The notes under the pieces are model-generated. The model made no database searches. It worked only from the letters and a program-made list of their open reading frames with translations, and was not told where the DNA came from. The translations under genes and the position numbers were made by a program. Positions 1 through 64,000 of a DNA stretch of 64,000 nucleotides are shown in pieces. How positions within the stretch are numbered: position 1 is the stretch's first letter; the number at the start of each line of letters is the position of its first letter. The stretch comes from Alphaproteobacteria bacterium (lineage in GTDB: Bacteria; Pseudomonadota; Alphaproteobacteria; JAJFFI01), in assembly GCA_030066595.1 (NCBI GenBank), contig JASJBI010000057.1, forward strand, positions 40,021-104,020. Reading direction: 5' to 3'.

Positions 1-477
1 GCCCTTTTCGAAATGCGATTCGATGGTCTCCTGCCAGATGACCGCACGGTCCTGTGCGCCATACAAGCGGTAGTGCACAACCAGCTCGCCGACATTCTTG
101 AACTCCAGGAAGGGACGGCCCAGCTCCTGCGAGACGATTTGCGCCTCGAGCCGGTAGTCGCCCTCGTCCCCGACGACGACGCGACGGAACAATCCTGATT
201 TCTCGAGCGTCCCCGAGAGCGCCGCGGTAAATGCCTGATCATCGATGCGCGAGAGATCCATCTGGTCTTCCCCCGTCTTCTCGCCGCCGCCGACGCGCCA
301 GATCGCGATCGTCTTGGCACCCCTAGCGGTCGGCGCCGCCGTCACCTCCGGCACCATCAGGTCAGCCTTTGGCGGTTGCGCACAGGCGGCCAGTATCGCG
401 ACCACGAGCAACAGCGACGCAAATCGCGGACGCCTCAAATCTCCGAACAATGGCGCAATCATGGGAACGGCCCTCAT
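1..477 (-). CDS. Lipoprotein, partial; the C-terminus runs off the left edge of the window
   Basis: My own reverse-complement reading gives an ATG at 477-475 and MRAVPMIAPLFGDLRRPRFASLLLVVAILAAC... with a lipobox (LAAC). This ORF is absent from the supplied track because it has no stop inside the window. Confidence 0.5.
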   Translation of the reverse strand, partial: MRAVPMIAPLFGDLRRPRFASLLLVVAILAACAQPPKADLMVPEVTAAPTARGAKTIAIWRVGGGEKTGEDQMDLSRIDDQAFTAALSGTLEKSGLFRRVVVGDEGDYRLEAQIVSQELGRPFLEFKNVGELVVHYRLYGAQDRAVIWQETIESHFEKG

Positions 478-484
478 CACCCGA

Positions 485-1006
485 CTACGGCTTCAACTCT
501 TTCTTGATCCCGGCAACGATTCCGTCGGCGCAATTCTCCAGCACCTGCCGTGGGTAGCCGCCGGACGCGAGCCCGCCCCCGCGCATCCGTTGGCGCGAAA
601 CAATCTCACCCTTGATCTCGCCCGACGTTCGATCGACGAGATCGCTCTGCACCATGCAGTAGGCGGTGCCGCCGCCGACGGATGTCCAACGCTCGGCGAC
701 CGTGCCGGGCTCATAGGCAATAAGCCTGCTCTCGACCAACAGGACGGGATCGGTGCCGGCACCCGGCGGTGTGACTTGGTATCCCGCCTCGCGCAGACCG
801 GATTTCAGCCGGTCGGTCACGACTCCCATCAGCGCGGGACTGACGTTTTGGCCGGTTTGATCCGCGACGTCCGGCACTTCGAATGTCTGATAGCCGGCCA
901 TGGCTGCTTTCGGCGCCAGATAGACCGACGGCGCGCTCTCCTGGCTGACGCATGCAACGGGCAGCAAAGCCAGAAACAGAAAGACGACTCGTGAATTTTC
1001 CATCAC
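485..1006 (-). CDS. Secreted lipoprotein of unknown function
   Basis: 173-aa ORF with a signal peptide and lipobox (MMENSRVVFLFLALLPVACVSQ). Composition is protein-like, and it lies in tandem with the upstream lipoprotein. Confidence 0.6.
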   Translation of the reverse strand: MMENSRVVFLFLALLPVACVSQESAPSVYLAPKAAMAGYQTFEVPDVADQTGQNVSPALMGVVTDRLKSGLREAGYQVTPPGAGTDPVLLVESRLIAYEPGTVAERWTSVGGGTAYCMVQSDLVDRTSGEIKGEIVSRQRMRGGGLASGGYPRQVLENCADGIVAGIKKELKP

Positions 1007-1460
1007 AAAGCCCGCTGACCTTCGTAGAAGGTTGCGAAATTTTCATGCTTAGGGTGCCTTTTTTACAGGATTGCTACAAAAATAGCATTGATCTGTGTCA
1101 TCTGTTTACTTTAAAGCACTCTATGTATTTGATTTGTTACGATTGGTTCTTTGAAAGTTCGCCATCTTTGGCAGGATCGGCGCGCCTTCGTGATGCGCTC
1201 GCGTTGGCCGACTTTGGCCCGCAGGGTTCGCCGTTGCTGACGGCCGCGTCTCCGCGATCAGACAGATTGGTCGCCGAGCGTGTTGTCAGGCTTGCGATGA
1301 CCCACAACCCCCCTCTGGCCGCAGGGCGCACACGCGCATCGATCACAGGCCGAAAACCGCTTGGAAATCGCCTCTCCGGGGCCCTACGCTGGCGCACGGC
1401 AAGCCGAACGGCGATGCCGGATGCGGGGTGTGGATCGCGCCCCGCGCCAGATTACGGCCA

Positions 1461-1874
1461 ATGATTGGAGGAGGTGGACCGTTGCCCAGAACTGGAACAT
1501 GCCTGTGCGGGGAAGTGAGCTTCTCAGCCGAGCCGTTGCCGACCATGCAGGCCTGCCATTGCGGCATGTGCCGCAAATGGAGCGGCGGACCGTTCATGTC
1601 GACGCCGTGCAAGGAGGCGGTCTTCGATGGGCCGGTGACGCGCTATGCCTCGTCGGACCACGCCGAACGCGGCTTCTGCGCGACCTGCGGCACGCATCTC
1701 TTCTATTTTGCGAAGGCCGCAGGAATCCATGCGATCCCGATCGGCCTGTTCGATGACCAGACGGACTTGCCCTTCCGGGCCGAGTTCTATGTGGACCGCA
1801 AGCCGGACTACTACGCGTTCAGCAACGAGACCAAGCAGCTGACGGCCGCCGAGTACGAGGCGAAGTTCCGCTGA
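1461..1874 (+). CDS. GFA-family (CENP-V/glutathione-dependent formaldehyde-activating enzyme-like) zinc-binding protein
   Basis: Cys motifs CLCGEV...CHCGMCRKWSG...CATCGTHL are typical of the GFA fold. The ATG at 1461 (MIGGGG) is the most plausible start. Confidence 0.7.
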   Translation: MIGGGGPLPRTGTCLCGEVSFSAEPLPTMQACHCGMCRKWSGGPFMSTPCKEAVFDGPVTRYASSDHAERGFCATCGTHLFYFAKAAGIHAIPIGLFDDQTDLPFRAEFYVDRKPDYYAFSNETKQLTAAEYEAKFR

Positions 1875-2058
1875 CGCGACACGCTTCGCGATTTGATCGA
1901 CAAAGCGGCGGGCGGATCGTGGATCAAGTCCCGCCGCCCCTCGAATCGCCGCGCGGCCCGCGGCGCGGGTCTCGAGTCGCCGCCGGCAGGCAGGGCAGGC
2001 ACGTACTCGCGATTTCGAATATTGTATACAAAATCCAAAACGATGGTAGCATGCCGGC

Positions 2059-2742
2059 ATGGCCTTGCCCGAACGTGCGCTGCGCATTCCCGAGAGCATC
2101 GCGAGCGAGCTTGCCCGCGTGCTCGAGGACGCGATCATCTATGGCGAGATCGAGCCGGGCACGCGGCTGCGTGAGGAAGAGGTATCGGTGCGCTATGGCG
2201 TGAGCCGGTCGCCGGTGCGCGAAGCCTTCCGGCTGCTCGAGCGGGACGGCCTCGCGATACGGGCGACGCGCCGGGGCTTCAAGGTCTCGGAGGTGGGCCG
2301 TCGCGACCTGCGAGAGGTCTACTCCTGCCGCGTCGCGCTCGAAGGGCTCGCCGCCGAGCAGGCCGCGGCCGCGCGGACCCAGGCCCAGGTGGCGGCCATG
2401 CGGCGCCTGCTCGCCGACATGGGCGCCGCGAAGGCGGCCCGGGACGCCCGGGCCTACTTTGCGCACAATGTCGCGCTCACCGGGTTGATCTACGAGGCGA
2501 CCGGCAACGAGACCTTGCAGCGACTGCTCTCGCGCATCGAAAAGCAGGCGCGGCGCTATCGCTTTATGGCTTATGTCACGCGGCCCGCGCTGATCGCGCA
2601 GTCGGAGACGGGCAACCGCCGCATCATCGACGCGATCGCCGACGGCAAGCCAGAGACCGCGCGAGACATCACCGAAGGGCTGATCCGGACGTCCTGGAAG
2701 GCGATCGACGCCCACCTCGAGAGTGCGGGCTTCGATGAGTGA
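2059..2742 (+). CDS. GntR-family transcriptional regulator with an FCD ligand-binding domain
   Basis: N-terminal winged HTH (EEEVSVRYGVSRSPVREAFRLLERDGL) followed by a helical FCD-like C-terminal domain. Its stop overlaps the next gene's start within ATGAGTGA. Confidence 0.85.
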   Translation: MALPERALRIPESIASELARVLEDAIIYGEIEPGTRLREEEVSVRYGVSRSPVREAFRLLERDGLAIRATRRGFKVSEVGRRDLREVYSCRVALEGLAAEQAAAARTQAQVAAMRRLLADMGAAKAARDARAYFAHNVALTGLIYEATGNETLQRLLSRIEKQARRYRFMAYVTRPALIAQSETGNRRIIDAIADGKPETARDITEGLIRTSWKAIDAHLESAGFDE

Positions 2743-4720
2743 CTTCATCACCAGCGCCGTGATCCGGGAATCGCTCGCCTCCGTCGTGCGCGAGATGCGC
2801 CGCTCGATGGTGCGCTCCTCGTACAGCTCGATCATCTATGAGGGCTATGACTTCTCCTGCGCCATCATGGACGCCCGCGGCCAGCTGGTCGCCCAATCCG
2901 GCGAGGATCATCCGTTTCACGTGATCCCCGTCGCGTGGAGCGTGGGCAAACTGCTGGAGACCGGGGTCGACGTGCGGGACGAGGACGTCTTCCTGCACAA
3001 CGACCCCTACTCGGGCGGCACGCATCTCAACGACGTGGCGGTGATCTGGCCGGTCTTCGAGGACGGGCGCCTCTTGATGTTCGTCGTCATCCGCTCGCAT
3101 TGGGCGGACATCGGCGGCATGACTCCGGGCAGCCTCAGCGGCAAGGCGCGAGAGATCCTGCAAGAGGGGCTGAGGCTCAACCACGTGCGCGTGCCCAAGA
3201 CCGGGCGGTCCGAGGTCATGGACGTGATCTTCGCCAACGTCCGAATCAATGACGAGGCGCTCGCCGACTTCCGAGCCGTTCTCGGCACCTGCCGGGTGGC
3301 GGAGGCCCGCCTGAAGGAGCTGCTTCGGAAATACAGCACCGGCACTGTGCTCGCCGCAATTGACGAGCTCTTGCGGGCCTCGGAAGAGCGCATGCGGTCC
3401 GCGATCCGTGATCTGCCGGATGGCCGCTATGTCGGGACGGGATACCTGGACGGCAACGAACCGGCGCTCTTTCCTTTGCGTGTCCAGGTTGCCTTGACCC
3501 TCGAGGGCGACGGTTTGCGCGCCGACTTTGACGGCACCTCGGCGCAGGTGCCGGCGCCCTTGAACGCCGGTCCGGCGATCGCCGCGACCAGCGTGCTCAC
3601 CATCGTGAAGAGCTTTCTCGACCCGGCCGGGGTGATCAACTCCGGCACCATCCGCGCGATCGAGGTCGAGGCACCGGCAGGTACCATACTGCACGCCACC
3701 TATCCCGCTCCCTGCGGCGGCCTGAACGAGGTTCGCTTCGCCGCCGACGGCGCGGTCATGGCAGCACTGGCGCAGATCATTCCCGAGCGCATCACTGGCG
3801 ATGTGCGCGGCACCTCGAACCACACCTACATCGGGGGCGTCGACCCGGCGCGGGGCAAGCCCTTCATCTTCTACGAATATCCGTCCGGCGGCACCGGCGC
3901 CTTCGACGGCTCGGACGGCAATCACGCCGTGCGCGCCTTCAACGAAGGCGAGAACGTCTCGATCCAGTCCGCAGAGGTGGTGGAGACGATCTATCCGCTT
4001 CGCATTCGTCGGAACGAGCTGCGCCCGGACAGCGGCGGCCCCGGCCGGTTCCGCGGCGGCTGCGGCCTGCTGCGCGAGGTCGAGGTGCTGGCCGACGGTG
4101 CCCGCCTCTCGGTGCTCTCCGACCGCAATCTCATCCCCCCCTTCGGCGTCAACGGCGGTCGGTCCGGCGCCCCAAACCGATACGAGATCCAGCGCAACGG
4201 CGAAACCATCGAGCCGTCCGCGTTTCCGGGCAAAGTCGCGGATTTCCCGCTCCAGCGGGGCGATGTCGTGCGCATGATGAGCTCCGGTGGGGGCGGTTAT
4301 GGCGCTGCGCCGGCGCGGGATCCCGAGCGGTTGACGCGGGATTTCGAAGACGGGGTGGTGACCGAGGCGGGGCTGGAACCCTACGGTGCCGAGCTCACGA
4401 ACGGGACGCTCGCGATGAACGGCTGGCCGACCGACGAGACCTCCGCGCGCGTAGTTCTGAGCAACGAGAAGGCGCCGGTTCACGCGTGCCGCGTGTCCGC
4501 CGCTCTGGCCCAGAGGCTCGCACTCAGCGAAGGCCAGATGGTCGAGTTGGTGCGGGCGCACGGGCCGGCGATGCGGTTCTGGGTGGCCGACACCGAACCC
4601 GGCGTCGAGCCCAGCATCGCGCTCTCCAGCATCTGGCGTGGCGCCCTGGAGGAGGAAATCTGCGTCGTGCGCGCGACGCCGACACGCATGCCCAACATGG
4701 GAGCACAGCAAGATGAGTGA
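2735..4720 (+). CDS. Hydantoinase B/oxoprolinase-family protein (HyuB-like, ATP-dependent amidohydrolase subunit)
   Basis: N-terminus MSDFITSAVIRESLASVVREMRRSMVRSSYSSIIYEGYDFSCAIMDARGQL matches the hydantoinase_B signature. It carries about 80 extra C-terminal residues and is translationally coupled to its neighbours. Confidence 0.85.
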   Translation: MSDFITSAVIRESLASVVREMRRSMVRSSYSSIIYEGYDFSCAIMDARGQLVAQSGEDHPFHVIPVAWSVGKLLETGVDVRDEDVFLHNDPYSGGTHLNDVAVIWPVFEDGRLLMFVVIRSHWADIGGMTPGSLSGKAREILQEGLRLNHVRVPKTGRSEVMDVIFANVRINDEALADFRAVLGTCRVAEARLKELLRKYSTGTVLAAIDELLRASEERMRSAIRDLPDGRYVGTGYLDGNEPALFPLRVQVALTLEGDGLRADFDGTSAQVPAPLNAGPAIAATSVLTIVKSFLDPAGVINSGTIRAIEVEAPAGTILHATYPAPCGGLNEVRFAADGAVMAALAQIIPERITGDVRGTSNHTYIGGVDPARGKPFIFYEYPSGGTGAFDGSDGNHAVRAFNEGENVSIQSAEVVETIYPLRIRRNELRPDSGGPGRFRGGCGLLREVEVLADGARLSVLSDRNLIPPFGVNGGRSGAPNRYEIQRNGETIEPSAFPGKVADFPLQRGDVVRMMSSGGGGYGAAPARDPERLTRDFEDGVVTEAGLEPYGAELTNGTLAMNGWPTDETSARVVLSNEKAPVHACRVSAALAQRLALSEGQMVELVRAHGPAMRFWVADTEPGVEPSIALSSIWRGALEEEICVVRATPTRMPNMGAQQDE

Positions 4721-6089
4721 GATCACTCTGCCGACCGCCGCTCAGGAGCCTGCGGTCAACCGGCGTTCTGTTCCTTTGGGACGGAATGGGCGAACCAGCG
4801 AACGCGAAGCCGGCCAACTTGCCCTGGCCTATGAGTTGCTGCCCGGCGGCGCGCTTGGCGGCAACGCTTTGCCCGACGACCTGCGCTTCGTGTTCCATCA
4901 CGGCAACGGCGCACGGTTCCGGGACACGACCGGCAACGAATACATCGACTACTGCCTGGGATCCGGCCCGCTGGTGCTCGGGCACGCCCATCCGGCGGTC
5001 GTCCAGGCGGTCATCGACCAGGCCCGCCGCGGCACGCATTTCTTTGCCTATCTCAACGAGCCGGCGGTTCGTCTCGCCAAGGTCATCGCCGACCACCTGC
5101 CCTGCGCCGAGAAGCTGCGCTTCACCACGTCCGGCTCGGACTCGACCTTTCACGCCATCCGCCTGGCGCGGGCCTTCACCGGCCGGGACAAGATTCTCAA
5201 GTTCGAAGGCGCCTATCACGGCCATCACGACTACGCGCAGCTGTCCACCTCACCAAAGCGCGTCGCCGAGTTCCCGGCGCCGCAGCCGGACACCAGCGGC
5301 ATTCCGGCCGATGTGCGCGAGCTCATGCTGGTCGCGCCCTACAACGATCTGGAGACGACGCGCGGCATCGTGGAAGCGCATGCGGGCGAGATCGCGGCGA
5401 TCATCGTCGAGCCGGTGCAGCGCATCATCGCGCCCGTCGACGGTTTTCTCGAGGGGCTTCGCGCGCTGACCGAGGCGCACGGCATCGTGCTCATCTTCGA
5501 CGAGGTGGTCACCGGCTTCCGCTTCGGCATGGGCGGGGCCCAGGCGCATTTCGGCATCACCCCCGACCTGTGCACCTTGGGCAAGATCATCGGCGGCGGC
5601 ACGCCGCTCGGCGCGGTCGCCGGCAGGGCGGATATTCTCGACCAGTGCGACCCACGTCAGAAGGGCGACCCCGCCTATGTCTACCAGAACGGTACTTTGA
5701 ACGGGAACCCGCTGGGCGCGGCGGCGGCGCTCGCGACCCTGGCCGAGCTGGAGAAGCCGGGCGCGTTCGACCGCCTGTTCGAGATCGCGGCCGCGGTGCG
5801 CAGCGGCATCGGCGAGGTCTTGGCCGCCAACCGGATGCCGGCCATCTGCTTCGGCACCGGACCGATGTGGCACATCCTGTTTACCGACCGCGAGCCCCGG
5901 AACCATCGCGATGTCATGGCGGCCGACGGCAAGGCGCTCATACGCTTCGACTACGAGCTGATCCGCAACGGGATCTTCGTACTGCCGGGCAACCGCCGCT
6001 TCGTCTCGCTGGCCCACAGCCGAGGCGACATCGAGGACACCTTGGCGGCGGTCGACCGGGCCTGCCGCCGGTTCACGCTGGCCGCTTGA
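4713..6089 (+). CDS. Class-III (omega) aminotransferase, glutamate-1-semialdehyde aminomutase-like
   Basis: GSGPLVLGHAHPAVVQAV...TSGSDSTFHAIRLARAFTGRDKILKFEGAYHGHHD and the lysine region FDEVVTGFR...GKIIGGG are class-III aminotransferase motifs. Its start overlaps the hyuB stop. Confidence 0.85.
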   Translation: MSEITLPTAAQEPAVNRRSVPLGRNGRTSEREAGQLALAYELLPGGALGGNALPDDLRFVFHHGNGARFRDTTGNEYIDYCLGSGPLVLGHAHPAVVQAVIDQARRGTHFFAYLNEPAVRLAKVIADHLPCAEKLRFTTSGSDSTFHAIRLARAFTGRDKILKFEGAYHGHHDYAQLSTSPKRVAEFPAPQPDTSGIPADVRELMLVAPYNDLETTRGIVEAHAGEIAAIIVEPVQRIIAPVDGFLEGLRALTEAHGIVLIFDEVVTGFRFGMGGAQAHFGITPDLCTLGKIIGGGTPLGAVAGRADILDQCDPRQKGDPAYVYQNGTLNGNPLGAAAALATLAELEKPGAFDRLFEIAAAVRSGIGEVLAANRMPAICFGTGPMWHILFTDREPRNHRDVMAADGKALIRFDYELIRNGIFVLPGNRRFVSLAHSRGDIEDTLAAVDRACRRFTLAA

Positions 6090-6090
6090 T

Positions 6091-8128
6091 CATGCAGCCA
6101 AACGGGCAAATTATCGTCGGGATCGACGTCGGCGGGACCTTCACCGACCTGACGCTCTACGACCCGCAATCCGGCGAGACGCGTGCCGTGAAGTCCCCGT
6201 CGGACTCCGCGAGGCCCGACCAAGGCGTGCTCGCGGCGCTCGACAAGTCTGGGCTCGATCTGGGGGACTGCGGGCTCATGGTGCATGGCACCACGGTCGG
6301 CACCAATGCGTTGCTCGAACGCAAGGGCGCGCGCACCGCAATGATCACCACCGCGGGCTTCCGGGACGTGATCGAGCTCGGCCGCACCACCCGGATGACG
6401 CCGAACACGCTTTACAACCCGTATTTCCGCAAGACGCCGCCGCTGGTCCGGCGAAAAGACCGCCACACGATTGCCGAGCGGATCGGCGCCGACGGCGCGG
6501 TGGATCGGCCGCTCGACGAGGCGGCGCTGGCGGCGCTGGCCAAGCGCCTATCCGCCGGCGGTACGGAGTCGGTCGCCGTCTGCCTGCTCAACAGCTATGC
6601 CAACGATGCACACGAGCAGGCGGTTGCCGATCACCTGCGCGCCCATATTCCCTTCGTCTGTCGTTCAGTCGACGTCCTGAACGAGATCCGGGAGTACGAG
6701 CGGTTCTCGACCTGCGTCATCAACGCCTATCTGATGCCGCTCATGGGGCGCTATGCCGGCCGCCTTGTCGACACGCTGCGGGAGCGCGGCTACCAGGGCT
6801 CCTTTCACACCATGGCCTCGAATGGCGGCCTGCTGAGCGACGCGATGGTGCGCGCCGTTCCCGTGCGCACGATCCTCTCTGGCCCGGCCGCCGGCGTCGC
6901 GGCCGCCGCCTATCTGATGCAGGGCCTGGGCCGTGGCGACTATGTGACCTACGACATGGGCGGAACGTCGACCGATGTGGCACTGGTCGTGGACGGGACT
7001 TGGCCGGTCAAACGGGAGACCGTGCTCGAGGGTATCATGATCAAGATCCCGCAGCTCGACATCCAGACCATCGGCGCCGGCGGCGGCAGCATCGCCTCCC
7101 TCGACGCCGGCGACAGCCTGCTTGTCGGGCCAGAAAGTGCCGGTGCGCACCCGGGCCCGGCCTGCTACGGCCATGGCGGCGAGGAGCCGACGGTCACGGA
7201 CGCGAACGTGGTTCTGGGCCGGCTCGGCGCGGGTCAGGAGCTCGGCGCCAGCCTGCGGATCGACGCAGACGCGGCCCGCGCTGCCGTGGCCAGGCTGGCC
7301 GCGCGGCGCAAGATCACGGTCGAGACCATGGCCGCCGGCATCGTGCGCGTCGCCGTCGCCAAGATGGCCGCCGCGATCTACGAGATCTCGGTCGCGCGCG
7401 GCCACGATCCGCGCGAGCTCGCCCTGCTGCCCTTTGGCGGCGCCGGGCCGCTGCACGCTTGTGCGATCGCCGACGAGCTGGGCATCGGCAGCGTCGTGGT
7501 TCCGCCGGTCCCGGGCGCGTTTTCGGCCTATGGCGGGCTCTGCTCGTCCCTGTTCAAGGAGAAGATGGCGACGCTCTTGGCGCCGCTCGACGCGGCCGCG
7601 ATCGGCCGCATGGCGGAGCTGGCGGTGGGTTCGGCCGCGGCGCTGACTGAAGAGTTCAAGCGCGAGGGGCTGTCCACGGAGCGGCTGCGCTTCCGGCGCG
7701 AGATCGACGCCCGCTATCTGGGGCAGGCGCATGAGGTCACGGTCGAGGTCCCCGACGACGTCGATCCCGGCGCGGCGCGGGCGCTGTTCGAAACCGAGTT
7801 CGAACGTCAGTTCGGCCGCCGCGACAGCGACAAGCCGGTCGAGATCGTAAACCTGCGGGTGATCGGCGAGATCCTGCCCGAGCCGCCCGCACTCAGACCG
7901 ATGGCCACGCGCGAGACCGCGGTGGCGCCCGTAGCCATGCGGCCGGTCTACCACGAGACCGGATTCGCCGACTGTCCCGTCTACGACCGGGAGACCTTGG
8001 CGGGCGGGGCCACGATCGCCGGGCCCGCCATCGTTCAGGAGATGAGCTCGACGGTGTATCTGCCGCCCGACTGGACGCTCGCGGTCGGGCGTTTCGGCGA
8101 GCTCGAGCTGACACGGACACAGACTTGA
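6091..8128 (+). CDS. Hydantoinase A/oxoprolinase-family protein (HyuA-like)
   Basis: MQPNGQIIVGIDVGGTFTDLTLYD is the characteristic N-terminus of hydantoinase_A/oxoprolinase. The track's 5570 start is a spurious upstream extension across the aminotransferase. Confidence 0.85.
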
Positions 8129-8145
8129 CCGAAGGGAGCTGAGAC

Positions 8146-9096
8146 ATGCCTGACACGCCACTGCGGGAGCCGGACGCGTTTGCGGACACCCGCGCCTTTC
8201 TCGAGAAGCACGGCTATCCCCGGGGCGATCTCTGGGATCGCCCCATATCGGACGCGCGCTTTCCGGACGGCGCCCACTTCCGCATCGAGGTACCCACCGT
8301 GAACAGCGCGGATGCGGTGCGCACACTGGTGCGCATCGTGCGCGAGGAAAGCGGGGTCACCATCAACCGCATCGACCAGACCGCCGGCATCATGCGGTTC
8401 TCGGACAAGGAGCATGAGGCCTACCTGGATGTGGGACGCGAGCACGACATCGAGATCTTTTTCGCGCTCGGGCCGCGCGGCATCTACGACATCGGCGCGC
8501 AGAAGATGGTCAACTCGGTCTGGGGGCACGCCTCGGCGCTGCGCACGCGCGGCATGGAGCAGATCGTCTACGCCATTGAGGACGTCAAGCGCATCGTCGG
8601 CATGGGCGGACGCGGCCTCCTGATCTCCGACGAGGGTATGCTGATCCTGGCCAAGAAGCTGCGCGACGACGGCGTGATCCCGTCGGACGTGAAGCTGATG
8701 GCCTCGGCCCATATGGGCCACAACAACCCGGTCACCTACAAGATGCTCGAGGATCAGGGCGCGGACACCATCGCGTCCCAGCGGGATCTGGATTTCAGCA
8801 TCATGGCGGCGTTGCGCGCCGCCGTGCAGATCCCGCTGCACGTGCACATCGACAATCCCCAGGCGACGGGCGGTTTCATCCGCGTGTACGACGCCCCGGA
8901 GATGGTGCGGATCTGCGCCCCGGTCTACCTCAAGACCGGCTCGTCGGTGCTCGAGCGGCACGGCATGGTGATCACCGAGGATCTGGCGGTCCAGATGGGC
9001 CGGCAGGTCGCCGTATCGATGGAGACGCTCAGACGCTATCTGCCCGACGCGATCCAAACCGAGGGGCGGGCGGAGGATTTGGCGATTCCGGTGTGA
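8146..9096 (+). CDS. Conserved hypothetical protein, family not recognised
   Basis: 316-aa ORF with protein-like composition in the same operon orientation, between hyuA and dctP. No diagnostic motif recognised by eye. Confidence 0.5.
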   Translation: MPDTPLREPDAFADTRAFLEKHGYPRGDLWDRPISDARFPDGAHFRIEVPTVNSADAVRTLVRIVREESGVTINRIDQTAGIMRFSDKEHEAYLDVGREHDIEIFFALGPRGIYDIGAQKMVNSVWGHASALRTRGMEQIVYAIEDVKRIVGMGGRGLLISDEGMLILAKKLRDDGVIPSDVKLMASAHMGHNNPVTYKMLEDQGADTIASQRDLDFSIMAALRAAVQIPLHVHIDNPQATGGFIRVYDAPEMVRICAPVYLKTGSSVLERHGMVITEDLAVQMGRQVAVSMETLRRYLPDAIQTEGRAEDLAIPV

Positions 9097-9186
9097 TCGA
9101 GAATGCCGGACTTGGGAACGCCGCGGGAGACGCTGCAAGAAGCCGACCTGCGGCTCATAACAACGAAGCAGAGGAGGGAACAGACA

Positions 9187-10167
9187 ATGCTGTCCAGACT
9201 ATCAACAACGGCGCTCACGGCACTGCTGGGGTGGTTCCTGATCGGAACCGCGCCCGCGTTTGCCGCCGATTACACCGTAAAGATCGCCTATGAAACATCC
9301 GAGACGCACCTCAAGGCGCGCACGGCGGCGCTGTTCGCGGACGAACTCAAGAAGCGGAGCGGCGGCAAGATCGACGTCGAGATCTTCCCCAACGCCTCGC
9401 TGCTGCCGTCGAAGCAAGAGGTGAATGCGGCCATCCGCGGACAGGTTCAGGTGATCCTGCCGTTCCTGAGCTACTACGAATCCATCGCGCCGAGCGTCAA
9501 GGTGTTCACCATGCCCATGGTTTTCGCCGACTACGGCCATCTCGCCAAGGCGTGGCAGGGCAAGGCGGGCGATCAGATCCGCAAGGAGCTCGACAAGGTC
9601 GGCCTCCACGCGCTCGCCTTCTGGTACGAGACGCCGACCCAGCTGTTCACGACGGGAAAGCAGGTCACCAATCTGGATCAGCTCAAGGGACTGAAGATCC
9701 GGACCTATCCCTCGGCATTGCTGGAATCGACGCTGACCAATCTCGGCGCCGTGGCCACGGTGATCCCCGGCAGCGAGGTCTATCTGGCGCTCCAGAACAA
9801 CACGGTCGATGGGGCCATCACGACGCCGAGCTTCGCCGCTTCGCTCAAGCTCACCGAAGTGCTCAAGACCATGACCCAGATCGGTCTCGCCTATGGCGGC
9901 TACATCCTGGCGATCAACAAGGACTTCTACGACAAGCTGCCGGCCGACCAGAAAAAGGCGGTGGACGAATCGGCCGCGGTCGCCTCTGAGTGGAACGCCA
10001 AGGAGATCGACGCCGAGGTCGAGAAGTCCAATGCGGCGATGCGCGACGCCGGGGTCAAGGTGTTCGACCTCGACAAGGGCGACCGCAAGCGCTGGGTCGC
10101 GGCGGTGCAGCCGGTGTTCAAGGAGCAGGACGACTCGCTCAAGGCGCTGATTGACGCCGTGAAGTAA
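9187..10167 (+). CDS. dctP: TRAP transporter substrate-binding protein (DctP family)
   Basis: Signal peptide (MLSRLSTTALTALLGWFLIGTAPAFAADY) and DctP-like body. A good SD (GGAGGGA) lies upstream of the ATG at 9187. Confidence 0.85.
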   Translation: MLSRLSTTALTALLGWFLIGTAPAFAADYTVKIAYETSETHLKARTAALFADELKKRSGGKIDVEIFPNASLLPSKQEVNAAIRGQVQVILPFLSYYESIAPSVKVFTMPMVFADYGHLAKAWQGKAGDQIRKELDKVGLHALAFWYETPTQLFTTGKQVTNLDQLKGLKIRTYPSALLESTLTNLGAVATVIPGSEVYLALQNNTVDGAITTPSFAASLKLTEVLKTMTQIGLAYGGYILAINKDFYDKLPADQKKAVDESAAVASEWNAKEIDAEVEKSNAAMRDAGVKVFDLDKGDRKRWVAAVQPVFKEQDDSLKALIDAVK

Positions 10168-10193
10168 TCGCGCCGCGCCGGTAGTATCGGCGC

Positions 10194-10727
10194 ATGCCGA
10201 GCGGCGCGCGCATTCGGAGGATCATCCGCCGTCTCGACGGGGTGTTGAGCCGCGTCGAGACGGCGCTGGTCTCCGGGTGCCTGGGATTCGCGGCCTTGAC
10301 CGCGTTCGGCTTGATCGCCGGACGCAACCTGCTCAACCGATCCTACAACGCCCTCGAGGAGATCTCGGTCTACCTCATCATCTGGATGGTGTTCGCGGGC
10401 ATGATGCTGGCCGACCGGGCGCGTCAGCACATCTCGATCGACATCGTCCACTACATCATCCCCGCGCACTGGCAGGGCCCGCTACAGAGAATCGCGGACG
10501 GGTTTCAAGCTCTGGTCTGCCTCGGGCTTGCCTGGTTCAGCCTGGACGCGGTGCGGTTCTCCTGGCGGATCGGCGAGCGCTCGGTCTCGACCCTCGAGCA
10601 GCCCATCTGGGTGCTGATGTCCATCATGCCGCTCGCCTTTCTGGTGGTCGGGTTGCGGTCGCTCGCACGCAGCCTCGGCGAGACCCGCGCGCGAGAGGTT
10701 CGCGACGAGGGAGTGTCGTCTGTTTGA
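10194..10727 (+). CDS. dctQ: TRAP transporter small permease (DctQ family)
   Basis: 177-aa protein with four predicted TM helices, lying between dctP and dctM. Confidence 0.75.
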   Translation: MPSGARIRRIIRRLDGVLSRVETALVSGCLGFAALTAFGLIAGRNLLNRSYNALEEISVYLIIWMVFAGMMLADRARQHISIDIVHYIIPAHWQGPLQRIADGFQALVCLGLAWFSLDAVRFSWRIGERSVSTLEQPIWVLMSIMPLAFLVVGLRSLARSLGETRAREVRDEGVSSV

Positions 10728-12025
10728 CTGACCAGACCGCCCTCCTGATCGCTCTCGTCGTCCTGGTCCCGGTGCTGCTGTCGGGACTGCCGATCGCCTT
10801 TTCCCTGCTTCTCGTGTCGATCGGCTACTTCCTGCTGAGCGGCTCCGACGCGGCGGTCACCGCCTCGAACATGTTCTGGTTTCTGAACAAGTCGGAGCTG
10901 ATCTCAATCCCCTTCTTCATCCTGGCCGCCGATATCCTGGGGCGGAGCCGCGCGACGGACGACCTCGTGGCCGCCGCCGAGGCCCTGTTCGGCTGGCTGC
11001 GCGGCGGGCTCGCGCTGGTCACCATGGTCTCGACCATCGTGTTCAGCGCGATCAGCGGTTCGAGCGTCGCGACCGCGGTGGCCATCGGCCGGGTGATGAT
11101 CCCGAAGCTGGTCGAGGCCGGCTACAACCGCCGCTTCTCGGTCGGGCTGGTGGCGGCGGGCGGCGGGCTCGGCATCCTGATCCCGCCGAGCGTGCCGCTG
11201 ATCATCTACGCGACCGTCGCCGAGATCTCCGTGGCCGACGTGTTCATGGCGGCGACCGGCCCGGGCCTGCTGATGGGCGCCGTGTTCTGCGTCTTCATCG
11301 TGATCATGGGGAACCGGGCGCGCGACCCGAAGGCCCGCTTGGTGGCGCCGGAACTCAGGCCAGGCGACCGCGCGCGCCTGCTGCTGCGGGCCGGGCCCGT
11401 CATCCTGCTGCCCTTTCTGATTCTGGGCGGCATCTACGGCGGCTATTTCACGCCCGGCCAGGCGGCGGCGGTCTCGGTGATTTATGCCGGGGTCCTGAGC
11501 CAGACCTTCTACCGTCGCCCGGGCATGGAGCCGCTCCCCCGGCTGGTCGCCGAGGCCGGGCGGCTGGCGGCGGTCATCCTGCTGATCATGGCGGCCACCT
11601 CCGTGTTCGGCTACATCATCACCCAGAACCGGATTCCCTTTCACTTCGCGCAGTACATCGACGGGCTCGGGCTCTCGCCCTTCGTGTTCCTGATCTGCGT
11701 GAACGTGCTGCTGCTGCTGCTCGGCTGCCTTCTGGAGATCATCTCGGTGATTCTGATCACGCTGCCGATCTTCCTGCCGATCCTGGCGCAGCTCGACATC
11801 AACCCGGTGCACTTCGCCATCGTCATGATCATCAACATGGAGCTTGCCGTGATCACGCCGCCCATCGGCATGAACCTGTTCGTGATCTCGTCGATCAGCG
11901 ATGTGCCGCTGTTGCGGGTGTTCCAGGGCACGCTGCCGTTCGTGGGACTGATGCTCGCCATGCTGCTGCTCACCACCTACTCAGAGGCGGTGGCGTTGGC
12001 CACGTTGCGGCTCTTCGGCGGGTAG
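10724..12025 (+). CDS. dctM: TRAP transporter large permease (DctM family)
   Basis: LTDQTALLIALVVLVPVLLSGLPIAFSLLL... is a typical DctM N-terminus. The TTG start at 10724 overlaps the dctQ stop; the track's 10277 start is an out-of-context extension. Confidence 0.8.
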   Translation: MTDQTALLIALVVLVPVLLSGLPIAFSLLLVSIGYFLLSGSDAAVTASNMFWFLNKSELISIPFFILAADILGRSRATDDLVAAAEALFGWLRGGLALVTMVSTIVFSAISGSSVATAVAIGRVMIPKLVEAGYNRRFSVGLVAAGGGLGILIPPSVPLIIYATVAEISVADVFMAATGPGLLMGAVFCVFIVIMGNRARDPKARLVAPELRPGDRARLLLRAGPVILLPFLILGGIYGGYFTPGQAAAVSVIYAGVLSQTFYRRPGMEPLPRLVAEAGRLAAVILLIMAATSVFGYIITQNRIPFHFAQYIDGLGLSPFVFLICVNVLLLLLGCLLEIISVILITLPIFLPILAQLDINPVHFAIVMIINMELAVITPPIGMNLFVISSISDVPLLRVFQGTLPFVGLMLAMLLLTTYSEAVALATLRLFGG

Positions 12026-12074
12026 CGCATGATCGGGTTCGGCATTTCGGACAGACACATCGGATCCTGAAGCC

Positions 12075-12542
12075 ATGTCTGACAAGATCGTTCCGCTCCA
12101 TCGTCTGCCGCCGGGCGCGCCCTACTGGGAGGTCGGTGGTCTCGTCGACCGTACCGAGGTCACGTTGGCGCTGCACGGCGACGACCTCGACCCGCCCGAG
12201 ATCACGCGGCGCATCGGCCGCGAGCCGACCCACGCCCACCGCCGCGGCGAGCCGAGCGAGGGCCCCAAAGTCAAGATTCCCTACAAGTCCGGGGCGTGGC
12301 TGCTGACCGTGGATGTGGAAGCCCCGGAGGGGCCGGAAGAAGCCACGGAAGAGCTGCTCGACCTCCTGCCCGACGACCAGGGCCTCTGGCAGGAGCTGTC
12401 TGAGCGGTATGACATGTATTTCTCCTACGGGATCTTCTTCGACGGCGTCAACCGGGGGTTCACGCTTTCCGCCGATCTGCAGCGGCGCCTCGCGACATAC
12501 CACGCCGATCTCAGTTTCGACCTGTACTCGAACCAGTCTTAG
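12075..12542 (+). CDS. Small cytoplasmic protein, DUF4279-like
   Basis: 155 aa. The pattern LALHGDDLDPPEITRRIGREPTHAHRRGEP...GAWLL...YDMYFSYGIFFDG...LSFDLY resembles my memory of DUF4279; that assignment is unverified. It is convergent with the zinc-ribbon gene. Confidence 0.5.
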   Translation: MSDKIVPLHRLPPGAPYWEVGGLVDRTEVTLALHGDDLDPPEITRRIGREPTHAHRRGEPSEGPKVKIPYKSGAWLLTVDVEAPEGPEEATEELLDLLPDDQGLWQELSERYDMYFSYGIFFDGVNRGFTLSADLQRRLATYHADLSFDLYSNQS

Positions 12543-12581
12543 CGGGATGACCGTGCTGCGCCCAGTCGGTCGGATCGTGCT

Positions 12582-13961
12582 TCAGATGCGGTGGCCGCAC
12601 TGGGTACAGAACTTCTTGCCGCGGCCGAGCTTGGCGCCGCATTTGACGCAGTGCTTGGCGGCAGCCGAAGCCGGTCGGCGCGACTTGGTGGTCGAACCGC
12701 GCTTGCCGGGCCGCCGCTGACTGACTGCGGCTTTCGGCGCTTTCCGCGTGCGGCTGGCTGTCTTGGATTTTGCTGTTGCCGCCGTGCCCGCCGCGGCGCG
12801 CTTGGCCCTCTTTGGGGCCGCGCGAGGCGGCGCATCCGGTTTCGAACGCCGTGGGCGCGCGGCGGCTGCCTTCGGTGCCGCGGCCTTCGCCCGTGACCGA
12901 GCTTTGCCGGCCGGGCTCGCGGGGGAGACTTTTGGCGCCGATGCCGCCCTGGCCCGGCCGGACGCGGACCCAGCGAGCGAGTCGTCGACGATGGCAAAGG
13001 CGGTGTCAGCGGCCACGTCCGACAGCACGAGGCTCGCGGCACGGCCCGGCGGCCCGTCCCAGACACCGAGCAAGAGCCCGCCAGGCGCTCTGATCAGCAT
13101 GAGCCAGTCGACGGTCACGTCCCGGCCATCGGTCGCCATGACAATCAAGGAGCTGACCACCTGCGCTTCACTGAGCGCGCTGGCGACGCCCAGCCCAACG
13201 GTGGTCACCCGGCCCTCGGCATCGACCAGGCCCGAGGCGCCCAACTCCCGTACGCCGGCCTCGAGGACCTCGAGGCTTCGATCGCCGGCGATCGCTCCGG
13301 CGCTCACCAACGCCATCAAGGTGACGACGGCGCGCGTATCCGGCCGGTCGAGACCAAGTTCCGTCATGTGCGTCAGGTCCGTCAGATCGATGGGTGCGGC
13401 GGCAACGCTCATGAGGTCCGGGACGCGCGCCAGCCGGCTCTGCAGCTGGTCCTCGCTCAGCCGATCGGCGATTGCGGCGAGGGCCGTCAGAGCCTTGGTG
13501 CTGAGGCGCACCGAAAACCCGCTGTCCTGCGCCGGACCCGCGGTCAGGCCGCAGAGGTCGTCCAGGATGGCCATGAGCTGGTCGCGCGCCGTCAACAGCG
13601 CCAGGTCCCAGTCGCCCGCCTCGTCAATGGACAGCATGGCATAGGGTCCGTCCGCGCCATCGCACGCAAAGCGCGCCTCGATCGACACCGGACTGCCCGG
13701 CCGATAGCTGCTCACGTTGATTGACTGCGTCGGCGCGGCCAGCACGCGGAACAGGCATTCAGCCTCCGCCACAAGCTTGGCTTTGCCACGGCGCACATGG
13801 TTCGGCAGCGACGTCGCAGGCTCGGGCAGGCCCGCATAAAGCTGCGCGTCGGGCGGCGCTGCCCCCAGCACGGCGAAGCAGCCGGCCACCTCCGCCGGGC
13901 TCAGGATGAACCGGGCCGGCGCCAGGTCGCTAGGGCTGCTGCTGGTCGGTTTGGAACTCAT
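12582..13961 (-). CDS. Uncharacterised protein with a Lys/Ala/Pro-rich basic tail and a C-terminal double zinc ribbon
   Basis: The C-terminus has AKP-rich repeats (KAAAPKAAAARPRRSKPDAPPRAAPKRAKRAAAG...) followed by CVKCGAKLGRGKKFCTQCGHRI. The most plausible start (MSSKPTSS, 13961) overlaps the upstream gene's stop by 32 nt; the track's 14075 start is probably an extension. Confidence 0.55.
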   Translation of the reverse strand: MSSKPTSSSPSDLAPARFILSPAEVAGCFAVLGAAPPDAQLYAGLPEPATSLPNHVRRGKAKLVAEAECLFRVLAAPTQSINVSSYRPGSPVSIEARFACDGADGPYAMLSIDEAGDWDLALLTARDQLMAILDDLCGLTAGPAQDSGFSVRLSTKALTALAAIADRLSEDQLQSRLARVPDLMSVAAAPIDLTDLTHMTELGLDRPDTRAVVTLMALVSAGAIAGDRSLEVLEAGVRELGASGLVDAEGRVTTVGLGVASALSEAQVVSSLIVMATDGRDVTVDWLMLIRAPGGLLLGVWDGPPGRAASLVLSDVAADTAFAIVDDSLAGSASGRARAASAPKVSPASPAGKARSRAKAAAPKAAAARPRRSKPDAPPRAAPKRAKRAAAGTAATAKSKTASRTRKAPKAAVSQRRPGKRGSTTKSRRPASAAAKHCVKCGAKLGRGKKFCTQCGHRI

Positions 13962-16900
13962 CCCGCCATCCCTTGACCACGAGCTTGGGTGTCGACGCCG
14001 TGGCGCCCGGCGCAGCGGCACCCGGCACGGGGGCGCCGCCGCCGCGCAACTTCTGGAGACCTTCGACATAGGCACTCATCTGCCCGGCCAGCTGCTCCGT
14101 GCCGGTGCCCATGCGCGCCAGCACGGCTTCGGCCTGCGCCGGGGTCAGGTGCCCCGTCTGCACTTGTTTCAGCACATTGACGCCCTCGGACAGGGAGCGC
14201 GGGATCGTGGCACCCGGGGCGTTGCCCAGCGCCTGCATCGCGCGGGTGCGCGTGACCACCATGTTGCCGTACTGCTTGACGAGCTGGCGCTGCGCCTCCT
14301 CCTCGAGGGCAACGGCGGCTTCGAGCAGCTTTTGCTTTTGACCGGGGGTGCTCGCGGACGCCGCCGCGCGCTTCAACTCGTCGGCTTCCTTCATCCAGTG
14401 ATTGACCTTGAATTCGACCGTCTTGGCGGTGACGGCGGGGTCAATGAAGTCGCGGCCGCGATACGCGTCCTTGGTTGCGGTATCGAGGTCGCCCTGGCCA
14501 GTGCCATAGGCTTCCGGGTGCAGCCGATCGGTGGTCGCCTGGTCGAGCCGCTTGGCGAGCTTGTCGGCGTCCAAGATATCGTTCGGGTCGGCCAGATGCT
14601 CGGACGGGCTCAGATGGGTGTCCTTGAAATCGACGCTCGACTGCTGGGCCGCCATCTCCGCTCGTGGCTGCCGGCTCGGGGTTGGCGCGTCATCGACCCC
14701 CTTGGCTGCCTTGTAGAGCTCTTCGTTGTAGATCCGCGCCGTCGTGGTCGACGGGACGTCCTCCATGATCACGCGTCCGGTGTGGGGATCGACGGTCCGG
14801 ACGCGCATGGTCAGGTCGCGGTCGAAGCTCGCCTTGTTGCCCTTGGGCTCGCGAGCGGCCTGGGCCGCGTCCGCGGGCGATTGCGACGGGCCGGTGCCCG
14901 TCGTATCTGCGGCGCTGCCCCGGCTTGCCTCGGCCCGGCTGCCGGTCACGCCGCCGTCGGGCTCCCAATGTGACGCATGACCCCAGTTCTCGCGCGGCGG
15001 GGCGCGTGGGTCGATCTTCATGCCCGCTTCGCCCGGCATGTTGGTGATGGTCACGACCTGAACGTCTTCCGGTCGCACGCCATACTCCTCGGCGAGCCGG
15101 GCCTTGGTCCCGCGATCGGCCTGCTCGTATATCGCATCCATCTCGCCGTTGAACTCTTTGATGACGGCGTTCTCGCCGTCCGTCTTGGGCAGCCTGTTCA
15201 ACTCGTTCATGGCATGCTTGTCGGCCTGAACGCGGAGCACGTCTTCGCGCATCTGGCGTTCCAGCGCGGCGATCTGGTCGGGTGTCGCGGTGCCGCTCGC
15301 CCTGGCGGCCTCCAGCTCCTCGATCGAACGGCTCAGCGCCTCGACCTTCTCGCGCCCAGCGGCCCGGCCGCTCTCGAAGTGGTCATCCATCTCGCGCGTG
15401 ACCCCTGAGTCCCGCGTTTCGGCGGCAATGCGCTCGGTCTCCGCCGACAGCTGCGCCTCGTTGAACCTGGTCTCGGCGAGATCGGGCGTCAGGCGGTGCG
15501 ATCCACCATCGGGCGTCAGGCGGCCCGATCCCCCGAGGCCGATCCCATCGAGCGCCGACTCGATCGCTTCCGTGCCGGTCTTGTTGAGGGCGTTGACGCG
15601 TTCCGAAACGGCCGTCGTCATATCCGAGATGCCACGCTTGAGATTGGCGTGGGTCTCGGCGTCCAACACCCGTTTGGCGACCGAGTCCAGCGCCGCGCCA
15701 GGCTCTACGCCCGCAACCTCGGCAATATCCAGTCCGGCCGCCGCATCGGCAAACATGCTGACGCCGAGTTCCGTCCAGGAAACCTTCTCGCCGCGGCGCA
15801 TACGGACGAGCGCATCGACCGTGTTGACCGGCAGGTTCTCCCTGACGAACTCGCCCGTGACGGTGTTCAGCACGTCGGTCGATGTGAAGTCCTTGCCCTG
15901 ATCGACGGCCCGGTGCACGCTCGTCTGGACCGCTTGGAGCGTGGTGCCGCTTTGAAACACAGCCTCGCTCCATCCTTTCGTTGCGACGCCTAGAATTGCT
16001 CGCTTCCAGAAGCTGTTGGACGCGTCTTTGAAGCCATGGTGTGCGGCGTCCTGCAGAATGTCGACCGTCGAGGTGCGTCCGAGCTTGTGATCCGGCATCG
16101 CCAGGTCCCGGGACAGGCGGCTTCGCAGCGCTCCTTTGAGCCTGTTCACATAGTCGATATTGACGGAGCCATCGTCATTGTAGATCTGGCCGTGATGGCT
16201 GCGCGCCAGGATCTCGTCGAGCCCCATGTGCTCGGCCGCCTTGCGGATGCGGTCGATATCGTCGATGGCCGCGCGCCGCTCCGCTTCCCCGCGGCGGATC
16301 TCGGCCTCTTTCCGGCGCTCGGCCTCGATCTGTTCCTTCGCGCGTTTCTTGAGCTCTTTGCGCCGGTCGTCGGACTCGCGTTCGAACGCGGTGGCGTCGC
16401 GCCGGCGCTGCTCCACCTCGCGCTCGAGCGCGGCGACCGCCCGTTCGGCTTGCGCACGGGAAAGCCAACGCCAGTTGCCCTTCTTGTCGGGCGCCCAGAC
16501 CTGGCCCTTGGCATTGACCTGGAGGGGCTGGCCGTCCCGCGGATCGATCAGCGGCGGCGGGCGCGCAACCGGCGGTCGGGGCGGGGCGGGTGGCTGGTGC
16601 GTCGGGCGTCCGCCGATGGCGTCGAGAATATCCTGCGTCGTGACATCGACCCCCGCCTGGACGGCGTTGGCGATCGCCGTGGCTACGGCCTGGGCGACGC
16701 TGACGGCGATCCCCGCCGCCACCAGGACCGAGGCGATGACGGCTGCCGCCGCCGCCGCCTCGTCCGAGGACAGCTCGATCTGGCCACCTTGGAACTGTCC
16801 GCCAAGGACGCCGAGGATGTTCCGGATCCAGAGCCAGATGCCTCCGCCTGGCCGCGGGAGATCCTTGCAAAGCTGATCAGAGAACTTCCGGTGATACCCT

Positions 16901-17175
16901 AGGAACTCGTCAAAGCAAAAGCAGTGAACGGCCCACCACCGGCAATCTCGGATGCGGTTCCCCCGGCGCCGTAAGGGCCGCTGGGCAAGAGTCGTGATCT
17001 CGTCAGTGTGCTGCGATCCCGGGAACAACCGCAGGGGTAGATCGACGTCATGGCCGATGGACGCCGGAAGCGGTGCACTTGATTGTTCGGCTTCGGCTCC
17101 CGTTGCGGCCTGCACGCCCTGCCCAAGTCCGCACAGCAGGACGCCGATGGCGAGGTATCGCAGCAGCCTTGTCAT
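13930..17175 (-). CDS. Large (about 1080 aa) uncharacterised envelope protein with signal peptide, Cys-containing N-domain, hydrophobic segment, Pro-rich linker, coiled coil and a long acidic region
   Basis: Start at 17175 (MTRLLRYLAIGVLLCGLGQGVQA, SD GGGGA upstream), not the track's 17598. It then has a Cys-rich segment (RDCRWWAVHCFCFDEF...LCKD), an Ala/Val-rich hydrophobic stretch, PPAPPRPPVARPPPL, a charged coiled coil (ERRKEAEIRRGEAERR) and an acidic remainder. No enzymatic motif recognised. An uninterrupted ORF of this length with protein-like composition is unlikely to be spurious. Confidence 0.6.
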   Translation of the reverse strand: MTRLLRYLAIGVLLCGLGQGVQAATGAEAEQSSAPLPASIGHDVDLPLRLFPGSQHTDEITTLAQRPLRRRGNRIRDCRWWAVHCFCFDEFLGYHRKFSDQLCKDLPRPGGGIWLWIRNILGVLGGQFQGGQIELSSDEAAAAAAVIASVLVAAGIAVSVAQAVATAIANAVQAGVDVTTQDILDAIGGRPTHQPPAPPRPPVARPPPLIDPRDGQPLQVNAKGQVWAPDKKGNWRWLSRAQAERAVAALEREVEQRRRDATAFERESDDRRKELKKRAKEQIEAERRKEAEIRRGEAERRAAIDDIDRIRKAAEHMGLDEILARSHHGQIYNDDGSVNIDYVNRLKGALRSRLSRDLAMPDHKLGRTSTVDILQDAAHHGFKDASNSFWKRAILGVATKGWSEAVFQSGTTLQAVQTSVHRAVDQGKDFTSTDVLNTVTGEFVRENLPVNTVDALVRMRRGEKVSWTELGVSMFADAAAGLDIAEVAGVEPGAALDSVAKRVLDAETHANLKRGISDMTTAVSERVNALNKTGTEAIESALDGIGLGGSGRLTPDGGSHRLTPDLAETRFNEAQLSAETERIAAETRDSGVTREMDDHFESGRAAGREKVEALSRSIEELEAARASGTATPDQIAALERQMREDVLRVQADKHAMNELNRLPKTDGENAVIKEFNGEMDAIYEQADRGTKARLAEEYGVRPEDVQVVTITNMPGEAGMKIDPRAPPRENWGHASHWEPDGGVTGSRAEASRGSAADTTGTGPSQSPADAAQAAREPKGNKASFDRDLTMRVRTVDPHTGRVIMEDVPSTTTARIYNEELYKAAKGVDDAPTPSRQPRAEMAAQQSSVDFKDTHLSPSEHLADPNDILDADKLAKRLDQATTDRLHPEAYGTGQGDLDTATKDAYRGRDFIDPAVTAKTVEFKVNHWMKEADELKRAAASASTPGQKQKLLEAAVALEEEAQRQLVKQYGNMVVTRTRAMQALGNAPGATIPRSLSEGVNVLKQVQTGHLTPAQAEAVLARMGTGTEQLAGQMSAYVEGLQKLRGGGAPVPGAAAPGATASTPKLVVKGWRDEFQTDQQQP

Positions 17176-17210
17176 GGCCGCGCCATTATCCCCATTACAC
17201 GATCGCAGTC

Positions 17211-17831
17211 TCATCTGGCGCTCTCCCGCACCACCCGCATCCGCACGAACAGCAGGAGGGACACGGTCGCCAGCATCGCCGTGGTGAACGCGCCGGTCAT
17301 GACGCCGCCCTGAACGAGGAAGGCTTGCGATCCGACCACCGACAGGAACTGGGTCAATCCATAGGTGACGGCCCACGCGATCAGGTAGCCCGTGGTCCGT
17401 TGAGCCATCAGGGACCCGTCGGCCACGTAGACGTGGTGGGCGCGGCCGCGGTATGCGCCGACGACCAGGCCCAGCAAGATGATCCCGAGCAGCAGGACCG
17501 GCGGCGGCAGATCGCGGTTCAGAACGGCGAGTTGCACCGCATAGCACCCGAAGGCGGCGAGCGGCGGCATGAGGCAGGCGATCCAATTGAGCCGCCATGG
17601 CCTCCGGTAGGTCCAGAGGAGCATGCCGAAGGACCCCGCGAAGAGCCAGATCAGACCTATGACGACTTGCCCGGAGGCGAGCAGGAAGAAGCCCGGGCCT
17701 AGAACCGCGGCGCTCATCGCCAAACTCTTGGCGAGGCTCTTGCCGCCGGCCGCGACCACGCGCCGCACCATTTCGGCCTTCAATTGGGCCGATTGTTTCG
17801 AGGCCTTGGTGCGTCGCGGTCTTGCAGGCAT
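17211..17831 (-). CDS. Integral membrane protein of unknown function
   Basis: 206 aa with a basic N-terminus and four to five hydrophobic helices. It lies immediately upstream of, and on the same strand as, the large protein gene (35-nt gap). Confidence 0.55.
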   Translation of the reverse strand: MPARPRRTKASKQSAQLKAEMVRRVVAAGGKSLAKSLAMSAAVLGPGFFLLASGQVVIGLIWLFAGSFGMLLWTYRRPWRLNWIACLMPPLAAFGCYAVQLAVLNRDLPPPVLLLGIILLGLVVGAYRGRAHHVYVADGSLMAQRTTGYLIAWAVTYGLTQFLSVVGSQAFLVQGGVMTGAFTTAMLATVSLLLFVRMRVVRESAR

Positions 17832-17949
17832 CTACGCCGCCCTTCCGCGACGGCGCCGGCCACCACCGCTGCCAGCGGTGGTCTCACCGCGCGAAGGCAA
17901 CGTCCGTCTCCTCCTGCCGGACGGATATGCTAGTCTTTCCGCTTAGGCG

Positions 17950-18324
17950 GTGGCAAGGGGAGCGGCGATGGCCGGGAAGTGCCCCGACTGTGGTGGCAGC
18001 GTCGCCAAGACTGACAAATTCTGCGGTCATTGCGGCGCGCCCGTTCGCGCGCCTCGGGCGCCGAGCAAGGCCCCGGCAAGCGTCCTACCTCCGGCGGCGC
18101 GCCCAACGCTCTCCGGTTTCGCGCTGTTTCGCGCGGTCGTCGAGGGCGTGGTGTGGTTCCTCGCCGCCTATGGTGTGCTCGCGGTCATAGACTATGTTCT
18201 GCGGTACCGCGGCTATTATGGTCTTCAAGACCTCATATGGCTGAGGGTCTTGATTTCCATCGCGGTCGGCGTGATCGCGTTCGTTTGGAAGCAGGGGTCT
18301 CTGCGTACCGACCGGCCGACCTGA
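17950..18324 (+). CDS. Zinc-ribbon domain membrane protein
   Basis: N-terminal CPDCGGSVAKTDKFCGHCGAPV zinc ribbon followed by two hydrophobic helices. Divergent from the membrane/large-protein operon. Confidence 0.5.
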   Translation: MARGAAMAGKCPDCGGSVAKTDKFCGHCGAPVRAPRAPSKAPASVLPPAARPTLSGFALFRAVVEGVVWFLAAYGVLAVIDYVLRYRGYYGLQDLIWLRVLISIAVGVIAFVWKQGSLRTDRPT

Positions 18325-18371
18325 CACAGGAGGGGAGGCGTCGCTCCGACAGTGGTCTCGGGGCGACCTCT

Positions 18372-19199
18372 CTAAGCCCGTGCCCTCACGCGCATCTCGA
18401 TCGGGCCCTTGGCGCGGCCATTGATCATCTGCTGCAGGTAGGGGTTGTCCGATGCGTCGATCTCGCTGGTTGCCCCGGCCCAGACGATGACGCCTTCGTG
18501 CAGCATGAACAGGTAGTCGTAGACGTGGCGCGCGGACGCCATGTCGCTGGTGATGCAGAAGGCGGTGGAGCCGAGCTCGCGCACATTTCGGTCGATCATG
18601 ACGTTGATGGTGCCGGTCGTGATCGGATCGAGACCGGCCGTCGGCTCGTCCAGCAGGAGGAGGGCAGGATCGCCCGCTATGGCCCGGGCGAAACCCACCC
18701 GCTTCTGCATGCCGCCGGACAGTTCGGCCGGGTAGAGGTTCGCCGTCTCGGGCGGCAGATTGACCATGGCGAGTTTCTGAACCGCCATGTCCTTGGCGTC
18801 CCTGCGGCCGACGCCCAAGGTGTTGATCAGCTTGAAGCTGATGTTCTCCCAGACCGGCAGGCTGTCGAACAGTCCGCCTTGCTGGAACAGCACGCCGAAG
18901 GTTTCCATCAGCTTTTCCCGCTCGCGGTCCTTGAGCCCGGCCATATCCTGCCCGTCCACCGCGATGGTGCCCGCGTCCGGCGAATAGAGCCCGGCCAAGC
19001 ACTTCATCAGCACCGTCTTGCCGGATGCCGCCGGGCCGATGAGCACCGATTTCTTACCCGCCGGCAAGTCCAGATCCACGCCGCGCAGGACCTGGTTCCC
19101 TCCGAAGCTCATGGTGAGCCCGGAGATCCGCACCTTGGTTTCCATATTGGCCGGCATTGCGTGGGGGTCCCCCTCATGAACTCCGTTCGGCGCAGACAT
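18372..19199 (-). CDS. ABC transporter ATP-binding protein, MlaF/Ttg2A-like, with no adjacent permease
   Basis: Walker A GPAASGKTV, signature LSGGMQKRVGFARA and Walker B LLLLDEPTAGLD. The start is uncertain (19199, 19157 or 19145). Confidence 0.75.
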   Translation of the reverse strand: MSAPNGVHEGDPHAMPANMETKVRISGLTMSFGGNQVLRGVDLDLPAGKKSVLIGPAASGKTVLMKCLAGLYSPDAGTIAVDGQDMAGLKDREREKLMETFGVLFQQGGLFDSLPVWENISFKLINTLGVGRRDAKDMAVQKLAMVNLPPETANLYPAELSGGMQKRVGFARAIAGDPALLLLDEPTAGLDPITTGTINVMIDRNVRELGSTAFCITSDMASARHVYDYLFMLHEGVIVWAGATSEIDASDNPYLQQMINGRAKGPIEMRVRARA

Positions 19200-19274
19200 C
19201 GGATCTCTTTCACCGACTGACCGCGATCACCACGGGATCCTATGCGCGCAAGCCGCTCTTGCAAGAGCCGTGTT

Positions 19275-20975
19275 CTAGGCCACCCACTCGCTGACCGGCG
19301 CGCGGGCCTCGTGCAGCGGCTGCGTCTCGATATCGACGAGCGTCGGCCCGCCGGCCTCGACCGCGGCGGAGAGGGCAGGGCGCAGCGCGGCGGCTTCGCG
19401 CACCCGCCAGGCCTTCAGGCCATAGGCCTCGGCGACCGCGCCGTGATCGGTGCGGCCGAAGTCCACGGAGTAATACCGCTCGGCATAGCCGCTCTTCTGG
19501 CCCGCCTTGATCCAGCCATAGGTCGCGTTCGACAGCACGATCAGCGTCACCGGAAGCTTCAGGCGGGCGATGGTCTCGAGCTCGCCGGCCGCGAAGCCGA
19601 AGCCGCCGTCGCCTATAACCGCAACGCATTTGGCATCCGGCCGCCCGAACTGCGCGCCGACGACGGCGGGTAGACCATAGCCCAGGGCGCCATGGGCGCG
19701 GTTGGAGATGAAGTGGCGCCCGGGCCTGCGGAACTCGTAGTAGGCGGAGATATAGGGACAGGGGGTCCCGGCATCGGCGATGACCACGGCTTCGTCGGGC
19801 AGCACCTCTTGCAGGTCCGCGACGATGCGTTCGGGTCGGATCGGCGTCTCGTCGGAGGCCGCAAGGTCTCGGAACGCCGCAAACTTCGCCCGCTTAAGCT
19901 GCTCGACCGCCCGGGCGGCCGCTTCGGACTCGCCAGCGTCCACCTTCTTTTCCAATGCGGCGAGGCACATCCGGGCATCGCCCACGAGCGCGACGTCCGT
20001 CCGATAGTTCACGCCGATGACCTGGGGGTCGATATCGATGTGGACCACCCGGGTGGCGCCGGGCTTGGGATAGCGCCAGCGCTCCGTCGTCACCGAGCCC
20101 GCCCGGCAGCCGATGAAGATGACCAGATCGGCCTCGGCCAGGATCGAGCGGGTCTCGGGCGTGCCGCCATTGCTGCCGACCACCCCGACCGCGAGTGCAT
20201 GGCTCTCCGGGATGCTGCCCTGACCGCTGATGCTGGTCGCGACGGGCGCGCCGCAGCTCTCGGCAAGCGCCTGCAACTCGCTCTCGCCGCCCGAGATCAC
20301 CACGCCGCCGCCGCAAACGATCACCGGTTTCCGCGCCGCCGCGAGCAGCTCCGCGGCCGCTGCCACGGAGTCCGGGTCCGGGCCGACGCGGCGTGCCGGG
20401 TATGTGCCCAGCGACGGGTCGGCCCAAACATCATCCGCGTCGACGGGGTCGTTCTGGACGTCGAAGGGCAGGCCGATATGGGCGGCCCCCGGACGCCCCG
20501 TCGTCATGGCGGTAAAGGCCGCGCGAATCGCCCCCGGGATCTCGCCGCCCCGATCGAGCACCCGGTTCCATTTGGTCACGGGCCGGAACAGGCTCTGCTG
20601 ATCCAGCTCGGTCAGCGTGAAGCGGCCGCGGGAGGAGGTCGAAATATCCGTCGTGATCGCCAGCACGGGCACCGACGACTCGTTGGCCTCGGCCAGCCCG
20701 GGCACCGTGTAGGTGGCGCCGCCGCCGCTCGGCCCCTCGCAGACGCCGACCCGGCCGCTCGTGCGCGCATAGGCGTCGGCCATGTAGGCGGCCGAGCGCT
20801 CGTCGCGGGTGAGCACGTGCTGGATGCCCCCGCCGATGCGATAGAGCGCGTCGTAGAGCGGCAGGCTGGTATCCCCGCAGAGCCCGAAGATGTGGCGCAC
20901 CCCGTGGGCCTCGAGCATGCGCACGACGGCTTCGGCACCCGAAAGCTGGTTCATCTGCGCGCTCTCGGGTGTCAT
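19275..20975 (-). CDS. Thiamine-pyrophosphate-dependent enzyme, acetolactate synthase large-subunit-like
   Basis: TPP N-domain (GVRHIFGLCGDTSLPLYDAL), central domain and C-terminal TPP-binding motif GDGGFGFAAGELETIARLKLPV. The ATG at 20975 forms an ATGA overlap with the upstream glyoxalase stop. Confidence 0.8.
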   Translation of the reverse strand: MTPESAQMNQLSGAEAVVRMLEAHGVRHIFGLCGDTSLPLYDALYRIGGGIQHVLTRDERSAAYMADAYARTSGRVGVCEGPSGGGATYTVPGLAEANESSVPVLAITTDISTSSRGRFTLTELDQQSLFRPVTKWNRVLDRGGEIPGAIRAAFTAMTTGRPGAAHIGLPFDVQNDPVDADDVWADPSLGTYPARRVGPDPDSVAAAAELLAAARKPVIVCGGGVVISGGESELQALAESCGAPVATSISGQGSIPESHALAVGVVGSNGGTPETRSILAEADLVIFIGCRAGSVTTERWRYPKPGATRVVHIDIDPQVIGVNYRTDVALVGDARMCLAALEKKVDAGESEAAARAVEQLKRAKFAAFRDLAASDETPIRPERIVADLQEVLPDEAVVIADAGTPCPYISAYYEFRRPGRHFISNRAHGALGYGLPAVVGAQFGRPDAKCVAVIGDGGFGFAAGELETIARLKLPVTLIVLSNATYGWIKAGQKSGYAERYYSVDFGRTDHGAVAEAYGLKAWRVREAAALRPALSAAVEAGGPTLVDIETQPLHEARAPVSEWVA

Positions 20976-21418
20976 GCGCGCTCGATCAACTCGACCTTGT
21001 AGCCGTCCGGATCCTCGATGAAGGCGATGACCGGGCCGCCATGCTTCATCGGGCCCGGCGGGCGGGGAATGCGCACGCCCTCGGCTTCCAGCGCCTCGCA
21101 GGTCTTGTAGATGTCCGGCACGCCGATCGCGATGTGGCCGTACGCGTTGCCGAGGTCGTAGGGCTCGTCCTGCTCCCAGTTGTGGGTGAGCTCGATCACG
21201 GTGCTGGCCTCTTCCGGCCCATAGCCAATGAAGGCCAGCGTGAATTTGCCGGTCGGGTAGTCCTTCCGGCGCAAGAGCCGCATGCCCAGGTGGCGGGTGT
21301 AGAAATCGAGCGTCTGCTCGAGGTCCCGAACCCGAAGCATGGTGTGCAGGAGCCGGAAGCCGGCGGTGTCCGTGGCGGTCTTTGGCTCCAGCGTGTCCGC
21401 GTTCGATGTCTCTGTCAT
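20972..21418 (-). CDS. gloA: Lactoylglutathione lyase (glyoxalase I)
   Basis: RLLHTMLRVRDLEQTLDFYTRHLGMRL...GHIAIGVPDIY...FIEDPDGYKVELIE matches the glyoxalase I/VOC fold. Start is 21418 or 21436. Confidence 0.8.
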   Translation of the reverse strand: MTETSNADTLEPKTATDTAGFRLLHTMLRVRDLEQTLDFYTRHLGMRLLRRKDYPTGKFTLAFIGYGPEEASTVIELTHNWEQDEPYDLGNAYGHIAIGVPDIYKTCEALEAEGVRIPRPPGPMKHGGPVIAFIEDPDGYKVELIERA

Positions 21419-21461
21419 GGCAATGCCTCCTCTCAATGCAGGCGATGTCCGGCCCGCTCGC

Positions 21462-21782
21462 TCACCGAATCGGCGAGAACGACACGGGCACGATGATCTT
21501 GTCCTCCTGGGTCATCAGCGCGCCCAGCTCTTCGTTCCGCCGCAGAAACTCCTGCCAGGCGGGATCCTGAGCCATCGCCGCGCGGCGGCGCTGGCGGTCG
21601 GCCAGATCCTCGAATCCCCAGAGATGGATGACCTGGTTGAGCGGGCCGATCTCGGTCTGGAAGAAGCCGATGAGATTGCCGAGGTGCTCGAGCTGGACCG
21701 GCAAGGCGTACTGCTCGTAGAGCGCCAGCCACTTGCCGAGCTTGAGGGGATACAGCGTGTAGGAACGGTGATCGATAATCAT
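21462..21782 (-). CDS. NIPSNAP-family protein
   Basis: MIIDHRSYTLYPLKLGKWLALYEQ...IHLWGFEDLADRQRRRAAM is the typical NIPSNAP pattern. Confidence 0.7.
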   Translation of the reverse strand: MIIDHRSYTLYPLKLGKWLALYEQYALPVQLEHLGNLIGFFQTEIGPLNQVIHLWGFEDLADRQRRRAAMAQDPAWQEFLRRNEELGALMTQEDKIIVPVSFSPIR

Positions 21783-21832
21783 GGTCTTTTCCTCCCCTTG
21801 TGGGTCGCCAGGTCACGACGGCGCGTGGCGCG

Positions 21833-22951
21833 TCATGCTGTACTGCAATCCGGCGCGATCACTTTCTCGCTGGCCAGATCGATCAGATGCATGTGGCTCA
21901 TGTCTGCCCTGAGACGGATGCGGTCGCCCGGCCGCCTGGGCACGCCCGAATCGGCGATCGCGGCGAACTCGATGCCGTCGATCGAGAAGGTGATCAGGCT
22001 GGTCGCACCCGTGGGCTCGATCACGTCTATCGTCGCGTCCAGGAAATGGCAGCTCGGCGCGTTCGTTTCCTGGCGGTCGGTGAGGTGATCGGGCCGCAAG
22101 CCGATCTCGACCGCCTGGTCCGCGTAGGGCCGATAGGCGGGCCAGCGTCCGCGCGGTACCGGCAGAACCGTCCCGTCGCGCAGCTCGGCGCTGAGTGCGC
22201 CGTTCTCGGCCACCAATCGCGCGGGAATGAAGTTCATGCGCGGCGAGCCGATGAACCCGGCCACGAACTTGTTGGTCGGATGCTGGTAGACCTCGACGGG
22301 ATCCCCGACCTGCTCGAACCGCCCGTCCCGCATGACGACGATCTTGTCAGCTAGGGTCATCGCCTCGACCTGGTCGTGGGTCACGTAAACGATGGTGGCC
22401 TGGAGCTTCTGATGGATCTTTTTGATCTCGATGCGCATCTGCGCCCGCAATGCCGCGTCGAGGTTGCTCAGCGGCTCGTCGAACAGAAAGGCCCGCGGGT
22501 TGCGCACGATCGCGCGGCCCATGGCGACACGCTGTCTTTGTCCGCCGGAGAGCTCGCGCGGCTTGCGGTCGAGCAGGGCAGTGATGTTGAGCAGTTCGGC
22601 GGCGCTCTGCACGAGCCGCTCCTGCTCGGCCCGCGAGACGCCCTTCATGCGCAGGCTGAACGCCATGTTCTTGCGCGCCGACATGTGCGGATAGAGGGCA
22701 TAGCTCTGAAACACCATGGCGACGTCGCGGGCTTTTGGAGGCAGGTTCTCGACGGACTCGTTGTCGAAACGGATGTTGCCCGAGGTCACCTCCTCGAGCC
22801 CGGCGATCATGCGCAGCGTCGTCGTCTTGCCACAGCCCGACGGCCCCACCAGAACCGTGAACTCGCCGTTCTCGATCGCCAGCGTGACGCCCCGGACGGC
22901 CTCGTCGTCGCCATACCGCTTGACCAGATTGTCGAGCACGATCCGCGCCAC
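21833..22951 (-). CDS. Sugar ABC transporter ATP-binding protein (MalK/UgpC-like with TOBE C-domain)
   Basis: Walker A GPSGCGKTT, Q-loop, signature LSGGQRQRVAMGRA, Walker B FLFDEPLSNLDA, H-loop VTHDQ and a C-terminal regulatory domain. Confidence 0.85.
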   Translation of the reverse strand: MARIVLDNLVKRYGDDEAVRGVTLAIENGEFTVLVGPSGCGKTTTLRMIAGLEEVTSGNIRFDNESVENLPPKARDVAMVFQSYALYPHMSARKNMAFSLRMKGVSRAEQERLVQSAAELLNITALLDRKPRELSGGQRQRVAMGRAIVRNPRAFLFDEPLSNLDAALRAQMRIEIKKIHQKLQATIVYVTHDQVEAMTLADKIVVMRDGRFEQVGDPVEVYQHPTNKFVAGFIGSPRMNFIPARLVAENGALSAELRDGTVLPVPRGRWPAYRPYADQAVEIGLRPDHLTDRQETNAPSCHFLDATIDVIEPTGATSLITFSIDGIEFAAIADSGVPRRPGDRIRLRADMSHMHLIDLASEKVIAPDCSTA

Positions 22952-22954
22952 GGT

Positions 22955-23797
22955 TCAGCCCTTCACGCCGCCGGCGCCCCAGCCGGACACCAGAAAGCGC
23001 TGGATGTAGGCGAAGACGACCACCACGGGGACGATGATCAGCATGCCGCCGGCCATGATCATGCCCCAATCGATCACCGAGGAATTGTAGAGGTCGGCGA
23101 TGCCGACAGACAGGGTCTTGAGTTCGTCCGAGGTGATCAGGATGCGGACGAAGATGTAGTCGTTCCATGCCAGGATGAAGGTGAAGATGCCGGTGGCGAT
23201 GATCCCGGGCAGCGCCATCGGCAGCAGGACATACAGGATCGCGCGCGGACGGTCAGCGCCGTCGGTCAGCGCCGCCTCTTCGAGATCGAGCGGAATGCTC
23301 TGGAAGAAGGTGCGCAGCATCCACAGGCTGAACGGCAGGCAAAAGGCCGTGTAGCAGAGGATCAGCGCCAGATGCGTGTTCGCGATGCCGAAGAAGCGGA
23401 TCAGCACGTAGAACGGAATGATGATCATGATCGGCGCGAACATATAGGTGAACAGGATCACCGCCGCGATCTTTTCGCGTCCCGGGAAGCGGAACCGCGT
23501 CAGGCTGTAGGCGCCCGGCGTCGCGATCGCCAGGGTGACGAGGACCGTCATCGACGAGACGAACACGCTGTTGCGGAAATAGGTCAGGAACCGGGTTTGA
23601 TCGAACAGGCGGGCGATGTTCTCGAAGGTGAAGTCCCGGGGGAAAAAGTAGGGCGGATAGACGAAGATCTCGCTGGGCGCCTTGAAGGCGGTGGCGGCCA
23701 TCCAGAAGAACGGGAAGGCCGTGAAGGCGAGCAGCAGCGCCACCGAGGCGATCACCGCGAGCGTGCGCATGCCGGGGGAGGCGGCCCGCCCGCTCAT
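22955..23797 (-). CDS. Sugar ABC transporter permease (UgpE/MalG-like)
   Basis: 280 aa with six TM helices and an EAA-like loop (EEAALTDGADRPRAILYVLLP). Its ATG at 23797 overlaps the upstream permease stop (ATGA). The track fuses both permeases into one 601-aa ORF. Confidence 0.8.
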   Translation of the reverse strand: MSGRAASPGMRTLAVIASVALLLAFTAFPFFWMAATAFKAPSEIFVYPPYFFPRDFTFENIARLFDQTRFLTYFRNSVFVSSMTVLVTLAIATPGAYSLTRFRFPGREKIAAVILFTYMFAPIMIIIPFYVLIRFFGIANTHLALILCYTAFCLPFSLWMLRTFFQSIPLDLEEAALTDGADRPRAILYVLLPMALPGIIATGIFTFILAWNDYIFVRILITSDELKTLSVGIADLYNSSVIDWGMIMAGGMLIIVPVVVVFAYIQRFLVSGWGAGGVKG

Positions 23798-24669
23798 AGC
23801 CGCTCGTCCCGGCGGAACAGATAGAAATAGACCGTCGTAGACGCCACCAGGATGGCGAACATGACCACGGCGATGGCCGCGCCCGTGCCGGCCTCGTAGA
23901 AGTGGAAGGTGCGCAGATAGGCATAGACCGGCAGGGTGCGGATGTACTTCTCGGCGCCGCCGCCCTGGGTGATCAGCCAGACCGTGTCGAACTTGGTGAA
24001 CATCCAGATGCTGCGCAGCAGGATGACCACGAAGAGGACGCTCATCAGCTGCGGGAGCGTGACGTGCAAAAAGCGGCGTACCGCGCCGGCTCCGTCCACC
24101 TTCGCGGCTTCGTAGAGCTCGTGCGGAATGGTCTGCAGGCGCGCCAGAACGGCGAGCACGACGAACGGAAAGAACTGCCAGACCGAAATGAGGATGAGCG
24201 ACACCATGATATAGCTGCGCCCCATCCAGCTGATGTTCTCGTCCGTAATGCCGAACGCCACCAGGCCATAGTTGACGAGCCCGAACTGGTTGTTCAGCAG
24301 CCATTTCCACAGGATCACGGCGACCACGGTCGGGATCATGTAGGGAAACAGGACGATGCCCCGAACCAAGTTCCGGGCGGGGAACATCTCGTTCAGGACC
24401 AGTGCTGCGGCCACGCCGAGGACGATCTGAAGGATGATGGTCGAGACGGAGTAGATCACGCCGCGCCAGAGGCTCGACCAGAAATCGGGGTCGCCCAGGA
24501 GAAAGCCGTAGTTCGCCAAGCCGATGAAGGTCTGACCGGGGAAGAAGGAGTGCTTGGCATGAAAGCTCAGCCAGATCCCGTGCATCACCGGATAGAGCGT
24601 CAGACACAGAAGCAGCGCGACCGCAGGCGCGATCAGGAGGAGACCCGTGCTGCTTTGGGATAGCCTCAT
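23794..24669 (-). CDS. Sugar ABC transporter permease (UgpA/MalF-like)
   Basis: MRLSQSSTGLLLIAPAVALLL... with an EAA loop (YEAAKVDGAGAVRRFLHVTLP). Confidence 0.8.
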   Translation of the reverse strand: MRLSQSSTGLLLIAPAVALLLCLTLYPVMHGIWLSFHAKHSFFPGQTFIGLANYGFLLGDPDFWSSLWRGVIYSVSTIILQIVLGVAAALVLNEMFPARNLVRGIVLFPYMIPTVVAVILWKWLLNNQFGLVNYGLVAFGITDENISWMGRSYIMVSLILISVWQFFPFVVLAVLARLQTIPHELYEAAKVDGAGAVRRFLHVTLPQLMSVLFVVILLRSIWMFTKFDTVWLITQGGGAEKYIRTLPVYAYLRTFHFYEAGTGAAIAVVMFAILVASTTVYFYLFRRDERL

Positions 24670-24789
24670 ACATCGCCCTTTGTCTGAGTGCGGTCTCGGA
24701 TTTCGATCTGCGTCGAACGGGCGTAGCTGGAGAGGCGGCAGCAAACGAATTCGCCGCCACCCCTCCTCACGGATCGCGCCCTCAGCCGA

Positions 24790-26160
24790 TCACCACTTGG
24801 CGAAGCCCGCTTTCTTGACCAGCGCCTCGGCCTTCTTCTGCGCCCGATCTGCCGCCGTCTTGGGATCGACGCCTTCGACAGTCACCTCCATGACCATGTC
24901 GCGCAGAACACCGGATCCCAAGATCTGCATGAGATAGGGCTTGGTGTTGAGGTCGTCCCATTCGACCACCATGGTCGGCTTGACCAGGTCGTTGTCCAGA
25001 TAGTGCTCCTGGGCCGCGAGCCAGCCCGACCAGCGCTGGATCATCGGTGTTGCCGCATAGGCGTCCGATCGGCGCAGCGACTTGGTGATCGGGAAGAAGT
25101 GGATGGGAACCGACTGGATGTATTCGAGGTAGTTCTTGTCCTGATAGAAGAATTTCAGGAACGCCTTGGCTTCCTCCGGGTTCTTCGCGTCCTTGAACAG
25201 CATCCACGGCTCTTGGTCGACCTGGGCCGCAGGCGTCTTGCCACTGGGCCCGTGGGGCTTGACCCAAACGTCGAAATGATCGGTGCTCTGCATGTCCTTG
25301 GGCGCGTACTGCTCGATCAGCGATGCCCCGCGGCCGTAACCCTGGAACATCATGGCCGCCTTCTGGCCGTACATGTTCGCGAAGGTCTCGCGGTAGCCGT
25401 GCCCCTCCCAGCCGGGCGGCAGATAGGCCGTCAGCGCCTTCCAGAACTCGAGGGTCTCGATCATCTGCGGCTCGGTAAAGCGCGGGCGGTTCTTGTCGTC
25501 GAACAGGCCGCCGCCATTCGCCTTGATGAGCTCGCCCATCATGATGTTGATGAACAGATTGTCCCCGGGGATGGTCATGCCGTAGACATCGGTCTTGCCG
25601 TCCCCGTTGGTGTCCATCGTCAAGGCCTTGGCGTTGTCCAAAAGGTCGGCCCAGGTCTTGGGCGGCTTCACGCCCTTCTCCGTGGCCCAGTCCTTGCGGT
25701 AGATGAGCAAAGACGTCCCGGCGGCGTGCACCAGGCCGTAGTACTTGCCGTCCGCCCGACAGACCCGTTTGATCTGGTCCCAGATGTTATCCTCGCCGAT
25801 CGCCTGCACGACGTCGTCGAGCGGCAGCAGCATGCCCTGCTGCTGCAAGGCCGAGCAGGTGATGGGCTGGCCGTGCGACAGCTCGGGCGGCGAGCCGGCC
25901 GCGAGGGACGCCATGATCTTGCCTTCGAGATCGCCCCAGGCCAGCGCCTCCGCCTCGACCTTGATTCCCGGGTGAGACGCCTCGAAGCGCTGAATGATGT
26001 TGGCGATCGCCTTCTGGGACTGAGGGTTGGTCTCGGTGTGCCAGACCCGCACGACCTTGTCCGCGGCCACCGCAGACCCCAGCAGCGTTGCGAGGAAAGC
26101 TGTTGCGGCCAGGAGGCCGAAAAACGACGTGGTCAGCTCTCTTAAGCATCGTAGTGCCAT
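24790..26160 (-). CDS. Sugar ABC transporter periplasmic substrate-binding protein (extracellular solute-binding family 1)
   Basis: Signal peptide (MALRCLRELTTSFFGLLAATAFLATLLGSAVAADK) and a solute-binding body of about 430 aa. Confidence 0.8.
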   Translation of the reverse strand: MALRCLRELTTSFFGLLAATAFLATLLGSAVAADKVVRVWHTETNPQSQKAIANIIQRFEASHPGIKVEAEALAWGDLEGKIMASLAAGSPPELSHGQPITCSALQQQGMLLPLDDVVQAIGEDNIWDQIKRVCRADGKYYGLVHAAGTSLLIYRKDWATEKGVKPPKTWADLLDNAKALTMDTNGDGKTDVYGMTIPGDNLFINIMMGELIKANGGGLFDDKNRPRFTEPQMIETLEFWKALTAYLPPGWEGHGYRETFANMYGQKAAMMFQGYGRGASLIEQYAPKDMQSTDHFDVWVKPHGPSGKTPAAQVDQEPWMLFKDAKNPEEAKAFLKFFYQDKNYLEYIQSVPIHFFPITKSLRRSDAYAATPMIQRWSGWLAAQEHYLDNDLVKPTMVVEWDDLNTKPYLMQILGSGVLRDMVMEVTVEGVDPKTAADRAQKKAEALVKKAGFAKW

Positions 26161-26257
26161 TGCTTCCTCCCTGGTGAATCCGGGACCGCACATGCGCGCC
26201 GTCAGGTCATTGTTGGCTGTCCCGGTGTTCAATCTGTCCCCAAATAGTCCTCCTTGA

Positions 26258-26965
26258 TTACCGGAATCGAAGTCTCAGGCGGTCAGCCGCCCCTTCGAGA
26301 TGGCTGCGGATCTCTCGGCTGGCGCGCTCGGGGTCCTGGTCGGCAATCGCCGCCAGCACCTGTTCGTGCTCCTTGTGGACGCGGCGCAAGACTGTCCGCG
26401 TCGGCGGGGTGCTGCGGCGTCGCAAGGCTATGCTGTAGGTGATACGGCGCGTCACGTAGTCGAGGAGATCGAGCAGATAGGCGTTGCCGGCTGCCTCGGC
26501 GATCTCGATGTGGAACCCGTAGTCGGGATCAAGGCCCCAGTCGCCGCGTTCGATCATCTCCCCGATCTCGGCGAGGACGTGCCGCATGCGCGTGAGGTGT
26601 CGCTTGGTCCGGCGTCTGGCGGCCAGCGCCGCGGCCGAGGCCTCAAGCTCGATGCGGAGTTCGAACACGGGCGCCAGCTCGCGCGACTGGACAAGCATGC
26701 CGGCGTCGATCCGAAAGGCTTGCGGGCCGTCGGCACTGAGCACAAAGGCCCCCGACCCTTGCCGCGTCTCGATCAGGCCCTCGGACTTGAGCCGGACGAT
26801 CGCCTCCCGGATCACACCACGACTGACCCCGAAGTGCTCGGAGAGGTTGGCCTCGGTCGGCAGCCGTTCGCCGTCCTTGAACCTGCCGCCCTGGATCTCC
26901 CGCTGAATGGCGCGTGCGACCTCGACGGATAGATGTGCCGGCCTCTGGAATGTCTGAAACGTCAC
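26258..26965 (-). CDS. GntR-family regulator with FCD domain (FadR-like)
   Basis: HTH region LPTEANLSEHFGVSRGVIREAIVRLKSEGLI with a helical C-domain. The start is uncertain (GTG at 26965 or ATG at 27037). Confidence 0.75.
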   Translation of the reverse strand: MTFQTFQRPAHLSVEVARAIQREIQGGRFKDGERLPTEANLSEHFGVSRGVIREAIVRLKSEGLIETRQGSGAFVLSADGPQAFRIDAGMLVQSRELAPVFELRIELEASAAALAARRRTKRHLTRMRHVLAEIGEMIERGDWGLDPDYGFHIEIAEAAGNAYLLDLLDYVTRRITYSIALRRRSTPPTRTVLRRVHKEHEQVLAAIADQDPERASREIRSHLEGAADRLRLRFR

Positions 26966-27100
26966 CTCTCCGATCCAATGCGTGCTGTGGCCCCGTGCGC
27001 CCCTCGTCGTCCGTCCCGATCCGCCGAACCGGTGCACGGCGCACCGGCCGGGTTTGACGACACCCCAATTAGGTGCCTCCCCAGGCGGTCCGTCCGCTGA

Positions 27101-27118
27101 AGCCAGTCATCGGATAAC
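27101..27118. promoter_or_regulatory. Perfect 18-bp palindrome CGGATAACCGGTTATCCG, a candidate operator
   Basis: Read directly from the sequence. It is intergenic, 65 to 135 nt upstream of the GntR regulator at 26258-26965/27037. About 0.2 chance palindromes of this length are expected in 64 kb. Confidence 0.4.
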
Positions 27119-27363
27119 CGGTTATCCGGTTGTCGGACAAATTTTGATCAGTAGAGCATTCACTCGAAACCGAGTCAACAAGTGACCTTAGGTTTCGAGC
27201 TTTCCCATCCGCGCAGTGCAGGGCGCGACCGGCCCGGTGACGGGTCACGACACAGGCGGGCCCCGCATCGACCATGTTTCGCAGGGTCGTATGGCGTTCG
27301 CGCCGATCCTGGCTCTCATCTTGCCGGTCGTCGGCCGAGCGGGCGGGGGCGAAGGACCGAGCG

Positions 27364-28155
27364 CTAACGAGGCCCGACGCGCGCGCGTTCGCGCTCTCTC
27401 CGGGCTTGCATGCCGGATCCGGAACTGTACGTTGCGCGATTGGTTTCCCCATGCGCCAAAGCCTCGAGTGCCGGCCTGTTCAGGACGACGACGCGGCTGG
27501 GGCGTGGCATGGCCACAATCTTTTCCCGTTTGAGCCGGGACAGCTCGCGGCAAACGGATTCCGTGGTCAGCCCCAGGTAATCCGCGATCTCCGGGCGGCG
27601 CATGGGCAGCGCGAACTCACGGCAGATATTGGACTGCACGGCTAACGGCTGGCAGAACTCCAACAGGAAGGACGCGACCTTTTCTTCCGTCGACTTTCGG
27701 CCCAAGGTGACCATGCGTTCCTGCAGGCCGGTGATCTCGTCGGCGGCCAAATCCAGCAGGGCGCGGTCGATCTCGGGATTGGCGTCGGCCATCCTGCGCA
27801 GGCCCTCCCATTCGATGCGGCAGAGCTTGCTGGCGCGGACGGACTGGGCCGTGACCGGCCAAGGGGTATCGCGCCGGTGCAACGTCAAAATGTCGCCGAC
27901 GGATCGAAACGCGACGATCTGCTGTCGGCCATCAGGCAGTCGCTTGGCCAGCTTCAGCAAACCCGACGACACCAACAGGAAGTCGCCGTTGACCTCTCCC
28001 TCTCTCGCGACGACATCCCCGGGCGCAAGATCGACGACAGACACCAGAGACTCGAGCTGACGGCGGCAGTTCCGGTCGAGCACGGAATCGAAAGGCCAAA
28101 CCGTGTTGGGGACAGGCCGGCGACCCTGAACAACGCGCAGCTCCATGGCGCTCAC
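27364..28155 (-). CDS. Crp/Fnr-family transcriptional regulator without an N-terminal Cys cluster (FixK-like)
   Basis: cNMP-binding-like effector domain with a C-terminal HTH (RPEIADYLGLTTESVCRELSRLK). Its ATG overlaps the upstream usp stop (ATGA), so usp and this gene are probably co-transcribed. Confidence 0.8.
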   Translation of the reverse strand: MSAMELRVVQGRRPVPNTVWPFDSVLDRNCRRQLESLVSVVDLAPGDVVAREGEVNGDFLLVSSGLLKLAKRLPDGRQQIVAFRSVGDILTLHRRDTPWPVTAQSVRASKLCRIEWEGLRRMADANPEIDRALLDLAADEITGLQERMVTLGRKSTEEKVASFLLEFCQPLAVQSNICREFALPMRRPEIADYLGLTTESVCRELSRLKREKIVAMPRPSRVVVLNRPALEALAHGETNRATYSSGSGMQARRERERARVGPR

Positions 28156-28670
28156 GCCTTTACGATGGTGACCGGGATATGCGCCCGCCGCACGACGGTC
28201 TGCGAGGTCGAGCCCAGAAGCATCCGGCCGAGACCCTTGCGGTCGCGACCGCCGAGAACGATCTGGCGGGCGCCGTGTTGTTCAGCCATGTGCAAAATGG
28301 TCGCTGCCGGAAGCCCTTCGATGCAGACCGGCTGCGCCGTCTGGAGCGGCTCCACGTCTGGGCGAGCCTGTCGCAGCTCCTCGAGCACCGCAGCCACCCG
28401 GCGCTGAGCCACGTCGGCCATGGGCTCCAGTGCGTCGCCGTTCTCGGACCGGTAGGTTCCGGGGGACTCGGCCGGATCATGGATCACGTGCAGCACCTGC
28501 AGCGGAGCGCCAACACGTTGCGCGTAGTCGCTCGCCCAGAGCAGGACCGCCTTCGCCTGCTCGGACAAATCGACGGCGACCAGAACCGGCGCCTCCGCTG
28601 TCTCCGTTGCCGGCTCGTCGCGAACAGCCGTTCTCTCGACGTCTTCCGATTTTAGGACGATCTGCTCCAT
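28152..28670 (-). CDS. Universal stress protein (UspA family)
   Basis: VLVAVDLSEQAKAVLLWASDYAQRVGAPLQVLHVIHDP...IVLGGRDRKGLGRMLLGSTSQTVVRRAHIPVTIVK. Paralog of the USP at 41607-42111. Confidence 0.8.
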   Translation of the reverse strand: MEQIVLKSEDVERTAVRDEPATETAEAPVLVAVDLSEQAKAVLLWASDYAQRVGAPLQVLHVIHDPAESPGTYRSENGDALEPMADVAQRRVAAVLEELRQARPDVEPLQTAQPVCIEGLPAATILHMAEQHGARQIVLGGRDRKGLGRMLLGSTSQTVVRRAHIPVTIVKA

Positions 28671-28861
28671 GTCTTCCAAAATCCCCTGTTCTCCGCCGTT
28701 TACGGCGACGTAGCGGATCTGCGACGCCGCCGCCCCAGGTCGACTGAGTGCCCGCCGACCCGGAGAGCACAATTCGATCGCCTAGGACTGACCTTGCCGA
28801 TCCGAACGTAACCTTGACCCATGAAGCTTTTGTGACATTTCGCTTACATTTGTGTAACGAA

Positions 28862-28875
28862 TTGAGCAGGCTCAA
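28862..28875. promoter_or_regulatory. FixK/FNR-type box TTGAGCAGGCTCAA (TTGA-N6-TCAA)
   Basis: Perfect palindromic half-sites, intergenic. It lies about 190 nt upstream of the usp-crp operon (minus strand) and about 130 nt upstream of the histidine phosphatase gene (plus strand). Confidence 0.55.
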
Positions 28876-29002
28876 TTGTTTCCAGGATATTGCGGTGCAA
28901 TATGGATCCGCCCGGCAAATCGCCGGGACGGACGGTTGCGAGTGTTCGCGTTGCGACCCTTGGCAGCCGCTGAGGGGTATTGAGCAGGCGCTGGGTTTCA
29001 TG

Positions 29003-29554
29003 TCAGTTAGGTTCGAGTTCGGGGCGGCGACCTTCTATTTCCTGCGTCATGGGGAGACCGACGCCAATAAGAACGGGATCGTTCAGGGGCAGCAGGACAC
29101 GCCGCTGAACGCCCGCGGCCGACGCAGTGCCGAAGAGGCCGGCCTGCGGCTGATGCCGGTAGGGCTCGGATCGATCTATGCAAGTCCCCTGAAACGCGCC
29201 TGGCAGACCGCCACGATCGTCTCGCGCTTGACCGGCGCCCCGGTCCATCCGCTGCCGGGCCTGAAGGAACGCCATTGGGGCATATATGAGGGCCGCCGTA
29301 AGAGCATGCGTCCGCGCGAGCCCGATCCCCCGAGCGTCGAACGGATGGCCGCCTTCAAGTCCCGGGTGCTCGGCGCCCTGCGGACCATCGTCGGACCGCC
29401 GCCGGTGCTTGTGGTGGCACATTCAGGTGTGTTTCGGGTGCTTTGTGCCGAGATCGGCCTCGAGATCACGACGCCCTACTCGGTCGCCAGCACGCAGTTG
29501 CTGCGTTTAGAGCCCCCGGGGACCGATCACCGCTGGCATATTACCGAGGTCTAG
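29003..29554 (+). CDS. Histidine phosphatase family protein (phosphoglycerate mutase-like)
   Basis: FYFLRHGETDAN...DTPLNARGRRSAEEAG is the RHG catalytic motif. Paralog of the gene at 49177-49734. Confidence 0.8.
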   Translation, partial: SVRFEFGAATFYFLRHGETDANKNGIVQGQQDTPLNARGRRSAEEAGLRLMPVGLGSIYASPLKRAWQTATIVSRLTGAPVHPLPGLKERHWGIYEGRRKSMRPREPDPPSVERMAAFKSRVLGALRTIVGPPPVLVVAHSGVFRVLCAEIGLEITTPYSVASTQLLRLEPPGTDHRWHITEV

Positions 29555-29638
29555 AGAAGGAGCCGGTGCAGACAGCTCAAGCCTGTGCGGTCTTGGCACG
29601 GCAGAACGCCCGCGCGCAACCTCGCAGACACCAGCGGC

Positions 29639-30826
29639 TCACGCGAACACTTCCTCCGGCCGTTTGGCGAAATCGGCGGACAGGGCGTCGACGACGATGC
29701 GCAGGATCTCGTTGATGACCTGATCCTTGTAGTCGTTGACGACGATGCGGATGCCCCACCGATCCGCCTCGGACAAGAGGAACGACTGCAACTGCCAGAT
29801 GCCATCGAAGTGCTCGAGATATCTCTCGGCGCGTCGCTGGTCGGCGTGCTTGCCGCGCCCCCGGATCCCCGCCTTGAGCCGCTCGGGATTAAGGACGGCC
29901 AGCATGATCGGGACGACGATGGCGCCGGACTCCACCGGAATCCGGTCGAGCAAAGTGTGCTGTACGTGAACCCCCTCCAGGAGCAGTGAGACCTGCTCCC
30001 TGAGGGCGCGTTTGATGACCGCTTCACAGGGGACGGAGAGCAGCTCCGCCTGGGCTCGGTATCCATCGAGGACCGTGGCATCCGTATCGTTGGCGCGCTC
30101 GCCGCGGCCGGGCAGGGCACGCCAAGCGTCGAAGGAGGAGGTGTGCAGCACCGGTGAAAGGCGCTGCGGAATCATCATGCGCATGACTTCGCGAAGGAGA
30201 TCTGTCGACTGCGTGCGCACGATCCCGAGCCGATGCGCCACTTCGGTGGCCACGACGCTCTTGCCGCTGCCAGGGGCCCCACCGATCAGCACCAGCAAGG
30301 GTCGACCCCCGTGGAAGTAGTCCGCCAGAACCAGATAGCGGCGGGCGGCGCCGGCGCCCAGGGCGCGACGGACATAGCGAAACGTCAGAACCCCGAGATG
30401 GCGGGCCGTAATCTCCGCAACCGCCTTCTTCATCAGATGGTCGAAAATCGCGGTGGTGACCGCCGTGGATCGCTCGTAGGACAGTCCGCTGGACTCGAGA
30501 AGACGGCGATGCTGTTCCCGCGAGAACGGTGTGGTTCGCCCCGCGATGTCACGCACCAGGACCGTGTGGGGCGTGGCGCCCAGCGCCTCGTACCGCTGCA
30601 CGACCGCGGTGCCATACTCTGCCGACAGATGGCGTACGACCGCCTCGTGCAAGTCCGGCGTGGTGATCTCCGGCGTCTCTGCCAACTCCTCGCGCAAGGT
30701 TGAGGCGAGGGCATAGGCCTCATCGAAAGACAGGCCGGCATCCTGCAAAGATCGGGTCAAGATTCCGCGCAGAAACGGAATCTTGGTGTGGTCCTCGCCA
30801 GGCTCAATGACCAGCGTTTTCGCCAA
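29639..30826 (-). CDS. 2-phosphoglycerate kinase-like P-loop kinase with an N-terminal ATP-cone-like domain
   Basis: N-terminus IPFLRGILTRSLQDAGLSFDEAYALASTLREEL resembles the ATP-cone region of archaeal-type 2-phosphoglycerate kinases. P-loop LIGGAPGSGKSVVATEVAHRLGI. Family assignment from memory. Confidence 0.6.
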   Translation of the reverse strand: MAKTLVIEPGEDHTKIPFLRGILTRSLQDAGLSFDEAYALASTLREELAETPEITTPDLHEAVVRHLSAEYGTAVVQRYEALGATPHTVLVRDIAGRTTPFSREQHRRLLESSGLSYERSTAVTTAIFDHLMKKAVAEITARHLGVLTFRYVRRALGAGAARRYLVLADYFHGGRPLLVLIGGAPGSGKSVVATEVAHRLGIVRTQSTDLLREVMRMMIPQRLSPVLHTSSFDAWRALPGRGERANDTDATVLDGYRAQAELLSVPCEAVIKRALREQVSLLLEGVHVQHTLLDRIPVESGAIVVPIMLAVLNPERLKAGIRGRGKHADQRRAERYLEHFDGIWQLQSFLLSEADRWGIRIVVNDYKDQVINEILRIVVDALSADFAKRPEEVFA

Positions 30827-31019
30827 GGGCGCGCTCCGTTCGCTGCAAACTTGAGGATTTGTCCGACGGCTTCATTCGATGCGGTCGAACCGTCACATAC
30901 TCTTGATTTTTGTCAAGATCATACAGCAACGGAGCGGCCCGGAACAGCCGATCCGTCGTTCCAGGCAGACCCCACTTCGCGAATGAAATTTCGGGCCGGG
31001 AGCCTAGGTCAAGCGCTCC

Positions 31020-31475
31020 TCAGTCCTCGTCGGTCGCCCAGGCGGCGGACTTGGCGACCTGATCCTCCAGCGCACCGCGGATCCAGGTCAGCTCGGAAAG
31101 GACATTTTTGACCACGTCATTGATGCTGACGAGGCCCACCAATGCTCCGTCCTCCAGCACCGGCAGATGCCGCAGGTGACCACTTAACATCTGGTTCATC
31201 AGCTCTTCCGTGTCGGTCTCTGGCGTACAGGTCACGACCGACCGGGTCATCAGATCCGCGACGGATAGATCGAGCGTCTGCGCGCCGCGATCCGCGATGC
31301 TGCGCACGATATCGCGCTCGGAGATGATGCCGGCGATGGCCCCCTCATCCGTATTGACCAAGACGGCGCCAATCTGCTCGTCCCGCAGGATCTCGGCGAC
31401 CTCGGTCACAGCGGTGGCCTCGCGCGTTGTGACGACCCGTTCGCCCTTCTCCTTCAGAATGTCCGCAACCTGCAT
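31020..31475 (-). CDS. CBS-pair domain protein
   Basis: Two CBS motifs (VADILKEKGERVVT...IGAVLV...GIISERDIV; ADLMTRSVVTC...HLPVLEDGALVGLVSINDVV). Confidence 0.8.
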   Translation of the reverse strand: MQVADILKEKGERVVTTREATAVTEVAEILRDEQIGAVLVNTDEGAIAGIISERDIVRSIADRGAQTLDLSVADLMTRSVVTCTPETDTEELMNQMLSGHLRHLPVLEDGALVGLVSINDVVKNVLSELTWIRGALEDQVAKSAAWATDED

Positions 31476-31631
31476 TTTATGTTTCTCCTTGCTGCGACCC
31501 GACCTGGACTCCCATTCCCTCAAGCTTAGCCTGCGCCAGGCATGTTAAGGAAGGCCGGCGCCCGGCCCACCAGGCTTCGCTGACCAGGCCACGTCAGACA
31601 GGCGACGGAGGCTGCGCGTGTGGCGGCAACG

Positions 31632-32141
31632 TCAACTCGTCATGACGCCTACACCGATGAGCACCGCAAACCCCGCGACCAGAGCGATCAAGGCCTTGTT
31701 CTTGGTGGCGAACGACTTGACGTCTCGATTGAGCCCTTCGATCTCCTGCTCCTGCTCGCGGACGACCCAGCTCGTCAGGTCGCCGCTGGAGATCATCGCA
31801 AGCAGTTTGTCACCGTCCATGATCGGCAGATGCCGCACGCGACGCTCGGAGACCTGACGCATCGCCTCTTCGACGGTCATCGACGGTGGGACGCTGTACG
31901 GGTTCTCGGTCATGACCTGCGCGACCTGTGTCGTCTGAGGATCCAACGAGTCGTTCACCACACGGAACAATACGTCGCGCTCCGTGAAGATCCCGGCCAC
32001 CTTGTCGTCGGCGCGCACCAAGAGCGCACCCACCTTTTGGTCGTGCATTTTCTGGACGGCCTCGGCGACGGACGCATCCGGTGCGATCGCATGCACCTCT
32101 GAACCCTTCGATTTTGCGATCTCACTCAGCTGACTTTGCAT
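31632..32141 (-). CDS. CBS-pair domain protein with a C-terminal transmembrane anchor
   Basis: Two CBS motifs and a terminal hydrophobic helix (ALIALVAGFAVLIGVGVM). Confidence 0.8.
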   Translation of the reverse strand: MQSQLSEIAKSKGSEVHAIAPDASVAEAVQKMHDQKVGALLVRADDKVAGIFTERDVLFRVVNDSLDPQTTQVAQVMTENPYSVPPSMTVEEAMRQVSERRVRHLPIMDGDKLLAMISSGDLTSWVVREQEQEIEGLNRDVKSFATKNKALIALVAGFAVLIGVGVMTS

Positions 32142-32221
32142 GGCTGGATCTCCCCCTCGCGCTCAGTGCAACTCGGCTTTCCCGAAAGGCCGCAGTATTC
32201 TGCGCGGTTTCGGATCCCGCA

Positions 32222-32235
32222 TTGAGATATCTCAA
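32222..32235. promoter_or_regulatory. FixK/FNR-type box TTGAGATATCTCAA
   Basis: Perfect TTGA-N6-TCAA palindrome, about 80 nt upstream of the CBS-TM gene start at 32141. Confidence 0.55.
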
Positions 32236-32308
32236 TATTTTCCCTTCGATGATCGGAGCGCCGGCGGAGCGTCGTCGGCAGGCCATCGCAATCGCTCGAT
32301 AGACCGGG

Positions 32309-33385
32309 CTAAGACGTTCGGGCTGAACCGGCCGCGCGGGCAGCCCCTGCCATCCCCGGCGCGACAGCGCCGGTGTTGTCCAAGTGCGCCTTGAGAAGGT
32401 CATCCAGTTCGGGCCAGGATCTGTCATCCATAAGATTCAATGCCTTGAGCCCCGACAGCCGATCGATCAGCGCGACGCCGGCTTCCGTGCTGGTGGCCAT
32501 GCCGGCGACCAGGTCGGCCTTTCTGCCGAAGGCGTCGATGACGCCGAGCACCGAATAGGGATCGGACGCGCACAGCACCATGCAACGGACATGTGGGTCG
32601 ATCTGAGCCACCGCCACGGCACCATTGTAGGGCTCGAGTGGCGAGGCGCCCGCCTCCGCGACCAAGACGTCCGCAGACGCGCCAGCCATCATCGACATGA
32701 GCTGTTGTAGAGCGTCACGGTACTCGTCCTCCGGACACACGGTCGACGGCAAGCCCACGTCGACGAAATCGAAGATTTCCATGGCGCCCGCATCCAGCAT
32801 CCCCAGGATATCGCGATAGCGTCCGGCGCCGGTGAGCTTGGCGCCGATCACTGTGAGGCCCATCTCCGTGAGCCTGCGAATGATGATTTTTGCCGAGGTT
32901 GTCTTGCCGGCCGACATGGAGCTGCCAACCAGGAGTACGATCGGCAGCGTGAATTCGGCCGGGCCGCCCCGATGCGCATAGTCCCGCATGCGTGCGGGTT
33001 TGCCCTGGACCATGACATGTCCCTGATACTGCACCGGGATTGGCGGTGAGCAGTAAGGGGACTTCGATTCGACCTTTCCGAAGATGCCGGCCCCAGTCAG
33101 CGCCGTCATCCGTCCGTCCTCGCCGATATGCTTCCAGTCTCCGGTCAGCTCCAGGGTGGCAAACCGATTCCCGAAGGCGCCAACGATCAGGTCCCCTTCG
33201 GTCACCTCGATCATCCGGCCCGAGGTGAGCTCCAGCATGGCGCCGCGACTTGGCGGCTCGTTCACCAAGCCGACGACGTAATCGCCGGTTTGCCAGCTTC
33301 CACGGCCTTGCGGTTCGACCTCGAAGTCGATCTCGGAAAAGTCGGTAATGCGTGTCAACGAGGAAAAAAGGTAGTTGTGTCTCAT
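32309..33385 (-). CDS. P-loop NTPase-like protein (DUF1611-like or cyclic 2,3-diphosphoglycerate synthetase-like; uncertain)
   Basis: Walker A LLVGSSMSAGKTTSAKIIIRRL in the middle of a 358-aa protein. Its ATG overlaps the upstream M20 peptidase stop (ATGA). I cannot discriminate the family by eye. Confidence 0.5.
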   Translation of the reverse strand: MRHNYLFSSLTRITDFSEIDFEVEPQGRGSWQTGDYVVGLVNEPPSRGAMLELTSGRMIEVTEGDLIVGAFGNRFATLELTGDWKHIGEDGRMTALTGAGIFGKVESKSPYCSPPIPVQYQGHVMVQGKPARMRDYAHRGGPAEFTLPIVLLVGSSMSAGKTTSAKIIIRRLTEMGLTVIGAKLTGAGRYRDILGMLDAGAMEIFDFVDVGLPSTVCPEDEYRDALQQLMSMMAGASADVLVAEAGASPLEPYNGAVAVAQIDPHVRCMVLCASDPYSVLGVIDAFGRKADLVAGMATSTEAGVALIDRLSGLKALNLMDDRSWPELDDLLKAHLDNTGAVAPGMAGAARAAGSARTS

Positions 33386-34629
33386 GAGTCCTGTCCTTCA
33401 AGCGCGGGAACGGGCGCCGGGACCGCGTCGCTGGTCTTGGTCAGCCCTGATCCGCGCAGATCCGGTGCGACCAAGAGCAGAGCGAGCAGCGCGCTGCGCT
33501 CTACCAAACTGTCGAGGTAGACGAACTCGTGTTCCGCGTGCGCGCCGTCTCCGACCGCACCGAGTCCGTCAAGGGTTGCCGTATACAGGCTGGTAGTTGC
33601 CCCGTCCGAGCCGCCGCCGGCCATCCCTTCTTCCAGCGCCAGGCCGAGCACCGCTGCCGCTTCCTGGGCCAAAGCCCACAGTTCCCTGTTGCGCGGAGTG
33701 GACTCCATCGGAGGCCGCCCCATGCGGCCGCTCACCTTCAGCGAGACGCCCGGGGTGGTCGGCTGCAGGCTGGTAATTGCCTGCTCGACGCGGCCCGCGG
33801 CCGCCTGCGTTGGTACCCGGACATCGACAACGGCCCGGCTGGTCGGGGCGATGACGTTCGGTCCGAGCCCCCCTTCAATCTGACCGACATTGACCGTAAC
33901 ACCGCTGTCCGAATCGTTGAGGGCGAACAGCGCCTGGATCGCATAAGACAGTTCCAGGATCGCGCTGGCCCCGGCCTCGGGGTCGAGACCGGCATGTGCC
34001 GCCTTGCCCTGCGCCTCGATGGTAAACCGCCCGACCCCCTTGCGGGTTGTCTTGAGCTTGCCCTCGGGTCCGAGCGAAGGCTCGAATACGAAGGCACGGC
34101 GGGAACGACGCGCGATATGGCGGATCAGGCGGGCCGACTCGAAACTGCCGATCTCCTCGTCCGTGTTGATCAGGACGACCGGCGTCACATCTGGCGAGAT
34201 GTCGAGTTGCGCCAGTGCCTTGAGCGCAAAGATCACCTGTACGAGACCGGCCTTCATGTCATAGACGCCGGGTCCGTGCATGCAGCCGTCCTTGACGATC
34301 AGCGGCATGTCCTTGAGCGTGCCGATAGGCCAGACCGTGTCGCAATGACCGAGCAGCAGCTGCAGCGGCTGGCCACGGCGATGACGGCGTGGTCGGGCAT
34401 ACAGCTGGCCACCGGTGGCGCGGCCGGGGATCAAGCGAACCTCAAGGTCAAGCTCGCTCAGTGCTTCGAATAGGATGGTCAGGACGCCCTGCTGGGCTTC
34501 CGGGACTCGCGACGGCGATTCGGCGAGAACGAGGCGCTCCAGAAGGGCGACCATTTCCGCATACTGGGCGCCGAGCGTATCCAGGACGCTCTTGGCCAGG
34601 CGGCCGTCCATCGGATCAGGCGGCGACAT
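33382..34629 (-). CDS. M20-family metallopeptidase/deacylase (carboxypeptidase G2, ArgE or DapE-like)
   Basis: HCDTVWP...DMKAGL...NTDEEIGS...GKAAHAG are motifs of the M20 catalytic and dimerisation domains. Confidence 0.8.
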   Translation of the reverse strand: MSPPDPMDGRLAKSVLDTLGAQYAEMVALLERLVLAESPSRVPEAQQGVLTILFEALSELDLEVRLIPGRATGGQLYARPRRHRRGQPLQLLLGHCDTVWPIGTLKDMPLIVKDGCMHGPGVYDMKAGLVQVIFALKALAQLDISPDVTPVVLINTDEEIGSFESARLIRHIARRSRRAFVFEPSLGPEGKLKTTRKGVGRFTIEAQGKAAHAGLDPEAGASAILELSYAIQALFALNDSDSGVTVNVGQIEGGLGPNVIAPTSRAVVDVRVPTQAAAGRVEQAITSLQPTTPGVSLKVSGRMGRPPMESTPRNRELWALAQEAAAVLGLALEEGMAGGGSDGATTSLYTATLDGLGAVGDGAHAEHEFVYLDSLVERSALLALLLVAPDLRGSGLTKTSDAVPAPVPALEGQDS

Positions 34630-34746
34630 GCGGCGCGCCGCCCGCGGACGCCAATCGCGTGCCCGCGCGGACCTCCGTTGCAAGCAGGGATGGCTGATCG
34701 GCTCTCTTGCTCTCAGGGCGGAATCGGGTCATGGCGATCGGCCCAC

Positions 34747-35352
34747 TCAGCGCTTGAATCCGGCTGGGAACGGGAATGCAAGGCTCTCCCGGATGGTGGC
34801 GAACCGCCCGGGATGGAGATAGGCCAGCAGTGGCGAGTCATGGAACAGCTCGCTGTCGTCGCGCTCGGACTCGCGGAGGGCGTCTTCGGGCACATGGGCG
34901 GCGACGACTCGGCCGGTGATCAGGCTGTTTCCGGAAAAGCCGTCAATGATCTTGTGCAGCCGGCACTCCAGGAACAGGCTGCCGTCCCGCACGAACTCGC
35001 CGTCCACCTCGCGGGCCGGAATCGTGTGCAGAGCCATGAGGTTGGGTTTGCTGCCGTCGCCGCAGCGCGGCCCGGCGGCGATGCTGGTCAGCACGACCTG
35101 TGTCGGGCGCGGATAGCTGACCGTGAAGACCTGTTCCCGCTCGATGTTCTTGTAGGTGCCGTGTTTCGGCGTGCAGACGAAGCCGAAGAAATTGTCCCAG
35201 CTCATCGGCATGGCCATGTGCTTGGGCGCCAGGTCGTAGCTGCCGTCGGCCTCACGAGTCCCGATCAGCACAAGAGGAAAGACCGTAAAGAATCGATCCC
35301 AAATGGGATGATCCGTGGCCAGAGTAACAAGGCCGTCTTGAACATGCGACAT
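34747..35352 (-). CDS. Flavin reductase-like (FMN-binding split-barrel) domain protein
   Basis: FFTVFPLVLIGTREADGSYDLAPKHMAMPMS fits the flavin reductase-like fold pattern. Confidence 0.7.
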   Translation of the reverse strand: MSHVQDGLVTLATDHPIWDRFFTVFPLVLIGTREADGSYDLAPKHMAMPMSWDNFFGFVCTPKHGTYKNIEREQVFTVSYPRPTQVVLTSIAAGPRCGDGSKPNLMALHTIPAREVDGEFVRDGSLFLECRLHKIIDGFSGNSLITGRVVAAHVPEDALRESERDDSELFHDSPLLAYLHPGRFATIRESLAFPFPAGFKR

Positions 35353-35480
35353 GGCGATTTTCCAAGCTATTCTAGCAGCAAGATAGCCTCGCCAATCATA
35401 GCGCTGCCGGTGCGCCTCGATATATGACCTGCATCAAGAAACGCGCGGGGCCGGGGCTCGGACAGAGAGCGCCGGGTTGC

Positions 35481-36002
35481 TCAGTGGCGGCGCGGCAGAT
35501 CGCCTGCAGCCGACTCGCGGCGACCGAGCCAGAGCGGCTCGGTGCCTTCGGGCAGGGTCTTGCAGAACATGAAATGGTCCATGCGGTGTCCGCGACTGGT
35601 TAGGCTGTCGCGCAGCGCGCGATTGCCCCTTTGCGGCAGGTCGAGCAGCAAGCTGGTATGGATCGCCCTGCAGTCGCATTCTGCCGCCACCTGCTCGACG
35701 CCCTCGATCAAGAGGGCGAAGGCGGCTTCGGTCGATTGACGGACGGGCGCCAGGACCAAAGCGTCCTTGGCCAGCAAGGTTCGACCGTGCTTGAGATCGG
35801 TGTAGATCGTGTAGAAGATCAGGCCGAGGATGTAGCCCTGTTCCGTTTCGACGGTCAGGATGCCATGGTCGGCGCTCGCTGCTGGCCTCAGATGTTCCGT
35901 CGCGAGTGCGCACCAGCCCTCCAAGGAGAGATCAGGACGCATCGCCTGGATCAGTGGATAGGCTTGAGCGACCTTGGTGCGGCAAAGTGGCGCGAGTCTC
36001 AT
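35481..36002 (-). CDS. Hypothetical protein, possibly GNAT-like fold
   Basis: 174-aa ORF starting MRLAPL. The track's 36218 start is an upstream extension. Divergent from fnrL. Confidence 0.4.
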   Translation of the reverse strand: MRLAPLCRTKVAQAYPLIQAMRPDLSLEGWCALATEHLRPAASADHGILTVETEQGYILGLIFYTIYTDLKHGRTLLAKDALVLAPVRQSTEAAFALLIEGVEQVAAECDCRAIHTSLLLDLPQRGNRALRDSLTSRGHRMDHFMFCKTLPEGTEPLWLGRRESAAGDLPRRH

Positions 36003-36275
36003 CTGCGGTCCGACCGTAATCCCGCATTTGCCCAGGGATCCTGACCGAACAGCGACACGACGTCGTTGAGCTATGTCAAAACTGAGCGTTGCGTCGTCTA
36101 TGGGGTTGTTTGCTCCAAGGCCGCCGCCTGCGGTCCGGCATGATGCGGCGTGCTTGCAGCGCATGTTAACCCTAACTCCCCCGTCAAAACCGATACACCT
36201 CCACAGTTTCGAGCGCATTGCTTGCCTGCCAACGGCTTATCAGGCATGTTTGAAACCGGGGAGGACAGCACGAAT

Positions 36276-37061
36276 ATGGCCAAGGCTGCCAAGCCTTTGA
36301 CCGAGCTGGAGGGCACCACTGCGCTGCCGCGTGCGGTACCGCGCGGGGGGCCGGGTGTGGCGCCGTGCGGCGCCTGCGCGGTGCGGCCCTTGGCCATCTG
36401 CGCGGCTATGCCGCTCGAGCATCTCGCTCAGCTTGCGGCGATCGTCACAAGCGTCAGCCTCACCGCAGGCCAGCCGCTGTTCCTCGAAGGCGAGCCGGCG
36501 CGGCATCACTTCATCGTCACAGGAGGCGCCCTCAAGATCTATAAGCTGCTGTCCGACGGCCGGCGGCAGGTGACCGGCTTCGTGTTTCCCTCGGATTTCC
36601 TCGGCCTCGCCAACAAGGAGACCTATGCCTACAGCGCCGAGGCCATGACCCGGACCGAGCTGTGCCGCTTCCGCCGGGAAAAGCTCGAGGCGATGCTGGA
36701 TCGCTTCCCACAGCTTGAGAGACGCCTGCTGGCGGTGGCCAATGACGAGCTTGCAGCCGCCCAGGAGCGGATGCTGTTGTTGGGCCGCAAGACGGCCAAG
36801 GAGCGCATTGCCTCGTTCCTGACGACCCTGGGCAGGACCACGTCCCGTCGGGGAGAGAGCAAGCAGGTCGTCACCCTCCCCATGAGCCGGACGGACATCG
36901 GCGACTACCTGGGCCTCAGCACAGAGACCGTGAGCCGCACGTTCACCGAGCTAAAGCTGGCGGGCATCGTGCGGCTCGAGCCCAAGAGCCGCGTGCGTAT
37001 TCTGGATGACCGCAAGATCAACCTGCTGGCGGAATGCGAAGACGCGACACTGGGGCTTTGA
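36276..37061 (+). CDS. fnrL: FNR/FnrL-type oxygen-sensing transcriptional regulator (Crp/Fnr family with 4-Cys cluster)
   Basis: N-terminal CGACAVRPLAIC plus a central Cys (TELCRF) in the canonical FNR [4Fe-4S] ligand spacing. HTH DIGDYLGLSTETVSRTFTELK carries the E--SR recognition motif for TTGAT half-sites. Confidence 0.85.
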   Translation: MAKAAKPLTELEGTTALPRAVPRGGPGVAPCGACAVRPLAICAAMPLEHLAQLAAIVTSVSLTAGQPLFLEGEPARHHFIVTGGALKIYKLLSDGRRQVTGFVFPSDFLGLANKETYAYSAEAMTRTELCRFRREKLEAMLDRFPQLERRLLAVANDELAAAQERMLLLGRKTAKERIASFLTTLGRTTSRRGESKQVVTLPMSRTDIGDYLGLSTETVSRTFTELKLAGIVRLEPKSRVRILDDRKINLLAECEDATLGL

Positions 37062-37144
37062 GGGGGCCGGCGCGCAACGCCGGCCCCTGTCGACAGTCCG
37101 GCTGACCTACTCCGAGCCTTGAGTCGGGCGGCGCGCCGCTCCGT

Positions 37145-39460
<2,316 letters not shown>

Positions 39461-39601
39461 ATCGCCTCCCCTCGTCGTCCCGCGCGGGCCACGCAATCAG
39501 GCCCCCACGCAGGACAAACCACGTCCCTCACCTGATCCGGCCATTTTGGCCGGTCCAGGCAACGCGATTTTTTCTCTTATCGCGCCCCGTCCGAGCCCGC
39601 A

Positions 39602-39615
39602 TTGAGCCAGCTCAA
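39602..39615. promoter_or_regulatory. FixK/FNR-type box TTGAGCCAGCTCAA
   Basis: Perfect TTGA-N6-TCAA palindrome, about 140 nt upstream of the ppk1 start at 39460. Confidence 0.55.
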
Positions 39616-39702
39616 TAATCGCTGAAACTGGCTCCGCCCGGCGTCTGGGGCGCCGATCGCTTCACGACTGAGTATACACCCGTCAGCCCCGATCGGGCAG
39701 GA

Positions 39703-41511
39703 TCATTCCGCCGCCTCCGGCACGCCGGCGGAGGGCGTCACCGGCCACTGGGTCTTGGCGATCTTGCGGCAGAGCCGGTAGATGCGGCTCAGATTCTCGA
39801 TCATCTCCATTTCCCGCGTGAAGGTGCGCAGCCGGTTCGGTTCCTGGGCCACCAGGCGGCTGACCTCGTGGCGAGCCGTTTCTTGGGCCAGCTCGGCCAT
39901 GTCCTTCTTCATGCCTTTGACCCGCAAGGCGGCCGCCGGATCCTCCTCTCGAACCGCCTGAACGGACGTGTGAAAGGCTTCCGTGACCTGGTCGTGATAG
40001 CGCTGGATCACGGCCCGCGTCTCGTCGCTCACGGCCACGTCCTCCTCGATTCGCCGGCGCCCGATGGTGACCAGGTTGGTCTCCATGATATCGCCGATCT
40101 GCTCGAGGTTGTTGGCCACCAGCAAGAGATCCATGATCTCCGCAGTTTCCTCCGGCGAGAGCTCCTCGCGGCTCACCTGACCGAGATAACGGACGATGTG
40201 CCCATGCAGGACGTCGATATCCGCGTCCATTGCGGCAAGCCTCTCCAGGTCCTCCTCGGAGCCCGATACCACGGCCGGCAAGCTGGCCTGCAGCATCTCC
40301 TCGGTCAGATCGCCCAGGCGCCCGATCTCGCGCCGGGCCCGGTCGAGCGCCAGCGCCGGCGTCGACAGCAGCTCCTTGTCGAGATAGCGGGCCTGGATGA
40401 CCGCCGGCTCGACCATCGGCCGGTCGGGCACGAGCCACTCGGCGAAACGCGCGACCAGGCCGGCAGCCGGCAGGAACGCGAGGGCGAAGAAAACGTTGAA
40501 GGTGGTGTGGGCGTTGGCGATCTGGCGCGGCGTTTCGGCGGCCAGCTTGTCCATGCCGGTGACGCCTTGCGCGACCGGTGAGATCGAGCGCACGAATTCG
40601 GCGAGCATGGGAATGAACCACACGGCGATCGCGACGCCCGCGACGTTGAAGGTGACGTGCGCCACCGACACGCGAACGGCCTCCCGGGGCTTGCCGATGG
40701 CGGCGAGCCCCGCCGTGACGCAGGTTCCGATGTTGGCCCCCATGATCAGGGCGATGCCGCCTTCGAGGCTGATCAGACCCTGGGACGCCATCGCAATGAC
40801 AACACCCGTGGTCGCCGAGGACGACTGGATCAGGCCGGTGAAGGCCGCGGAGATCAGAATTCCCACGGCCGGAGTCGACACCTCGCGCATCAGCTCGATG
40901 AAGGGCTCGTAGGTGCGCAGCGGCTTCATGCCCGAGCTCATGATCCCCATGCCGAAGAAGATCAGCCCCAGCCCCATGACCAGCGCGCCATATTGCTTTA
41001 TCCGCTCGGACTTGCCGGTGAAGATCAGGACGAAGCCGACGGCCACCAGAAGAAGCGCGTAATGGGTGACCTTGAAGGCGACGATCTGGGCGGTAATCGT
41101 CGTGCCGATATTGGCGCCGAAGATGACGCCGACGGCCTGCGACAAGGACATCAGCCCGGCGGTCACGAATCCCACCAACATCACGGTGGTCACCGAGGAG
41201 GACTGAATGACCGCGGTGACGAAGGTCCCCGTGAGTGCGCCCATGAACCGATTTGTCGTGAGCTTGCCCAAAATGGTCTTCATCCGGTTCCCGGCGACCT
41301 TCTTGAGGGCCTCGGCCATCTGCTCCATGCCGAACAGGAACACGGCAAGCCCGCCGAAGAGCTGCATGCCCATCGTTCCCCACGCGATCGGCTTGCCTTC
41401 CGCCGCGGCGAGAGCGGGCGTGGACGCGATCCAGGCCGCCGCCGCCAAAATGAGAAAGATCCCGGTGTACAGGATCCGGTTCTTGGCGCTGGCGTGATGA
41501 ATGCTTCCCAT
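39703..41511 (-). CDS. Na/Pi cotransporter family protein (NptA-like) with C-terminal PhoU-like domain
   Basis: Duplicated Na/Pi cotransporter repeats (GANIGTTITAQIVAF...; GANIGTCVTAGLAAI) followed by a helical PhoU-like tail. ATG at 41511 with SD GGGGG upstream. Confidence 0.8.
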   Translation of the reverse strand: MGSIHHASAKNRILYTGIFLILAAAAWIASTPALAAAEGKPIAWGTMGMQLFGGLAVFLFGMEQMAEALKKVAGNRMKTILGKLTTNRFMGALTGTFVTAVIQSSSVTTVMLVGFVTAGLMSLSQAVGVIFGANIGTTITAQIVAFKVTHYALLLVAVGFVLIFTGKSERIKQYGALVMGLGLIFFGMGIMSSGMKPLRTYEPFIELMREVSTPAVGILISAAFTGLIQSSSATTGVVIAMASQGLISLEGGIALIMGANIGTCVTAGLAAIGKPREAVRVSVAHVTFNVAGVAIAVWFIPMLAEFVRSISPVAQGVTGMDKLAAETPRQIANAHTTFNVFFALAFLPAAGLVARFAEWLVPDRPMVEPAVIQARYLDKELLSTPALALDRARREIGRLGDLTEEMLQASLPAVVSGSEEDLERLAAMDADIDVLHGHIVRYLGQVSREELSPEETAEIMDLLLVANNLEQIGDIMETNLVTIGRRRIEEDVAVSDETRAVIQRYHDQVTEAFHTSVQAVREEDPAAALRVKGMKKDMAELAQETARHEVSRLVAQEPNRLRTFTREMEMIENLSRIYRLCRKIAKTQWPVTPSAGVPEAAE

Positions 41512-41606
41512 TGCGTTACCCCCTGCGGTTCTCTTATCGGCAGCCGGTTTTGTGCCCAGCAGGCAAAGCCCCATCCGACAGCCCCGCCCCATATTTCTGC
41601 TGTCTG

Positions 41607-42111
41607 TCAACGATCATTTCTCGGCGCCTTGACGATTGTGACCGGGATCGGCGAGAGCTGGACCACCCGCTCGGCCTTGGAGCCCAACAGCAGATGCGGC
41701 AGGCCGGTGCGCCCACGGCTTCCCATCACGATCATGCGGGCGCCGGTGTTGGTGGCCGCTTCCAGAATGCGCGTATCCGGAATGCCCTTGACCAGGGTCG
41801 TCTCGGCGGTTGCCAGCGCCTCGAGCTGCGGATGTTCCTCCCGCGCCGTGGCGACGAACTCGTCCATCATTTCCCGGGCGACGTCTTCCATGGGCTGCAA
41901 GTGATCTTTCTGGTTCTTGCGATAGGAGCCCGGCGCCTCGGCCGGATCGTGCACCACATGCAGAATGCGAACCGGTGCACCGACAGTGGCTGCATACTCG
42001 CAGGCCCATCGCAAGGCCGCCTCGGAATCGGCCGTGAAGTCGACGGCCACCAGGATCGGGCCGTCGTCGCTCGGATGCTCGGTGGATTTGGCCGTCTGGG
42101 TTTCGCTCACC
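41607..42111 (-). CDS. Universal stress protein (UspA family)
   Basis: ILVAVDFTADSEAALRWACEYAATVGAPVRILHVVHDP...VMGSRGRTGLPHLLLGSKAERVVQLSPIPVTIVK. GTG start at 42111 after SD GGGGGGAGAG. The track merges it with a long antisense ORF (41607-43760). Confidence 0.8.
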
Positions 42112-42194
42112 TCTCCCCCCCATATCTCCGCCCGCCGACGCAGCGGTCCGGCGCCGACTTGGTCGCAACCTAGCGAATGAGGTTGGCTCGGAAA

Positions 42195-42208
42195 TTGAGG
42201 TGGATCAA
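42195..42208. promoter_or_regulatory. FixK/FNR-type box TTGAGGTGGATCAA
   Basis: Perfect TTGA-N6-TCAA palindrome, about 85 nt upstream of the usp start at 42111 (minus strand). Confidence 0.55.
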
Positions 42209-42234
42209 GATCTAGTTGGCTGGCGCCACAACAA

Positions 42235-42248
42235 TTGAGCCACATCAA
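42235..42248. promoter_or_regulatory. FixK/FNR-type box TTGAGCCACATCAA
   Basis: Second perfect box in the same divergent intergenic region, 40 bp from the first and about 210 nt upstream of the CNNM gene start at 42456. Confidence 0.5.
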
Positions 42249-42455
42249 TTTCTGCAGTGCACAATTCCCCCTATATCTTGCGCTGGCAAAAAGCGCGGAC
42301 GAAACGGTACACTCCGGGCGGCGAGAGACCGGCCTGAGCGGCTGCCTTCCGCCATCTGGCCGATAGCGGCAGGCGCTCGCGCGTGGCGGTCTGGGACGCC
42401 TTGGTCCAGCCGGCCGGTGTCGCGAGCGATCGTCCGCCGGGGGAGGGAGAGGTGC

Positions 42456-44135
42456 ATGGACGGGACCGTCCTGGACATCGCGCGGATGTGGGAGGCGACC
42501 CAGGCCTTCTTCGCCTTCGACACGGCGCGCCTGCTCGCGCCCGGTATCATCGCCGCGCTCGTCCTGCAGGTCTTCCTGTTCGTCTGTTCCGCTTTCTTTT
42601 CCGGCTCTGAAACCGCGCTGTTCTCGCTGTCGCGGCTCGATCTGCAAAAGCTGCGACGCGAGCGGCACCCGCGCTCGGAAGTGCTGCATGCGCTCTTGGA
42701 CCAGCCGCGGCGCCTGATCATTTCGATCCTCTGCGGCAATGAACTCGTCAATATCGCGGCGACTGCAAATCTGGCCGGCATCCTGGTCTATCTGTACGGC
42801 GAGGATCGGGCCGGCCTGATCAACGTGCTGGTGATGTTTCCCCTGCTGCTGCTCTTCGGTGAAGTGACGCCGAAGACCATCGCGGTCAGCAATCCGGTCC
42901 GCATCAGCGCCGGCCTGGTGGCCTCTCCCTTGAGCGTCTGGGCCAAGCTGATCACGCCGCTGCGGCGGGTGGTCCGGATCGCGGCAGATCGGGTGACCAC
43001 TTGGATCGTTGGCGCGGAACGGGCGCGGGAGAACATCCTCCATGTGGACGAACTGCGCACCTTGCTGGAGGACGTGGAGCATGAAGGCGTCCTGGACGCG
43101 ACCGAACGGGTCCTGATCGACAATCTGCTGGAGGCGAGCGAGACGGAGATCGTCGAGATCATGACGCCCCGCACGCGCATCGACTTCCTCCGGGACGACA
43201 TGGCGGTGCCGGAGATCGTCAAGCATTTTCGGGCCTTCTGCCATCCCCGCGTTCCGGTCTGCCACGAGCATCACGACAACCTTGTCGGCTTCATTCATGC
43301 CGAGGATGTGGTCCGGCTCGTGCTCGACGGCGTCGACCTCTCGACGCTTGCGCTCGACGACATCATGCATCCGCCGGTCGTCGCGCCGCCGACCAAGCAT
43401 GTCGACGAGATGTTTGATTTCTTTGAGGCCAACAATGCGCGCGCGGCCGTGGTGCTGAACGAGTTCGGCGGCGTCGAGGGTCTGATCACCATGCGGGACG
43501 TGGTCAACTTCATCTTCGGCGAGATCTCGGAAGGCCTCGGGGGCCAGCACCTCTACCAAGAGCGAGACGAGAACGTCTATGTGGTGCCCGGCCAGATGAA
43601 GCTGACGGACTTCAACGACCTCACGAATTTCGGCATCGAGGACCCGCGCATGACGACGATCGGCGGCGTGGTCTTTCGCTATCTCGACCGTTTGCCCAAG
43701 GTCGGTGATCGCGTTGCCATGGACGGCTTCGTCGCCACCGTGCTGGAAATGGACGGGCATCGGCTGGCCAAGGTGCGCATCGCAAAGGGAACGATCGAGG
43801 AAGAAGAGCAGCGGGAAGCGAGCCGGCAGGCCGACGAAGCCGCCGCGGAGGCGAATTCGAAGCCGGCGCCGAAAGCCGGGAAGTCCGAGAAGAAGATCGC
43901 CGATGCGTCATCGAAAGGCGGTCCATCGAAAGAAAAAGATAAGGCAGCAAGAGAAAAGGCACCGAAAGCCAAGCCGGCGCCGGCTGCCACGACTTCCCGG
44001 GACGACGAGGACGCGCCCTTGGCGTCCGCCAAAGTCGTCGAGCTTGCGGCGCTCATGGAAGACGCCGCCAAGCCGGCGGCGGCGGAAAAGCGCGACGCGC
44101 CCGAGCGCGGCAAGAAAGGCAAGGAGAGGAGCTAG
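42456..44135 (+). CDS. CNNM/CorC/TlyC-family transporter (DUF21 + CBS pair + CorC_HlyC) with a Lys/Ala/Glu-rich C-terminal tail
   Basis: DUF21 membrane domain (FFSGSETALFSLSRLDLQKL), CBS pair, CorC_HlyC region, then about 100 aa of KA/E-rich low complexity. Start ATG at 42456 (MDGTVLD). Confidence 0.8.
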   Translation: MDGTVLDIARMWEATQAFFAFDTARLLAPGIIAALVLQVFLFVCSAFFSGSETALFSLSRLDLQKLRRERHPRSEVLHALLDQPRRLIISILCGNELVNIAATANLAGILVYLYGEDRAGLINVLVMFPLLLLFGEVTPKTIAVSNPVRISAGLVASPLSVWAKLITPLRRVVRIAADRVTTWIVGAERARENILHVDELRTLLEDVEHEGVLDATERVLIDNLLEASETEIVEIMTPRTRIDFLRDDMAVPEIVKHFRAFCHPRVPVCHEHHDNLVGFIHAEDVVRLVLDGVDLSTLALDDIMHPPVVAPPTKHVDEMFDFFEANNARAAVVLNEFGGVEGLITMRDVVNFIFGEISEGLGGQHLYQERDENVYVVPGQMKLTDFNDLTNFGIEDPRMTTIGGVVFRYLDRLPKVGDRVAMDGFVATVLEMDGHRLAKVRIAKGTIEEEEQREASRQADEAAAEANSKPAPKAGKSEKKIADASSKGGPSKEKDKAAREKAPKAKPAPAATTSRDDEDAPLASAKVVELAALMEDAAKPAAAEKRDAPERGKKGKERS

Positions 44136-44138
44136 CCG

Positions 44139-45434
44139 ATGATTACCGAAATGCTCCTGGCGATCCTGGCCATGCTGCTGTTCTTGGCGCTCAAGGGCTT
44201 CTTCTCGGGCTCGGAAATCGCTCTGGTCAACGCCGACAAGATCAAGCTCCGCCACCGGGCCAAACAGGGTCACCGCGGCGCCGAGTTGTCGCTGAAGCTC
44301 TTGCAGGCGCCGGACGTGCTGCTGAGTACGACCCTGGTGGGCACCAATATCTGCACGGTGGTGCTCACGACCATCGGCGCCTTGCTGATGATCCGGCTGT
44401 TCGGCGAGCTTGGCGAGGTCTACGCCTTCCTGATCCTGACGCCGTTGCTGCTGGTGCTCGGCGAGATCGTGCCCAAGAGTGTCTACCAGCAGAAGTCCGA
44501 TCGGCTGACGCCGATCATCATCTATCCGCTGCGTTGGGCCTCGTATCTGTTCTATCCGGTGGTCTTCGTGTTCTCCCGCGTGGCGCGGCTCACCGCGCGG
44601 CTGGCCGGCGCCGGTAAGCGGGAGCAGCCGTTCTTCATCACGCGGGAGCAGCTCCGCATGCTGCTCGACGTGGCCGAGCACGGACCGGCGATGGACGCCT
44701 TCGGCAAGGGCCGCATCCGCCGGGTCATCCGCTTTGCCGAGACGACCGTGGCCGAGGCCATGATCCCGATCGCCGAGGCAACGGCGATCAGCCGCAGCAG
44801 CAGCACGGCGACGGCGGTCGATCTGGTCCGCAAGCACGGCTATAACCGCCTGCCGGTGTTCGAGAGCAGCACCAGCAATATCGTCGGCATCGTCACCTTG
44901 ACCACCTGGGACCTGATGGACCCGGAACTCAGGGAACGGCCGCTCGAGAGCCTGATCAAGCCCGCCCTCTACGTCTCGCCCCTGCAGACGATCGACCAGC
45001 TGTTGCCGGTCCTGCGACGGCGGCCGGACCATATGGCCATCGTCGTCGACGAATTCGGCACCGCGATCGGCATGATCACCATGGAGGACATCGTCGAAGA
45101 GGTCGTTGGCGAGATCGATGTGGGCTACGACTTCGAGGAGTACCTGCCGAAAAGGAAGCGGGTCTACGAGAAGCTTGCCGAAGAGGTCTATCTGATGGAC
45201 TCGCGGCTCTCGGTTTCGGAAGCCAACGAGGTGCTTGCCATCAACCTGCCGACCACCGAGTTCCATACCGTGGGCGGTCTGGTTCTGGCGCGGCTCCGCC
45301 ATATTCCCGAGATCGGCGAATACATCGGCGAAGAGGGCTATCGCTTTACGGTGGTCGAGGCCAGCGACCGGGCGATCCTGAGGCTGCGGGTCGAACCCGA
45401 ACACCTTGTCGGCCAGGCCGACGAGCCGGTCTAG
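44139..45434 (+). CDS. CNNM/CorC-family Mg2+/Co2+ transporter (DUF21-CBS-CorC_HlyC)
   Basis: FFSGSEIALVNADKIKL..., CBS pair, and a C-terminal transporter-associated domain. Confidence 0.85.
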   Translation: MITEMLLAILAMLLFLALKGFFSGSEIALVNADKIKLRHRAKQGHRGAELSLKLLQAPDVLLSTTLVGTNICTVVLTTIGALLMIRLFGELGEVYAFLILTPLLLVLGEIVPKSVYQQKSDRLTPIIIYPLRWASYLFYPVVFVFSRVARLTARLAGAGKREQPFFITREQLRMLLDVAEHGPAMDAFGKGRIRRVIRFAETTVAEAMIPIAEATAISRSSSTATAVDLVRKHGYNRLPVFESSTSNIVGIVTLTTWDLMDPELRERPLESLIKPALYVSPLQTIDQLLPVLRRRPDHMAIVVDEFGTAIGMITMEDIVEEVVGEIDVGYDFEEYLPKRKRVYEKLAEEVYLMDSRLSVSEANEVLAINLPTTEFHTVGGLVLARLRHIPEIGEYIGEEGYRFTVVEASDRAILRLRVEPEHLVGQADEPV

Positions 45435-45475
45435 CGTAACCGGACCTCCGAGGCGAGTGAGCCGTCGGAAAGCAT

Positions 45476-46786
45476 TCAGGACCGTTGTGGATTTGGCAGC
45501 CGCGCATCTCGTCCAATGCGGCCTGGTGACTCTGTCTCAGGATCCTCGCTGGCGTCGGGTTGCCGGCGCCTGATCGTCACCCGGTCAATCCGCCGCGGCG
45601 ATGCCTCGGAAATCTTCACCTCCAGGCCGTCAATGGTGAAGACGGAGTCTTTCTTGGGAATCGATTCGGTGCGGGTCAGAATCCAGAGGCTCACCGTATC
45701 GGTGGGTTTACCTGGAAGGTCCAGGTCAAAGAAATCTTCCACCACGCGTAGCTCTGTCGATCCATCGACGGCTAGCTCGTGCTCGGAAACCCTGGTCGCC
45801 ATGGTCTGTGCAACGTCACTCTCGTCGAAGATTTCACCCACCAGCTCTTCGAGGAGGTCTTCAAGGGTCACGATGCCCCGGATCATGCCGTGTTCATCCA
45901 CGACGATGGCAAGGTGGCGCTTGTTTCGCAGCAGTTTCGAGAATAATTCGTCGATGGCCTGATATTGGGGGACAAACAGGGGGTCGTGGGCGTACTCGTC
46001 GAGCCGTGCATTGGTCTGGCCGTCGGCCACCGCGTTGAGCAGATCGCGCAGATACAATATCTTGTAAAGATTGTTCCGATTTTCATCGTGAAGTGGAATG
46101 CGGGTGTATGAGCCTACTGCCACCAGAGGCAACGCCTCGGCGACCGTTTTGCTTCCGTCGAGCGAGAAGACTTCGTCGTGCGGCGTCATCACGTCCCGGA
46201 CCTTGAGGTCATGAAACTCGAACACGCGCTCGATGATTTCGCGCTCGCCGTGGTCGATCGTGCCCTCCCGCTCGCCGTGCCCCAGCATGCTGATCAGCTC
46301 TGACTCGGTAATCGTAGGGTCGCTCGTTGCGCCGGTTTGTTTGTGTACCCAAGTGGTGAACTTGCCGAACAGCCAGACGAGCGGATAAATCAAGCGCATG
46401 AAGGCGAGCAATGGTGGCGCGATGGTGAGCGAAATTCGCTCCGAGTACCGAGTCGCGAGACTCTTCGGCGTTATTTCACCGAAGACCAGAATCATGATGG
46501 TCAATACGCCGACCGCGACGCCGGGGCCCGCGCTGCCGAACAATCTCGTTGCGAGAACCGTCGCCATGACCGATGCAGCGATGTTCACGAGATTGTTTCC
46601 GATCAATATCGTCGTCAGCATCCGAGAGGGGTCTCGCTTGAGCTGATGCAGGGCGCGCGCCCCCCCGCGCCCCTCCTTGACGAGGGCCTCGACCCGACCG
46701 ATGGACAGGTCCACCAACGCCGTCTCCGACCCGGAGAACACGCCGGATAGGATCAACAGCACCAGCAAGATGAAGAGCTCTGTCAT
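45476..46786 (-). CDS. CNNM/CorC-family Mg2+/Co2+ transporter (DUF21-CBS-CorC_HlyC)
   Basis: MTELFILLVLLILSGVFSGSETALVDLSIGRVEAL..., CBS pair, CorC_HlyC. This is the third paralog in a row. Confidence 0.85.
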   Translation of the reverse strand: MTELFILLVLLILSGVFSGSETALVDLSIGRVEALVKEGRGGARALHQLKRDPSRMLTTILIGNNLVNIAASVMATVLATRLFGSAGPGVAVGVLTIMILVFGEITPKSLATRYSERISLTIAPPLLAFMRLIYPLVWLFGKFTTWVHKQTGATSDPTITESELISMLGHGEREGTIDHGEREIIERVFEFHDLKVRDVMTPHDEVFSLDGSKTVAEALPLVAVGSYTRIPLHDENRNNLYKILYLRDLLNAVADGQTNARLDEYAHDPLFVPQYQAIDELFSKLLRNKRHLAIVVDEHGMIRGIVTLEDLLEELVGEIFDESDVAQTMATRVSEHELAVDGSTELRVVEDFFDLDLPGKPTDTVSLWILTRTESIPKKDSVFTIDGLEVKISEASPRRIDRVTIRRRQPDASEDPETESPGRIGRDARLPNPQRS

Positions 46787-47182
46787 GGATTCAACCGACC
46801 GCTCCCGCGATCACGGGCCGGCCGCCTGACCCGGCCCCACTTATGGTGTCAAGCGCCAGTTTAGACTCCTAGCGGCTTGGCGAAAACGTCGATCTGTCTG
46901 GAGCCCATCCGGAGCCCAGGACAGACCAACGCGGTGGTGCCGGATGGCCTCCGGCCTTTCCCTGCCGAGCGGCCGCCACCATAGCCTGGGCGGCTTTTTG
47001 ATCGGTCTCGCAAAGGCGATCCCTCCGGAGGGCTCGGTCATGCAGTTCGAGGGCATCTCGTTCACGGTCGAGGCGGCCACCGATCAGGCAGTCCAGGAGG
47101 TCCGGGTGAAGCGGTGAATCCACGGCCGTGCCGGGGGTCTATCGCTGACACGCCCATCGGGCGAGGCCAAGTCCGGGCATTC

Positions 47183-47196
47183 TTGAGCTACGTCAA
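47183..47196. promoter_or_regulatory. FixK/FNR-type box TTGAGCTACGTCAA
   Basis: Perfect TTGA-N6-TCAA palindrome inside the 790-bp intergenic region. It is about 385 nt upstream of the ppk2 start (47579) and about 400 nt upstream of the CNNM gene start (46786, minus strand). Confidence 0.5.
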
Positions 47197-47578
47197 TTTC
47201 GAGATGGCATGCTATGGTTAGCCTAGTCGTGCTGAATCGGCGCGCGTCGGGACAGGATCCGGCGCTGGCTCAGACCGCGGGGTCCAAATTCACCGGCTCC
47301 CTTTTTGGTTTGCGGCCAGGACTGCCTGAGCGGCAGTGCGAAGAGACCGGTCAGCAGGGCTTCGCGCTGCTGTCGGCGGGGCAGTCGGCTCGTCAGCGGC
47401 AACGCGTAAGGGGAGATCGCTGGGAGGCGTGAAGATTCTTGTTTGCAGAAAGTTAATGCGACTCAAGGTATTGCGGTGGGGCCTGGCGGGCCATGGTTAA
47501 CCGGCCCGGGTGCCGCAACCGCATGCAAGAGCGCCTCCATCGCCGCGCCAGGCGGCCAACCAGGTGGTGGTAGAAACG

Positions 47579-49144
47579 ATGTTTGAGACCGCAGAAATCG
47601 GACGGAAGGTCGCCAAGGCGACCTACAACAAGCAAGTCCCGCTATTGCGGCTGGAGCTGCTCGAGGTTCAACAGGAACTGCGCCAGGCGGGGTTCCCCGC
47701 CATCGTGCTGTTCGGCGGCGTCGACGCGGCCGGCAAGAGCGAGACCGTCAATCTGCTCAACGAATGGATGGACCCGCGCTGGCTCACCACGTCCGCCTAC
47801 GTAGATCCCTCCGACGAGGAGAAGGAGCGGCCCGAGTTCTGGCGCTATTGGCGTGACCTGCCGCCGAAGGGACAGATCGGTCTGTTCCAGAGTGCCTGGT
47901 ATTCCAGGGCCATTCGGGCGCGGGTCTACGGGGGCCTTTCGGATGCCGGGTTCGACAAGGCGCTCGAGCGCATCGAGACCTTCGAGAAGGAGCTCGCCGA
48001 CGACGGCACACTGATCCTCAAGTTCTGGCTGCACCTCAGCCGGGAAGGCCAGAAAAAGCGCTTCAAAGCCTTGGAATCCGACCCGCTGACAAGCTGGCGG
48101 GTGGCCAAGACCGACTGGGAGAACCTCAAGCACTATGACGACTTCGTGGCCGCGTCCGAACGTGCGATCGCCCGCACCAGCACGGGCGAGGCGCCCTGGC
48201 ACATCGTCGAGGGCTACGACCTGCGCTACTGCGGTCTGAGCGTGGCAGAGACGCTCAGGGATGCGCTGCAGAAGCATTTGCGCGAAGCGGAAATCAAGCA
48301 AGAGCTCGTTGCTCAGATGCAGATCGACGAAAGCCTCGCCCAGGACGAGCCCGCAGCGGCGCCGAAGAAGGGTAACGGGGCCGATGAAGACGCGGGCGCA
48401 GGTGTCGTCCTCTCGCCGCGCGTGACCATCTTGAGCCGGCTGGACATGAACCAGACCCTGTCCAAGAGCGATTACCGCACCCAGTTGGCGAAGTATCAGG
48501 CCAAGCTGCACAAGCTGAACCGCGAGGCGATCAAGCGCAAACTTTCGTCGATTTTCGTGTTCGAGGGCTGGGACGCCGCCGGCAAGGGCGGCGCCATCCG
48601 CCGGATGACCCAGGCGCTCGATGCGCGGAGCTATCGGGTCATTCCGATCGCGGCGCCGACCGACGAAGAGAACCAGCACCACTATCTATGGCGGTTCTGG
48701 CGCCATATTTCGCGCGCCGGCCGGGTCACCATGTTCGACCGCAGCTGGTATGGCCGTGTGCTCGTGGAACGGGTCGAGGGCTTTGCCAGCGAGGCCGAAT
48801 GGCGGCGCGCCTACGGCGAGATCAACGATTTCGAGGAACAGCTGGTCAATCACGGCATCCTCCTGCTCAAGTTCTGGGTGCACGTCACACCGGAGGAGCA
48901 GTTGGTCCGGTTCAAGTCCCGTGAGGAGGTGCCGTACAAGCGCTGGAAGCTCACCGATGAGGACTGGCGCAACCGCGAGAAATGGGGCGACTACGAGGAG
49001 GCGGTCAACGACATGATCGAGCGGACCAGCACCGCCTCGGCGCCCTGGACCCTGGTTGAGGGCAACGACAAGCGGTTCTCCCGCGTGAAGGTGATCCAGA
49101 CCGTCTGTGACAGTTTGGAGGAGCGGCTCAAGGCTGAGGCCTAG
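47579..49144 (+). CDS. ppk2: Two-domain polyphosphate kinase 2 (PPK2 tandem domains; polyphosphate:AMP phosphotransferase type)
   Basis: Two PPK2 P-loop domains (FGGVDAAGKSET...; FEGWDAAGKGGAI...) each followed by conserved W/R lid regions. Confidence 0.85.
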   Translation: MFETAEIGRKVAKATYNKQVPLLRLELLEVQQELRQAGFPAIVLFGGVDAAGKSETVNLLNEWMDPRWLTTSAYVDPSDEEKERPEFWRYWRDLPPKGQIGLFQSAWYSRAIRARVYGGLSDAGFDKALERIETFEKELADDGTLILKFWLHLSREGQKKRFKALESDPLTSWRVAKTDWENLKHYDDFVAASERAIARTSTGEAPWHIVEGYDLRYCGLSVAETLRDALQKHLREAEIKQELVAQMQIDESLAQDEPAAAPKKGNGADEDAGAGVVLSPRVTILSRLDMNQTLSKSDYRTQLAKYQAKLHKLNREAIKRKLSSIFVFEGWDAAGKGGAIRRMTQALDARSYRVIPIAAPTDEENQHHYLWRFWRHISRAGRVTMFDRSWYGRVLVERVEGFASEAEWRRAYGEINDFEEQLVNHGILLLKFWVHVTPEEQLVRFKSREEVPYKRWKLTDEDWRNREKWGDYEEAVNDMIERTSTASAPWTLVEGNDKRFSRVKVIQTVCDSLEERLKAEA

Positions 49145-49176
49145 AAATCGATCCGTTCGATTGACCGGAAATCAGC

Positions 49177-49734
49177 TCAGGCCGAGAAGGCGCGGACCCG
49201 CCAGAGCCCGCCGGGACGGTCGGGCGGCTCGAAGCGAACCGGCAGCCCATGGGGCACGCTGCCGCCCCGGCCGATGTCGATCCCGGCATGCGCGCAGATC
49301 ATTCGAAAGACGCCTGAATGGGCCACGATCAGCGGTGGCGAGGAGCCGACGATCGCGTTGAGGCTGTCGGCCACGCGCGCCAGAAACGCCTGTTGTGTTT
49401 CGCCGCCCCGAGGCGACGTTCCGAACGGCCGCTCGCCCTTGGGGCGTCCCTGATAGATGCCCCAGTTCCTGGCCAGCAGACCAAAGAGGGGCCGCGTCGC
49501 CACGCGCGTCGCGCGGGAAACGATCGAGGCAGTTTCCAGCGCCCGGTCCAGGGGGCTCGTGTAGATCGCCGAAATGGCAGCCCCGGAGAGAAGCCCGGCC
49601 GCGGCCTCGGCCTGGGTCCGTCCCGCTCGACCGAGAGGCGTATCGAGCTGCCCTTGCAGAATCCCTGCCTGGTTCGCCTCGGTCTCGCCGTGGCGCAGGA
49701 AGTAGAAGGGCTGCTCTGGCAGCGGTGACAGCAT
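49177..49734 (-). CDS. Histidine phosphatase family protein (paralog of 29003-29554)
   Basis: FYFLRHGETEANQAGILQGQLDTPLGRAGRTQAEAAAGLL...IYTSPLDRALETASIVSR is about 60% identical to the other copy by eye. The track's 49818 start is an N-terminal extension. Confidence 0.75.
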   Translation of the reverse strand: MLSPLPEQPFYFLRHGETEANQAGILQGQLDTPLGRAGRTQAEAAAGLLSGAAISAIYTSPLDRALETASIVSRATRVATRPLFGLLARNWGIYQGRPKGERPFGTSPRGGETQQAFLARVADSLNAIVGSSPPLIVAHSGVFRMICAHAGIDIGRGGSVPHGLPVRFEPPDRPGGLWRVRAFSA

Positions 49735-50225
49735 GCTCGGCCCCGGACGTAGACAATCGCGGGCTGGTTCCGGTGAAGATCCGCAGGAGGACTCGGTTGG
49801 GCCCAGCCGCTTTTGCAACTTTCCAGGGCTTGGCTAAATATTTCGTTAACTTTTGAGGGAAATTTGTCCCAGCCCAGCGGGGCAGGGGGCCGCTCATTCG
49901 ACGGACCCCGGCAGAGGCGCGCTGGCGCGCCGGGCCGAGATCGGCGGAATCGGTTTATTGCGCTGTATCAATTTACTAAGCTTGCCGTCTGGTTATGTTC
50001 GGACACGTGTCCTGAAATCCGTGGCCGGCGGGCCGGCTGAATGGCGCTTGCGGGTTTTCTTGGGTTCGGGGCCGAGCGACGAGTGTCGGCGCGATGTGGA
50101 GAGGGGACGTGATTGCAAGTGGCAAGATGGTGGTCCGGGACAGAGCCCGTGTGCTCAACGGGAGCCCGCGTAGTGCGGGTCCGGCCTGCCGGCGACGCTG
50201 TCCGGCTCCGACGGTGAGGTGAACC

Positions 50226-50921
50226 GTGGGCGGCAGGATTCTCGTTGTCGAAGATGAACTGGCGATCCGGGAGATGATCGGGCTGGCCCTGTCCAGAGCC
50301 GGGTTCTCATACACCTACGCGGTCAGCACGACGGCGGCACAAGAGGAACTCGAACGAGACCTGCCGGACCTGATCCTGCTGGACTGGATGCTGCCGGGCA
50401 GCTCCGGCATCGAATTCATTCGCTGGCTCAAGCGCACCGAGTTCACCCACGAGGTGCCGGTCGTGATGCTCACCGCCCGTGGCGAAGATGAGGACAAGGT
50501 TCAAGCCCTGAATCTCGGTGCGGACGACTATGTCACGAAGCCGTTCTCGCCGCGGGAGTTGGTGGCACGCATCGAGGCCGTCTTGCGCCGGACCAAACCG
50601 CATGCCACCGACAGCCCTGTCGAGCTGTGCGGCTTGAGGATCGATCCCCGCAGTCGCCGGGTCCACGCGGACGGGCACGCGGTCGACCTCGGACCGATCG
50701 AGTTCCGCATGCTGCATGTGCTGATCTCTCAGCCGGACCGCGTCTACAGCCGGGCACAGCTCTTGGACCTGGTTTGGGGCATCAACATCCACGTCGGCGA
50801 ACGCACCGTCGACATGCACATCAGCAATCTGCGCAAGGCGCTGGCACAGCACAGCAGCGGCCATCTGATCGAAACGGTGCGAGGCACCGGATACCGTTTC
50901 GCGATGCAGGCTCAGCAATGA
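50226..50921 (+). CDS. phoB: Phosphate regulon response regulator PhoB (OmpR family)
   Basis: Receiver domain (ILVVEDELAIREMI...LILLDWMLPGSSGIEF...) and winged-helix output domain (TVDMHISNLRKAL...GTGYRF). GTG start. Confidence 0.9.
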   Translation: MGGRILVVEDELAIREMIGLALSRAGFSYTYAVSTTAAQEELERDLPDLILLDWMLPGSSGIEFIRWLKRTEFTHEVPVVMLTARGEDEDKVQALNLGADDYVTKPFSPRELVARIEAVLRRTKPHATDSPVELCGLRIDPRSRRVHADGHAVDLGPIEFRMLHVLISQPDRVYSRAQLLDLVWGINIHVGERTVDMHISNLRKALAQHSSGHLIETVRGTGYRFAMQAQQ

Positions 50922-52258
50922 TTGGGGCTTGGCGCAAGGAGCTGCTGCTGGTTGCCGGGGTCGCCGCGCTGCTCTGGATCATCGGGCGTGCCATTGGCCA
51001 GCCCGGTCCGCTGCTGGCGGCCGGCCTGATCGGCTATCTCGGCTGGCATATCTTCAACCTGGTCCTCCTGCAGCTCTGGCTGCGACGCCGCCGCAGCGCC
51101 CGGCTGCCTCTCTCCTGGGGCGTTTGGGAAGCCGCGTTCGATGGTCTCCAGCAGGTCCAGAGCCAGCATCGACGGCGCCGGGGGCGGCTCACCCGCGCGC
51201 TCGCGGAATTCCGGGCGGCTGCGGCGGGGCTGCCCGACGCGCTGGTCGTATTGGACGAAACGAACTGTATCCGGTGGACCAATCCCGCGGCGACGCGGCT
51301 CTTGGGCGCGGACCGGCGGGTCCACCTGGGCAGCGACATCCGGGATCTGCTCCGGCATCCGATCCTCGAGGATGACCTGGCCGCGCCAGGGGCGAGTCGT
51401 CCCCTGGAGATCCCCTCGCCGGCGAACGGCGCATGGATGCTGAGCGTTCAGGTGACCCGGGTCCTGGGCGACCGGCGAGACGGTCAGCGGGTTCTGGTGG
51501 CGCGTGACGTCACCTCGATCTACAAATTCGACCGGGCGCGCCGCGATTTCGTGGCCAATGTTTCGCATGAACTGCGTACGCCGATCACCGTCTTCCGCGG
51601 TTTCCTCGAGACCTTGCGCGACATGTCCGACGGCAACATTGAGTGGGCCCGTCCGGTTGCGCTCATGGACCGCGAGGCCGCGAAGATGCAGAACTTGGTC
51701 GGCGATCTCTTGACTCTGTCACGCCTGGAGATGGCGGACCGGCCGAAGTCCGACCAACCGGTTCCGGTCGCCAACATGCTGGCCGAGATCTGCGCGGACG
51801 CCAGATCGCTGAGCGGCGCCGACAGCCACCGGCTCGTACTGGATGCCGATCCTGGACTATGGCTGCGGGGCGATCGGCAGGAGCTCCAGAGCGCGTTTTC
51901 CAATCTGGTGTTCAACGCCGTGAAGCATACGCCGCCCGGGACCACGATCGATGTCCGCTGGGACGCCTACGCGGACGGCGCAGCCCTGGCCGTGCGGGAC
52001 ACGGGGCACGGTATCGCCGCCCATCATCTGCCGCGTTTGACCGAACGCTTCTATCAGGTGGATACCGGCCGGGCGCGCCGCAACGGGGGCACCGGGCTGG
52101 GGCTGGCGATCGTCAAGCAGGTGCTCGAGCACTATCGGGGCGAGTTGCGGATCGCCAGCCGCGAGGGCGAGGGCAGCGCCTTCACCTGCACATTTCCGAA
52201 TGCCGTGGTCGAGGTCGACCAAGCCGCGAGCCGCTCTCTCGAGCGGGTTTGCGCCTGA
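50918..52258 (+). CDS. phoR: Phosphate regulon sensor histidine kinase PhoR
   Basis: TM N-terminus, PAS-like region, H-box (FVANVSHELRTPITV) and HATPase N, G1 and G2 boxes. Its ATG overlaps the phoB stop (ATGA). Confidence 0.85.
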   Translation: MIGAWRKELLLVAGVAALLWIIGRAIGQPGPLLAAGLIGYLGWHIFNLVLLQLWLRRRRSARLPLSWGVWEAAFDGLQQVQSQHRRRRGRLTRALAEFRAAAAGLPDALVVLDETNCIRWTNPAATRLLGADRRVHLGSDIRDLLRHPILEDDLAAPGASRPLEIPSPANGAWMLSVQVTRVLGDRRDGQRVLVARDVTSIYKFDRARRDFVANVSHELRTPITVFRGFLETLRDMSDGNIEWARPVALMDREAAKMQNLVGDLLTLSRLEMADRPKSDQPVPVANMLAEICADARSLSGADSHRLVLDADPGLWLRGDRQELQSAFSNLVFNAVKHTPPGTTIDVRWDAYADGAALAVRDTGHGIAAHHLPRLTERFYQVDTGRARRNGGTGLGLAIVKQVLEHYRGELRIASREGEGSAFTCTFPNAVVEVDQAASRSLERVCA

Positions 52259-52345
52259 ATCCGCCCTTTCCGCCACGTCATTGCAGAAGTCTCAAGTGGC
52301 GATGACAAAACCATAACAATACGACGCCAAACTCCTCTTCAGGAA

Positions 52346-52359
52346 TTGAGCAAGATCAG
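52346..52359. promoter_or_regulatory. Near-FixK box TTGAGCAAGATCAG (one mismatch), about 55 nt upstream of the pstS start
   Basis: Seven of the eight defining positions match. Weak evidence on its own. Confidence 0.25.
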
Positions 52360-52412
52360 TTTTGTGCCCGGCCCCTGCCGGGCGCGTGCGGACTGTTTGA
52401 AGGGGAGATGTC

Positions 52413-53297
52413 ATGCAAAAAGCGAAGCCGGACTGGCGAGTTGCCGTGGTGTTGGCCGCAATCGCGGTTCTCTTTTATCAGCAGGCGAATGCCCGTGATC
52501 TGATCCAGAACAAGGGCTCGGACACGCTGGTGAACGTCGCCCAGGCCTGGGCCGAGAACTATCAGAAGGTGAACAGCGACGTTGCGGTCGCCGTCACCGG
52601 CGGTGGCTCCGGCACCGGAATTGCGGCGATGATCAACGGGACCGTCGACATCGCCAATGCCAGCCGGGCGATGAAGAAGAAGGAACTCGATCTGGCGAAG
52701 TCGAAGGGCCAGAATCCGATCGAGCATATCGTCGGCTATGACGCCCTGGCGGTCTTCCTGCACGAGAGCAATCCGGCCAAATCCATATCGATCGCCCAGC
52801 TCGCGGAGATCTACGGCGAGGACGGCAAGACGGAGAAGTGGACCGACATCGGCCTCGAGGTGCCGAAGTGCAAGGGCCAGGAGATGGTGCTGGTCAGCCG
52901 GCAGAACAATTCCGGGACTTATGCCTATTTCCGTAAGGCCGTGCTCGGCAAGCGGCGCGACTACAAGATGGGCACCCGTGATATGCACGGCTCCAAGGAC
53001 GTCGTCGACCTGGTCGAGAAGACTCCCTGCGCCATCGGCTACAGCGGCCTCGCTTACGCGACCGACCACATCAAGATGGCCTGTGTCTCCAAGGAAGAAG
53101 GCAAGCCCTGCGTGATGCCCTCCGTCGCGACAGCGAGCGACGGGACCTATCCGATCGCGCGCCCGCTGTTCATGTACACGAACGGCGAGCCGAAGGGGCA
53201 GATCAAGGCCTATCTGGACTGGATCCTCAGCGACGAGGGCCAGTGCATCATCTTCAAGAAGGGATACGCCCCGGTTCGTGCCGTCAAGTGCGGCTGA
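52413..53297 (+). CDS. pstS: Phosphate ABC transporter substrate-binding protein (PstS family)
   Basis: Signal-anchor N-terminus and a PBP-like body (DTLVNVAQAWAENYQK...VTGGGSGTGIAAMINGTVDIANASR). Confidence 0.8.
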   Translation: MQKAKPDWRVAVVLAAIAVLFYQQANARDLIQNKGSDTLVNVAQAWAENYQKVNSDVAVAVTGGGSGTGIAAMINGTVDIANASRAMKKKELDLAKSKGQNPIEHIVGYDALAVFLHESNPAKSISIAQLAEIYGEDGKTEKWTDIGLEVPKCKGQEMVLVSRQNNSGTYAYFRKAVLGKRRDYKMGTRDMHGSKDVVDLVEKTPCAIGYSGLAYATDHIKMACVSKEEGKPCVMPSVATASDGTYPIARPLFMYTNGEPKGQIKAYLDWILSDEGQCIIFKKGYAPVRAVKCG

Positions 53298-53302
53298 GCC
53301 GC

Positions 53303-53340
53303 CCGGCCCGGGTCGACCTCCGTGGTCGACCCGGGGCCGG
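53303..53340 (+). terminator. GC-rich hairpin just after the pstS stop (CCGGCCCGGGTCGACC-tccgt-GGTCGACCCGGGGCCGG)
   Basis: Inverted repeat read directly from the sequence. There is no U-tract, as is common in high-GC genomes. It may act as an attenuator between pstS and the downstream genes. Confidence 0.35.
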
Positions 53341-53464
53341 CTCCGGCATAGATGCCGCGGGGGCGGACCGTACGACGGACGCTCTCGCGAGAGAGAGCCT
53401 GCGGATCGATCAGCGGGCCTGGCAGGGCCCGAGCGCGCAAGGGGCGTAGTGGAGCTAAGCTATC

Positions 53465-54550
53465 ATGACGCTTTACGAGGAAAGACTGTCGAAGGATCTG
53501 GGCCGCCTCCGCGACGAGGTCGCGACGATTGGGGCGGCGGTGCAGACGGCGCATGAGAATGCGGCCCAAGCCGCGTTAACCGGCAACCGGACGCTCGCCA
53601 ACCTCACCATCATCGGCGATCATCCCATCAATCGGCGGGTCCGCGAGATCAACCGGCTGGCGCACGCCTTCCTTGCGGTTCATCAACCCAGCGCCGGCCA
53701 CCTTCGCCTGATCTCCTCGATCCTGCGCCTGGTCAACGAGCTCGAGCGTATCGGCGATTACGCCGTGACCATCGCCCGCGAAGCGCTGCAACTGCCGCAT
53801 ACGCCCACGGGTCTGCTCAAGCAGGAGTTCGAGCAGATGGCCGATCAGGCGCAGACCTGCCTGCGCCAGTCGATGACCGCCTTCAACGAGAGGAATGCGG
53901 ACCTCGCCCGAGAGACGAAGGCGCTGGCGTCACAAGCCAAGGGCCGCGGTGACACGGTGTTCGGCGAGCTGGTTGAGGAAGCCGAAAAGGAGCAGATCCG
54001 CTACCTCTTCGACGTCCTGATCATGGTCGGACGGCTCAAGCGCGTGGCCGACCGGGCCAAGAACATCTGTGAAGAGACGCTGTTCACGGTCACCGGCGAG
54101 ACCAAGGCCCCGAAGGTCTACAAGATCTTGTTCCTCGACCAGGAGAACAACTGCCAGAGCCAGCTCGCCGAGGCGTTCGCCCGCAAGACCTTCCCGAACA
54201 GCGGGCAGTACAACAGCGCCGGCCGGGTCAACGGCGTGGACCTCGCGCCCGGGCTGTTGAGCTTCATGGAGATGCACGGGCTGGCGGTCCAGCCGATGAC
54301 GCCCAAGACCATAGAGACAGATCTCGATCGGATTGCCGCCCACGATTTGGTGATCAGCCTGGACGGGCCGATGTCCGCCTATGTCGACAAGCAGCCGTTC
54401 CGGACCGTCTATCTGGAATGGGACGTCGGGGCGCGGCCGGAAGGGGCCGACGAGGCGGAGGTCGAAACGCGGTACCGCGAGATCTATCGCGAGATCTCGG
54501 CTCAGGTCCGTGCCCTGATGGAAACGCTCAGAGGCGAGGAGGCGGACTGA
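53465..54550 (+). CDS. phoU: PhoU-domain protein fused to a catalytically degenerate low-molecular-weight phosphatase (LMWPc/ArsC-like) domain
   Basis: N-terminal 215 aa with two PhoU repeats (LVNELERIGDYAVTIA; IMVGRLKRVADRAKNICEE). C-terminal 140 aa with an LMW-PTP fold pattern, but the P-loop reads ILFLDQENNCQSQLAEAF, where the canonical sequence is V-C-X4-C-R-S. The catalytic Cys is replaced by Asp and the Arg by Gln. Confidence 0.8.
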   Translation: MTLYEERLSKDLGRLRDEVATIGAAVQTAHENAAQAALTGNRTLANLTIIGDHPINRRVREINRLAHAFLAVHQPSAGHLRLISSILRLVNELERIGDYAVTIAREALQLPHTPTGLLKQEFEQMADQAQTCLRQSMTAFNERNADLARETKALASQAKGRGDTVFGELVEEAEKEQIRYLFDVLIMVGRLKRVADRAKNICEETLFTVTGETKAPKVYKILFLDQENNCQSQLAEAFARKTFPNSGQYNSAGRVNGVDLAPGLLSFMEMHGLAVQPMTPKTIETDLDRIAAHDLVISLDGPMSAYVDKQPFRTVYLEWDVGARPEGADEAEVETRYREIYREISAQVRALMETLRGEEAD

Positions 54551-54551
54551 C

Positions 54552-55499
54552 GTGGCCGACACGACCAGAACTGTCGCGGAGCCGATCCCCACCGCTGCGC
54601 CGGCCGCCTTCGATCGCCGGGACGCCGACTGGTATCTCGACAAGGCCGTACAGGTCCTCGTCTTCATCGGCGGCATCTCCGCGATCATCTTCATCATCGG
54701 GATCTTCGTCTTCGTCACCCGCGAAGGTTTCGGGTTCCTGCTGGAGGGGTTCAGTTTCGGCGAGTTCTTCGGCTCGCCGCGATGGAAGCCGACATCCGAA
54801 TACAACACCACCTATGGCATACTGGCCCTGGTTGCGGGCACCGCCAGCGTCACCGGCCTGGCGATGATCGTGGCGATCCCGTTCTCGCTCGGGGCCGCCA
54901 TCTATATCGCCGAGTTCGCGACCGGCAAGACGCGCGAGATTCTGAAGGTCCTGGTCGAGCTGCTGGCGGCGATCCCCTCGGTCGTGTGGGGCTTCATCGG
55001 TCTCACGATCATGAACCCGCTCATCATCGAGTTGTTCGACGTGCCGGTCGGGCTCAACGTGCTCAACGCCGGCGTGATCCTTGGTCTGATGGCGGCGCCG
55101 ATCATGACCTCGATCGCGGAGGACGCGCTCAAGGCGGTGCCGGACCGTTATCGCGAGGCGGCCGAGGCCATGGGGGCGACACGCTGGCAGGTGATCTACC
55201 GCGTCGTCTTGCCGGCCGCGAAGAACGGTTTGCTCGGGGCCGTGCTGCTGGGCGTCGGGCGCGGGTTCGGCGAGACCATGGCGGTGCTGATGGCCAGTGG
55301 CCACGCGGTCAATCTGCCCGACAGTATCTTCGATTCCGTGCGCGCTCTGACCGCCACCATCGCGGCCGAGCTGGGCGAGACCGCCGTCGGGTCCGAGCAC
55401 TATCAGGCGCTCTTCACCATCGGCATCTTCCTGTTCATCATCACTTTCCTCATCAACCTGACCGCCGACCTGATCGTGCGCGGCATCCGGAAGGGCTAG
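54552..55499 (+). CDS. pstC: Phosphate ABC transporter permease PstC
   Basis: Six TM helices with an EAA loop (EAAEAMGATRWQVIYRVVLP). GTG start overlapping the upstream stop. Confidence 0.85.
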   Translation: MADTTRTVAEPIPTAAPAAFDRRDADWYLDKAVQVLVFIGGISAIIFIIGIFVFVTREGFGFLLEGFSFGEFFGSPRWKPTSEYNTTYGILALVAGTASVTGLAMIVAIPFSLGAAIYIAEFATGKTREILKVLVELLAAIPSVVWGFIGLTIMNPLIIELFDVPVGLNVLNAGVILGLMAAPIMTSIAEDALKAVPDRYREAAEAMGATRWQVIYRVVLPAAKNGLLGAVLLGVGRGFGETMAVLMASGHAVNLPDSIFDSVRALTATIAAELGETAVGSEHYQALFTIGIFLFIITFLINLTADLIVRGIRKG

Positions 55500-55514
55500 G
55501 CGCCGGGGGGCCTT

Positions 55515-56384
55515 ATGTTCGAAGCGACACCTCTCAATATCCAGGATCAGCGTCGGCAGGCTCTCGTCCGAATGCTGTTCCTGATCATGACGGCGCTGTT
55601 GATCCTGCCGGTGCTGATCATCCTGGCGACCCTGATCTACAAGGGCGGGCCGGCGATCTCGTGGGAGTTTCTGTTCGATGATCCCCGGGAAGGCATGACG
55701 GCGGGCGGCATCTTCCCGGCCCTCGTGGGCACGATCTGGCTGGTCGCCGTGGCCCTCCTGGTGTCCGTGCCCCTGGGCGTCGCTGCGGCCCTGTATCTCA
55801 GCGAGTTCGCCCCGGACAACTGGTTCACCCGGTTCATCAACCTGTGCATCATCAACCTCGCCGGCGTGCCTTCGATCGTGCACGCGCTGTTCGGGGTCGG
55901 CGCCTTCGTGCTGTTCTTCGGCTTCGGCACCAGCATCCTGGCCGCCAGCCTGACGCTGGCGATCATGACCCTGCCGATCGTCATCGTGGCCACGCGGGAA
56001 TCGTTGCAGGCTGTGCCGCTGGCCTTCCGCGAGGCGTGCTGGAACATGGGGGCTACACGCTGGCAGACCATCCACCGGGTCGTCCTGCCGAACGCCGTCA
56101 GCGGCATCCTCACCGGCGTCATCCTCGAGGTGTCGCGAACCACCGGCGAGACCGCACCGATCATGTTCACGGGCGCGGCGTTCTTCCTGCCGTTCCTGCC
56201 GACGAGCGTGTTCGACCAGACGATGGCGATGTCGCTGCACCTGTTCGTGATCTCCACGCAGGTGCCGGGGGTGCCGGACCATTTGCCCTACGGCGTCGCG
56301 CTGGTGTTGATCGCCATGGTCTTGACCATGAACGCCGCATCAATCGGCCTGCGCATGTATCTGCGCGGCAAGAAGAAGTGGTAA
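55515..56384 (+). CDS. pstA: Phosphate ABC transporter permease PstA
   Basis: TM helices with an EAA loop (REACWNMGATRWQTIHRVVLP). Confidence 0.85.
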   Translation: MFEATPLNIQDQRRQALVRMLFLIMTALLILPVLIILATLIYKGGPAISWEFLFDDPREGMTAGGIFPALVGTIWLVAVALLVSVPLGVAAALYLSEFAPDNWFTRFINLCIINLAGVPSIVHALFGVGAFVLFFGFGTSILAASLTLAIMTLPIVIVATRESLQAVPLAFREACWNMGATRWQTIHRVVLPNAVSGILTGVILEVSRTTGETAPIMFTGAAFFLPFLPTSVFDQTMAMSLHLFVISTQVPGVPDHLPYGVALVLIAMVLTMNAASIGLRMYLRGKKKW

Positions 56385-56389
56385 GGGCG

Positions 56390-57205
56390 ATGAACGACCA
56401 GGGGGTTGCCACGATTCTCGAGACGTCCCAGCCCGCGACCGCGGCGAAGGGACCGGTGAAGCTTGCCGTCCACAACCTGTCCATCAGCTATGGCGGCACG
56501 CCGGCGCTGGTCGGCGTCGACCTGGAGATCCACGAGAACGAGATCTTCGGCATCATCGGTCCCGCCAACAGCGGCAAGACGTCGTTCCTCAAGGCGCTGA
56601 ACCGGATGGACATGTTCAACCCGGCCATGCAGGTCGCGGGCGACATCCTGTTCAACGGCACCAACATCCGCCAGTGGCGCAATGTCTACGCACTGCGTCG
56701 GCGCATCGGCGTGGTCTTCCCCCTGCCGGTGGGCCTGCCGATGACCGTCTACGACAACGTCGCCCTGGCGCCACGGCTTTCGGGCGTCAACAGGAAGGCG
56801 GACTTGGACGATATCGTGGAGCGCTGTCTCCGGCGCGCGGCGCTGTGGGACGAGGTCAAGGACCGCCTCGACTCGCTGGGCAGCCTGCTCTCCGGCGGCC
56901 AGCAGCAGCGCCTGACCATCGCCCGGGCGCTCTCGCAAGACCCGGAGCTCTTGATGCTGGACGAGTTCTCCATCGCCGTGGACCCGGTGACCACGATGCG
57001 CATCGAGGACGTGCTCAAGGAGCTGCGGACGGAAATGACCATCATCCTCGTCACCAACCTGACCCAGCAGGCACGCCGCCTGGCCGATCGCACGGCCTTC
57101 TTCCTGACCGGAAGCTGCGTCGAGATCGGCGACACCGAGGCCTTGTTCACCGGCAACGTCCAGGACACGCGCACCGCGGACTACATCGCCGGCCGGTTCG
57201 GATAG
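56390..57205 (+). CDS. pstB: Phosphate ABC transporter ATP-binding protein, degenerate paralog (PstB1)
   Basis: PstB-like throughout, but the Q-loop is VVFPLP (Q replaced by P), the D-loop region is LMLDEFSIAVDP and the H-loop is ILVTNLTQQARR (His replaced by Asn). The ABC signature LSGGQQQRL is intact. ATG at 56390; the track's 55844 start is an extension. Confidence 0.8.
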   Translation: MNDQGVATILETSQPATAAKGPVKLAVHNLSISYGGTPALVGVDLEIHENEIFGIIGPANSGKTSFLKALNRMDMFNPAMQVAGDILFNGTNIRQWRNVYALRRRIGVVFPLPVGLPMTVYDNVALAPRLSGVNRKADLDDIVERCLRRAALWDEVKDRLDSLGSLLSGGQQQRLTIARALSQDPELLMLDEFSIAVDPVTTMRIEDVLKELRTEMTIILVTNLTQQARRLADRTAFFLTGSCVEIGDTEALFTGNVQDTRTADYIAGRFG

Positions 57206-57226
57206 GCGACGGGGGAGGGAAGCCGG

Positions 57227-58042
57227 ATGCATGAGCCGATCATGAACGAGACCCGTGCGGCCAATGGCGGCAATGGACACGACGCCATCTTCACCCGAGA
57301 CCTCAATCTCTGGTACGGCGACTTCCAGGCGCTGTTCGACGTGAACCTGGCCATCAAGGACGGCATGATCACCTCGCTGATCGGGCCGTCCGGCTGCGGC
57401 AAGACCACCTTCCTGCGCAGCATCAACCGCATCAACGAGCGGCTGGGCTACGTCCGTACCGAGGGCTCGATCCTGGTGTTCGACACGGACATCTACGGCG
57501 GCGAGGTGGAGCTCGCCCAGGTGCGCAAGCAGATCGGGATGGTGTTCCAACGACCGAACCCGCTGCCGATCTCGATCAGCGATAATGTGCTGTTCGGCTT
57601 CCAGCTCCATGGCGAAGGGCGCACGCGCATGCACAAGAGCGAGAAGGAAGAGATCGTCGAAGCGGCGCTCAAGCAGGTCCTGCTCTGGGATACGGTCAAG
57701 GACCGGCTGGACAGCAAGGCGACCGAGCTGTCGCTGGAGGAACAGCAGAAGCTCTGCATCGCGCGCCTCCTGCCGGTGAAGCCCACCATCCTCTTGATGG
57801 ACGAGCCCTGTTCCGCGCTCGACCCCAAGGGCACGGAGGCGGTCGAGGAGCTCATCTGGGAGCTGCGCGGCGACTACACCATCGTCATCGTCACGCACAA
57901 CATGGCGCAGGCGCGGCGCGCCAGCGAGGAATGCATCTTCATGCTGATGGGCAAGGTGGTGGAGCACACGGCGACCGAGGACATGTTCGTCACGCCGGCC
58001 AAGAAGGAAACCGCTGACTACATCGAAGGCCGCTACGGCTGA
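57227..58042 (+). CDS. pstB: Phosphate ABC transporter ATP-binding protein (PstB2) with canonical catalytic motifs but a degenerate signature
   Basis: Walker A GPSGCGKTT, Q-loop VFQRP, Walker B LLMDEPCSALDP and H-loop VTHNMAQARR are canonical. The signature reads LSLEEQQKL in place of LSGGQQQRL. Confidence 0.85.
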   Translation: MHEPIMNETRAANGGNGHDAIFTRDLNLWYGDFQALFDVNLAIKDGMITSLIGPSGCGKTTFLRSINRINERLGYVRTEGSILVFDTDIYGGEVELAQVRKQIGMVFQRPNPLPISISDNVLFGFQLHGEGRTRMHKSEKEEIVEAALKQVLLWDTVKDRLDSKATELSLEEQQKLCIARLLPVKPTILLMDEPCSALDPKGTEAVEELIWELRGDYTIVIVTHNMAQARRASEECIFMLMGKVVEHTATEDMFVTPAKKETADYIEGRYG

Positions 58043-58177
58043 CCGTCGGCGCGGGCCGCAGACGCCCGCATTGTTGCGCAATCCCCGAACCTGAAGAGCG
58101 ACCACCGACCGTTCCCGACGGCCAGCGCTGTGCGTTCTCCGCGGCCGTGGAAATTTCTCGCCGTTCATTGCGCCTTA

Positions 58178-58191
58178 TTGAGCTATCTCAA
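58178..58191. promoter_or_regulatory. FixK/FNR-type box TTGAGCTATCTCAA
   Basis: Perfect TTGA-N6-TCAA palindrome, about 205 nt upstream of the DUF47-pit operon start at 58396. Confidence 0.55.
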
Positions 58192-58395
58192 TTTGCTGCA
58201 AGTGCGAAATCGGTAATGTTCCGTACTTGACGGGACTGGCCCAAAGGGGGGCGTCAAGCTCGCCGGCAGCGGTCGCTGCGGTCGGGTGAGACACGAAACG
58301 CGGTTAGGCCAGTCCCGTTCGCAAGCTCTCCGGATCCCGGCGCAGCCATGTCCGTTCGTGCGCCGCGGTCCAATGCGAAGACAGGGGTGTCGCCT

Positions 58396-59076
58396 ATGGC
58401 CAGAACAAGTCCTTTTGCCAGCCTGTTCGCTCAGTCGCCGTTCAAGCCGATGCAACAACACATCGGCGTTGTCGCACGCTGCGCGTCGAACGTGCCCGAT
58501 CTTTTCGAGGCGTTGTGCGACGGCGATCAGGCCAAGGTATCCGAGGTCAAGGACAAGATCTTTGCCCTCGAGAATGAAGCCGACGGGATCAAGAACGAGC
58601 TACGCGCCCATTTGCCCAAGAGCCTGTTCATGCCGGTCGACCGCCGCGATCTGCTGGAGCTCCTGGATGTGCAGGACTCGATCGCGGACACGGCCCAGGA
58701 CATCGCGGGGCTGCTCATCGAGCGGCCCATGGAGGTGCCGGACGGGTTCAAGGAGCCGCTGCTCGGCCTGACCCGCCGCTGCGTCGACGCATGCAATCAG
58801 GCCGAGAAGATCATCGGCGAGCTGGACGAGTTGGTGTCGACCGGATTTCGGGGTCGAGAGTCCGAGCTTGTGTCGGAGATGGTCGACGAGCTCAACAAGA
58901 TCGAGGCCGACACCGACGAGATGGGCATGGATCTGACCCGGCGCCTGTTTGCCAAGGAAGACCAGCTCAAGCCGGTGTCGGTGATGTTCTGGTATCAGCT
59001 CATTCAGTGGATCGGCGATCTCGCCGACTACGCGGAAAAAGTGGGGAATCGACTGCGCTTGCTGCTTGCGCGCTGA
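58396..59076 (+). CDS. DUF47-family (PhoU-like, Pit accessory) protein
   Basis: Typical DUF47 helical protein (SLFAQSPFKPMQQHIGVVARCASNVPDLFEAL...ENEADGIKNEL...) immediately upstream of pit. Confidence 0.8.
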   Translation: MARTSPFASLFAQSPFKPMQQHIGVVARCASNVPDLFEALCDGDQAKVSEVKDKIFALENEADGIKNELRAHLPKSLFMPVDRRDLLELLDVQDSIADTAQDIAGLLIERPMEVPDGFKEPLLGLTRRCVDACNQAEKIIGELDELVSTGFRGRESELVSEMVDELNKIEADTDEMGMDLTRRLFAKEDQLKPVSVMFWYQLIQWIGDLADYAEKVGNRLRLLLAR

Positions 59077-59112
59077 TCAGCACGCAGTCGTCAAAGGGGG
59101 GGTACCCGATCC

Positions 59113-60378
59113 ATGGAACTCATTTCACTCTACGGCACGGTCTTCATTGTGATGGCCATCGTGTTCGGCTTCTACATGACCTGGGGCATCGGCGCCAACG
59201 ATGTCGCCAACGTCATGGGCACCTCTGTCGGCTCGGGCGCGATCACCGTCACCACGGCGATCATCATTGCCGGCATCTTCGAGTTTGCCGGCGCGGCGCT
59301 GGCCGGCGGGCACGTGACCAAGACGATTCGCAAGGGAATCATCGACCCGACCCCGATCGTCAACAACCCCGAGATCCTGGTCTTCGGCATGTTGGCGGCC
59401 TTGCTGGCGGCCGCGGTCTGGCTCACCGTTGCCTCGGCGCGCGGCTGGCCGGTCTCGACCACTCATTCGATCATCGGCGCCGTGGTTGGGTTTGCCATCG
59501 CCGGGATCGGCATGGAAGCCGTTCAGTGGGGCAAGATCGGACAGATCGTGGCCAGCTGGGTCGTCTCGCCCGTGCTGGGCGGCACGATCGCGTTCATCCT
59601 CATGATCAGCATACGGCGTCTGATCCTGAACACTGAGACCCCTTTCGTGAACGCCAAACGTTGGGGGCCGGTCTACGTGTTCCTGGTCGGCTTCATCATG
59701 TCTCTGGTGACCATGTACAAGGGCCTCAAGCACCTGAAGCTGGACCTCAGCGTGCCCATGAGCTTCCTCGTCGCAGCGATCTTCGGACTCATCGTCGCAG
59801 CTATCGGTTGGTATCTGATCAGCCGGGTGAAAGTGGATGAGCGCGCCGACAAGGATCACCATTTCGCCAGCGTCGAGAAGGTCTTCGTGCCGATGATGCT
59901 GTTCACCGCCTGCGGCATGGCTTTCGCGCACGGCTCGAACGATGTCGCCAACGGCGTGGGTCCGCTGGCGGCCGTCTACGGCTTGGTCCAGTCAGGCGGC
60001 GAGGTGGCCCAAAGGTCCGAGTTACCGCTGTGGATCCTGGTGCTCGGCGGGGTCGGGATCATCGTCGGTCTGGCGACCTTCGGCTACCGGGTCATGCGGA
60101 CCATCGGCACGAAGATCACCGAGCTCACGCCGACGCGCGGCTTCAGCGCCACCATGGCGGCCGCGGCGACGGTTGTGCTGGCGTCCCGGACCGGCATGCC
60201 GGTCTCGACCACCCATATCGCGGTCGGCGCGGTGATGGGCGTGGGCCTGGCACGAGGCATCGGCGCCATCGACCTGCGGGTCATCGGCGGGATCTTCGTC
60301 TCCTGGATCGTAACCCTGCCGATCGGCGGCGTGCTGGCCGCCCTGTTCTTCTTCACCCTGAAGGGCATGTTCACATAG
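59113..60378 (+). CDS. pit: Inorganic phosphate transporter PitA (PHO4 family)
   Basis: GANDVANVMGTSVGSGAIT...GSNDVANGVGPLAAV are the duplicated PHO4 signature repeats. Confidence 0.9.
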   Translation: MELISLYGTVFIVMAIVFGFYMTWGIGANDVANVMGTSVGSGAITVTTAIIIAGIFEFAGAALAGGHVTKTIRKGIIDPTPIVNNPEILVFGMLAALLAAAVWLTVASARGWPVSTTHSIIGAVVGFAIAGIGMEAVQWGKIGQIVASWVVSPVLGGTIAFILMISIRRLILNTETPFVNAKRWGPVYVFLVGFIMSLVTMYKGLKHLKLDLSVPMSFLVAAIFGLIVAAIGWYLISRVKVDERADKDHHFASVEKVFVPMMLFTACGMAFAHGSNDVANGVGPLAAVYGLVQSGGEVAQRSELPLWILVLGGVGIIVGLATFGYRVMRTIGTKITELTPTRGFSATMAAAATVVLASRTGMPVSTTHIAVGAVMGVGLARGIGAIDLRVIGGIFVSWIVTLPIGGVLAALFFFTLKGMFT

Positions 60379-60497
60379 CGGTTCAACAACCGAGGCGGAA
60401 CCGGCGCCAGTCCATACCCCACGCGATCGCCCAACGGACGTGTCCTGCGGGCGGTCGGTCGGGTGTCTGGGCTGGCGCGATCGTGAGGGAAGGTGGT

Positions 60498-62003
60498 CTA
60501 GACGTGGGCGGCGTCTAGAGGCTCCGCGCTACCGGATGAGGCAGCCTGCGAGGCCGCAGCCGGGCGCGCCGGGAGGTCGGAAACGTCACCGGAGGCAGCT
60601 CTCTCGTTGGCGAGCGCCAGCAGCGGTTCCGCCAAGTACTCAAGCGGCGTCATCTCTCCGTTCAGGCGCACGAAGATCGCCAGATTGTGTAGGTTCGAGC
60701 AGGTCAGCACATGATGCTGCCGGATCCCGCCAACGTCCGTCCACACGGTTCCCTCGGGAGTGATGTGCGAATGGCCGACGATGAACGGCGTGTGTTTGGC
60801 GACGCCGAGGCTTGACCGGAAGCGCTTGACGCTGCCCTTGGTGTAGCCGGCCGGCCGGTTCGGGCGCTTCAATCGGTTCCAGGTGATCTCGTGGGCTACA
60901 CCCGGGTATTTCTGGATGTCCACCAGCATCTGCATCGGCACTTCGGACCGGGTCGGCGCCGCATGGCAGGCGATGAAACGCTTGGTCTTGGCGACATAGG
61001 GCAGGTGTTCGAAGAACCGGGTCAGCTCGTCGACGTATTCATGTCCGCGCAGCTCGAGGGCGCGCTGGCGCAAGAGCACGCCTTGGCACACCCCACCCTT
61101 CGCGACCGCTTCGTCGAAGCTGTCGTGGTTGCCGCGCAGATAGAAGACACTGTTCGGAAACTCGATCTTCAACTTGAAGATCAGGTCCAGCATGAGCAGC
61201 GAGCTGTCCATCTCAGCAAGCTCGCTGTCCTCCTCGGAGTGGACCGCGTCTCCCAGGAACAGCAGATAGGCGGTGCCGCGCTCGAGCGATTCGAGAAGGC
61301 AGTTCTCGCTCAGGACCTTCAGGAGATTGTCAACGCGCGCATGCAAGTCGCCGATGATCACCGGCGTGGGCCGGTTTGGCAGATCCAGCAGCCCGCCCGG
61401 CCGCCCGTCCGCATTCGGCCGTCGATAGCCTTCCCCGGACAGGAGGGCGTTGACCTGCGCGACGGATGCAAGGGCTTCGCCTGGAGAGAGCAACTCCAGG
61501 GGGCCGCCGAAAAGCTCGCAGACGCGGTCCAGGTTCTCGAGCCGCTGTGTCAGGAACTTTGACGCTTCCCGCTGATCGTCGAGCAGCGAGATCTCGGTTG
61601 ACGCCTCGGGATCCAACGGGGCGACAATCAGCTCACCCCGGCGGTTCTCGATGTGCACGTGGCGCCGGCGGACCGTCCTTGAGAACCCGAAGATCTGATC
61701 GCAGTGCTCGTTCTCGCGGCCGAGCAAGAGGGTCTCGCCGGCCGCGATCCGTGCGAAACCCGCGATCTCGGAGAAATAGTGCTCGGGATCGAGCAGGATC
61801 CAATCTCGGGGTCCGCCCCGGCGCTGCGCACCCAGGCCGGTGTCCGGATACAGGCGGAGCTCCCTGTCACCAACGCGAAGCTGCGCCGGTCCGCCATCCC
61901 AGGGTAGCCGCACCCGGCCGCGCAGAGGGCGCAACTCGGGCGTCAGCGGCGACGCATCCGCCGCCGACTCACGCTTGAACAGCCCTTGCAGTCGACCCAA
62001 CAA
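60498..62003 (-). CDS. FHA-like domain fused to a PPP-family (calcineurin-like) Ser/Thr phosphoesterase
   Basis: N-terminal FHA-like pattern (LLLGRENEHCDQIFGFSRTVRRRHVHIENRRGELIVAPLD...STEI). Metallophosphatase motifs follow: VIIGDLHAR (GDxHG), LLFLGDAVHSEED (GDxxDRG-like) and LRGNHD (GNHE). Confidence 0.6.
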   Translation of the reverse strand: MLGRLQGLFKRESAADASPLTPELRPLRGRVRLPWDGGPAQLRVGDRELRLYPDTGLGAQRRGGPRDWILLDPEHYFSEIAGFARIAAGETLLLGRENEHCDQIFGFSRTVRRRHVHIENRRGELIVAPLDPEASTEISLLDDQREASKFLTQRLENLDRVCELFGGPLELLSPGEALASVAQVNALLSGEGYRRPNADGRPGGLLDLPNRPTPVIIGDLHARVDNLLKVLSENCLLESLERGTAYLLFLGDAVHSEEDSELAEMDSSLLMLDLIFKLKIEFPNSVFYLRGNHDSFDEAVAKGGVCQGVLLRQRALELRGHEYVDELTRFFEHLPYVAKTKRFIACHAAPTRSEVPMQMLVDIQKYPGVAHEITWNRLKRPNRPAGYTKGSVKRFRSSLGVAKHTPFIVGHSHITPEGTVWTDVGGIRQHHVLTCSNLHNLAIFVRLNGEMTPLEYLAEPLLALANERAASGDVSDLPARPAAASQAASSGSAEPLDAAHV

Positions 62004-62053
62004 GGTCCACGCCCCCTCCCACTCACATGATCCACGCGCCGGAACTGTTATTA

Positions 62054-62671
62054 TTAAGATGCTGATCCGACGATAGTCTTAGGCATACCATCAAATTGGT
62101 CTCTGACATAGATCAACATTTCGCAGCGATGGAAGTGCAGAGCCGCTTCACGATAGACCGCAACCTGTTGTTCTACCTGTGGTAGAGTCACGCCTTCATC
62201 GACGGGGTGGACCCCGCGCTGGGTGCGATCCAGCCGAAAGCGATAGATCTGCTCCGGCGGCGGCAGCAGGAACTCGAACACGAAGCGGGCACGCCAGTTG
62301 GTCGACCAGAAATGGGTCTTGGGCGGCGGGAGGTGAATTCGGGACAGATCCAGGACCAGCGGCTCGGGGGCATCCAGCCAGGCCCTGTCGAAAACCGTCA
62401 GCGCTTCCGGGACCCCGACGAACGGGAAGTCCAAATGGACCTCCCGAGGCCGGAAGGTCAGGGATTGGGCCCGCCACCAGTGATTGAGCGTAAGATCGAT
62501 ATGTCCCTCCTCGGGCCAGCCTCCGATCTTCGCCATGAGCCGAGACTTCCCGCAGCCCGGCGGCCCTGTCACGATCAGTTGACGAAAGCGCAGATCCGAC
62601 GGGAACGGGACGCCCTTGATAGAGCGAACGGTCTCGATCGGGGCGAGTTCGAGCTCCATGTGCTTATCCAT
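62054..62671 (-). CDS. Small P-loop NTPase/kinase-like protein of unknown function
   Basis: Walker A LIVTGPPGCGKSRLMAKIG. 205 aa, immediately upstream of and co-oriented with the FHA-phosphatase gene. Confidence 0.5.
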   Translation of the reverse strand: MDKHMELELAPIETVRSIKGVPFPSDLRFRQLIVTGPPGCGKSRLMAKIGGWPEEGHIDLTLNHWWRAQSLTFRPREVHLDFPFVGVPEALTVFDRAWLDAPEPLVLDLSRIHLPPPKTHFWSTNWRARFVFEFLLPPPEQIYRFRLDRTQRGVHPVDEGVTLPQVEQQVAVYREAALHFHRCEMLIYVRDQFDGMPKTIVGSAS

Positions 62672-62889
62672 GGCATGGAGGCCCGGCGCTGCACCCGGTT
62701 TTCCGGAAGGGGTACAGGCCCAGTGCCCGGGCGGGCGGTAGGGGTTGCGACATATCGCGGGCGCAGCTTATTGGACGACCCGTCATAGCTGCAACGGAGT
62801 CGATGTCTTAACCGCCGATTCGGGATACCTCAAGCCGAGCGCGCGATGGGCCATCTCGATCCGAATAGCGGAGACGGAGCGGCCAGTTC

Positions 62890-62903
62890 TTAATCTAGAT
62901 CAA
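62890..62903. promoter_or_regulatory. Near-FixK box TTAATCTAGATCAA (one mismatch), about 100 nt upstream of the NUDIX-SixA gene
   Basis: Seven of the eight defining positions match. Weak evidence. Confidence 0.25.
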
Positions 62904-63001
62904 TTTCTCCGGACACCACCCGGCACTATCCTGTGGATGTCTCGGGTGGTGCGCAAGCGCTACGCCGCCAGCCAGAAAGGCGGGCGCGGGGAGTGGCGGA
63001 G

Positions 63002-64000
63002 AGGGATCACTGATGAGCGGGGAGATGATACGGTTTCCGGACTGGGTGTATCGCCAGTCCGCGGTGCTGCCCTATCGTCAGGGCCCGGACGGCCTGGAGG
63101 TGCTGCTGATCACCTCGCGCAAGGGCCGCCGTTGGGTCTTGCCCAAGGGGATCATCGAACCCGGATTGACCGCGCCCCAATCGGCCGCCAAAGAGGCGCG
63201 CGAGGAAGCCGGGGTTGCGGGATCGGTTGGCCCCCAGAGCCTTGGCCGCTACTGGTACAAGAAGTGGGGCGGGACCTGCGGCGTTGAAGTGTTCCCGATG
63301 GAGGTGCGCGAAGAGGCGGCCGTCTGGCCCGAGGCGACGTTGCGCCGGCGCCAATGGCTGCCCATGGAGGAGGCCGCCGCGCGAATCGATAAGAAGGCGT
63401 TGCGCCGAATCATCCGTCGCCTCCCAGAGACGGTGAGCGCGGAACCGTTGATCAGGGCGGCCATGCACGAACCCGCTGTCGTCGATGAGGGCACGACTCC
63501 GCGGCTCATTTATCTCTTGAGGCATGCCAAAGCGGTCGCGGGCAGACCCGCGCGCAAGGATTTCGACCGCCCCCTCTCGGCTGCCGGAAGGCAGGCGGCC
63601 GACAAGATGGCCGAATACATGCGGCTGGCCGATGTGGAGCCGGATCTCGTGCTGTGTTCGCCCGCGCTGCGGACTCGAGAGACGCTCGCAGCCGTCCAGC
63701 ACGCCTTCGCTGAGGATGCGCCGATCAAGTTCGACCGCCCGCTCTACATGCTGGGGGCCCGAGGCCTGCTCAACCGGCTCAAGCGGACACCGGACAGGGT
63801 GGGGTCCGTTCTGGTGGTTGCCCACAATCCGGGGGTTCAGGCGCTCGCCCTGGCGCTCACCGGCAGCGGCGACAGCCGGGCCCAGGCGCGCATGTCAGCC
63901 AAGTTCCCACCCGGTGCCCTTGCCATCCTGGTCGGGCCCGGTGGGGCATGGGCAGAGCTGGCGCACGCAGGGTGCGAGCTGCACAGCTTCGTCAGTCCGG
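63002..64000 (+). CDS. NUDIX hydrolase fused to a SixA-like histidine phosphatase domain, partial (runs off the right edge)
   Basis: My own translation from the ATG at 63002: MSGEMIRFPDWVYRQSAVLPY... with NUDIX box GIIEPGLTAPQSAAKEAREEAGV (G-X5-E-X7-REAXEEAG). A second domain follows, LIYLLRHAKAV...RPLSAAGRQAADKMAEY..., whose RHA catalytic motif indicates a histidine phosphatase. Not in the supplied track because it has no stop in the window. Confidence 0.75.

Follow-up and report, generated by a model that had tools for sequence, protein, structure and literature searches.

The eight plus-strand genes at positions 2059-12025 of the window, by which we mean the whole 64,000-nucleotide stretch of DNA analysed here, form a real operon that is conserved among bacteria, and the constant partner of its class-III aminotransferase (AT) is an uncharacterised protein of 316 residues, X316, and not the predicted ring opener HyuAB. 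In order, the genes encode a GntR/FCD regulator, HyuB, AT, HyuA, X316 and the TRAP transporter DctPQM. On balance, we favour the reading that they make up a single operon, under GntR control, for the catabolism of a small nitrogen compound with a carboxylate group; this compound would be imported by the TRAP transporter, ring-opened with ATP, transaminated and converted further by X316.

The gene calls do not depend on our own analysis, since an Alphaproteobacteria MAG has exactly these eight proteins as consecutive entries at NCBI (MDJ0951098-MDJ0951105); all eight genes lie in the order and at the positions proposed in a sequence-only reading of this DNA (Table 1). The arrangement is far from chance: the full order, or hyuB-AT-hyuA alone, recurs in three proteobacterial classes, in MAGs as well as in cultured strains. 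The first four genes had also been described as coupled by overlaps. This is the case for GntR/HyuB (2735-2742) and HyuB/AT (4713-4720), each of which overlaps at ATGAGTGA, but not for AT/HyuA, where the junction TGAtcATG leaves a gap of 2 nt. Downstream, HyuA and X316 are separated by 17 nt that include the ribosome-binding site GGGAG, and DctQ and DctM overlap at TTGA. For DctP, the ATG behind the GAGGAGGG ribosome-binding site (9187) was preferred over a start at 9103. On either side lie unrelated genes (GFA family upstream, DUF4279 downstream), and a search for a sigma-70 consensus promoter and an intrinsic terminator of the operon found neither.

Table 1. Genes and predicted operator of the operon, in window coordinates.
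Feature	Position	Strand	Matches and remarks
Predicted GntR operator, palindrome TTGTATACAA	2022..2031	.	Core TGTATACA at 2023-2030
GntR-family (FadR/FCD subfamily) regulator, 227 aa	2059..2742	+	Pfam GntR E 3e-16, FCD E 2e-23; MDJ0951098.1
HyuB-type subunit, 661 aa	2735..4720	+	Pfam Hydantoinase_B E 6e-154, residues 3-524
PLP-dependent class-III AT, GSAM-like branch, 458 aa	4713..6089	+	Aminotran_3 E 1e-60
HyuA-type subunit, 678 aa, ATP-binding partner of HyuB	6092..8128	+	Pfam Hydant_A_N, Hydantoinase_A, Hydant_A_C
X316, 316 aa, uncharacterised (βα)8 TIM-barrel family	8146..9096	+	Annotated 'peptidase' or 'U32 family peptidase'
DctP-family TRAP solute-binding protein, 326 aa, signal peptide	9187..10167	+	Pfam DctP E 2e-69; TIGR00787 186.7, above cut-off 175
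DctQ, TRAP small membrane subunit, 177 aa	10194..10727	+	Pfam DctQ E 1e-20; MDJ0951104.1
DctM, TRAP large membrane subunit, 433 aa, TTG start overlapping dctQ stop	10724..12025	+	Pfam DctM E 3e-101; TIGR00786 356.6, above cut-off 268; MDJ0951105.1

The regulator probably represses the operon and, with it, its own gene. Its predicted operator lies in an AT-rich patch 28 nt upstream of the gntR ATG, and the core TGTATACA occurs once in the 64-kb window, against a chance expectation of 0.03. GntR orthologues of 45-57% identity stand upstream of AT in most related loci, and the core, in the form [C/T]TGTATACA[A/G/C], is found just upstream of the gntR orthologue in L011, L012, L018, L021, L024, L030, L033, L036 and L042, so that the predicted operator is conserved in ten loci including the window. 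The core fits T.GT-N-AC.A, the operator type of the FadR subfamily.

To which branch of the hydantoinase/oxoprolinase family does HyuAB belong? The best PDB match of both subunits is 7hk5, a fused 1288-residue protein deposited as an N-methylhydantoinase, to which the similarity is moderate (395 bits for HyuA, 236 bits for HyuB). The scores with caprolactamase are 389 bits for HyuA (6yra_A) and 207 bits for HyuB (the beta subunit, 6yra_B); HyuA scores 287 bits with acetophenone carboxylase gamma and 219 bits with acetone carboxylase beta, and HyuB scores 97 and 60 bits with the acetophenone and acetone carboxylases. Because the scores with 7hk5 and caprolactamase are higher than those with the carboxylases, HyuAB is, judged by sequence comparison, a member of the hydrolase branch and not of the carboxylase branch. 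Acetone and acetophenone carboxylases belong to the same superfamily and form β-keto acids, and β-transaminases lie within the AT branch; one could thus imagine HyuAB as an ATP-dependent carboxylase of this type, with AT turning its β-keto acid product into a β-amino acid. We give this almost no credence. The carboxylase scores are far below the hydrolase scores, the operon is without a gamma-subunit gene, and the setting is catabolic, with a GntR repressor, importers and, in Bosea, a decarboxylase-like neighbour.

The sequence-only reading had likened the locus to those of caprolactamase-type lactamases. The place of HyuAB in the hydrolase branch near 6yra agrees with this, but orthology to caprolactamase is ruled out, HyuA and HyuB scoring 508 and 274 bits with the NCBIfam equivalogs CapA and CapB, both of which have a cut-off of 1000. 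No characterised enzyme clusters tightly with the pair, 5-oxoprolinase and acetone carboxylase included. HyuB moreover carries a C-terminal extension of ~100 residues (about 4397-4717) that is absent from caprolactamase beta; over 100 homologues of 640-680 residues share this extension, with the motif GQMVEL...GP.LRFWV, and it yields only faint double-psi-barrel-like matches. Might HyuAB instead be an ordinary 5-oxoprolinase or N-methylhydantoinase, with AT and X316 as unrelated neighbours? The deposited name of 7hk5 would suit such a role, as would the names '5-oxoprolinase' and 'N-methylhydantoinase B' of several database homologues, but the latter names are automatic annotation, and the moderate similarity to solved enzymes is equal for two specificities. 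The subfamily-specific extension of HyuB argues against it, as does the placement of AT, with overlapping codons, between the subunit genes. The order hyuB-AT-hyuA is found again in Alpha-, Beta- and Gammaproteobacteria; AT and HyuAB are thus conserved together, and we regard this alternative as very improbable.

AT had been taken for an omega-aminotransferase of the caprolactam-cluster type. NCBIfam, PDB and alignment instead place it with enzymes that resemble glutamate-1-semialdehyde aminomutase (GSAM). Its best NCBIfam models are GSAMs, although below cut-off (379.7 against 398 and 365.7 against 527), and so are its best PDB matches (E about 1e-86), with β-transaminases and β-phenylalanine aminotransferase among the solved relatives beyond them. 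The alignment with HemL (glutamate-1-semialdehyde 2,1-aminomutase) is full-length, at roughly 40% identity as read from the alignments, and the two share the YQ.GTL.GNP motif and the PLP-lysine motif LGK.IGGG, which holds the catalytic lysine, is LGKIIGGG in AT and is invariant among its orthologues. Unlike HemL, AT falls under both HemL cut-offs, has a diverged lid loop and a catabolic genomic context, and contains PGGALGGNALP where GSAM has the substrate-binding motif PGGVNSPVRAF. The latter motif contains the arginine that binds the substrate carboxylate.

What is X316? The sequence-only reading recognised no family, and X316 indeed has no relative in Pfam, NCBIfam or the PDB; we are nevertheless confident, from its predicted structure, that it is a (βα)8 barrel. 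Invariant acidic, His and Arg residues follow each predicted strand. The fold neighbours are weak (TM-scores 0.41-0.48), with metal-dependent class II aldolases at the head, then CutC and U32; none of these has a significant sequence relationship with X316, and the listed top fold matches include no enzyme of the amidohydrolase superfamily. The annotation as a U32 peptidase is not upheld, as the Pfam U32 match is not significant (E 0.035; 13.8 bits, the gathering score being 22.4). U32 proteins have a Cys-rich signature; X316 has one Cys, and no column of its alignment holds an invariant or nearly invariant Cys. Homologues of about 50% identity in anaerobes and archaea adjoin genes for class I fumarase, malic enzyme and TRAP transporters, with nitroreductase-like proteins in the first two of these sets. 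As these homologues have no AT neighbour, the chemistry of X316 does not necessarily require the product of a transaminase.

Comparison of related loci separates a conserved core from its variable surroundings. GntR-AT-X316 with an upstream TGTATACA is a tighter unit than hyuB-AT-hyuA and is found in at least 15 loci, many of which are without HyuAB; HyuAB is thus an optional front end. AT and X316 are adjacent in all informative loci recovered with an X316-homologue seed (L010-L018, L021-L038), with GntR upstream in most. X316, which had been regarded as a possible accessory enzyme, is the invariant neighbour of the AT clade in these scans, and it is HyuAB that is dispensable. AT separates hyuB from hyuA in seven loci including the window, among them L014, L018 (Thiotrichales), L039, L041 (Azorhizobium oxalatiphilum) and L042 (Burkholderiales), and beside HyuBA in three more (L012/L028, L033 and the Bosea locus L040); three HyuB-AT-HyuA loci are without X316. 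The ATs of all related loci form one clade relative to plasmid paralogues, with HyuAB scattered within it. HyuA remnants of 120-134 residues adjoin X316 in L011 and L037, a sequence pattern that indicates loss of HyuAB. Loci without HyuAB encode other C-N-cleaving enzymes, namely amidases, an OYE/FadH-family flavoprotein and a DMGDH/SoxA-like enzyme (DAO + FAO_M + GCV_T), and also Aldedh.

The optional nature of HyuAB within one AT clade, and its decay in two loci, would also fit an auxiliary role in salvage or repair, in which spontaneous cyclisation of the amino acid on which AT acts, or of its activated form, would give a dead-end lactam that HyuAB reopens with ATP, much as 5-oxoprolinase reopens 5-oxoproline at ATP cost. 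Many loci without HyuAB import through amino-acid-type ABC systems, and the position of AT inside the hyuB-hyuA pair suggests that the three are expressed jointly and in stoichiometric amounts. However, the TRAP transporter is co-inherited specifically with HyuAB (window, L014, L018, L042), which suggests a distinct imported substrate, and we think a salvage role unlikely.

The leads to the substrate conflict, those from Bosea (a malonate semialdehyde decarboxylase-like protein and Aldedh) and from the pyrimidine-reductive genes of L013 and L019 pointing to β-amino or β-oxo acids and those from EhuB-like proteins to ectoine-like solutes. Bosea has no X316, and its AT orthologue adjoins a Pro-1 tautomerase whose best PDB match is 7tvk, deposited as malonate semialdehyde decarboxylase (E 2e-32, about 50% identity); together with the aldehyde dehydrogenase also encoded there, this tautomerase would fit a step downstream of AT on a reactive oxo-acid. 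The core could accordingly be a route of β-amino acid degradation centred on β-alanine or a close relative: AT would form malonate semialdehyde or another β-oxo acid, X316 would be a non-homologous analogue of malonate semialdehyde or oxaloacetate decarboxylase, and HyuAB, amidases, pyrimidine-reductive enzymes and N-demethylases would be alternative sources of the β-amino acid. The apparent replacement of X316 by a 7tvk-like tautomerase in Bosea is consistent with this, as are the order AT-X316-Aldedh in Acidimicrobiia, the β-transaminases and β-phenylalanine aminotransferase related to AT, and the anaerobe X316 genes beside fumarase and malic enzyme, where the β-oxo acid oxaloacetate is available. 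Likewise, L013 and L019 encode near AT-X316 a PreA (714 bits), a carbamoylase-family M20 enzyme (688 bits), a cytosine deaminase and a YcdC-like TetR-family regulator, although the pyrimidine genes of L013 may be part of a neighbouring operon. However, no natural lactam with a ring of five or six members derives from β-alanine, which leaves the role of HyuAB unexplained; the aldehyde dehydrogenases are generic BADH-like proteins, none above the cut-off of the malonate- or methylmalonate-semialdehyde dehydrogenase models; and the EhuB-like transporters point to another substrate. We hold this explanation to be possible, but only tentatively so.

Alternatively, X316 could act before AT as a ring-opening or deacylating hydrolase of an ectoine-like cyclic solute, with HyuAB serving a second, lactam-type substrate. 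In L023, L024 and L029, AT-X316 is directly followed by a gene for a solute-binding protein that scores above the cut-off of the EhuB ectoine-binding equivalog (240-253 bits against 190.9). In minimal GntR-AT-X316-ABC blocks, AT and X316 are the sole catabolic enzyme genes, and something must make the primary amine; a metal site for hydrolysis could be built from the invariant His and Asp of X316. Against this stand the fold matches listed above, with their want of amidohydrolases, and the C4-dicarboxylate enzymes beside anaerobe X316 homologues. None of the classical ectoine genes is present, and the M24 protein encoded in L039 fails the DoeA model (88 against 613). The PDB list for the window DctP contains no named ectoine-binding protein close to it; the best matches among solved structures, DctP-subunit TRAP binding proteins, reach about 130 bits only. 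We consider the ectoine explanation quite unlikely.

We therefore return to a single catabolic operon as the preferred reading. ATP-dependent ring opening followed by deamination, with a carboxylate importer, was the logic first suggested for these genes, and it stands as the best reading given a hydrolase-branch HyuAB and a co-conserved AT. We propose that the FCD-type GntR represses from the predicted TGTATACA palindrome before its own gene until a pathway metabolite frees it, and that DctPQM, as its family assignment suggests, takes up the substrate. HyuA and HyuB would then hydrolyse a cyclic amide (of the lactam, imide or hydantoin type) with the use of ATP, opening the ring and exposing a primary amino group, which the GSAM-like AT would move to an oxo-acid acceptor to give an aldehyde or oxo-acid. 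X316, probably metal-dependent, might convert this oxo product to a central metabolite, most likely by enolate-type C-C cleavage or decarboxylation; we tentatively place it after AT, although it may act before it. In the comparison of loci, GntR, its predicted operator, AT and X316 form the conserved core and HyuAB is one of several interchangeable front ends, the others being amidases, flavin-dependent N-demethylases or amine dehydrogenases, and direct uptake by EhuB-like ABC systems, all of which would supply the same amine.

Finally, how does the operon compare with known systems? In the caprolactam cluster of Pseudomonas jessenii, which encodes the caprolactamase CapA/CapB, the 6-aminohexanoate omega-aminotransferase PjAT and a 6-oxohexanoate dehydrogenase (PMC6061476, PMC8453981), the logic of lactamase, class-III aminotransferase and dehydrogenase has been shown experimentally (PMC6061476). 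Like that cluster, the window operon combines a two-subunit enzyme of the ATP-dependent lactamase family with a fold-type-I class-III aminotransferase. The P. jessenii aminotransferase removes the amino group freed by ring opening, and by analogy the same role is presumed for AT. The differences are several. Apart from the low CapA and CapB scores and the extra C-terminal domain of HyuB, the window AT is GSAM-like and lies between the subunit genes, whereas the P. jessenii enzyme is a subgroup-II omega-aminotransferase encoded several ORFs away; the window operon has no aldehyde dehydrogenase but has X316, a TRAP importer and a GntR regulator. Other characterised or predicted hydrolases of the HyuAB type include the valerolactamase OplBA of Pseudomonas putida (PMC6838509) and pairs beside opine-lactam genes on Ti plasmids (PMC6733357). 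None of these, nor 7hk5, has an AT between subunit genes or an X316-type gene; all belong to the same family as the window pair and presumably, like it, use ATP to open a stable cyclic amide with a ring of five to seven members. The Ti-plasmid case involves carboxylated lactams and uptake by dedicated transporters, as would the operon described here.

What is the conserved unit of the operon? Two collection scans with the 316-aa product (X316) as seed, two plasmid searches and twelve context look-ups, of which eight started from X316 homologues and four from HyuB homologues, yielded about 30 distinct loci from other genomes and plasmids (handles L001-L049). In every proteobacterial or actinobacterial X316-seeded locus with upstream DNA, an orthologue of the class-III aminotransferase of the operon (AT) lies immediately 5' of X316, and GntR precedes AT in most. 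The hydantoinase/oxoprolinase-type subunits HyuA and HyuB occur in only a subset of the X316-seeded loci: gene order in L018 (Thiotrichales) is identical to that of the window, L014 has HyuAB with AT-X316, L012/L028 read GntR-AT-X316-HyuB-HyuA, and L033 carries HyuB on a divergent operon. Because AT-X316 adjacency, the AT clade and the TGTATACA core upstream of gntR are shared despite varying accessory genes, the conserved unit is operator-GntR-AT-X316, and HyuAB, with or without a TRAP (DctPQM) transporter, is a modular addition. The 316-aa product, which a sequence-only reading had suggested might be an accessory enzyme, is instead the core partner of AT.

The eight genes were called from the ORF listing, reads of the junctions, and Pfam and NCBIfam scans, all of which bear out the order GntR-hyuB-AT-hyuA-316-aa-dctPQM of that reading. 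Looked up by exact sequence, the products proved to be MDJ0951098-MDJ0951105, which follow one another among the NCBI proteins of an uncultured Alphaproteobacteria MAG, and this identity independently confirms the starts and stops. Translational coupling had been proposed for the first four genes; it stands for two of the three junctions, GntR/HyuB and HyuB/AT, which share the 8-nt overlap ATGAGTGA, but not for AT/HyuA, which reads TGAtcATG with a 2-nt gap and no overlap. HyuA and X316 are separated by a 17-nt spacer containing GGGAG, and DctQ and DctM overlap at TTGA. The P, Q and M components of a TRAP transporter are all encoded together, and the genes flanking the operon are unrelated to it. 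Two putative genes lie just past the operon. GC content is 62-72% across the first 20 kb of the window.

Features of the operon and of the comparison loci (coordinates refer to the named locus)
Feature	Locus	Coordinates	Length	Remark
GFA-family gene	window	1428-1874		flank
Palindrome TTGTATACAA	window	2022-2031		28 nt 5' of gntR
Operon	window	2059-12025		eight co-directional genes
GntR+FCD regulator	window	2059-2742	227 aa	both domains found (Pfam)
HyuB	window	2735-4720	661 aa	
HyuB C-terminal extension	window	4397-4717	about 80-100 aa	residues ~555-661
AT	window	4713-6089	458 aa	class-III aminotransferase
HyuA	window	6092-8128	678 aa	
X316	window	8146-9096	316 aa	no family match
DctP	window	9187-10167	326 aa	Pfam DctP; TIGR00787 above cut-off
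DctQ	window	10194-10727	177 aa	Pfam DctQ
DctM	window	10724-12025	433 aa	Pfam DctM; TIGR00786 above cut-off
DUF4279 gene	window	12075-12542		flank
Putative gene	window	12582-14075	497 aa	minus strand; zinc-ribbon at its end, sole Pfam match in 12582-17598
Putative gene	window	13930-17598	1222 aa	minus strand
HyuA fragment	L011	9479-9841		3' of X316
HyuA fragment	L037	576-980		between AT and X316
ABC solute-binding protein	L023	11187-12056		directly 3' of AT-X316
ABC solute-binding protein	L024	11412-12266		directly 3' of AT-X316
ABC solute-binding protein	L029	3068-3937		directly 3' of AT-X316
AT-tautomerase-GntR-Aldedh	L040 (Bosea)	3219-7429		minus strand
341-aa protein and two small UGSC-family genes	L042 (Burkholderiales)	10344-11952		341-aa protein in the X316 position
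Microcompartment locus	L021 (Rhodospirillales MAG)	14603-20948		3' of GntR-AT-X316
Tandem TGGATAC TGGATAC TGGATAC TGGATA	L031	~330-380		5' of gntR; replaces the TGTATACA palindrome

Viewed from the HyuB side, an AT orthologue is present in all four contexts examined: Amidase-HyuB-AT-HyuA-X316 in L039, GntR-HyuB-AT-HyuA-MFS in Azorhizobium oxalatiphilum, GntR-HyuB-AT-HyuA-DctPQM in the Burkholderiales locus, and HyuB-HyuA, divergent from AT-tautomerase-GntR-Aldedh, in Bosea. HyuB-AT-HyuA also occurs without X316. AT is co-conserved with HyuAB in these four contexts and in L018, L014, L012/L028 and L033, and the lactamase-plus-aminotransferase logic of the sequence-only reading holds. In the Burkholderiales locus the X316 position is held by a 341-aa protein, encoded 3' of DctPQM and without a Pfam, NCBIfam or PDB relative; considered as an X316 counterpart, it proved unrelated (hhalign probability 0.2%). 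The plasmid collection contained no orthologue of X316 or AT, only paralogues of 28-51% identity in other contexts.

Loci without HyuAB carry other accessory enzymes. An amidase, an aldehyde dehydrogenase (Aldedh) and an OYE/FadH-family flavoprotein accompany the unit in L021 and six others; a DMGDH/SoxA-like flavoenzyme lies directly 3' of X316 in L013, L019, L030 and L032; and in the Acidimicrobiia AT-X316-Aldedh is accompanied by an RpiR regulator and an amidase. HyuA fragments of 120-134 aa adjoin X316 in two loci (Hydant_A_N at E 7e-6 in L011; 41% identity to the HyuA C-terminus in L037), and these short ORFs look like remnants of a lost HyuAB module. Besides its shell genes (BMC, EutN and CsoS1D-like), the microcompartment locus of L021 encodes an aldehyde dehydrogenase, an APH-type kinase and a DMGDH-like enzyme; it resembles the amino-alcohol utilisation type.

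The regulator joins a winged-helix GntR domain to a C-terminal FCD domain and has an upstream TGTATACA palindrome, the predicted operator, which places it in the FadR (FCD) subfamily. The core occurs once in the 64 kb window (0.03 expected) and is also found just 5' of gntR in nine other loci, regardless of their accessory genes. Neither a sigma-70 consensus promoter nor an intrinsic terminator was found between 1700 and 12700, and no Rfam family was found anywhere in the window.

What reaction does AT catalyse? AT is a class-III, fold type I PLP enzyme (Aminotran_3, E 1e-60) with a Schiff-base lysine: the GK of LGKIIGGG aligns with the lysine of glutamate-1-semialdehyde 2,1-aminomutase (GSAM, HemL) and is invariant in 26 related sequences. 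Its top models and structures are GSAM (PRK00062, 379.7 against a cut-off of 398; TIGR00713, 365.7 against 527.3; PDB E about 1e-86). Alignment with three GSAM structures shows that AT retains the PLP-lysine motif, that the N-terminal PGGVNSPVRAF of GSAM is replaced by PGGALGGNALP, and that the lid loop has diverged (STSPKRVAEFPAPQPDTSGIP in AT versus KAGSGVATLGLPDSPGVP). We take PGGVNSPVRAF to carry the Arg that binds the substrate carboxylate, and the loop to be the gating loop. A true HemL is ruled out by both model cut-offs and by the missing substrate motif. Since the PLP lysine is kept while PGGVNSPVRAF and the lid loop are changed, AT is a GSAM-like enzyme that probably acts on a substrate other than that of GSAM. 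A GABA- or 6-aminohexanoate-type omega-transaminase was also considered and rejected, as the best models and structures are GSAM. Further solved relatives are D-phenylglycine aminotransferase, β-transaminases and the aminotransferase domain of mycosubtilin synthase. In a neighbour-joining tree the ATs of the compared loci form one clade, apart from plasmid paralogues of 44-51% identity, and loci with and without HyuAB are interleaved inside it. Paralogues of 45-47% identity sit on plasmids of Roseovarius (L045) and Mesorhizobium (L047) in clusters typical of betaine-type N-demethylation, with an RpiR regulator, a Rieske oxygenase alpha subunit, an 825-aa FAD oxidoreductase and an aldehyde dehydrogenase; L047 also has ETF alpha/beta and a GlxA-family regulator. 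A common role of GSAM-like transaminases may be to complete the breakdown of demethylated amines.

X316 has no significant match in Pfam, NCBIfam or PDB, either as a single sequence or as a 48-sequence profile. Its homologues are named "peptidase" or "U32 family peptidase" in the source annotations; as peptidase U32 (PF01136) X316 is rejected (E 0.035 over 89 residues, with 13.8 bits where the gathering score is 22.4). A precomputed PF01136 match is present in 3 of 120 homologues among the matches listed, and the genomic contexts examined for the family are all of small-molecule catabolism. An AlphaFold2 model built with 48 homologues (pLDDT 88.7, pTM 0.88) confidently predicts a (βα)8 barrel. 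The alignment has 53 invariant columns, with polar residues in or just past each predicted strand (R46/E48, R75/T79, E103, D162/E163, S187/H189, R213/D214, H234/D236/N237 and K263/S267); E48, E103, D162/E163, H189, H234 and D236, all invariant, are candidate metal-type residues. Such a set probably marks an active site in which metal-ligand-type and carboxylate-binding residues abound. In the fold search, Foldseek places class II FBP and tagatose-BP aldolases and the YdjI aldolase at the top (E 2e-7, with TM only 0.41-0.48 and 10-16% identity). In an exhaustive search of 1.84 billion representatives, the X316 HMM recovered 1,127 clusters at E ≤ 1e-3, 665 of them at E ≤ 1e-10, a family of ~1,100 clusters at 50% identity in bacteria and archaea. 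We found no publication on the hyuB-AT-hyuA arrangement or the X316 family in a literature search that also covered oxoprolinase with malonate semialdehyde and U32-like TIM barrels with aminotransferases.

To which branch of the hydantoinase/oxoprolinase family does the HyuAB pair belong? HyuA contains Hydant_A_N, Hydantoinase_A and Hydant_A_C, and HyuB contains Hydantoinase_B, all far over the Pfam gathering scores. HyuA and HyuB, respectively, score 395 and 236 bits against PDB 7hk5, a fused protein deposited as N-methylhydantoinase, and 389 and 207 bits against caprolactamase (PDB 6yra); by these pairwise scores, which also bear on a 5-oxoprolinase or N-methylhydantoinase identity, similarity to 7hk5 is moderate and about equal to that for caprolactamase. 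The structures of acetophenone carboxylase (287 and 97 bits) and acetone carboxylase (219 and 60 bits) score lower. An acetone or acetophenone carboxylase is rejected on these PDB scores of 60-287 bits, below those of the hydrolases, and on the models (ApcC 301 and ApcD 100 bits against cut-offs of 1500); no extra carboxylase small (gamma or epsilon) subunit gene was found within the operon. The pattern of NCBIfam and PDB scores thus argues that HyuAB belongs to the hydrolase branch, but probably as the orthologue of no characterised enzyme. Compared with caprolactamase beta, HyuB has a C-terminal extension that over 100 homologues, 640-680 aa long, retain with the motif C.VS..LA..LGL..GQMVEL....GP.LRFWV. 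The extension has faint matches alone, to Molydop_binding and CDC48_N (double-psi barrel, E 0.06-0.2), and could be a docking domain, perhaps for the AT encoded between the subunit genes. Long-form HyuB of at least 58% identity is numerous, and at the protein level is seen in the cultured Falsiroseomonas oryzae.

How might these enzymes work together? We propose that AT is the hub of the pathway. Upstream of it, ATP-dependent cyclic-amide hydrolases, amidases and N-demethylating flavoenzymes would be interchanged, each freeing a primary amine, and in some loci the AT substrate may instead be imported directly. X316, nearly always present, would act downstream, giving the order amine, AT, oxo-acid, X316. 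This order is supported by AT-X316-Aldedh in the Acidimicrobiia and by Bosea, which lacks X316 and in which a 130-aa Pro-1 tautomerase, then GntR and an aldehyde dehydrogenase, come after the AT orthologue (63% identity); the tautomerase may be a non-orthologous replacement of X316. A TRAP system implies a carboxylate substrate, and DctP of the window keeps the LKIR motif, presumably the carboxylate-binding arginine. For the operon itself, we lean slightly towards ATP-dependent ring opening followed by transamination and then X316.

These contexts suggest that AT yields a reactive β-oxo or 2-oxo acid on which enolate chemistry then acts, in keeping with the weak class II aldolase fold signal of X316. 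More distant homologues also fit enolate-forming lyase or decarboxylase chemistry on di-acids. In Synergistota, Acetomicrobium and archaea (L001-L009, L049), X316 homologues of ~50% identity have no aminotransferase neighbour; class I fumarase alpha/beta, malic enzyme and TRAP or TAXI-TRAP genes recur beside them, as does a nitroreductase-like pair in L001-L009, and Acetomicrobium adds a xanthine-dehydrogenase-family molybdoenzyme (molybdenum hydroxylase) set and a CN_hydrolase. A 39% homologue in Thermomicrobium stands where one would expect a 2-keto-3-deoxy-acid aldolase, after genes for a sugar-binding protein, an ABC ATPase, an enolase-superfamily protein and an MBL hydrolase.

Two leads to the substrate stand unreconciled. 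That AT-X316 degrades a β-alanine-like amine via a β-oxo acid we consider unlikely; pointing to it are the Bosea tautomerase, whose best PDB match (7tvk, E 2e-32, about 50% identity) was deposited as malonate semialdehyde decarboxylase, the PreA, carbamoylase and cytosine deaminase genes near AT-X316 in L013 and L019, and the β-transaminases among the AT relatives. An ectoine-like solute is the other lead: the binding proteins of L023, L024 and L029 pass the NCBIfam EhuB (ectoine/hydroxyectoine) equivalog (240-253 bits versus 190.9), and no classical ectoine catabolic gene was found near them. As a candidate ectoine hydrolase, the M24 protein of L039 failed (88 bits against a cut-off of 613). 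The linked dehydrogenases, all generic BADH-like and below every equivalog cut-off, do not identify the aldehyde, and the amidase subtypes are uninformative on substrate. A bolder reading, which we offer as a doubtful proposal, would make AT and X316 an unrecognised two-enzyme catabolic module under a dedicated GntR/TGTATACA regulon. X316 would found a family of metal-dependent TIM-barrel lyases/decarboxylases, widely mis-annotated as U32 peptidases, that act on the oxo-acid of the transaminase (e.g., malonate semialdehyde, or oxaloacetate-like acids in anaerobes), as a non-homologous analogue of the tautomerase-type malonate semialdehyde decarboxylase; HyuB-AT-HyuA would be a new specificity class of ATP-dependent lactamases, possibly working with the embedded AT.

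The hydantoinase/oxoprolinase family has few ATP-dependent lactamases, and such enzymes are in demand for nylon-monomer chemistry and for hydrolysing stable lactams under mild conditions. We propose that the operon marks a distinct, widespread lactamase-type subfamily in which a C-terminally extended HyuB is paired with a GSAM-like AT; since cultured carriers such as Azorhizobium oxalatiphilum and Bosea exist, this subfamily is directly testable. Likewise, the "peptidase" entries would represent an uncharacterised TIM-barrel enzyme family of small-molecule catabolism, whose function could be approached through the partner enzyme, the regulator and the predicted operator. Knowing the substrate would supply a missing piece of how soil and aquatic Proteobacteria break down non-proteinogenic amines, be these β-amino acids, compatible solutes or demethylated betaines.

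Finally, among established systems the caprolactam cluster of Pseudomonas jessenii comes nearest; it takes caprolactam to adipate by means of CapAB, a class-III omega-aminotransferase and 6-oxohexanoate dehydrogenase (PMC6061476, PMC8453981). OplBA of P. putida is a further HyuAB-type analogue (PMC6838509), and predicted HyuAB pairs adjoin opine-lactam genes on Ti plasmids (PMC6733357). The likeness to the P. jessenii cluster is one of outline. Of the earlier caprolactamase-type assignment, the functional analogy survives and orthology to CapA/CapB does not: HyuA and HyuB reach 508 and 274 bits against the NCBIfam caprolactamase equivalogs NF050156/NF050157, each with a cut-off of 1000. AT comes from a different aminotransferase branch than the P. 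jessenii enzyme and its gene sits between hyuB and hyuA, HyuB has an additional domain, and the predicted TIM-barrel X316 stands in place of a dehydrogenase. Thus, the operon appears to work like the caprolactam and OplBA systems in outline while belonging to no characterised specificity group.

Follow-up and report, generated by a model that had tools for sequence, protein, structure and literature searches.

A rare module of predicted zinc-ribbon membrane proteins carries exchangeable C-terminal domains

Introduction

Polymorphic toxin systems (Zhang, de Souza, Anantharaman, Iyer, Aravind 2012, PMC3482391; PT-TG survey, PMC13483458) combine a conserved N-terminus with unrelated, swappable C-terminal domains, and the PT-TG domain is one of their markers (PMC13483458; PMC3482391). 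The locus described here shares that arrangement, together with a tightly linked neighbour gene that tracks the C-terminal type, though not one-to-one, and a patchy distribution in which a genome may hold several differently armed copies. No N-terminal module comparable to the one reported here came up in a term search of PMC3482391. In contrast to polymorphic toxins, our protein and its relatives with a domain of six transmembrane (TM) helices have no known trafficking, pre-toxin, or processing domain. They begin with an 8-TM anchor, which bears a zinc ribbon in most relatives, and their C-terminus is predicted to be cytoplasmic. Most partner types share homology and a zinc ribbon, and no known toxin family is matched by any of the 12 C-terminal types.

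Kiwa (KwaA/KwaB) and Zorya (ZorAB plus effectors) are membrane-anchored anti-phage systems in which the effector or partner is a separate protein. The likely common logic couples a membrane-embedded sensor to an effector in the cytoplasm, the genes forming a small operon that is rare and horizontally scattered. However, there is no sequence relationship, the effector is here fused to the core through a coiled-coil stalk, and zinc ribbons are recurrent. A search of PADLOC-DB 2.0.0 gave no significant match (best LmuB, E=0.05, and REase_II, E=0.079).

Two further groups resemble parts of the locus. N-terminal zinc-ribbon membrane proteins (Zn_Ribbon_1/DZR, e.g., TcaA) have the same cytoplasmic Cys4 ribbon followed by TM helices that we find in an accessory gene and in the core protein of relatives. 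The likeness is confined to the ribbon of about 23 residues (NCBIfam TcaA matches weakly and at the ribbon only, E=0.065), and nothing there corresponds to the 6-TM domain, stalk, effectors, or partner. HubP, FimV, and TolA likewise have a bitopic layout with a Pro-rich linker and a long acidic stretch, cytoplasmic or extended, but the large protein has no N-terminal LysM, FimV C-terminal motif, or acidic tandem repeats, no Pfam match to TolA domain III, and no Tol-Pal operon context.

Gene content and distribution of the module

All five open reading frames that the original prediction had grouped together are present, at the positions given for them, in the window (the whole 64 kb stretch of DNA analysed). 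Three lie on the minus strand and encode a 6-TM core subunit (17211-17831; 206 aa, called as 186 aa by NCBI), a large subunit (13930-17175; 1081 aa, identical to the NCBI MAG protein QNJ94_19540), and a partner (12582-13961; 459 aa). The predicted tight spacing was confirmed, with 35 nt from the stop of the 6-TM gene (17211) to the ATG of the large gene (17175) and a 32-nt overlap between the partner start (13961) and the large-gene stop (13930); partners in relatives start at the equivalent position. A second candidate start of the large gene lies at 17214, where the ATG and the upstream TGA form an ATGA overlap, and would yield a translationally coupled product of 1094 aa. Across a divergent intergenic region (17832-17949) lies an accessory gene on the plus strand (17950-18324; 124 aa), and a sigma-70-like site for the minus-strand operon (17956-17927) is a consensus match only and weak evidence. 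Transport and metabolic genes surround the locus, the neighbours reading from their translations as a TRAP transporter and ABC genes, and no tRNA, flanking repeats, or GC shift were found at it.

Comparison across genomes indicates that four of these five genes are a rare, undescribed module of predicted membrane proteins, ranging from Alphaproteobacteria to Clostridia. We found 25 loci in 185,579 species genomes, distributed over Alpha- and Gammaproteobacteria, Verrucomicrobiota, Planctomycetota, Acidobacteriota, and Kiritimatiellia, and two genomes hold two differently armed copies each. Distant relatives that lack the 6-TM core retain the neighbourhood too (L036, L037/L038, and L039 of Acetoanaerobium noterae). 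The genes are co-conserved, with the exception of the gene at 12075-12542, whose predicted DUF4279-like identity was correct (Pfam DUF4279, PF14106; E=1.2e-18, 67.9 bits against a cutoff of 25) but whose membership of the module was not: it is absent from all related loci and, on this comparison, is unrelated to the module. The suggestion of an undescribed module thus stood for the remaining genes, which are conserved, co-inherited, and, zinc ribbons aside, matched by no known family.

Within the module, the three minus-strand genes are a conserved unit as judged from gene order and homology, and the divergent gene is, on the same comparison, a frequent accessory. As predicted, the latter encodes a Cys4 ribbon and, by hydropathy, two TM helices. 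Its ribbon (aa 10-32, nt 17977-18045, plus strand) has a complete CxxC-x14-CxxC motif and scores slightly under the Pfam Zn_Ribbon_1 cutoff (23.0 bits against 25). Small zinc-ribbon/TM genes lie at most 6 kb away in 14 of 23 related genome loci, as well as at L001, L003, L004, L036, L037, and L039. In the whole window, the accessory gene and the partner gene are the only zinc-ribbon reading frames.

The membrane core and stalk

The gene at 17211-17831, previously labelled only as a membrane protein, encodes six predicted TM helices. Its product is 41%–52% identical to its counterparts across 30 loci, irrespective of effector type, with the invariant motifs WLF, TYR(K/R)PWRL, C..PP, R..H, and TGAF(T/S)TAML. 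Most relatives have an N-terminal zinc ribbon, which the window subunit lacks. Its homologue in the fused proteins P0002-P0006 is their N-terminal domain, and in most relatives the 6-TM and large genes are fused into a single protein, so reading them as two independent genes did not hold. Proteins P0002-P0006 and most of L009-L033 are single reading frames of 1071-1777 aa. In most relatives, the fused chain starts with a zinc ribbon and six TM helices, passes through TM7, a periplasmic loop that is hypervariable, and the Ala-rich TM8, and continues with a Pro linker, a beta-hairpin, and a coiled coil to the C-terminal domain. Since the two window proteins correspond to halves of one protein in most genomes, they should assemble as one 8-TM unit.

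The large subunit follows the same order, which agrees with the predicted succession of signal peptide, Cys-containing segment, hydrophobic helix, Pro-rich linker, and charged coiled coil and is supported by both sequence and an AlphaFold2 (AF2) model. A signal-like helix (aa 1-23, 17107-17175) corresponds to TM7 of fused relatives. It is followed by a periplasmic segment with four Cys (aa 24-135, 16771-17106; AF2 pLDDT ~25), which is unique to the window genome, having no similarity to relatives in any frame; the equivalent TM7-TM8 loop is hypervariable across the family. The Ala-rich hydrophobic helix TM8 (aa 136-175, 16651-16770) is conserved, and all five Cys of the large protein (aa 15-103) lie before it. 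Beyond it are a Pro-rich linker (aa 188-215) and a conserved beta-hairpin motif (aa 216-240), P.(I/Y)D..G.P...N..GQ.W.PD..G.W.W (together 16456-16614; pLDDT 84-88), and then a long charged helix or coiled-coil stalk (aa 239-315, 16231-16461), which ends the core common to all effector types. All of these features are on the minus strand.

The N-terminus and the loops TM2/3, TM4/5, and post-TM6 carry positive charge, which would put these parts on the cytoplasmic side. TM7 would then export the variable loop and TM8 would bring the chain back, leaving the stalk and effector in the cytoplasm. We infer that both share this compartment with the Cys4 partner, which has no signal sequence. The 36-residue Ala-rich segment could instead be a re-entrant hairpin, putting the C-terminus outside.

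Turnover of the C-terminal domains

The C-terminal 700 aa of the large protein had been described as low-complexity-like, but they consist of conserved globular modules (pI 5.4 for aa 305-1081). Modules D1 (aa 305-494) and D2 (aa 495-594) occupy 15394-16263, and D1 also occurs with other C-termini. The effector module D3-D5 (aa 595-1044, 14044-15393) is modelled with confidence (AF2 pLDDT 87, pTM 0.89) and carries the motifs VQ.DKHA...N, (F/Y)DRD(V/L)T, IYN.EFY, DQ..TD, EAYG.G..DL, K..HW, and EEG.RQ.TKQ..N. A disordered tail (aa 1045-1081, 13933-14043) ends in a conserved GW(R/Q/K)D(D/E)F. All four features are on the minus strand; a repeat check of this region returned a single 27-nt duplication (15481-15534).

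On an equally conserved core, the C-terminal domains fall into 12 unrelated clusters across 30 loci. The window-type and L007-type effectors, for example, are unrelated (hhalign probability 0.2%). The window C-terminal module (aa 595-1044) recurs in ~340 protein clusters (E<=1e-3) behind many different N-termini, and many D3-D5 proteins have a signal peptide, an ecto-domain, one TM helix, and a cytoplasmic region. Four Ig-rich proteins combine D5 with an upstream PT-TG pre-toxin domain, whose score passes the cutoff in P0137 and P0150 and is borderline for P0090 and P0152. D5 is downstream of it in each, ~300 aa past PT-TG and not at the extreme C-terminus, so D5 may not be the toxic part of these proteins. 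The gene after P0090 encodes an unrelated multi-TM protein.

Scans against Pfam, NCBIfam, PADLOC, and PHROG found no fitting family except zinc ribbons; the large protein matched no Pfam or NCBIfam family at E<=1, and no effector type matched any toxin, nuclease, protease, or defence profile. The AF2 model of D3-D5 had no fold match in the PDB or BFVD (best BFVD E=1.1). Homology searches likewise revealed no known family of the kind that would undo the original prediction, such as a tape measure or TolA paralog, and the long reading frame is intact in relatives. A tape measure or other phage protein was rejected on PHROGs matches at the zinc-ribbon level only, the same BFVD result, and the absence of the 6-TM domain from IMG/VR. 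For the L007-type effector, which is found in relatives and not in the window, a class II EF/CyaA/ExoY nucleotidyl cyclase toxin was also considered and rejected, with no Pfam match at E<=1 and a blank PDB profile search.

The zinc-ribbon partner

The partner consists of a conserved N-terminal domain of ~330 aa that had been missed earlier (aa 1-335, 12957-13961), an Ala/Lys/Arg/Pro-rich basic linker (12654-12956), and a C-terminal Cys4 zinc ribbon (aa 437-459, 12585-12653; Pfam Zn_Ribbon_1, PF13240, 25.7 bits against a cutoff of 25), all on the minus strand. The predicted zinc ribbon is therefore present, but as a single Cys4 ribbon at the extreme C-terminus rather than a double one. Such a ribbon is found in 19 of 21 aligned partners, and two relatives have neither tail nor ribbon. 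The basic "AKP tail" is likewise real, at about 100 aa (117 aa in the comparison with relatives) and pI 12, but it is a lineage-specific expansion found in the window genome only; the linkers of relatives have 15-44 aa and pI 4.1-10.9. A histone-like DNA-binding role for it was not upheld, as the linker is not conserved and has no histone-like Pfam match.

Of 30 tabulated loci, 26 have a partner-family homologue or a protein with a C-terminal zinc ribbon after the large gene, directly in 25 and behind two intervening genes in L022; in Acetoanaerobium (L039), the partner is upstream of the large gene. Window-type effectors and window-type partners occur in exactly the same loci (8/8). Co-variation is not one-to-one, since one large partner cluster serves eight different effector clusters, and most partners share homology regardless of effector type. 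Locus pairs are not phylogenetically independent, so a Fisher P value computed on them is indicative only.

A putative conflict system

Our best reading, which we put forward as plausible but somewhat short of an even chance, is that the module combines a membrane-anchored polymorphic effector and its cognate partner in a putative conflict system. The partner would bind the effector and either keep it inactive or chaperone it, while the partner's zinc ribbon would, as in the core and accessory proteins, retain it at the membrane complex. The periplasmic loop or membrane core might sense a cue (envelope damage, phage, or a competitor), which would be relayed through TM8 and the stalk. The effector could then be freed or activated and act on a cytoplasmic target. 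If so, the family would contain at least 12 uncharacterised effector domains, one with a confident predicted fold that is unmatched among solved and viral structures, carried on a new type of membrane core and controlled by zinc-ribbon partners in a new conflict or signalling architecture, and hundreds of "hypothetical" proteins would gain an annotation. Several observations run against a conflict role: the ordinary transport and metabolic context in the window, the lack of resemblance of any effector type to toxin or defence profiles, and the imperfect co-variation of partners, with reversed gene order in Acetoanaerobium. Broader still, and doubtful though possible, is that the module represents a new class of transmembrane machine from Alphaproteobacteria to Clostridia, in which an 8-TM zinc-ribbon core, hypervariable loop, and stalk would serve interchangeable new-fold cytoplasmic effectors with dedicated zinc-ribbon partners, unlike known toxin-delivery, toxin-antitoxin, or defence systems in ancestry and mechanism.

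One alternative is an interbacterial polymorphic toxin with its immunity protein. The C-terminal domain would be exported or released to neighbouring cells, the zinc-ribbon/8-TM core would be a new trafficking or anchoring module, and the partner would be a cytoplasmic immunity protein, as is the case for toxins that act in the cytoplasm (PMC3482391). The variable C-termini of proteins that share a conserved N-terminal part, the linked downstream gene that co-varies with them, the occurrence of D5 in Ig-rich PT-TG proteins, and the genomes with two differently armed copies all fit. However, we found no known secretion or trafficking domain (T5/T6/T7, Rhs, PAAR, LXG, HINT, and others), no secretion genes nearby, and no orphan toxin or immunity cassettes. 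The 8-TM anchor and inferred cytoplasmic location speak against release, homologous partners across effector types would be unusual for immunity proteins, and the gene order is reversed in Acetoanaerobium, so we consider this reading unlikely.

We give a similarly low probability to a transmembrane receptor or signalling complex with no conflict role, in which the loop would bind an environmental ligand, the cytoplasmic domains would be output or enzymatic modules, the partner would be a regulator or adaptor, and the window's basic linker might bind DNA. The topology is receptor-like, including the ecto-domain layout of many D3-D5 proteins, conservation of the partner family extends over different effector types and phyla, bacterial regulators carry appended zinc ribbons (e.g., Bd2879/9SFA, ArnA), and the window locus sits in an ordinary chromosomal context. 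Yet the distribution is extremely sparse and phylogenetically scattered, whole output domains are swapped for unrelated ones, no signalling domain (HK, GGDEF, cyclase, kinase, HTH) is recognisable, and the basic linker is not conserved.

Integrity of the window locus

The split between the 6-TM and large genes could also be a frameshift from MAG assembly or a recent pseudogenisation, leaving a broken copy. The sequence does come from a MAG, the two genes are in different frames only 35 nt apart, and relatives are mostly fused. This is nonetheless very unlikely: the same break between TM6 and TM7 recurs in at least four other loci (L007, L008/L024, L016, and L018), with 14-nt gaps in L007, L008/L024, and L018, both window frames are long and intact with their own start codons, including the ATGA overlap option, and no decayed remnants were found in other frames. 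Recurrent fusion and fission at this single point offers a natural handle on how the parts assemble.

The originally proposed envelope-spanning or polar landmark scaffold of the HubP/FimV/TolA kind, with a histone-like DNA-binding zinc-ribbon partner, fits the order of signal peptide, periplasmic segment, TM helix, Pro-rich linker, coiled coil, and acidic C-terminal region and the real basic linker of the partner, but is barely credible, as LysM, FimV, and TolA domains are absent from the Pfam and NCBIfam results, relatives exchange the C-terminal region, which is globular and non-repetitive, the linker is absent or acidic in relatives, and 25 of 185,579 species genomes is an ill fit for a core cell-biology scaffold.

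Cultured carriers allow direct testing and include Erythrobacter sp. GH1-10, Roseovarius ramblicola CECT 9424, and Acetoanaerobium noterae DSL2. As a further point against a conflict role, defence genes were seen beside the module anecdotally only: Wadjet adjoins L007, and Fic and NYN genes lie near L008.

Gene organization of the locus

The five open reading frames of the original prediction were all present as described. Three lie on the minus strand, encoding a 206-aa membrane protein (17211-17831), a 1081-aa large protein (13930-17175), and a 459-aa partner (12582-13961). On the plus strand are genes for a 124-aa protein that combines a zinc ribbon with two transmembrane (TM) helices (17950-18324) and for a DUF4279 protein (12075-12542; Pfam E = 1.2e-18). 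The predicted 35-nt gap between the first two minus-strand genes and the 32-nt overlap of the partner gene with the large gene were both confirmed, and the partner start agrees with the starts of its relatives. A possible alternative start for the large gene is an in-frame ATG at 17214, where an ATGA overlap with the TGA stop of the membrane protein gene would imply translational coupling from that gene to the large gene. This start would add 13 residues (MRLRSCNGDNGAA) before the annotated one. A sigma-70-like match lies at 17214-17185.

The large protein and partner each have an identical counterpart among the hypothetical proteins in an Alphaproteobacteria MAG. GC content of the locus is unremarkable, and a search for island signatures here (tRNA genes, flanking repeats, GC shift) found none. 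Read from translations only, the flanking genes (9103-12025 and 18372-22951) look like ordinary chromosomal genes, with a TRAP transporter (DctP/Q/M-like) on one side and an ABC ATPase, a thiamine-diphosphate enzyme, a glyoxalase, and a sugar-ABC ATPase on the other. Convergent with the partner gene across a 39-nt gap, the DUF4279 gene recurs in none of the related loci examined, and its predicted inclusion in the module was not borne out.

Fusion, fission, and topology of the membrane core

A word-indexed search with the large protein returned five relatives, 1389-1597 aa long, in which the N-terminal 220-330 residues comprise a zinc ribbon and a homolog of the window's 206-aa membrane protein. 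The membrane-domain alignment, used as a pattern scan over 185,579 species genomes, found 25 loci, the majority encoding fused proteins of 1071-1777 aa. The window's split point also occurs in L007, L008/L024, L016, and L018, with a gap of 14 nt in L007, L008/L024, and L018. This recurrence at the same point argues for natural fission, not evidently an assembly error, and we regard it as very improbable that the split locus is a broken gene. Separately, a tblastn search of the window's periplasmic segment (16714-17216) against relatives found no resemblance in any frame, and we rejected the idea of a decayed remnant in other frames; judged by this comparison, the segment is unique, not decayed.

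Hydropathy, alignment, and the positive-inside rule give the membrane protein six TM helices, with both termini cytoplasmic. Next in order come TM7, a hypervariable loop, TM8, a Pro-rich linker, and a conserved beta-hairpin motif that precedes a long charged helix. The signal peptide proposed for the large protein is indeed a signal-like helix, but it aligns with TM7 of the fused relatives. The loop, about 110 aa in the window versus 230-300 aa elsewhere, contains all of the non-signal Cys residues of the large protein. TM8 is a strongly conserved, Ala-rich hydrophobic helix. If it crosses the membrane once, everything downstream would be cytoplasmic, which is the location we infer; the Ala-rich segment could instead be a re-entrant hairpin. 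From 6 sequences, AF2 gave no usable model of the large protein as a whole (pLDDT 49), and the beta-hairpin motif and charged helix were modeled at pLDDT 80-88 despite a shallow alignment. In many relatives (L009, L010, L012, L013, L026, and the proteins P0005/P0006), the linker after TM8 carries one or two copies of the motif NAPPNV..(S/T)(E/D)RVRPP, of which the window has merely a degenerate Pro-rich version.

Zinc ribbons and the linked partner

The predicted co-occurrence of large gene and partner across genomes was upheld. In every locus from protein look-ups (L001-L008), the gene after the large gene encodes a protein with a C-terminal Cys4 zinc ribbon, and the pair either overlaps or is separated by no more than 130 nt. 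Most genome loci share this arrangement. Two (L009, L017) have a clear homolog of the partner N-domain without a ribbon, and in four (L011, L026, L027, L032) an unrelated gene lies downstream. Among 30 loci, a zinc ribbon was present in both core and partner in 21, in the core only in three, in the partner only in three, and in neither in three.

The partner consists of a conserved ~330-aa domain, a linker, and one C-terminal ribbon. Of the double zinc ribbon and histone-like basic tail originally proposed, the basic Ala/Lys/Arg/Pro-rich linker stands, but the ribbon is single and at the C-terminus. The linker is not a defining feature, because the 117 aa at pI 12 in the window compare with 15-44 aa at pI 4.1-10.9 in relatives. 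A word-indexed search with the partner returned the window protein itself only, and partners for comparison were taken from the loci. Against the PDB, its sole match was ribbon to ribbon, with the Bdellovibrio regulator Bd2879.

The partner and the divergent 124-aa protein are the only two zinc-ribbon ORFs in the 64-kb window. Of 23 genome loci, 14 have, within 6 kb, extra genes for proteins with an N-terminal ribbon and TM helices, and such genes also occur at several other loci. Two of them resemble the window's divergent gene along its whole length, so we consider this gene a frequent accessory component. Neighbors of a defense or mobile type were seen anecdotally: Wadjet genes (JetD_C, SMC-like JetC) adjoin one related locus (L007 11154-13415), and NYN and Fic genes lie near another (L008 8056-8529 and 17139-18245).

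Exchangeable C-termini and matched partners

Core identity to the window is 41%-52% across all loci, and the last 450 residues of the large protein form 12 clusters without BLAST similarity to one another in a set of 30 loci that are not phylogenetically independent. Profile-profile comparison (hhalign) of the two largest effector types, as we call these exchangeable C-terminal domains, gave a probability of 0.2%. The same eight loci have both the window-type C-terminus and the window-type partner. In five loci, a second effector type goes with a TPR-like partner of 200 aa; a third pair of loci is concordant too. Effectors and partners do not correspond strictly one to one: eight effector clusters go with a single large and divergent partner cluster (13 loci), and the window-type partner profile weakly detects most members of that partner cluster beyond the ribbon. 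Two genomes each have two copies that are armed differently.

In window-type effectors, the C-terminal tail is disordered (13933-13990 in the window) and ends in a conserved GW(R/Q/K)D(D/E)F, a possible docking motif shared with L001, L003, L004, L009, L017, L021, and L025. The effector type that ranks second in frequency (L007 6707-7666, L008, L018, L020, L029) contains the motifs VVGARSTN...PKP.TIKSKT, AGDIDGVY, and GQHGVE.N, which are reminiscent of the cyclase toxins EF/CyaA/ExoY. A cyclase identity for this type, and perhaps for the window effector, was unsupported by Pfam, PDB profile searches, hhalign, and fold search.

Distribution of the effector module

An exhaustive HMMER search with a profile of aa 305-1081 of the large protein matched 340 cluster representatives at E ≤ 1e-3, of which 216 were at E ≤ 1e-10. 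Domain mapping divided this region into D1 (aa 305-494), D2, and the effector module D3-D5 (aa 595-1044). Within D2, a 27-nt tandem duplication (15481-15534; 89% identical) repeats the peptide (G)RLTPD. In about 100 of the 150 proteins listed, D3-(D4)-D5 is C-terminal and follows very different N-termini: a Zn-ribbon/6-TM core, a signal peptide with an ecto-domain and one TM, other multi-TM regions, or a region with no TM. In four Ig-domain-rich proteins, D5 lies about 300 aa beyond a PT-TG pre-toxin domain, which scores 29.4 and 24.5 bits in two (cutoff 23.5) and is borderline in the others. The presence of PT-TG is typical of polymorphic toxin proteins (PMC3482391, PMC13483458).

The loci of distant D3-D5 proteins retain a neighborhood of this kind. 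One locus (L036) has a ZnR-4TM gene, the large gene, and a triple-ribbon protein; another (L037/L038) has, in order, a ZnR-TM gene and a pair of small multi-TM genes, then the large gene with a partner matching the window-partner profile at 3e-23, and a ZnR-2TM gene. In the cultured clostridial organism Acetoanaerobium noterae DSL2, the order is ZnR-2TM gene, small TM gene, partner, and large gene. This A. noterae module (locus L039) is unannotated and lies on 'plasmid pTPELB2' (NZ_CP154629.1), a 2.63-Mb circular record that PLSDB files as a plasmid, with only 4 annotated features, and that looks like a chromosome-sized replicon. In distant D3-D5 loci without a 6-TM core, the pair of small multi-TM genes (each about 145-177 aa) lies directly upstream of the large gene (L037 4299-5280, L035 1-991). 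Their products may take the functional place of the 6-TM domain, to which no sequence similarity was detected. None of the viral contigs scanned carries the 6-TM domain.

A putative conflict system

Our functional statements about the module are drawn from comparative genomics. Its features fit the logic of bacterial conflict systems better than that of a housekeeping scaffold, because a conserved core is combined with wholesale replacement of the distal domain and a linked partner that tracks it, because the module is extremely rare, scattered over at least six phyla, and present in several copies per genome, and because D5 is reused in PT-TG proteins. We tentatively favor a polymorphic effector that is anchored in the membrane and that its cognate zinc-ribbon partner would hold or regulate, with the hypervariable periplasmic loop and membrane core as the putative sensing or targeting part. 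The effector would act in the producing cell (defense or abortive type) or in other cells after delivery. The latter variant, a delivered toxin, we consider unlikely. It is just as doubtful that the loop and core serve a receptor or signaling complex outside conflict. The HubP/FimV/TolA-like scaffold first proposed is highly improbable, as the large protein did not emerge as a member of those families when tested.

Novelty and structure of the components

The prediction of a genuinely undescribed module was supported: every component except the ribbons is unannotated, and the architecture is absent from PADLOC. Term searches of the literature, the 2012 survey of polymorphic toxins among it, turned up no account of such a system. 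The polymorphic-effector-with-partner logic is known; that the module is categorically new is less likely than not but a real possibility. Searches of Pfam, NCBIfam, PADLOC, and PHROGs gave no match for the large and membrane proteins and zinc ribbons alone for the partner and 124-aa accessory. Across the five window proteins and about 35 relatives, the same databases gave only zinc ribbons, DUF4279, and sub-threshold matches (EspG, E = 0.015, one partner; CcdC/DUF1453, E = 0.062, one core; TPR, L007-type partners). PDB sequence and profile searches with the large protein, effector, partner, core, and L007-type effector gave ribbon-level matches only (Bd2879/9SFA and ArnA).

An AF2 model of aa 590-1081 (47 aligned sequences; mean pLDDT 87, pTM 0.89) shows a small beta-sheet with long helical hairpins packed around it, and poor order in the window-specific insertion (aa 713-785) and the tail. 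Foldseek gave no significant match for this model in the PDB (best E = 0.8) or BFVD (best E = 1.1), so the effector fold is without a detectable solved or viral counterpart. Invariant or near-invariant polar residues of the effector module (K, Q, K, Q, R, E, D, D, D, Y, Y) suggest a functional site.

Follow-up and report, generated by a model that had tools for sequence, protein, structure and literature searches.

The stretch of DNA analysed here (the window, 64 kb), from an uncultured alphaproteobacterium, carries nine perfect TTGA-N6-TCAA sites, which probably act as operators for FNR/FixK-type activators of the Crp family and would unite a contiguous island of about 30 kb, made up of polyphosphate, phosphate and Mg genes, in one regulon; nearly every transcription unit of this island bears a box. 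The regulon would span the synthesis of polyphosphate by ppk1, its use by a polyphosphate:AMP phosphotransferase, the DUF47-pit and Na/Pi transport genes, the CNNM/CorC genes, usp and CBS-pair genes, and the regulators themselves. Since boxes occur at almost every island promoter, in a layout that is kept in relatives, the machinery of the polyphosphate reserve is probably switched on at low oxygen. The predicted outcome is a programme for low oxygen and energy starvation, with polyphosphate as a phosphagen and with phosphate and Mg2+ moved across the membrane. Classical FNR targets (cco, hemN) are absent from the 64-kb window.

The number of sites found by the motif scan lies far above the chance expectation: in dinucleotide-preserving shuffles the mean is 0.30 and the maximum 3, and nine are reached in none of 100, in line with the first-pass annotation, which had expected well under one chance occurrence in 64 kb. 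That annotation had listed seven boxes, all of them present as 14-mers where it had placed them, but had missed those at 30903 and 36066. It had also described its boxes as intergenic, which holds for the seven and for the two added here (called genes contain 0/9); as only 12.9% of the window is intergenic, nine sites scattered at random would all be intergenic with P~1e-8. Three of the nine overlap maximal ORF extensions only and are clear of the homology-supported starts. All perfect sites fall between 28.8 and 58.3 kb, at a density of 3.05 per 10 kb, and the remaining 34.5 kb of the window hold none; at 76 unrelated ppk1 loci (1.3 Mb), taken as control, the density is 0.29 per 10 kb, about a tenth of that in the island. 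The flanks of the boxes average 31% identity to one another and are thus unrelated, so that the boxes are not copies of a repeat element.

The boxes hold a fixed distance to a -10-like hexamer. Of the 18 combinations of site and direction, 7 show the pattern nAnnnT at exactly 22 nt beyond the box, against a background of 3.4% (P~1e-6), and other offsets show no -10-like enrichment (nine sites, both directions). This spacing corresponds to the class II geometry of FNR activators, with the box centred near -41.5 of the predicted start; most boxes would take this position and stand in for a -35 element. In the core of the island, TTGAGGTGGATCAA (42195..42208) serves the operon of usp2 and a Na/Pi cotransporter-PhoU fusion gene (39703..42110, minus strand), with TAGGTT at offset 22 on the usp2 side; 40 bp away, TTGAGCCACATCAA (42235..42248) serves CNNM1-CNNM2 (42456..45434, plus strand), which encode CorC/CNNM-type divalent cation transporters, with TATATC/TATCTT at offsets 23-25. 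The box TTGAGCTACGTCAA (47183..47196), with TAGCCT at +22, lies upstream of a two-domain PPK2 gene (47510..49144, plus strand), a polyphosphate:AMP phosphotransferase (TIGR03708, 701.6 bits against a cutoff of 547.65), and TTGAGCTATCTCAA (58178..58191), with TAATGT at +22, upstream of the operon of DUF47 (PhoU_div) and pit, of the PHO4 family (58348..60378, plus strand). Upstream of ppk1, the gene of polyphosphate kinase 1 (37145..39460, minus strand), TTGAGCCAGCTCAA (39602..39615) has a poor hexamer at +22. Towards the edge, TTGAGATATCTCAA (32222..32235) precedes two CBS-pair genes on the minus strand (31632-32141 and 31020-31523), with AATACT at offset 22 in gene direction, and TTGAGCAGGCTCAA (28862..28875) lies between the divergent usp1-crp2 operon (minus strand) and a histidine phosphatase gene (plus strand), with CAATAT at +22 on the phosphatase side. 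Between a hypothetical gene (35481-36002, minus strand) and fnrL (plus strand), TTGAGCTATGTCAA (36066..36079) has CAGGAT at offset 22 on the hypothetical-gene side and a poor hexamer on the plus strand; standing just upstream of fnrL, it is a candidate autoregulatory site. The weakest of the nine, for want of a good -10 at +22, is TTGATTTTTGTCAA (30903..30916), 77 nt upstream of an ATP-cone/2-phosphoglycerate-kinase-like gene; it is absent at the orthologous gene in L002 and L020, and neither it nor box 32222 is conserved among the relatives examined.

These relatives are several other alphaproteobacterial metagenome assemblies (the L-numbered loci), with orthologues of about 60-75% protein identity. 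At least 12 orthologous promoters repeat the box with a -10-like hexamer at exactly +22, and the asymmetry and orientation of the box are kept promoter by promoter. The five promoters of L002/L082 (DUF47-pit, ppk2, CNNM1, usp2-NaPi and ppk1) all carry a perfect or one-mismatch box together with TAnnnT at +22, a pattern with a background of 0.5% per position; the same holds for 4/4 promoters in L085, 2/2 in L087 and one in L083. Upstream of ppk1, perfect or one-mismatch boxes occur in L002 (TACCTT at +22), L085 (TATTGT), L003, L020 and L024. For usp2-NaPi, L085 has a 14-mer identical to that at 42195, followed by TAGGGT, and L002 an equivalent followed by TAGAGT; the paired box between usp2 and CNNM, 39-42 bp apart, is kept in L002, L085 and L003. 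The ppk2 box retains its form TTGAG-N4-GTCAA and its orientation in L082, L085 and L087, with TAnnnT at +22 in each, and boxes upstream of DUF47-pit, mostly with TAGGGT or TAGCGT at +22, occur in L002/L082, L083, L087, L020, L003 and L024.

Two Crp/Fnr regulators are encoded beside these promoters, both with 4i2o (FixK2) as their best PDB match and both scoring below the NCBIfam equivalog cutoffs (FnrL 184 against 300 bits, Crp2 against FixK 102 of 300 bits). FnrL (36246..37061, plus strand; NCBI start 36276) has an ETVSR helix and four cysteines, a C-x2-C-x7-C motif, present in 120/120 members of the FnrL family, and a central Cys that aligns with C122 of FNR. Crp2 (27364..28155, minus strand), FixK/CrpK-like and closest to FixK2 and FNR, has an ESVCR (E-x2-C-R) helix and no Cys cluster. 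Its start codon lies at most a few nt from the stop codon of usp1 (28152..28679, minus strand), the first gene of the operon, and a box stands upstream of usp-crp2 in the window, in L082 (9291) and in L087 (9271). Inspection thus bears out what had been said of both regulators, a four-Cys FnrL at 36276-37061 (the NCBI start) and a Cys-less protein at 27364-28155 co-transcribed with a box-bearing usp; the assignment of the boxes to an FNR/FixK-type regulon is likewise supported by the class II geometry, the conservation with the target genes and the E--(S/C)R helices of both regulators. At the usp1-crp2 promoter, some 70 nt separate box 28862 from the predicted usp1 start site downstream, and the box is followed by a conserved Pho-box-like element, TGTCACAAAAGCTTCA (28822..28837, minus strand), kept in L082, L083 and L084, with TACGTT 10 nt later. 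As the box stands near -70 and precedes this second conserved element, the promoter is not a simple class II one.

We infer the binder, activation over repression, oxygen as the signal and the order of the cascade as follows. At low oxygen, the four-Cys FnrL would assemble a [4Fe-4S] cluster, dimerise and bind the boxes, and would also drive or reinforce the usp1-crp2 operon; Crp2, with nearly the same recognition helix, would then bind the same boxes and amplify or prolong the response, in a feed-forward or relay arrangement. [quoted passage not shown] The half-sites are mostly TTGAG in the window (12/18), and 9/20 are of this form in Crp2-linked relatives, against 0/12 in alphaproteobacterial islands without crp2 within 10 kb and 1/40 at the FnrL sites of R. 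sphaeroides (Fisher 3e-9; 2e-5 with the window left out); as TTGAG is so rare at characterised FnrL sites, it may be another regulator than FnrL to which the boxes are tuned. The clade of Crp2 is narrow, with about 72 clusters down to 51% identity and a fall to 44% beyond them. No member has the Cys cluster, and most read ES(V/I)SR where FnrL/FixK-like proteins have ET(V/I)SR; the clade is coupled to usp in 6/6 genomes and lies beside polyphosphate/phosphate island genes in 5/6, and in L002/L082 no fnrL occurs within 10 kb of the island. The half-site bias and this linkage between clade and island suggest that Crp2 rather than FnrL may be the main binder.

In its full form, which is tentative, this alternative has the boxes served mainly by Crp2, which would be specific to the island and produced along with a universal stress protein, with FnrL at most upstream; the TTGAG half-site would separate Crp2 targets from general FnrL targets, and in place of oxygen itself the primary signal could be energy state, phosphate status or some other stress, a phosphate input being hinted at by the Pho-box-like element. 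Against it, the box upstream of fnrL is also of the TTGAG type, the change from Thr to Ser in the helix lies outside the residues known to read bases, and CrpK and FnrL share sites in R. sphaeroides; L086 carries usp-crp2 without the island or boxes nearby. The half-site comparison, moreover, confounds genome lineage with the presence of Crp2, and for L003, L020 and L024 the lack of crp2 holds within 10 kb of the island.

Much less probable is that the sites are repressor operators, or an activating and repressing mix, with the island shut off when the regulator is active. FNR does act as a repressor at some promoters (in R. sphaeroides, those of fnrL and the cox genes among them), and the FnrL-bound CNNM-type gene of R. 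capsulatus is down-regulated; a one-mismatch site before pstS, TTGAGCAAGATCAG (52346..52359; candidate, weak), lies about 60 nt before the ATG, lacks a -10 at +22 and could overlap the core promoter. However, a -10-like hexamer at exactly 22 nt, in the window and at the orthologous promoters, is a hallmark of class II activation, and the FnrL of Rhodobacter activates ppk2 and usp. A last reading, in which the 14-mers have no dedicated regulator and arose by chance, as AT-rich promoter debris or from a small repeat, is effectively refuted by the shuffles, the geometry, the unrelated flanks and the conservation with fixed asymmetry and -10 spacing, even though intergenic DNA is slightly AT-richer (62.7% GC against 65%) and raises the chance rate a little.

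Activation by FNR/FixK-type regulators has close precedents. The FnrL regulons of Rhodobacter (PMC4634722, PMC2908626, PMC4263372) likewise pair an alphaproteobacterial four-Cys FnrL with TTGA-N6-TCAA and include ppk2, usp, CNNM-type and fnrL targets: in R. capsulatus, ppk2 (+2.25x) and uspA (+5.2x) are bound targets that FnrL activates, and a K03699 CNNM-type 'putative hemolysin' gene is bound as well (ChIP-seq/RNA-seq), and in R. sphaeroides its targets include polyphosphate-dependent phosphorylation and fnrL is autoregulated. More broadly, uspA belongs to the core alphaproteobacterial FNR regulon and CBS proteins to the predicted FixK regulon. In Rhodobacter, however, the targets are scattered, with a single polyphosphate gene beside those of respiration, haem and photosynthesis, and half-sites are TTGAT/C; here they are mostly TTGAG, and ppk1, pit and Na/Pi are included. 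The pairing of an O2-sensing FnrL with a Cys-less paralog of very similar DNA determinants and overlapping regulon resembles FnrL/CrpK of R. sphaeroides, where CrpK shares the FnrL sites, can replace FnrL, and has a strongly bound FnrL/CrpK site adjoining its gene (PMC4263372); CrpK controls photosynthesis and iron genes, whereas the Crp2 clade is usp-coupled and linked to the polyphosphate island. FixK2 of Bradyrhizobium diazoefficiens also lacks a Cys cluster, has an E--SR helix, recognises TTGA-N6-TCAA and comes second in an oxygen-sensing cascade; the usual drivers of fixK in rhizobia, however, are FixLJ or FxkR rather than an FNR box, whereas the window shows no FixLJ, and Crp2 stays far below the FixK cutoff. 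The lxa locus of Burkholderia cenocepacia is likewise a low-oxygen island with USPs, its own regulators and Fnr/Anr-like inverted repeats (about 50 genes, TGA-N6-TCA at 17 intergenic points, storage polymer genes, needed for anoxic persistence; PMC3721108), but it is betaproteobacterial, its cargo is PHA synthesis, fermentation and ribonucleotide reductase, and the paper makes no mention of polyphosphate, pit or CNNM genes. In Microlunatus phosphovorus, which makes polyphosphate aerobically and degrades it anaerobically, a transcription factor directly binds promoters of phosphate transport and polyphosphate metabolism genes (PolS-PolR; PMC6754071); this is an actinobacterial two-component system rather than a Crp/Fnr protein, with no FNR-type box. 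The Rhodobacter, CrpK and lxa precedents make the kind of system a known one; the novelty lies in its polyphosphate cargo and in a dedicated clade of regulators.

Sites with one mismatch are also enriched between genes (6/20 intergenic, P=0.036), and the two copies reported earlier, at 52346 and 62890, are both in place. Upstream of phoB lies a further candidate, TTGCGCTGTATCAA (49958..49971), with TATGTT at +22, and L083 and L084 have TTGATCCAnATCAG upstream of phoB; both also carry a weak FNR-like site after a conserved ATGACAAAACCATAACAA element, in the same position as the pstS site. The candidate TTAATCTAGATCAA (62890..62903) lies upstream of the NUDIX-SixA gene, and in L020 a perfect box stands between the histidine phosphatase and NUDIX-SixA genes.

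A search of the 64 kb for TTGANNNNNNTCAA, the FNR/FixK-type palindrome TTGA-N6-TCAA (here called a box), returns nine perfect matches; the first-pass annotation had listed seven, all of which are found, and its count rises by two, at 30903 (TTGATTTTTGTCAA) and 36066 (TTGAGCTATGTCAA). Its estimate was well under one chance occurrence in this length; in dinucleotide-preserving shuffles the matches average 0.30 and never exceed 3, with nine or more in none of 100. On a gene map built from codon usage and Pfam/NCBIfam matches, and cross-checked with the genes called on an identical metagenome scaffold, every one of the nine is intergenic, as had been claimed for the original set; the intergenic share of the window is 12.9% (P~1e-8). 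All nine lie within 28.8-58.3 kb, corresponding to 3.05 per 10 kb; the background for this density consists of the remaining 34.5 kb of the window, with zero perfect boxes, and of 76 unrelated ppk1 loci (1.3 Mb), with 0.29 per 10 kb. The one-mismatch copies previously noted at 52346 and 62890 are both present; one-mismatch sites are intergenic in 6 of 20 instances across the window (P=0.036), and the one that precedes phoB, at 49958, shows TATGTT at the activator offset described below. Altogether, nine perfect and three candidate sites fall within about 34 kb, together with two usp genes and two Crp/Fnr genes. The boxes are not copies of a repeat or mobile element, because their flanks are unrelated (mean identity 31%, maximum 42% over the nine sites).

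The island of polyphosphate, phosphate and Mg transport genes to which the boxes belong was listed from 27.3 to 64 kb. It starts with crp2 (27364-28155, minus strand), coding for a Crp/Fnr regulator, and the universal stress gene usp1 (28152-28679, minus strand) in one operon, followed by a divergent histidine phosphatase gene (box 28862 precedes both units) and an ATP-cone/2-phosphoglycerate-kinase-like gene (box 30903). Two CBS-pair genes (box 32222), a hypothetical gene, an M20 peptidase gene, a flavin reductase gene, a further hypothetical gene, fnrL (36246/36276-37061, plus strand) and ppk1 (37145-39460, box 39602) come next; box 36066 precedes fnrL and a divergent hypothetical gene. The order continues with a Na/Pi cotransporter-PhoU fusion gene and usp2, a second universal stress gene in the same operon (box 42195), CNNM1-CNNM2 (box 42235), CNNM3, a two-domain PPK2 gene (box 47183) and another histidine phosphatase gene; then phoBR, pstS, a gene for a PhoU/low-molecular-weight-phosphatase fusion protein, pstCAB and a second pstB; and finally DUF47-pit (box 58178), a metallophosphoesterase gene, a hypothetical gene and a NUDIX-SixA gene. 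The PPK2 is a polyphosphate:AMP phosphotransferase by its NCBIfam equivalog model (701.6 bits vs a cutoff of 547.65).

Class II FNR/CRP promoters have their box centred at -41.5, and the -10 hexamer is thus expected to start 22 nt past the end of the box. When offsets 5-44 are profiled on both sides of the nine boxes (18 site/directions), nAnnnT is found at offset 22 in seven of the 18, compared with 3.4% in the intergenic DNA of the window (binomial P=1.3e-6); three of these seven hexamers are TAnnnT, and no other offset in the profiled range stands out. The clearest fits are TAGGTT from box 42195 toward usp2, TAGCCT from 47183 toward ppk2, and TAATGT from 58178 toward DUF47-pit; box 42235 has TATATC/TATCTT toward CNNM1 at offsets 23-25, and the geometry is poorer for boxes 30903 and 39602 and on the fnrL side of 36066. 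The class II arrangement, a palindrome near -41.5 with a -10 at 22 nt, is thereby present relative to predicted start sites.

Some of the boxed genes have long leaders (ppk2 ~300 nt, CNNM1 ~200, pit 150-300); the whole window gives zero Rfam matches at gathering threshold for RNA elements that they might carry. The ppk2 leader, measured from the box to the gene start (47197-47510), is unusually long at ~280-330 nt, vs ~50-130 nt in three related loci (L082, L085, L087), and a second, one-mismatch site is found within it at 47453. Directly before the ppk2 box, a 57-aa ORF (46944-47117, plus strand) matches the C-terminal part of CorC_HlyC only and is probably the remnant of a fourth CNNM gene.

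The arrangement recurs in relatives. Eighty loci were fetched from reference genomes with ppk1 as probe, the best match being 73% identical and from an Alphaproteobacteria MAG; four alphaproteobacterial loci have the island genes in common in rearranged order, with boxes at the corresponding promoters. In L002, all five promoters combine a box (at most one mismatch) with TAnnnT at exactly +22, read in the direction of the gene: TAGGGT at DUF47-pit, TAAGCT at ppk2, TACGGT at CNNM1, TAGAGT at usp2-Na/Pi and TACCTT at ppk1. Boxes also stand before ppk1, DUF47-pit, CNNM, ppk2 and the NUDIX-SixA gene in L003 (a Paracoccaceae MAG), L020 (Kiloniellaceae) and L024. Additional loci were reached via homologs of crp2, one of which, L082, is on the same chromosome as L002. 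In L085 the 14-mer TTGAGGTGGATCAA is identical at usp2 (with TAGGGT), its CNNM1 partner box is 39 bp off (TAAGGT), and boxes also occur at ppk2 (TAGTGT) and ppk1 (TATTGT); L087 and L082 have boxes at ppk2 and DUF47-pit, and L083 has one at DUF47-pit. Even the asymmetry of the box is fixed for each promoter, read in gene orientation: TTGAG-N4-GTCAA at ppk2, TTGAG-N4-ATCAA at CNNM1, and TTGAT-N4-CTCAA at usp2. At least 12 orthologous promoters have TAnnnT at offset 22, a repeated coincidence that is not due to chance, since TAnnnT occupies only 0.5% of intergenic positions. By comparison of the sequences, the conserved boxes are a phylogenetic footprint of predicted functional activator sites.

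Beyond the 73% match, the closest relatives of ppk1, at 64-69% identity, belong to Competibacteraceae, Binatia and Geobacter-type genomes (loci L004-L081), and these non-alphaproteobacterial genes are about as close as those of the remaining Alphaproteobacteria, a hint that ppk1 or the island was transferred horizontally.

Two regulators encoded within the island are candidates for reading the boxes. The first, FnrL, matches Pfam PF00027, PF13545 and PF00325 above cutoff, corresponding to a cNMP-binding-like sensor and a C-terminal Crp-type HTH, and its best structure matches are FixK2 and FNR. Its cysteines 73, 76, 84 and 172 (numbered in the 303-aa ORF) comprise a C-x2-C-x7-C triad and a central residue, C172, that aligns to C122 of FNR; the canonical 4-Cys cluster ascribed to it earlier thus holds, as three N-terminal and one central cysteine that are predicted [4Fe-4S] ligands. 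The triad is found in 120 of the 120 best homologs, mostly Kiloniellales where named, and the recognition helix ETVSR, which fits E--SR, in 118 of them. FnrL reaches 183.6 bits with the Rhodobacter FnrL equivalog model NF045989, below its cutoff of 300; it is therefore placed as a member of the family, with equivalence to Rhodobacter FnrL not demonstrated.

The second, Crp2, also has a Pfam Crp/Fnr architecture. Its cysteines are confined to positions 30, 112, 168, 178 and 202, with no CxxC, so that its description as a regulator devoid of an N-terminal Cys cluster stands; the best-scoring model is FixK (NCBIfam NF050806), with 102.3 bits against a cutoff of 300. Crp2 belongs to a narrow clade of ~72 sequence clusters with identities of at least 51%, after which identity drops to 44%, and the Cys cluster is found in none of the 72 members. 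Its recognition helix reads ESVCR, with Cys at the Ser position of FNR/FixK and with Glu and Arg retained; this is a minority variant, because most of the clade has ES(V/I)SR. A redox-active helix cysteine as a feature of the clade is ruled out on these grounds, the residue being Cys in only 7 of ~62 members and Ser in most.

The coupling of usp and crp2 behind a box of their own, also proposed in the first-pass annotation, is seen in the window, where usp1-crp2 form one predicted operon with box 28862 upstream. In all six clade members whose contigs were examined, a usp gene lies upstream of crp2, overlapping or nearly abutting it, and in five of the six contigs the operon adjoins polyphosphate/phosphate island genes; these two observations make the Cys-less regulator a conserved predicted component of the island. 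For comparison, fnrL is not found within 10 kb of the L002/L082 island, nor fixLJ in the window. The linkage of crp2 to the island is not universal, because L086 (genome of 6.04 Mb, 58% GC) retains the usp-crp2 operon (9441-10756) with the polyphosphate island and boxes absent within 10 kb. Usp2 and the usp1 of L082 have an intact USP ATP-binding motif, G-x2-G-x9-G-[ST], which is broken in usp1 of the window (second Gly to Asp) and in the usp genes of L083 and L084; the crp2-coupled USP may therefore not bind ATP in every genome.

Pho boxes as the main explanation of the shared control of these genes are ruled out by their absence from the ppk1, ppk2, CNNM and pit promoters in a scan with the E. 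coli consensus, in which the single decent intergenic site of the window is 52302-52319, upstream of pstS. This site is the window copy of ATGACAAAACCATAACAA, which the window has in common with L083 and L084 at the pstS promoter, and reads TTGTTAT-GGTT-TTGTCAT, Pho-box-like, on the opposite strand; in all three loci it is followed at a constant spacing, ~26 nt downstream and ~60 nt before the pstS ATG, by a weak FNR-like site. A Pho-box-like element also occurs at the usp1-crp2 promoter, where the FNR-type box lies ~175-190 nt from the start codon (window, L082, L087) and is followed after 21-24 nt by a conserved (A/C)TGTCAC-AAAA-GCTTCA and, after 10 nt, by TAnnnT; the element is found at 28822-28837 (minus strand) in the window, at ~9326-9345 in L082, and upstream of usp in L083 and L084. 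It resembles a Pho box, in which CTGTCAT-like repeats with an 11-bp period are located 10 bp upstream of the -10, and would put the FNR-type box of this promoter in a class I-like position near -70. If PhoB binds the predicted elements, the regulator operon would integrate phosphate and oxygen signals.

[quoted passage not shown] This accounts for 12 of the 18 half-sites in the window, 9 of 20 in relatives with an island-linked crp2, none of 12 in alphaproteobacterial islands with no crp2 within 10 kb, and, for the FnrL ChIP sites of R. sphaeroides, 1 of 40. The skew (Fisher P=3e-9, or 2e-5 with the window left out) comes from small numbers, is confounded with phylogeny, and involves other genomes that are known incompletely; it is consistent with boxes tuned to the Cys-less clade. 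If the bias marks the sites of the Cys-less paralog, it would aid in separating the targets of co-resident FNR, FixK and CrpK paralogs, a known problem.

Several parts of this system have counterparts elsewhere. R. capsulatus FnrL directly binds and activates ppk2 (TTGATGCGTGTCAA, +2.25-fold) and uspA (+5.2-fold) and is also bound at a K03699 CNNM-type gene (PMC4634722); Rhodobacter ppk2 occupies just one line in the FnrL target tables. In R. sphaeroides, FnrL ChIP-seq has polyphosphate-dependent phosphorylation among its new targets, and the Cys-less paralog CrpK, whose sites overlap those of FnrL, is able to replace it; a strongly bound site adjoins crpK (PMC4263372). The core alphaproteobacterial FNR regulon includes uspA, the predicted FixK regulon includes CBS-domain proteins, and USPs have a known part in anaerobic energy starvation (PMC2908626). 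In the accessible text of its description, the predicted FNR regulon of Accumulibacter covers respiration, usp, pta and phaC, with ppk and pit not mentioned (PMC6446978). Another counterpart is the lxa locus of B. cenocepacia, a low-oxygen island that encodes several USPs and in which an Fnr/Anr-like motif recurs at 17 intergenic points (PMC3721108); the window likewise holds a contiguous island that encodes USPs and regulators of its own and in which an FNR-type motif recurs between many of the genes, but the cargo, compared by annotation, is PHA and fermentation genes in lxa and polyphosphate, phosphate and Mg genes here. Whereas the classical FixK cascade is driven by FixLJ or FxkR, the crp2 promoter combines an FNR-type box with a Pho-box-like element. 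Precedents thus exist for the motif, for the regulator types, for the design with paired paralogs and for the concept of a low-oxygen island with boxes; we found no published description of the coherent polyphosphate/phosphate/Mg2+ cargo and its conservation across several alphaproteobacterial lineages, nor of the usp-coupled, island-resident Cys-less clade and its TTGAG skew.

Polyphosphate-accumulating bacteria drive biological phosphorus removal, building polyphosphate with oxygen and spending it without; to our knowledge, the transcriptional switch behind this cycle is poorly defined. The proposal that the boxes constitute an oxygen-responsive regulon is supported as far as sequence analysis reaches, the initial observation being both confirmed and extended, and from the features of sites and regulators we infer the binding, direction of regulation, oxygen signal and physiology as follows. 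At low oxygen, FnrL would acquire its cluster, bind the boxes and, at most promoters, contact RNA polymerase from -41.5, activating transcription; the usp1-crp2 operon would be switched on too, possibly only with PhoB active, and Crp2, for which no cluster is needed, would then sustain or widen activation at the same boxes. Ppk1 would make polyphosphate and the AMP phosphotransferase spend it, converting AMP to ADP, while Pit and the Na/Pi transporter would move phosphate, the CNNM proteins the Mg2+ counter-ion, and the USP and CBS proteins would provide adenylate-binding functions. The window and at least four genomes of relatives have the entire set of functions behind predicted FNR-type class II promoters, from synthesis, AMP-dependent use and phosphate export/import to transport of Mg2+ as the counter-ion and proteins for stress and adenylate sensing, and a putatively dedicated regulator gene is embedded in the island. 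It is possible, if rather doubtful, that a portable 'polyphosphate battery' island, comprising ppk1, the polyphosphate:AMP phosphotransferase, Pit, Na/Pi, the CNNM Mg2+ transporters and the adenylate-binding CBS and USP proteins, has as its dedicated master switch the Cys-less clade, always co-translated with usp and reading a TTGAG-skewed box, and that this switch, with oxygen entering via FnrL and phosphate via the PhoB-type element of its own promoter, forms the long-sought transcriptional basis of aerobic/anaerobic polyphosphate cycling of the type seen in polyphosphate-accumulating organisms. For uncultured Alphaproteobacteria this amounts to a concrete and cheaply testable model of polyphosphate cycling, with two proteins, one 14-bp box and about ten promoters, and usp-crp2 together with boxed ppk/pit/CNNM genes could serve as a genomic marker for candidate polyphosphate cyclers.

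Three further features concern the gene content of the island. Two pstB paralogs lie after pstA in the window. The fusion of PhoU to a low-molecular-weight phosphatase (LMWPc), at 53465-54550 (plus strand) between pstS and pstC, is kept in the relatives L083 (2-1093) and L084 (4679-5770). The fusion of an ATP-cone to a P-loop kinase, at 29639-30826 (minus strand) in the window, 12952-14145 in L002 and 16741-17916 in L020, is most similar to 2-phosphoglycerate kinase, at a score below cutoff, and accompanies the island in these three genomes.
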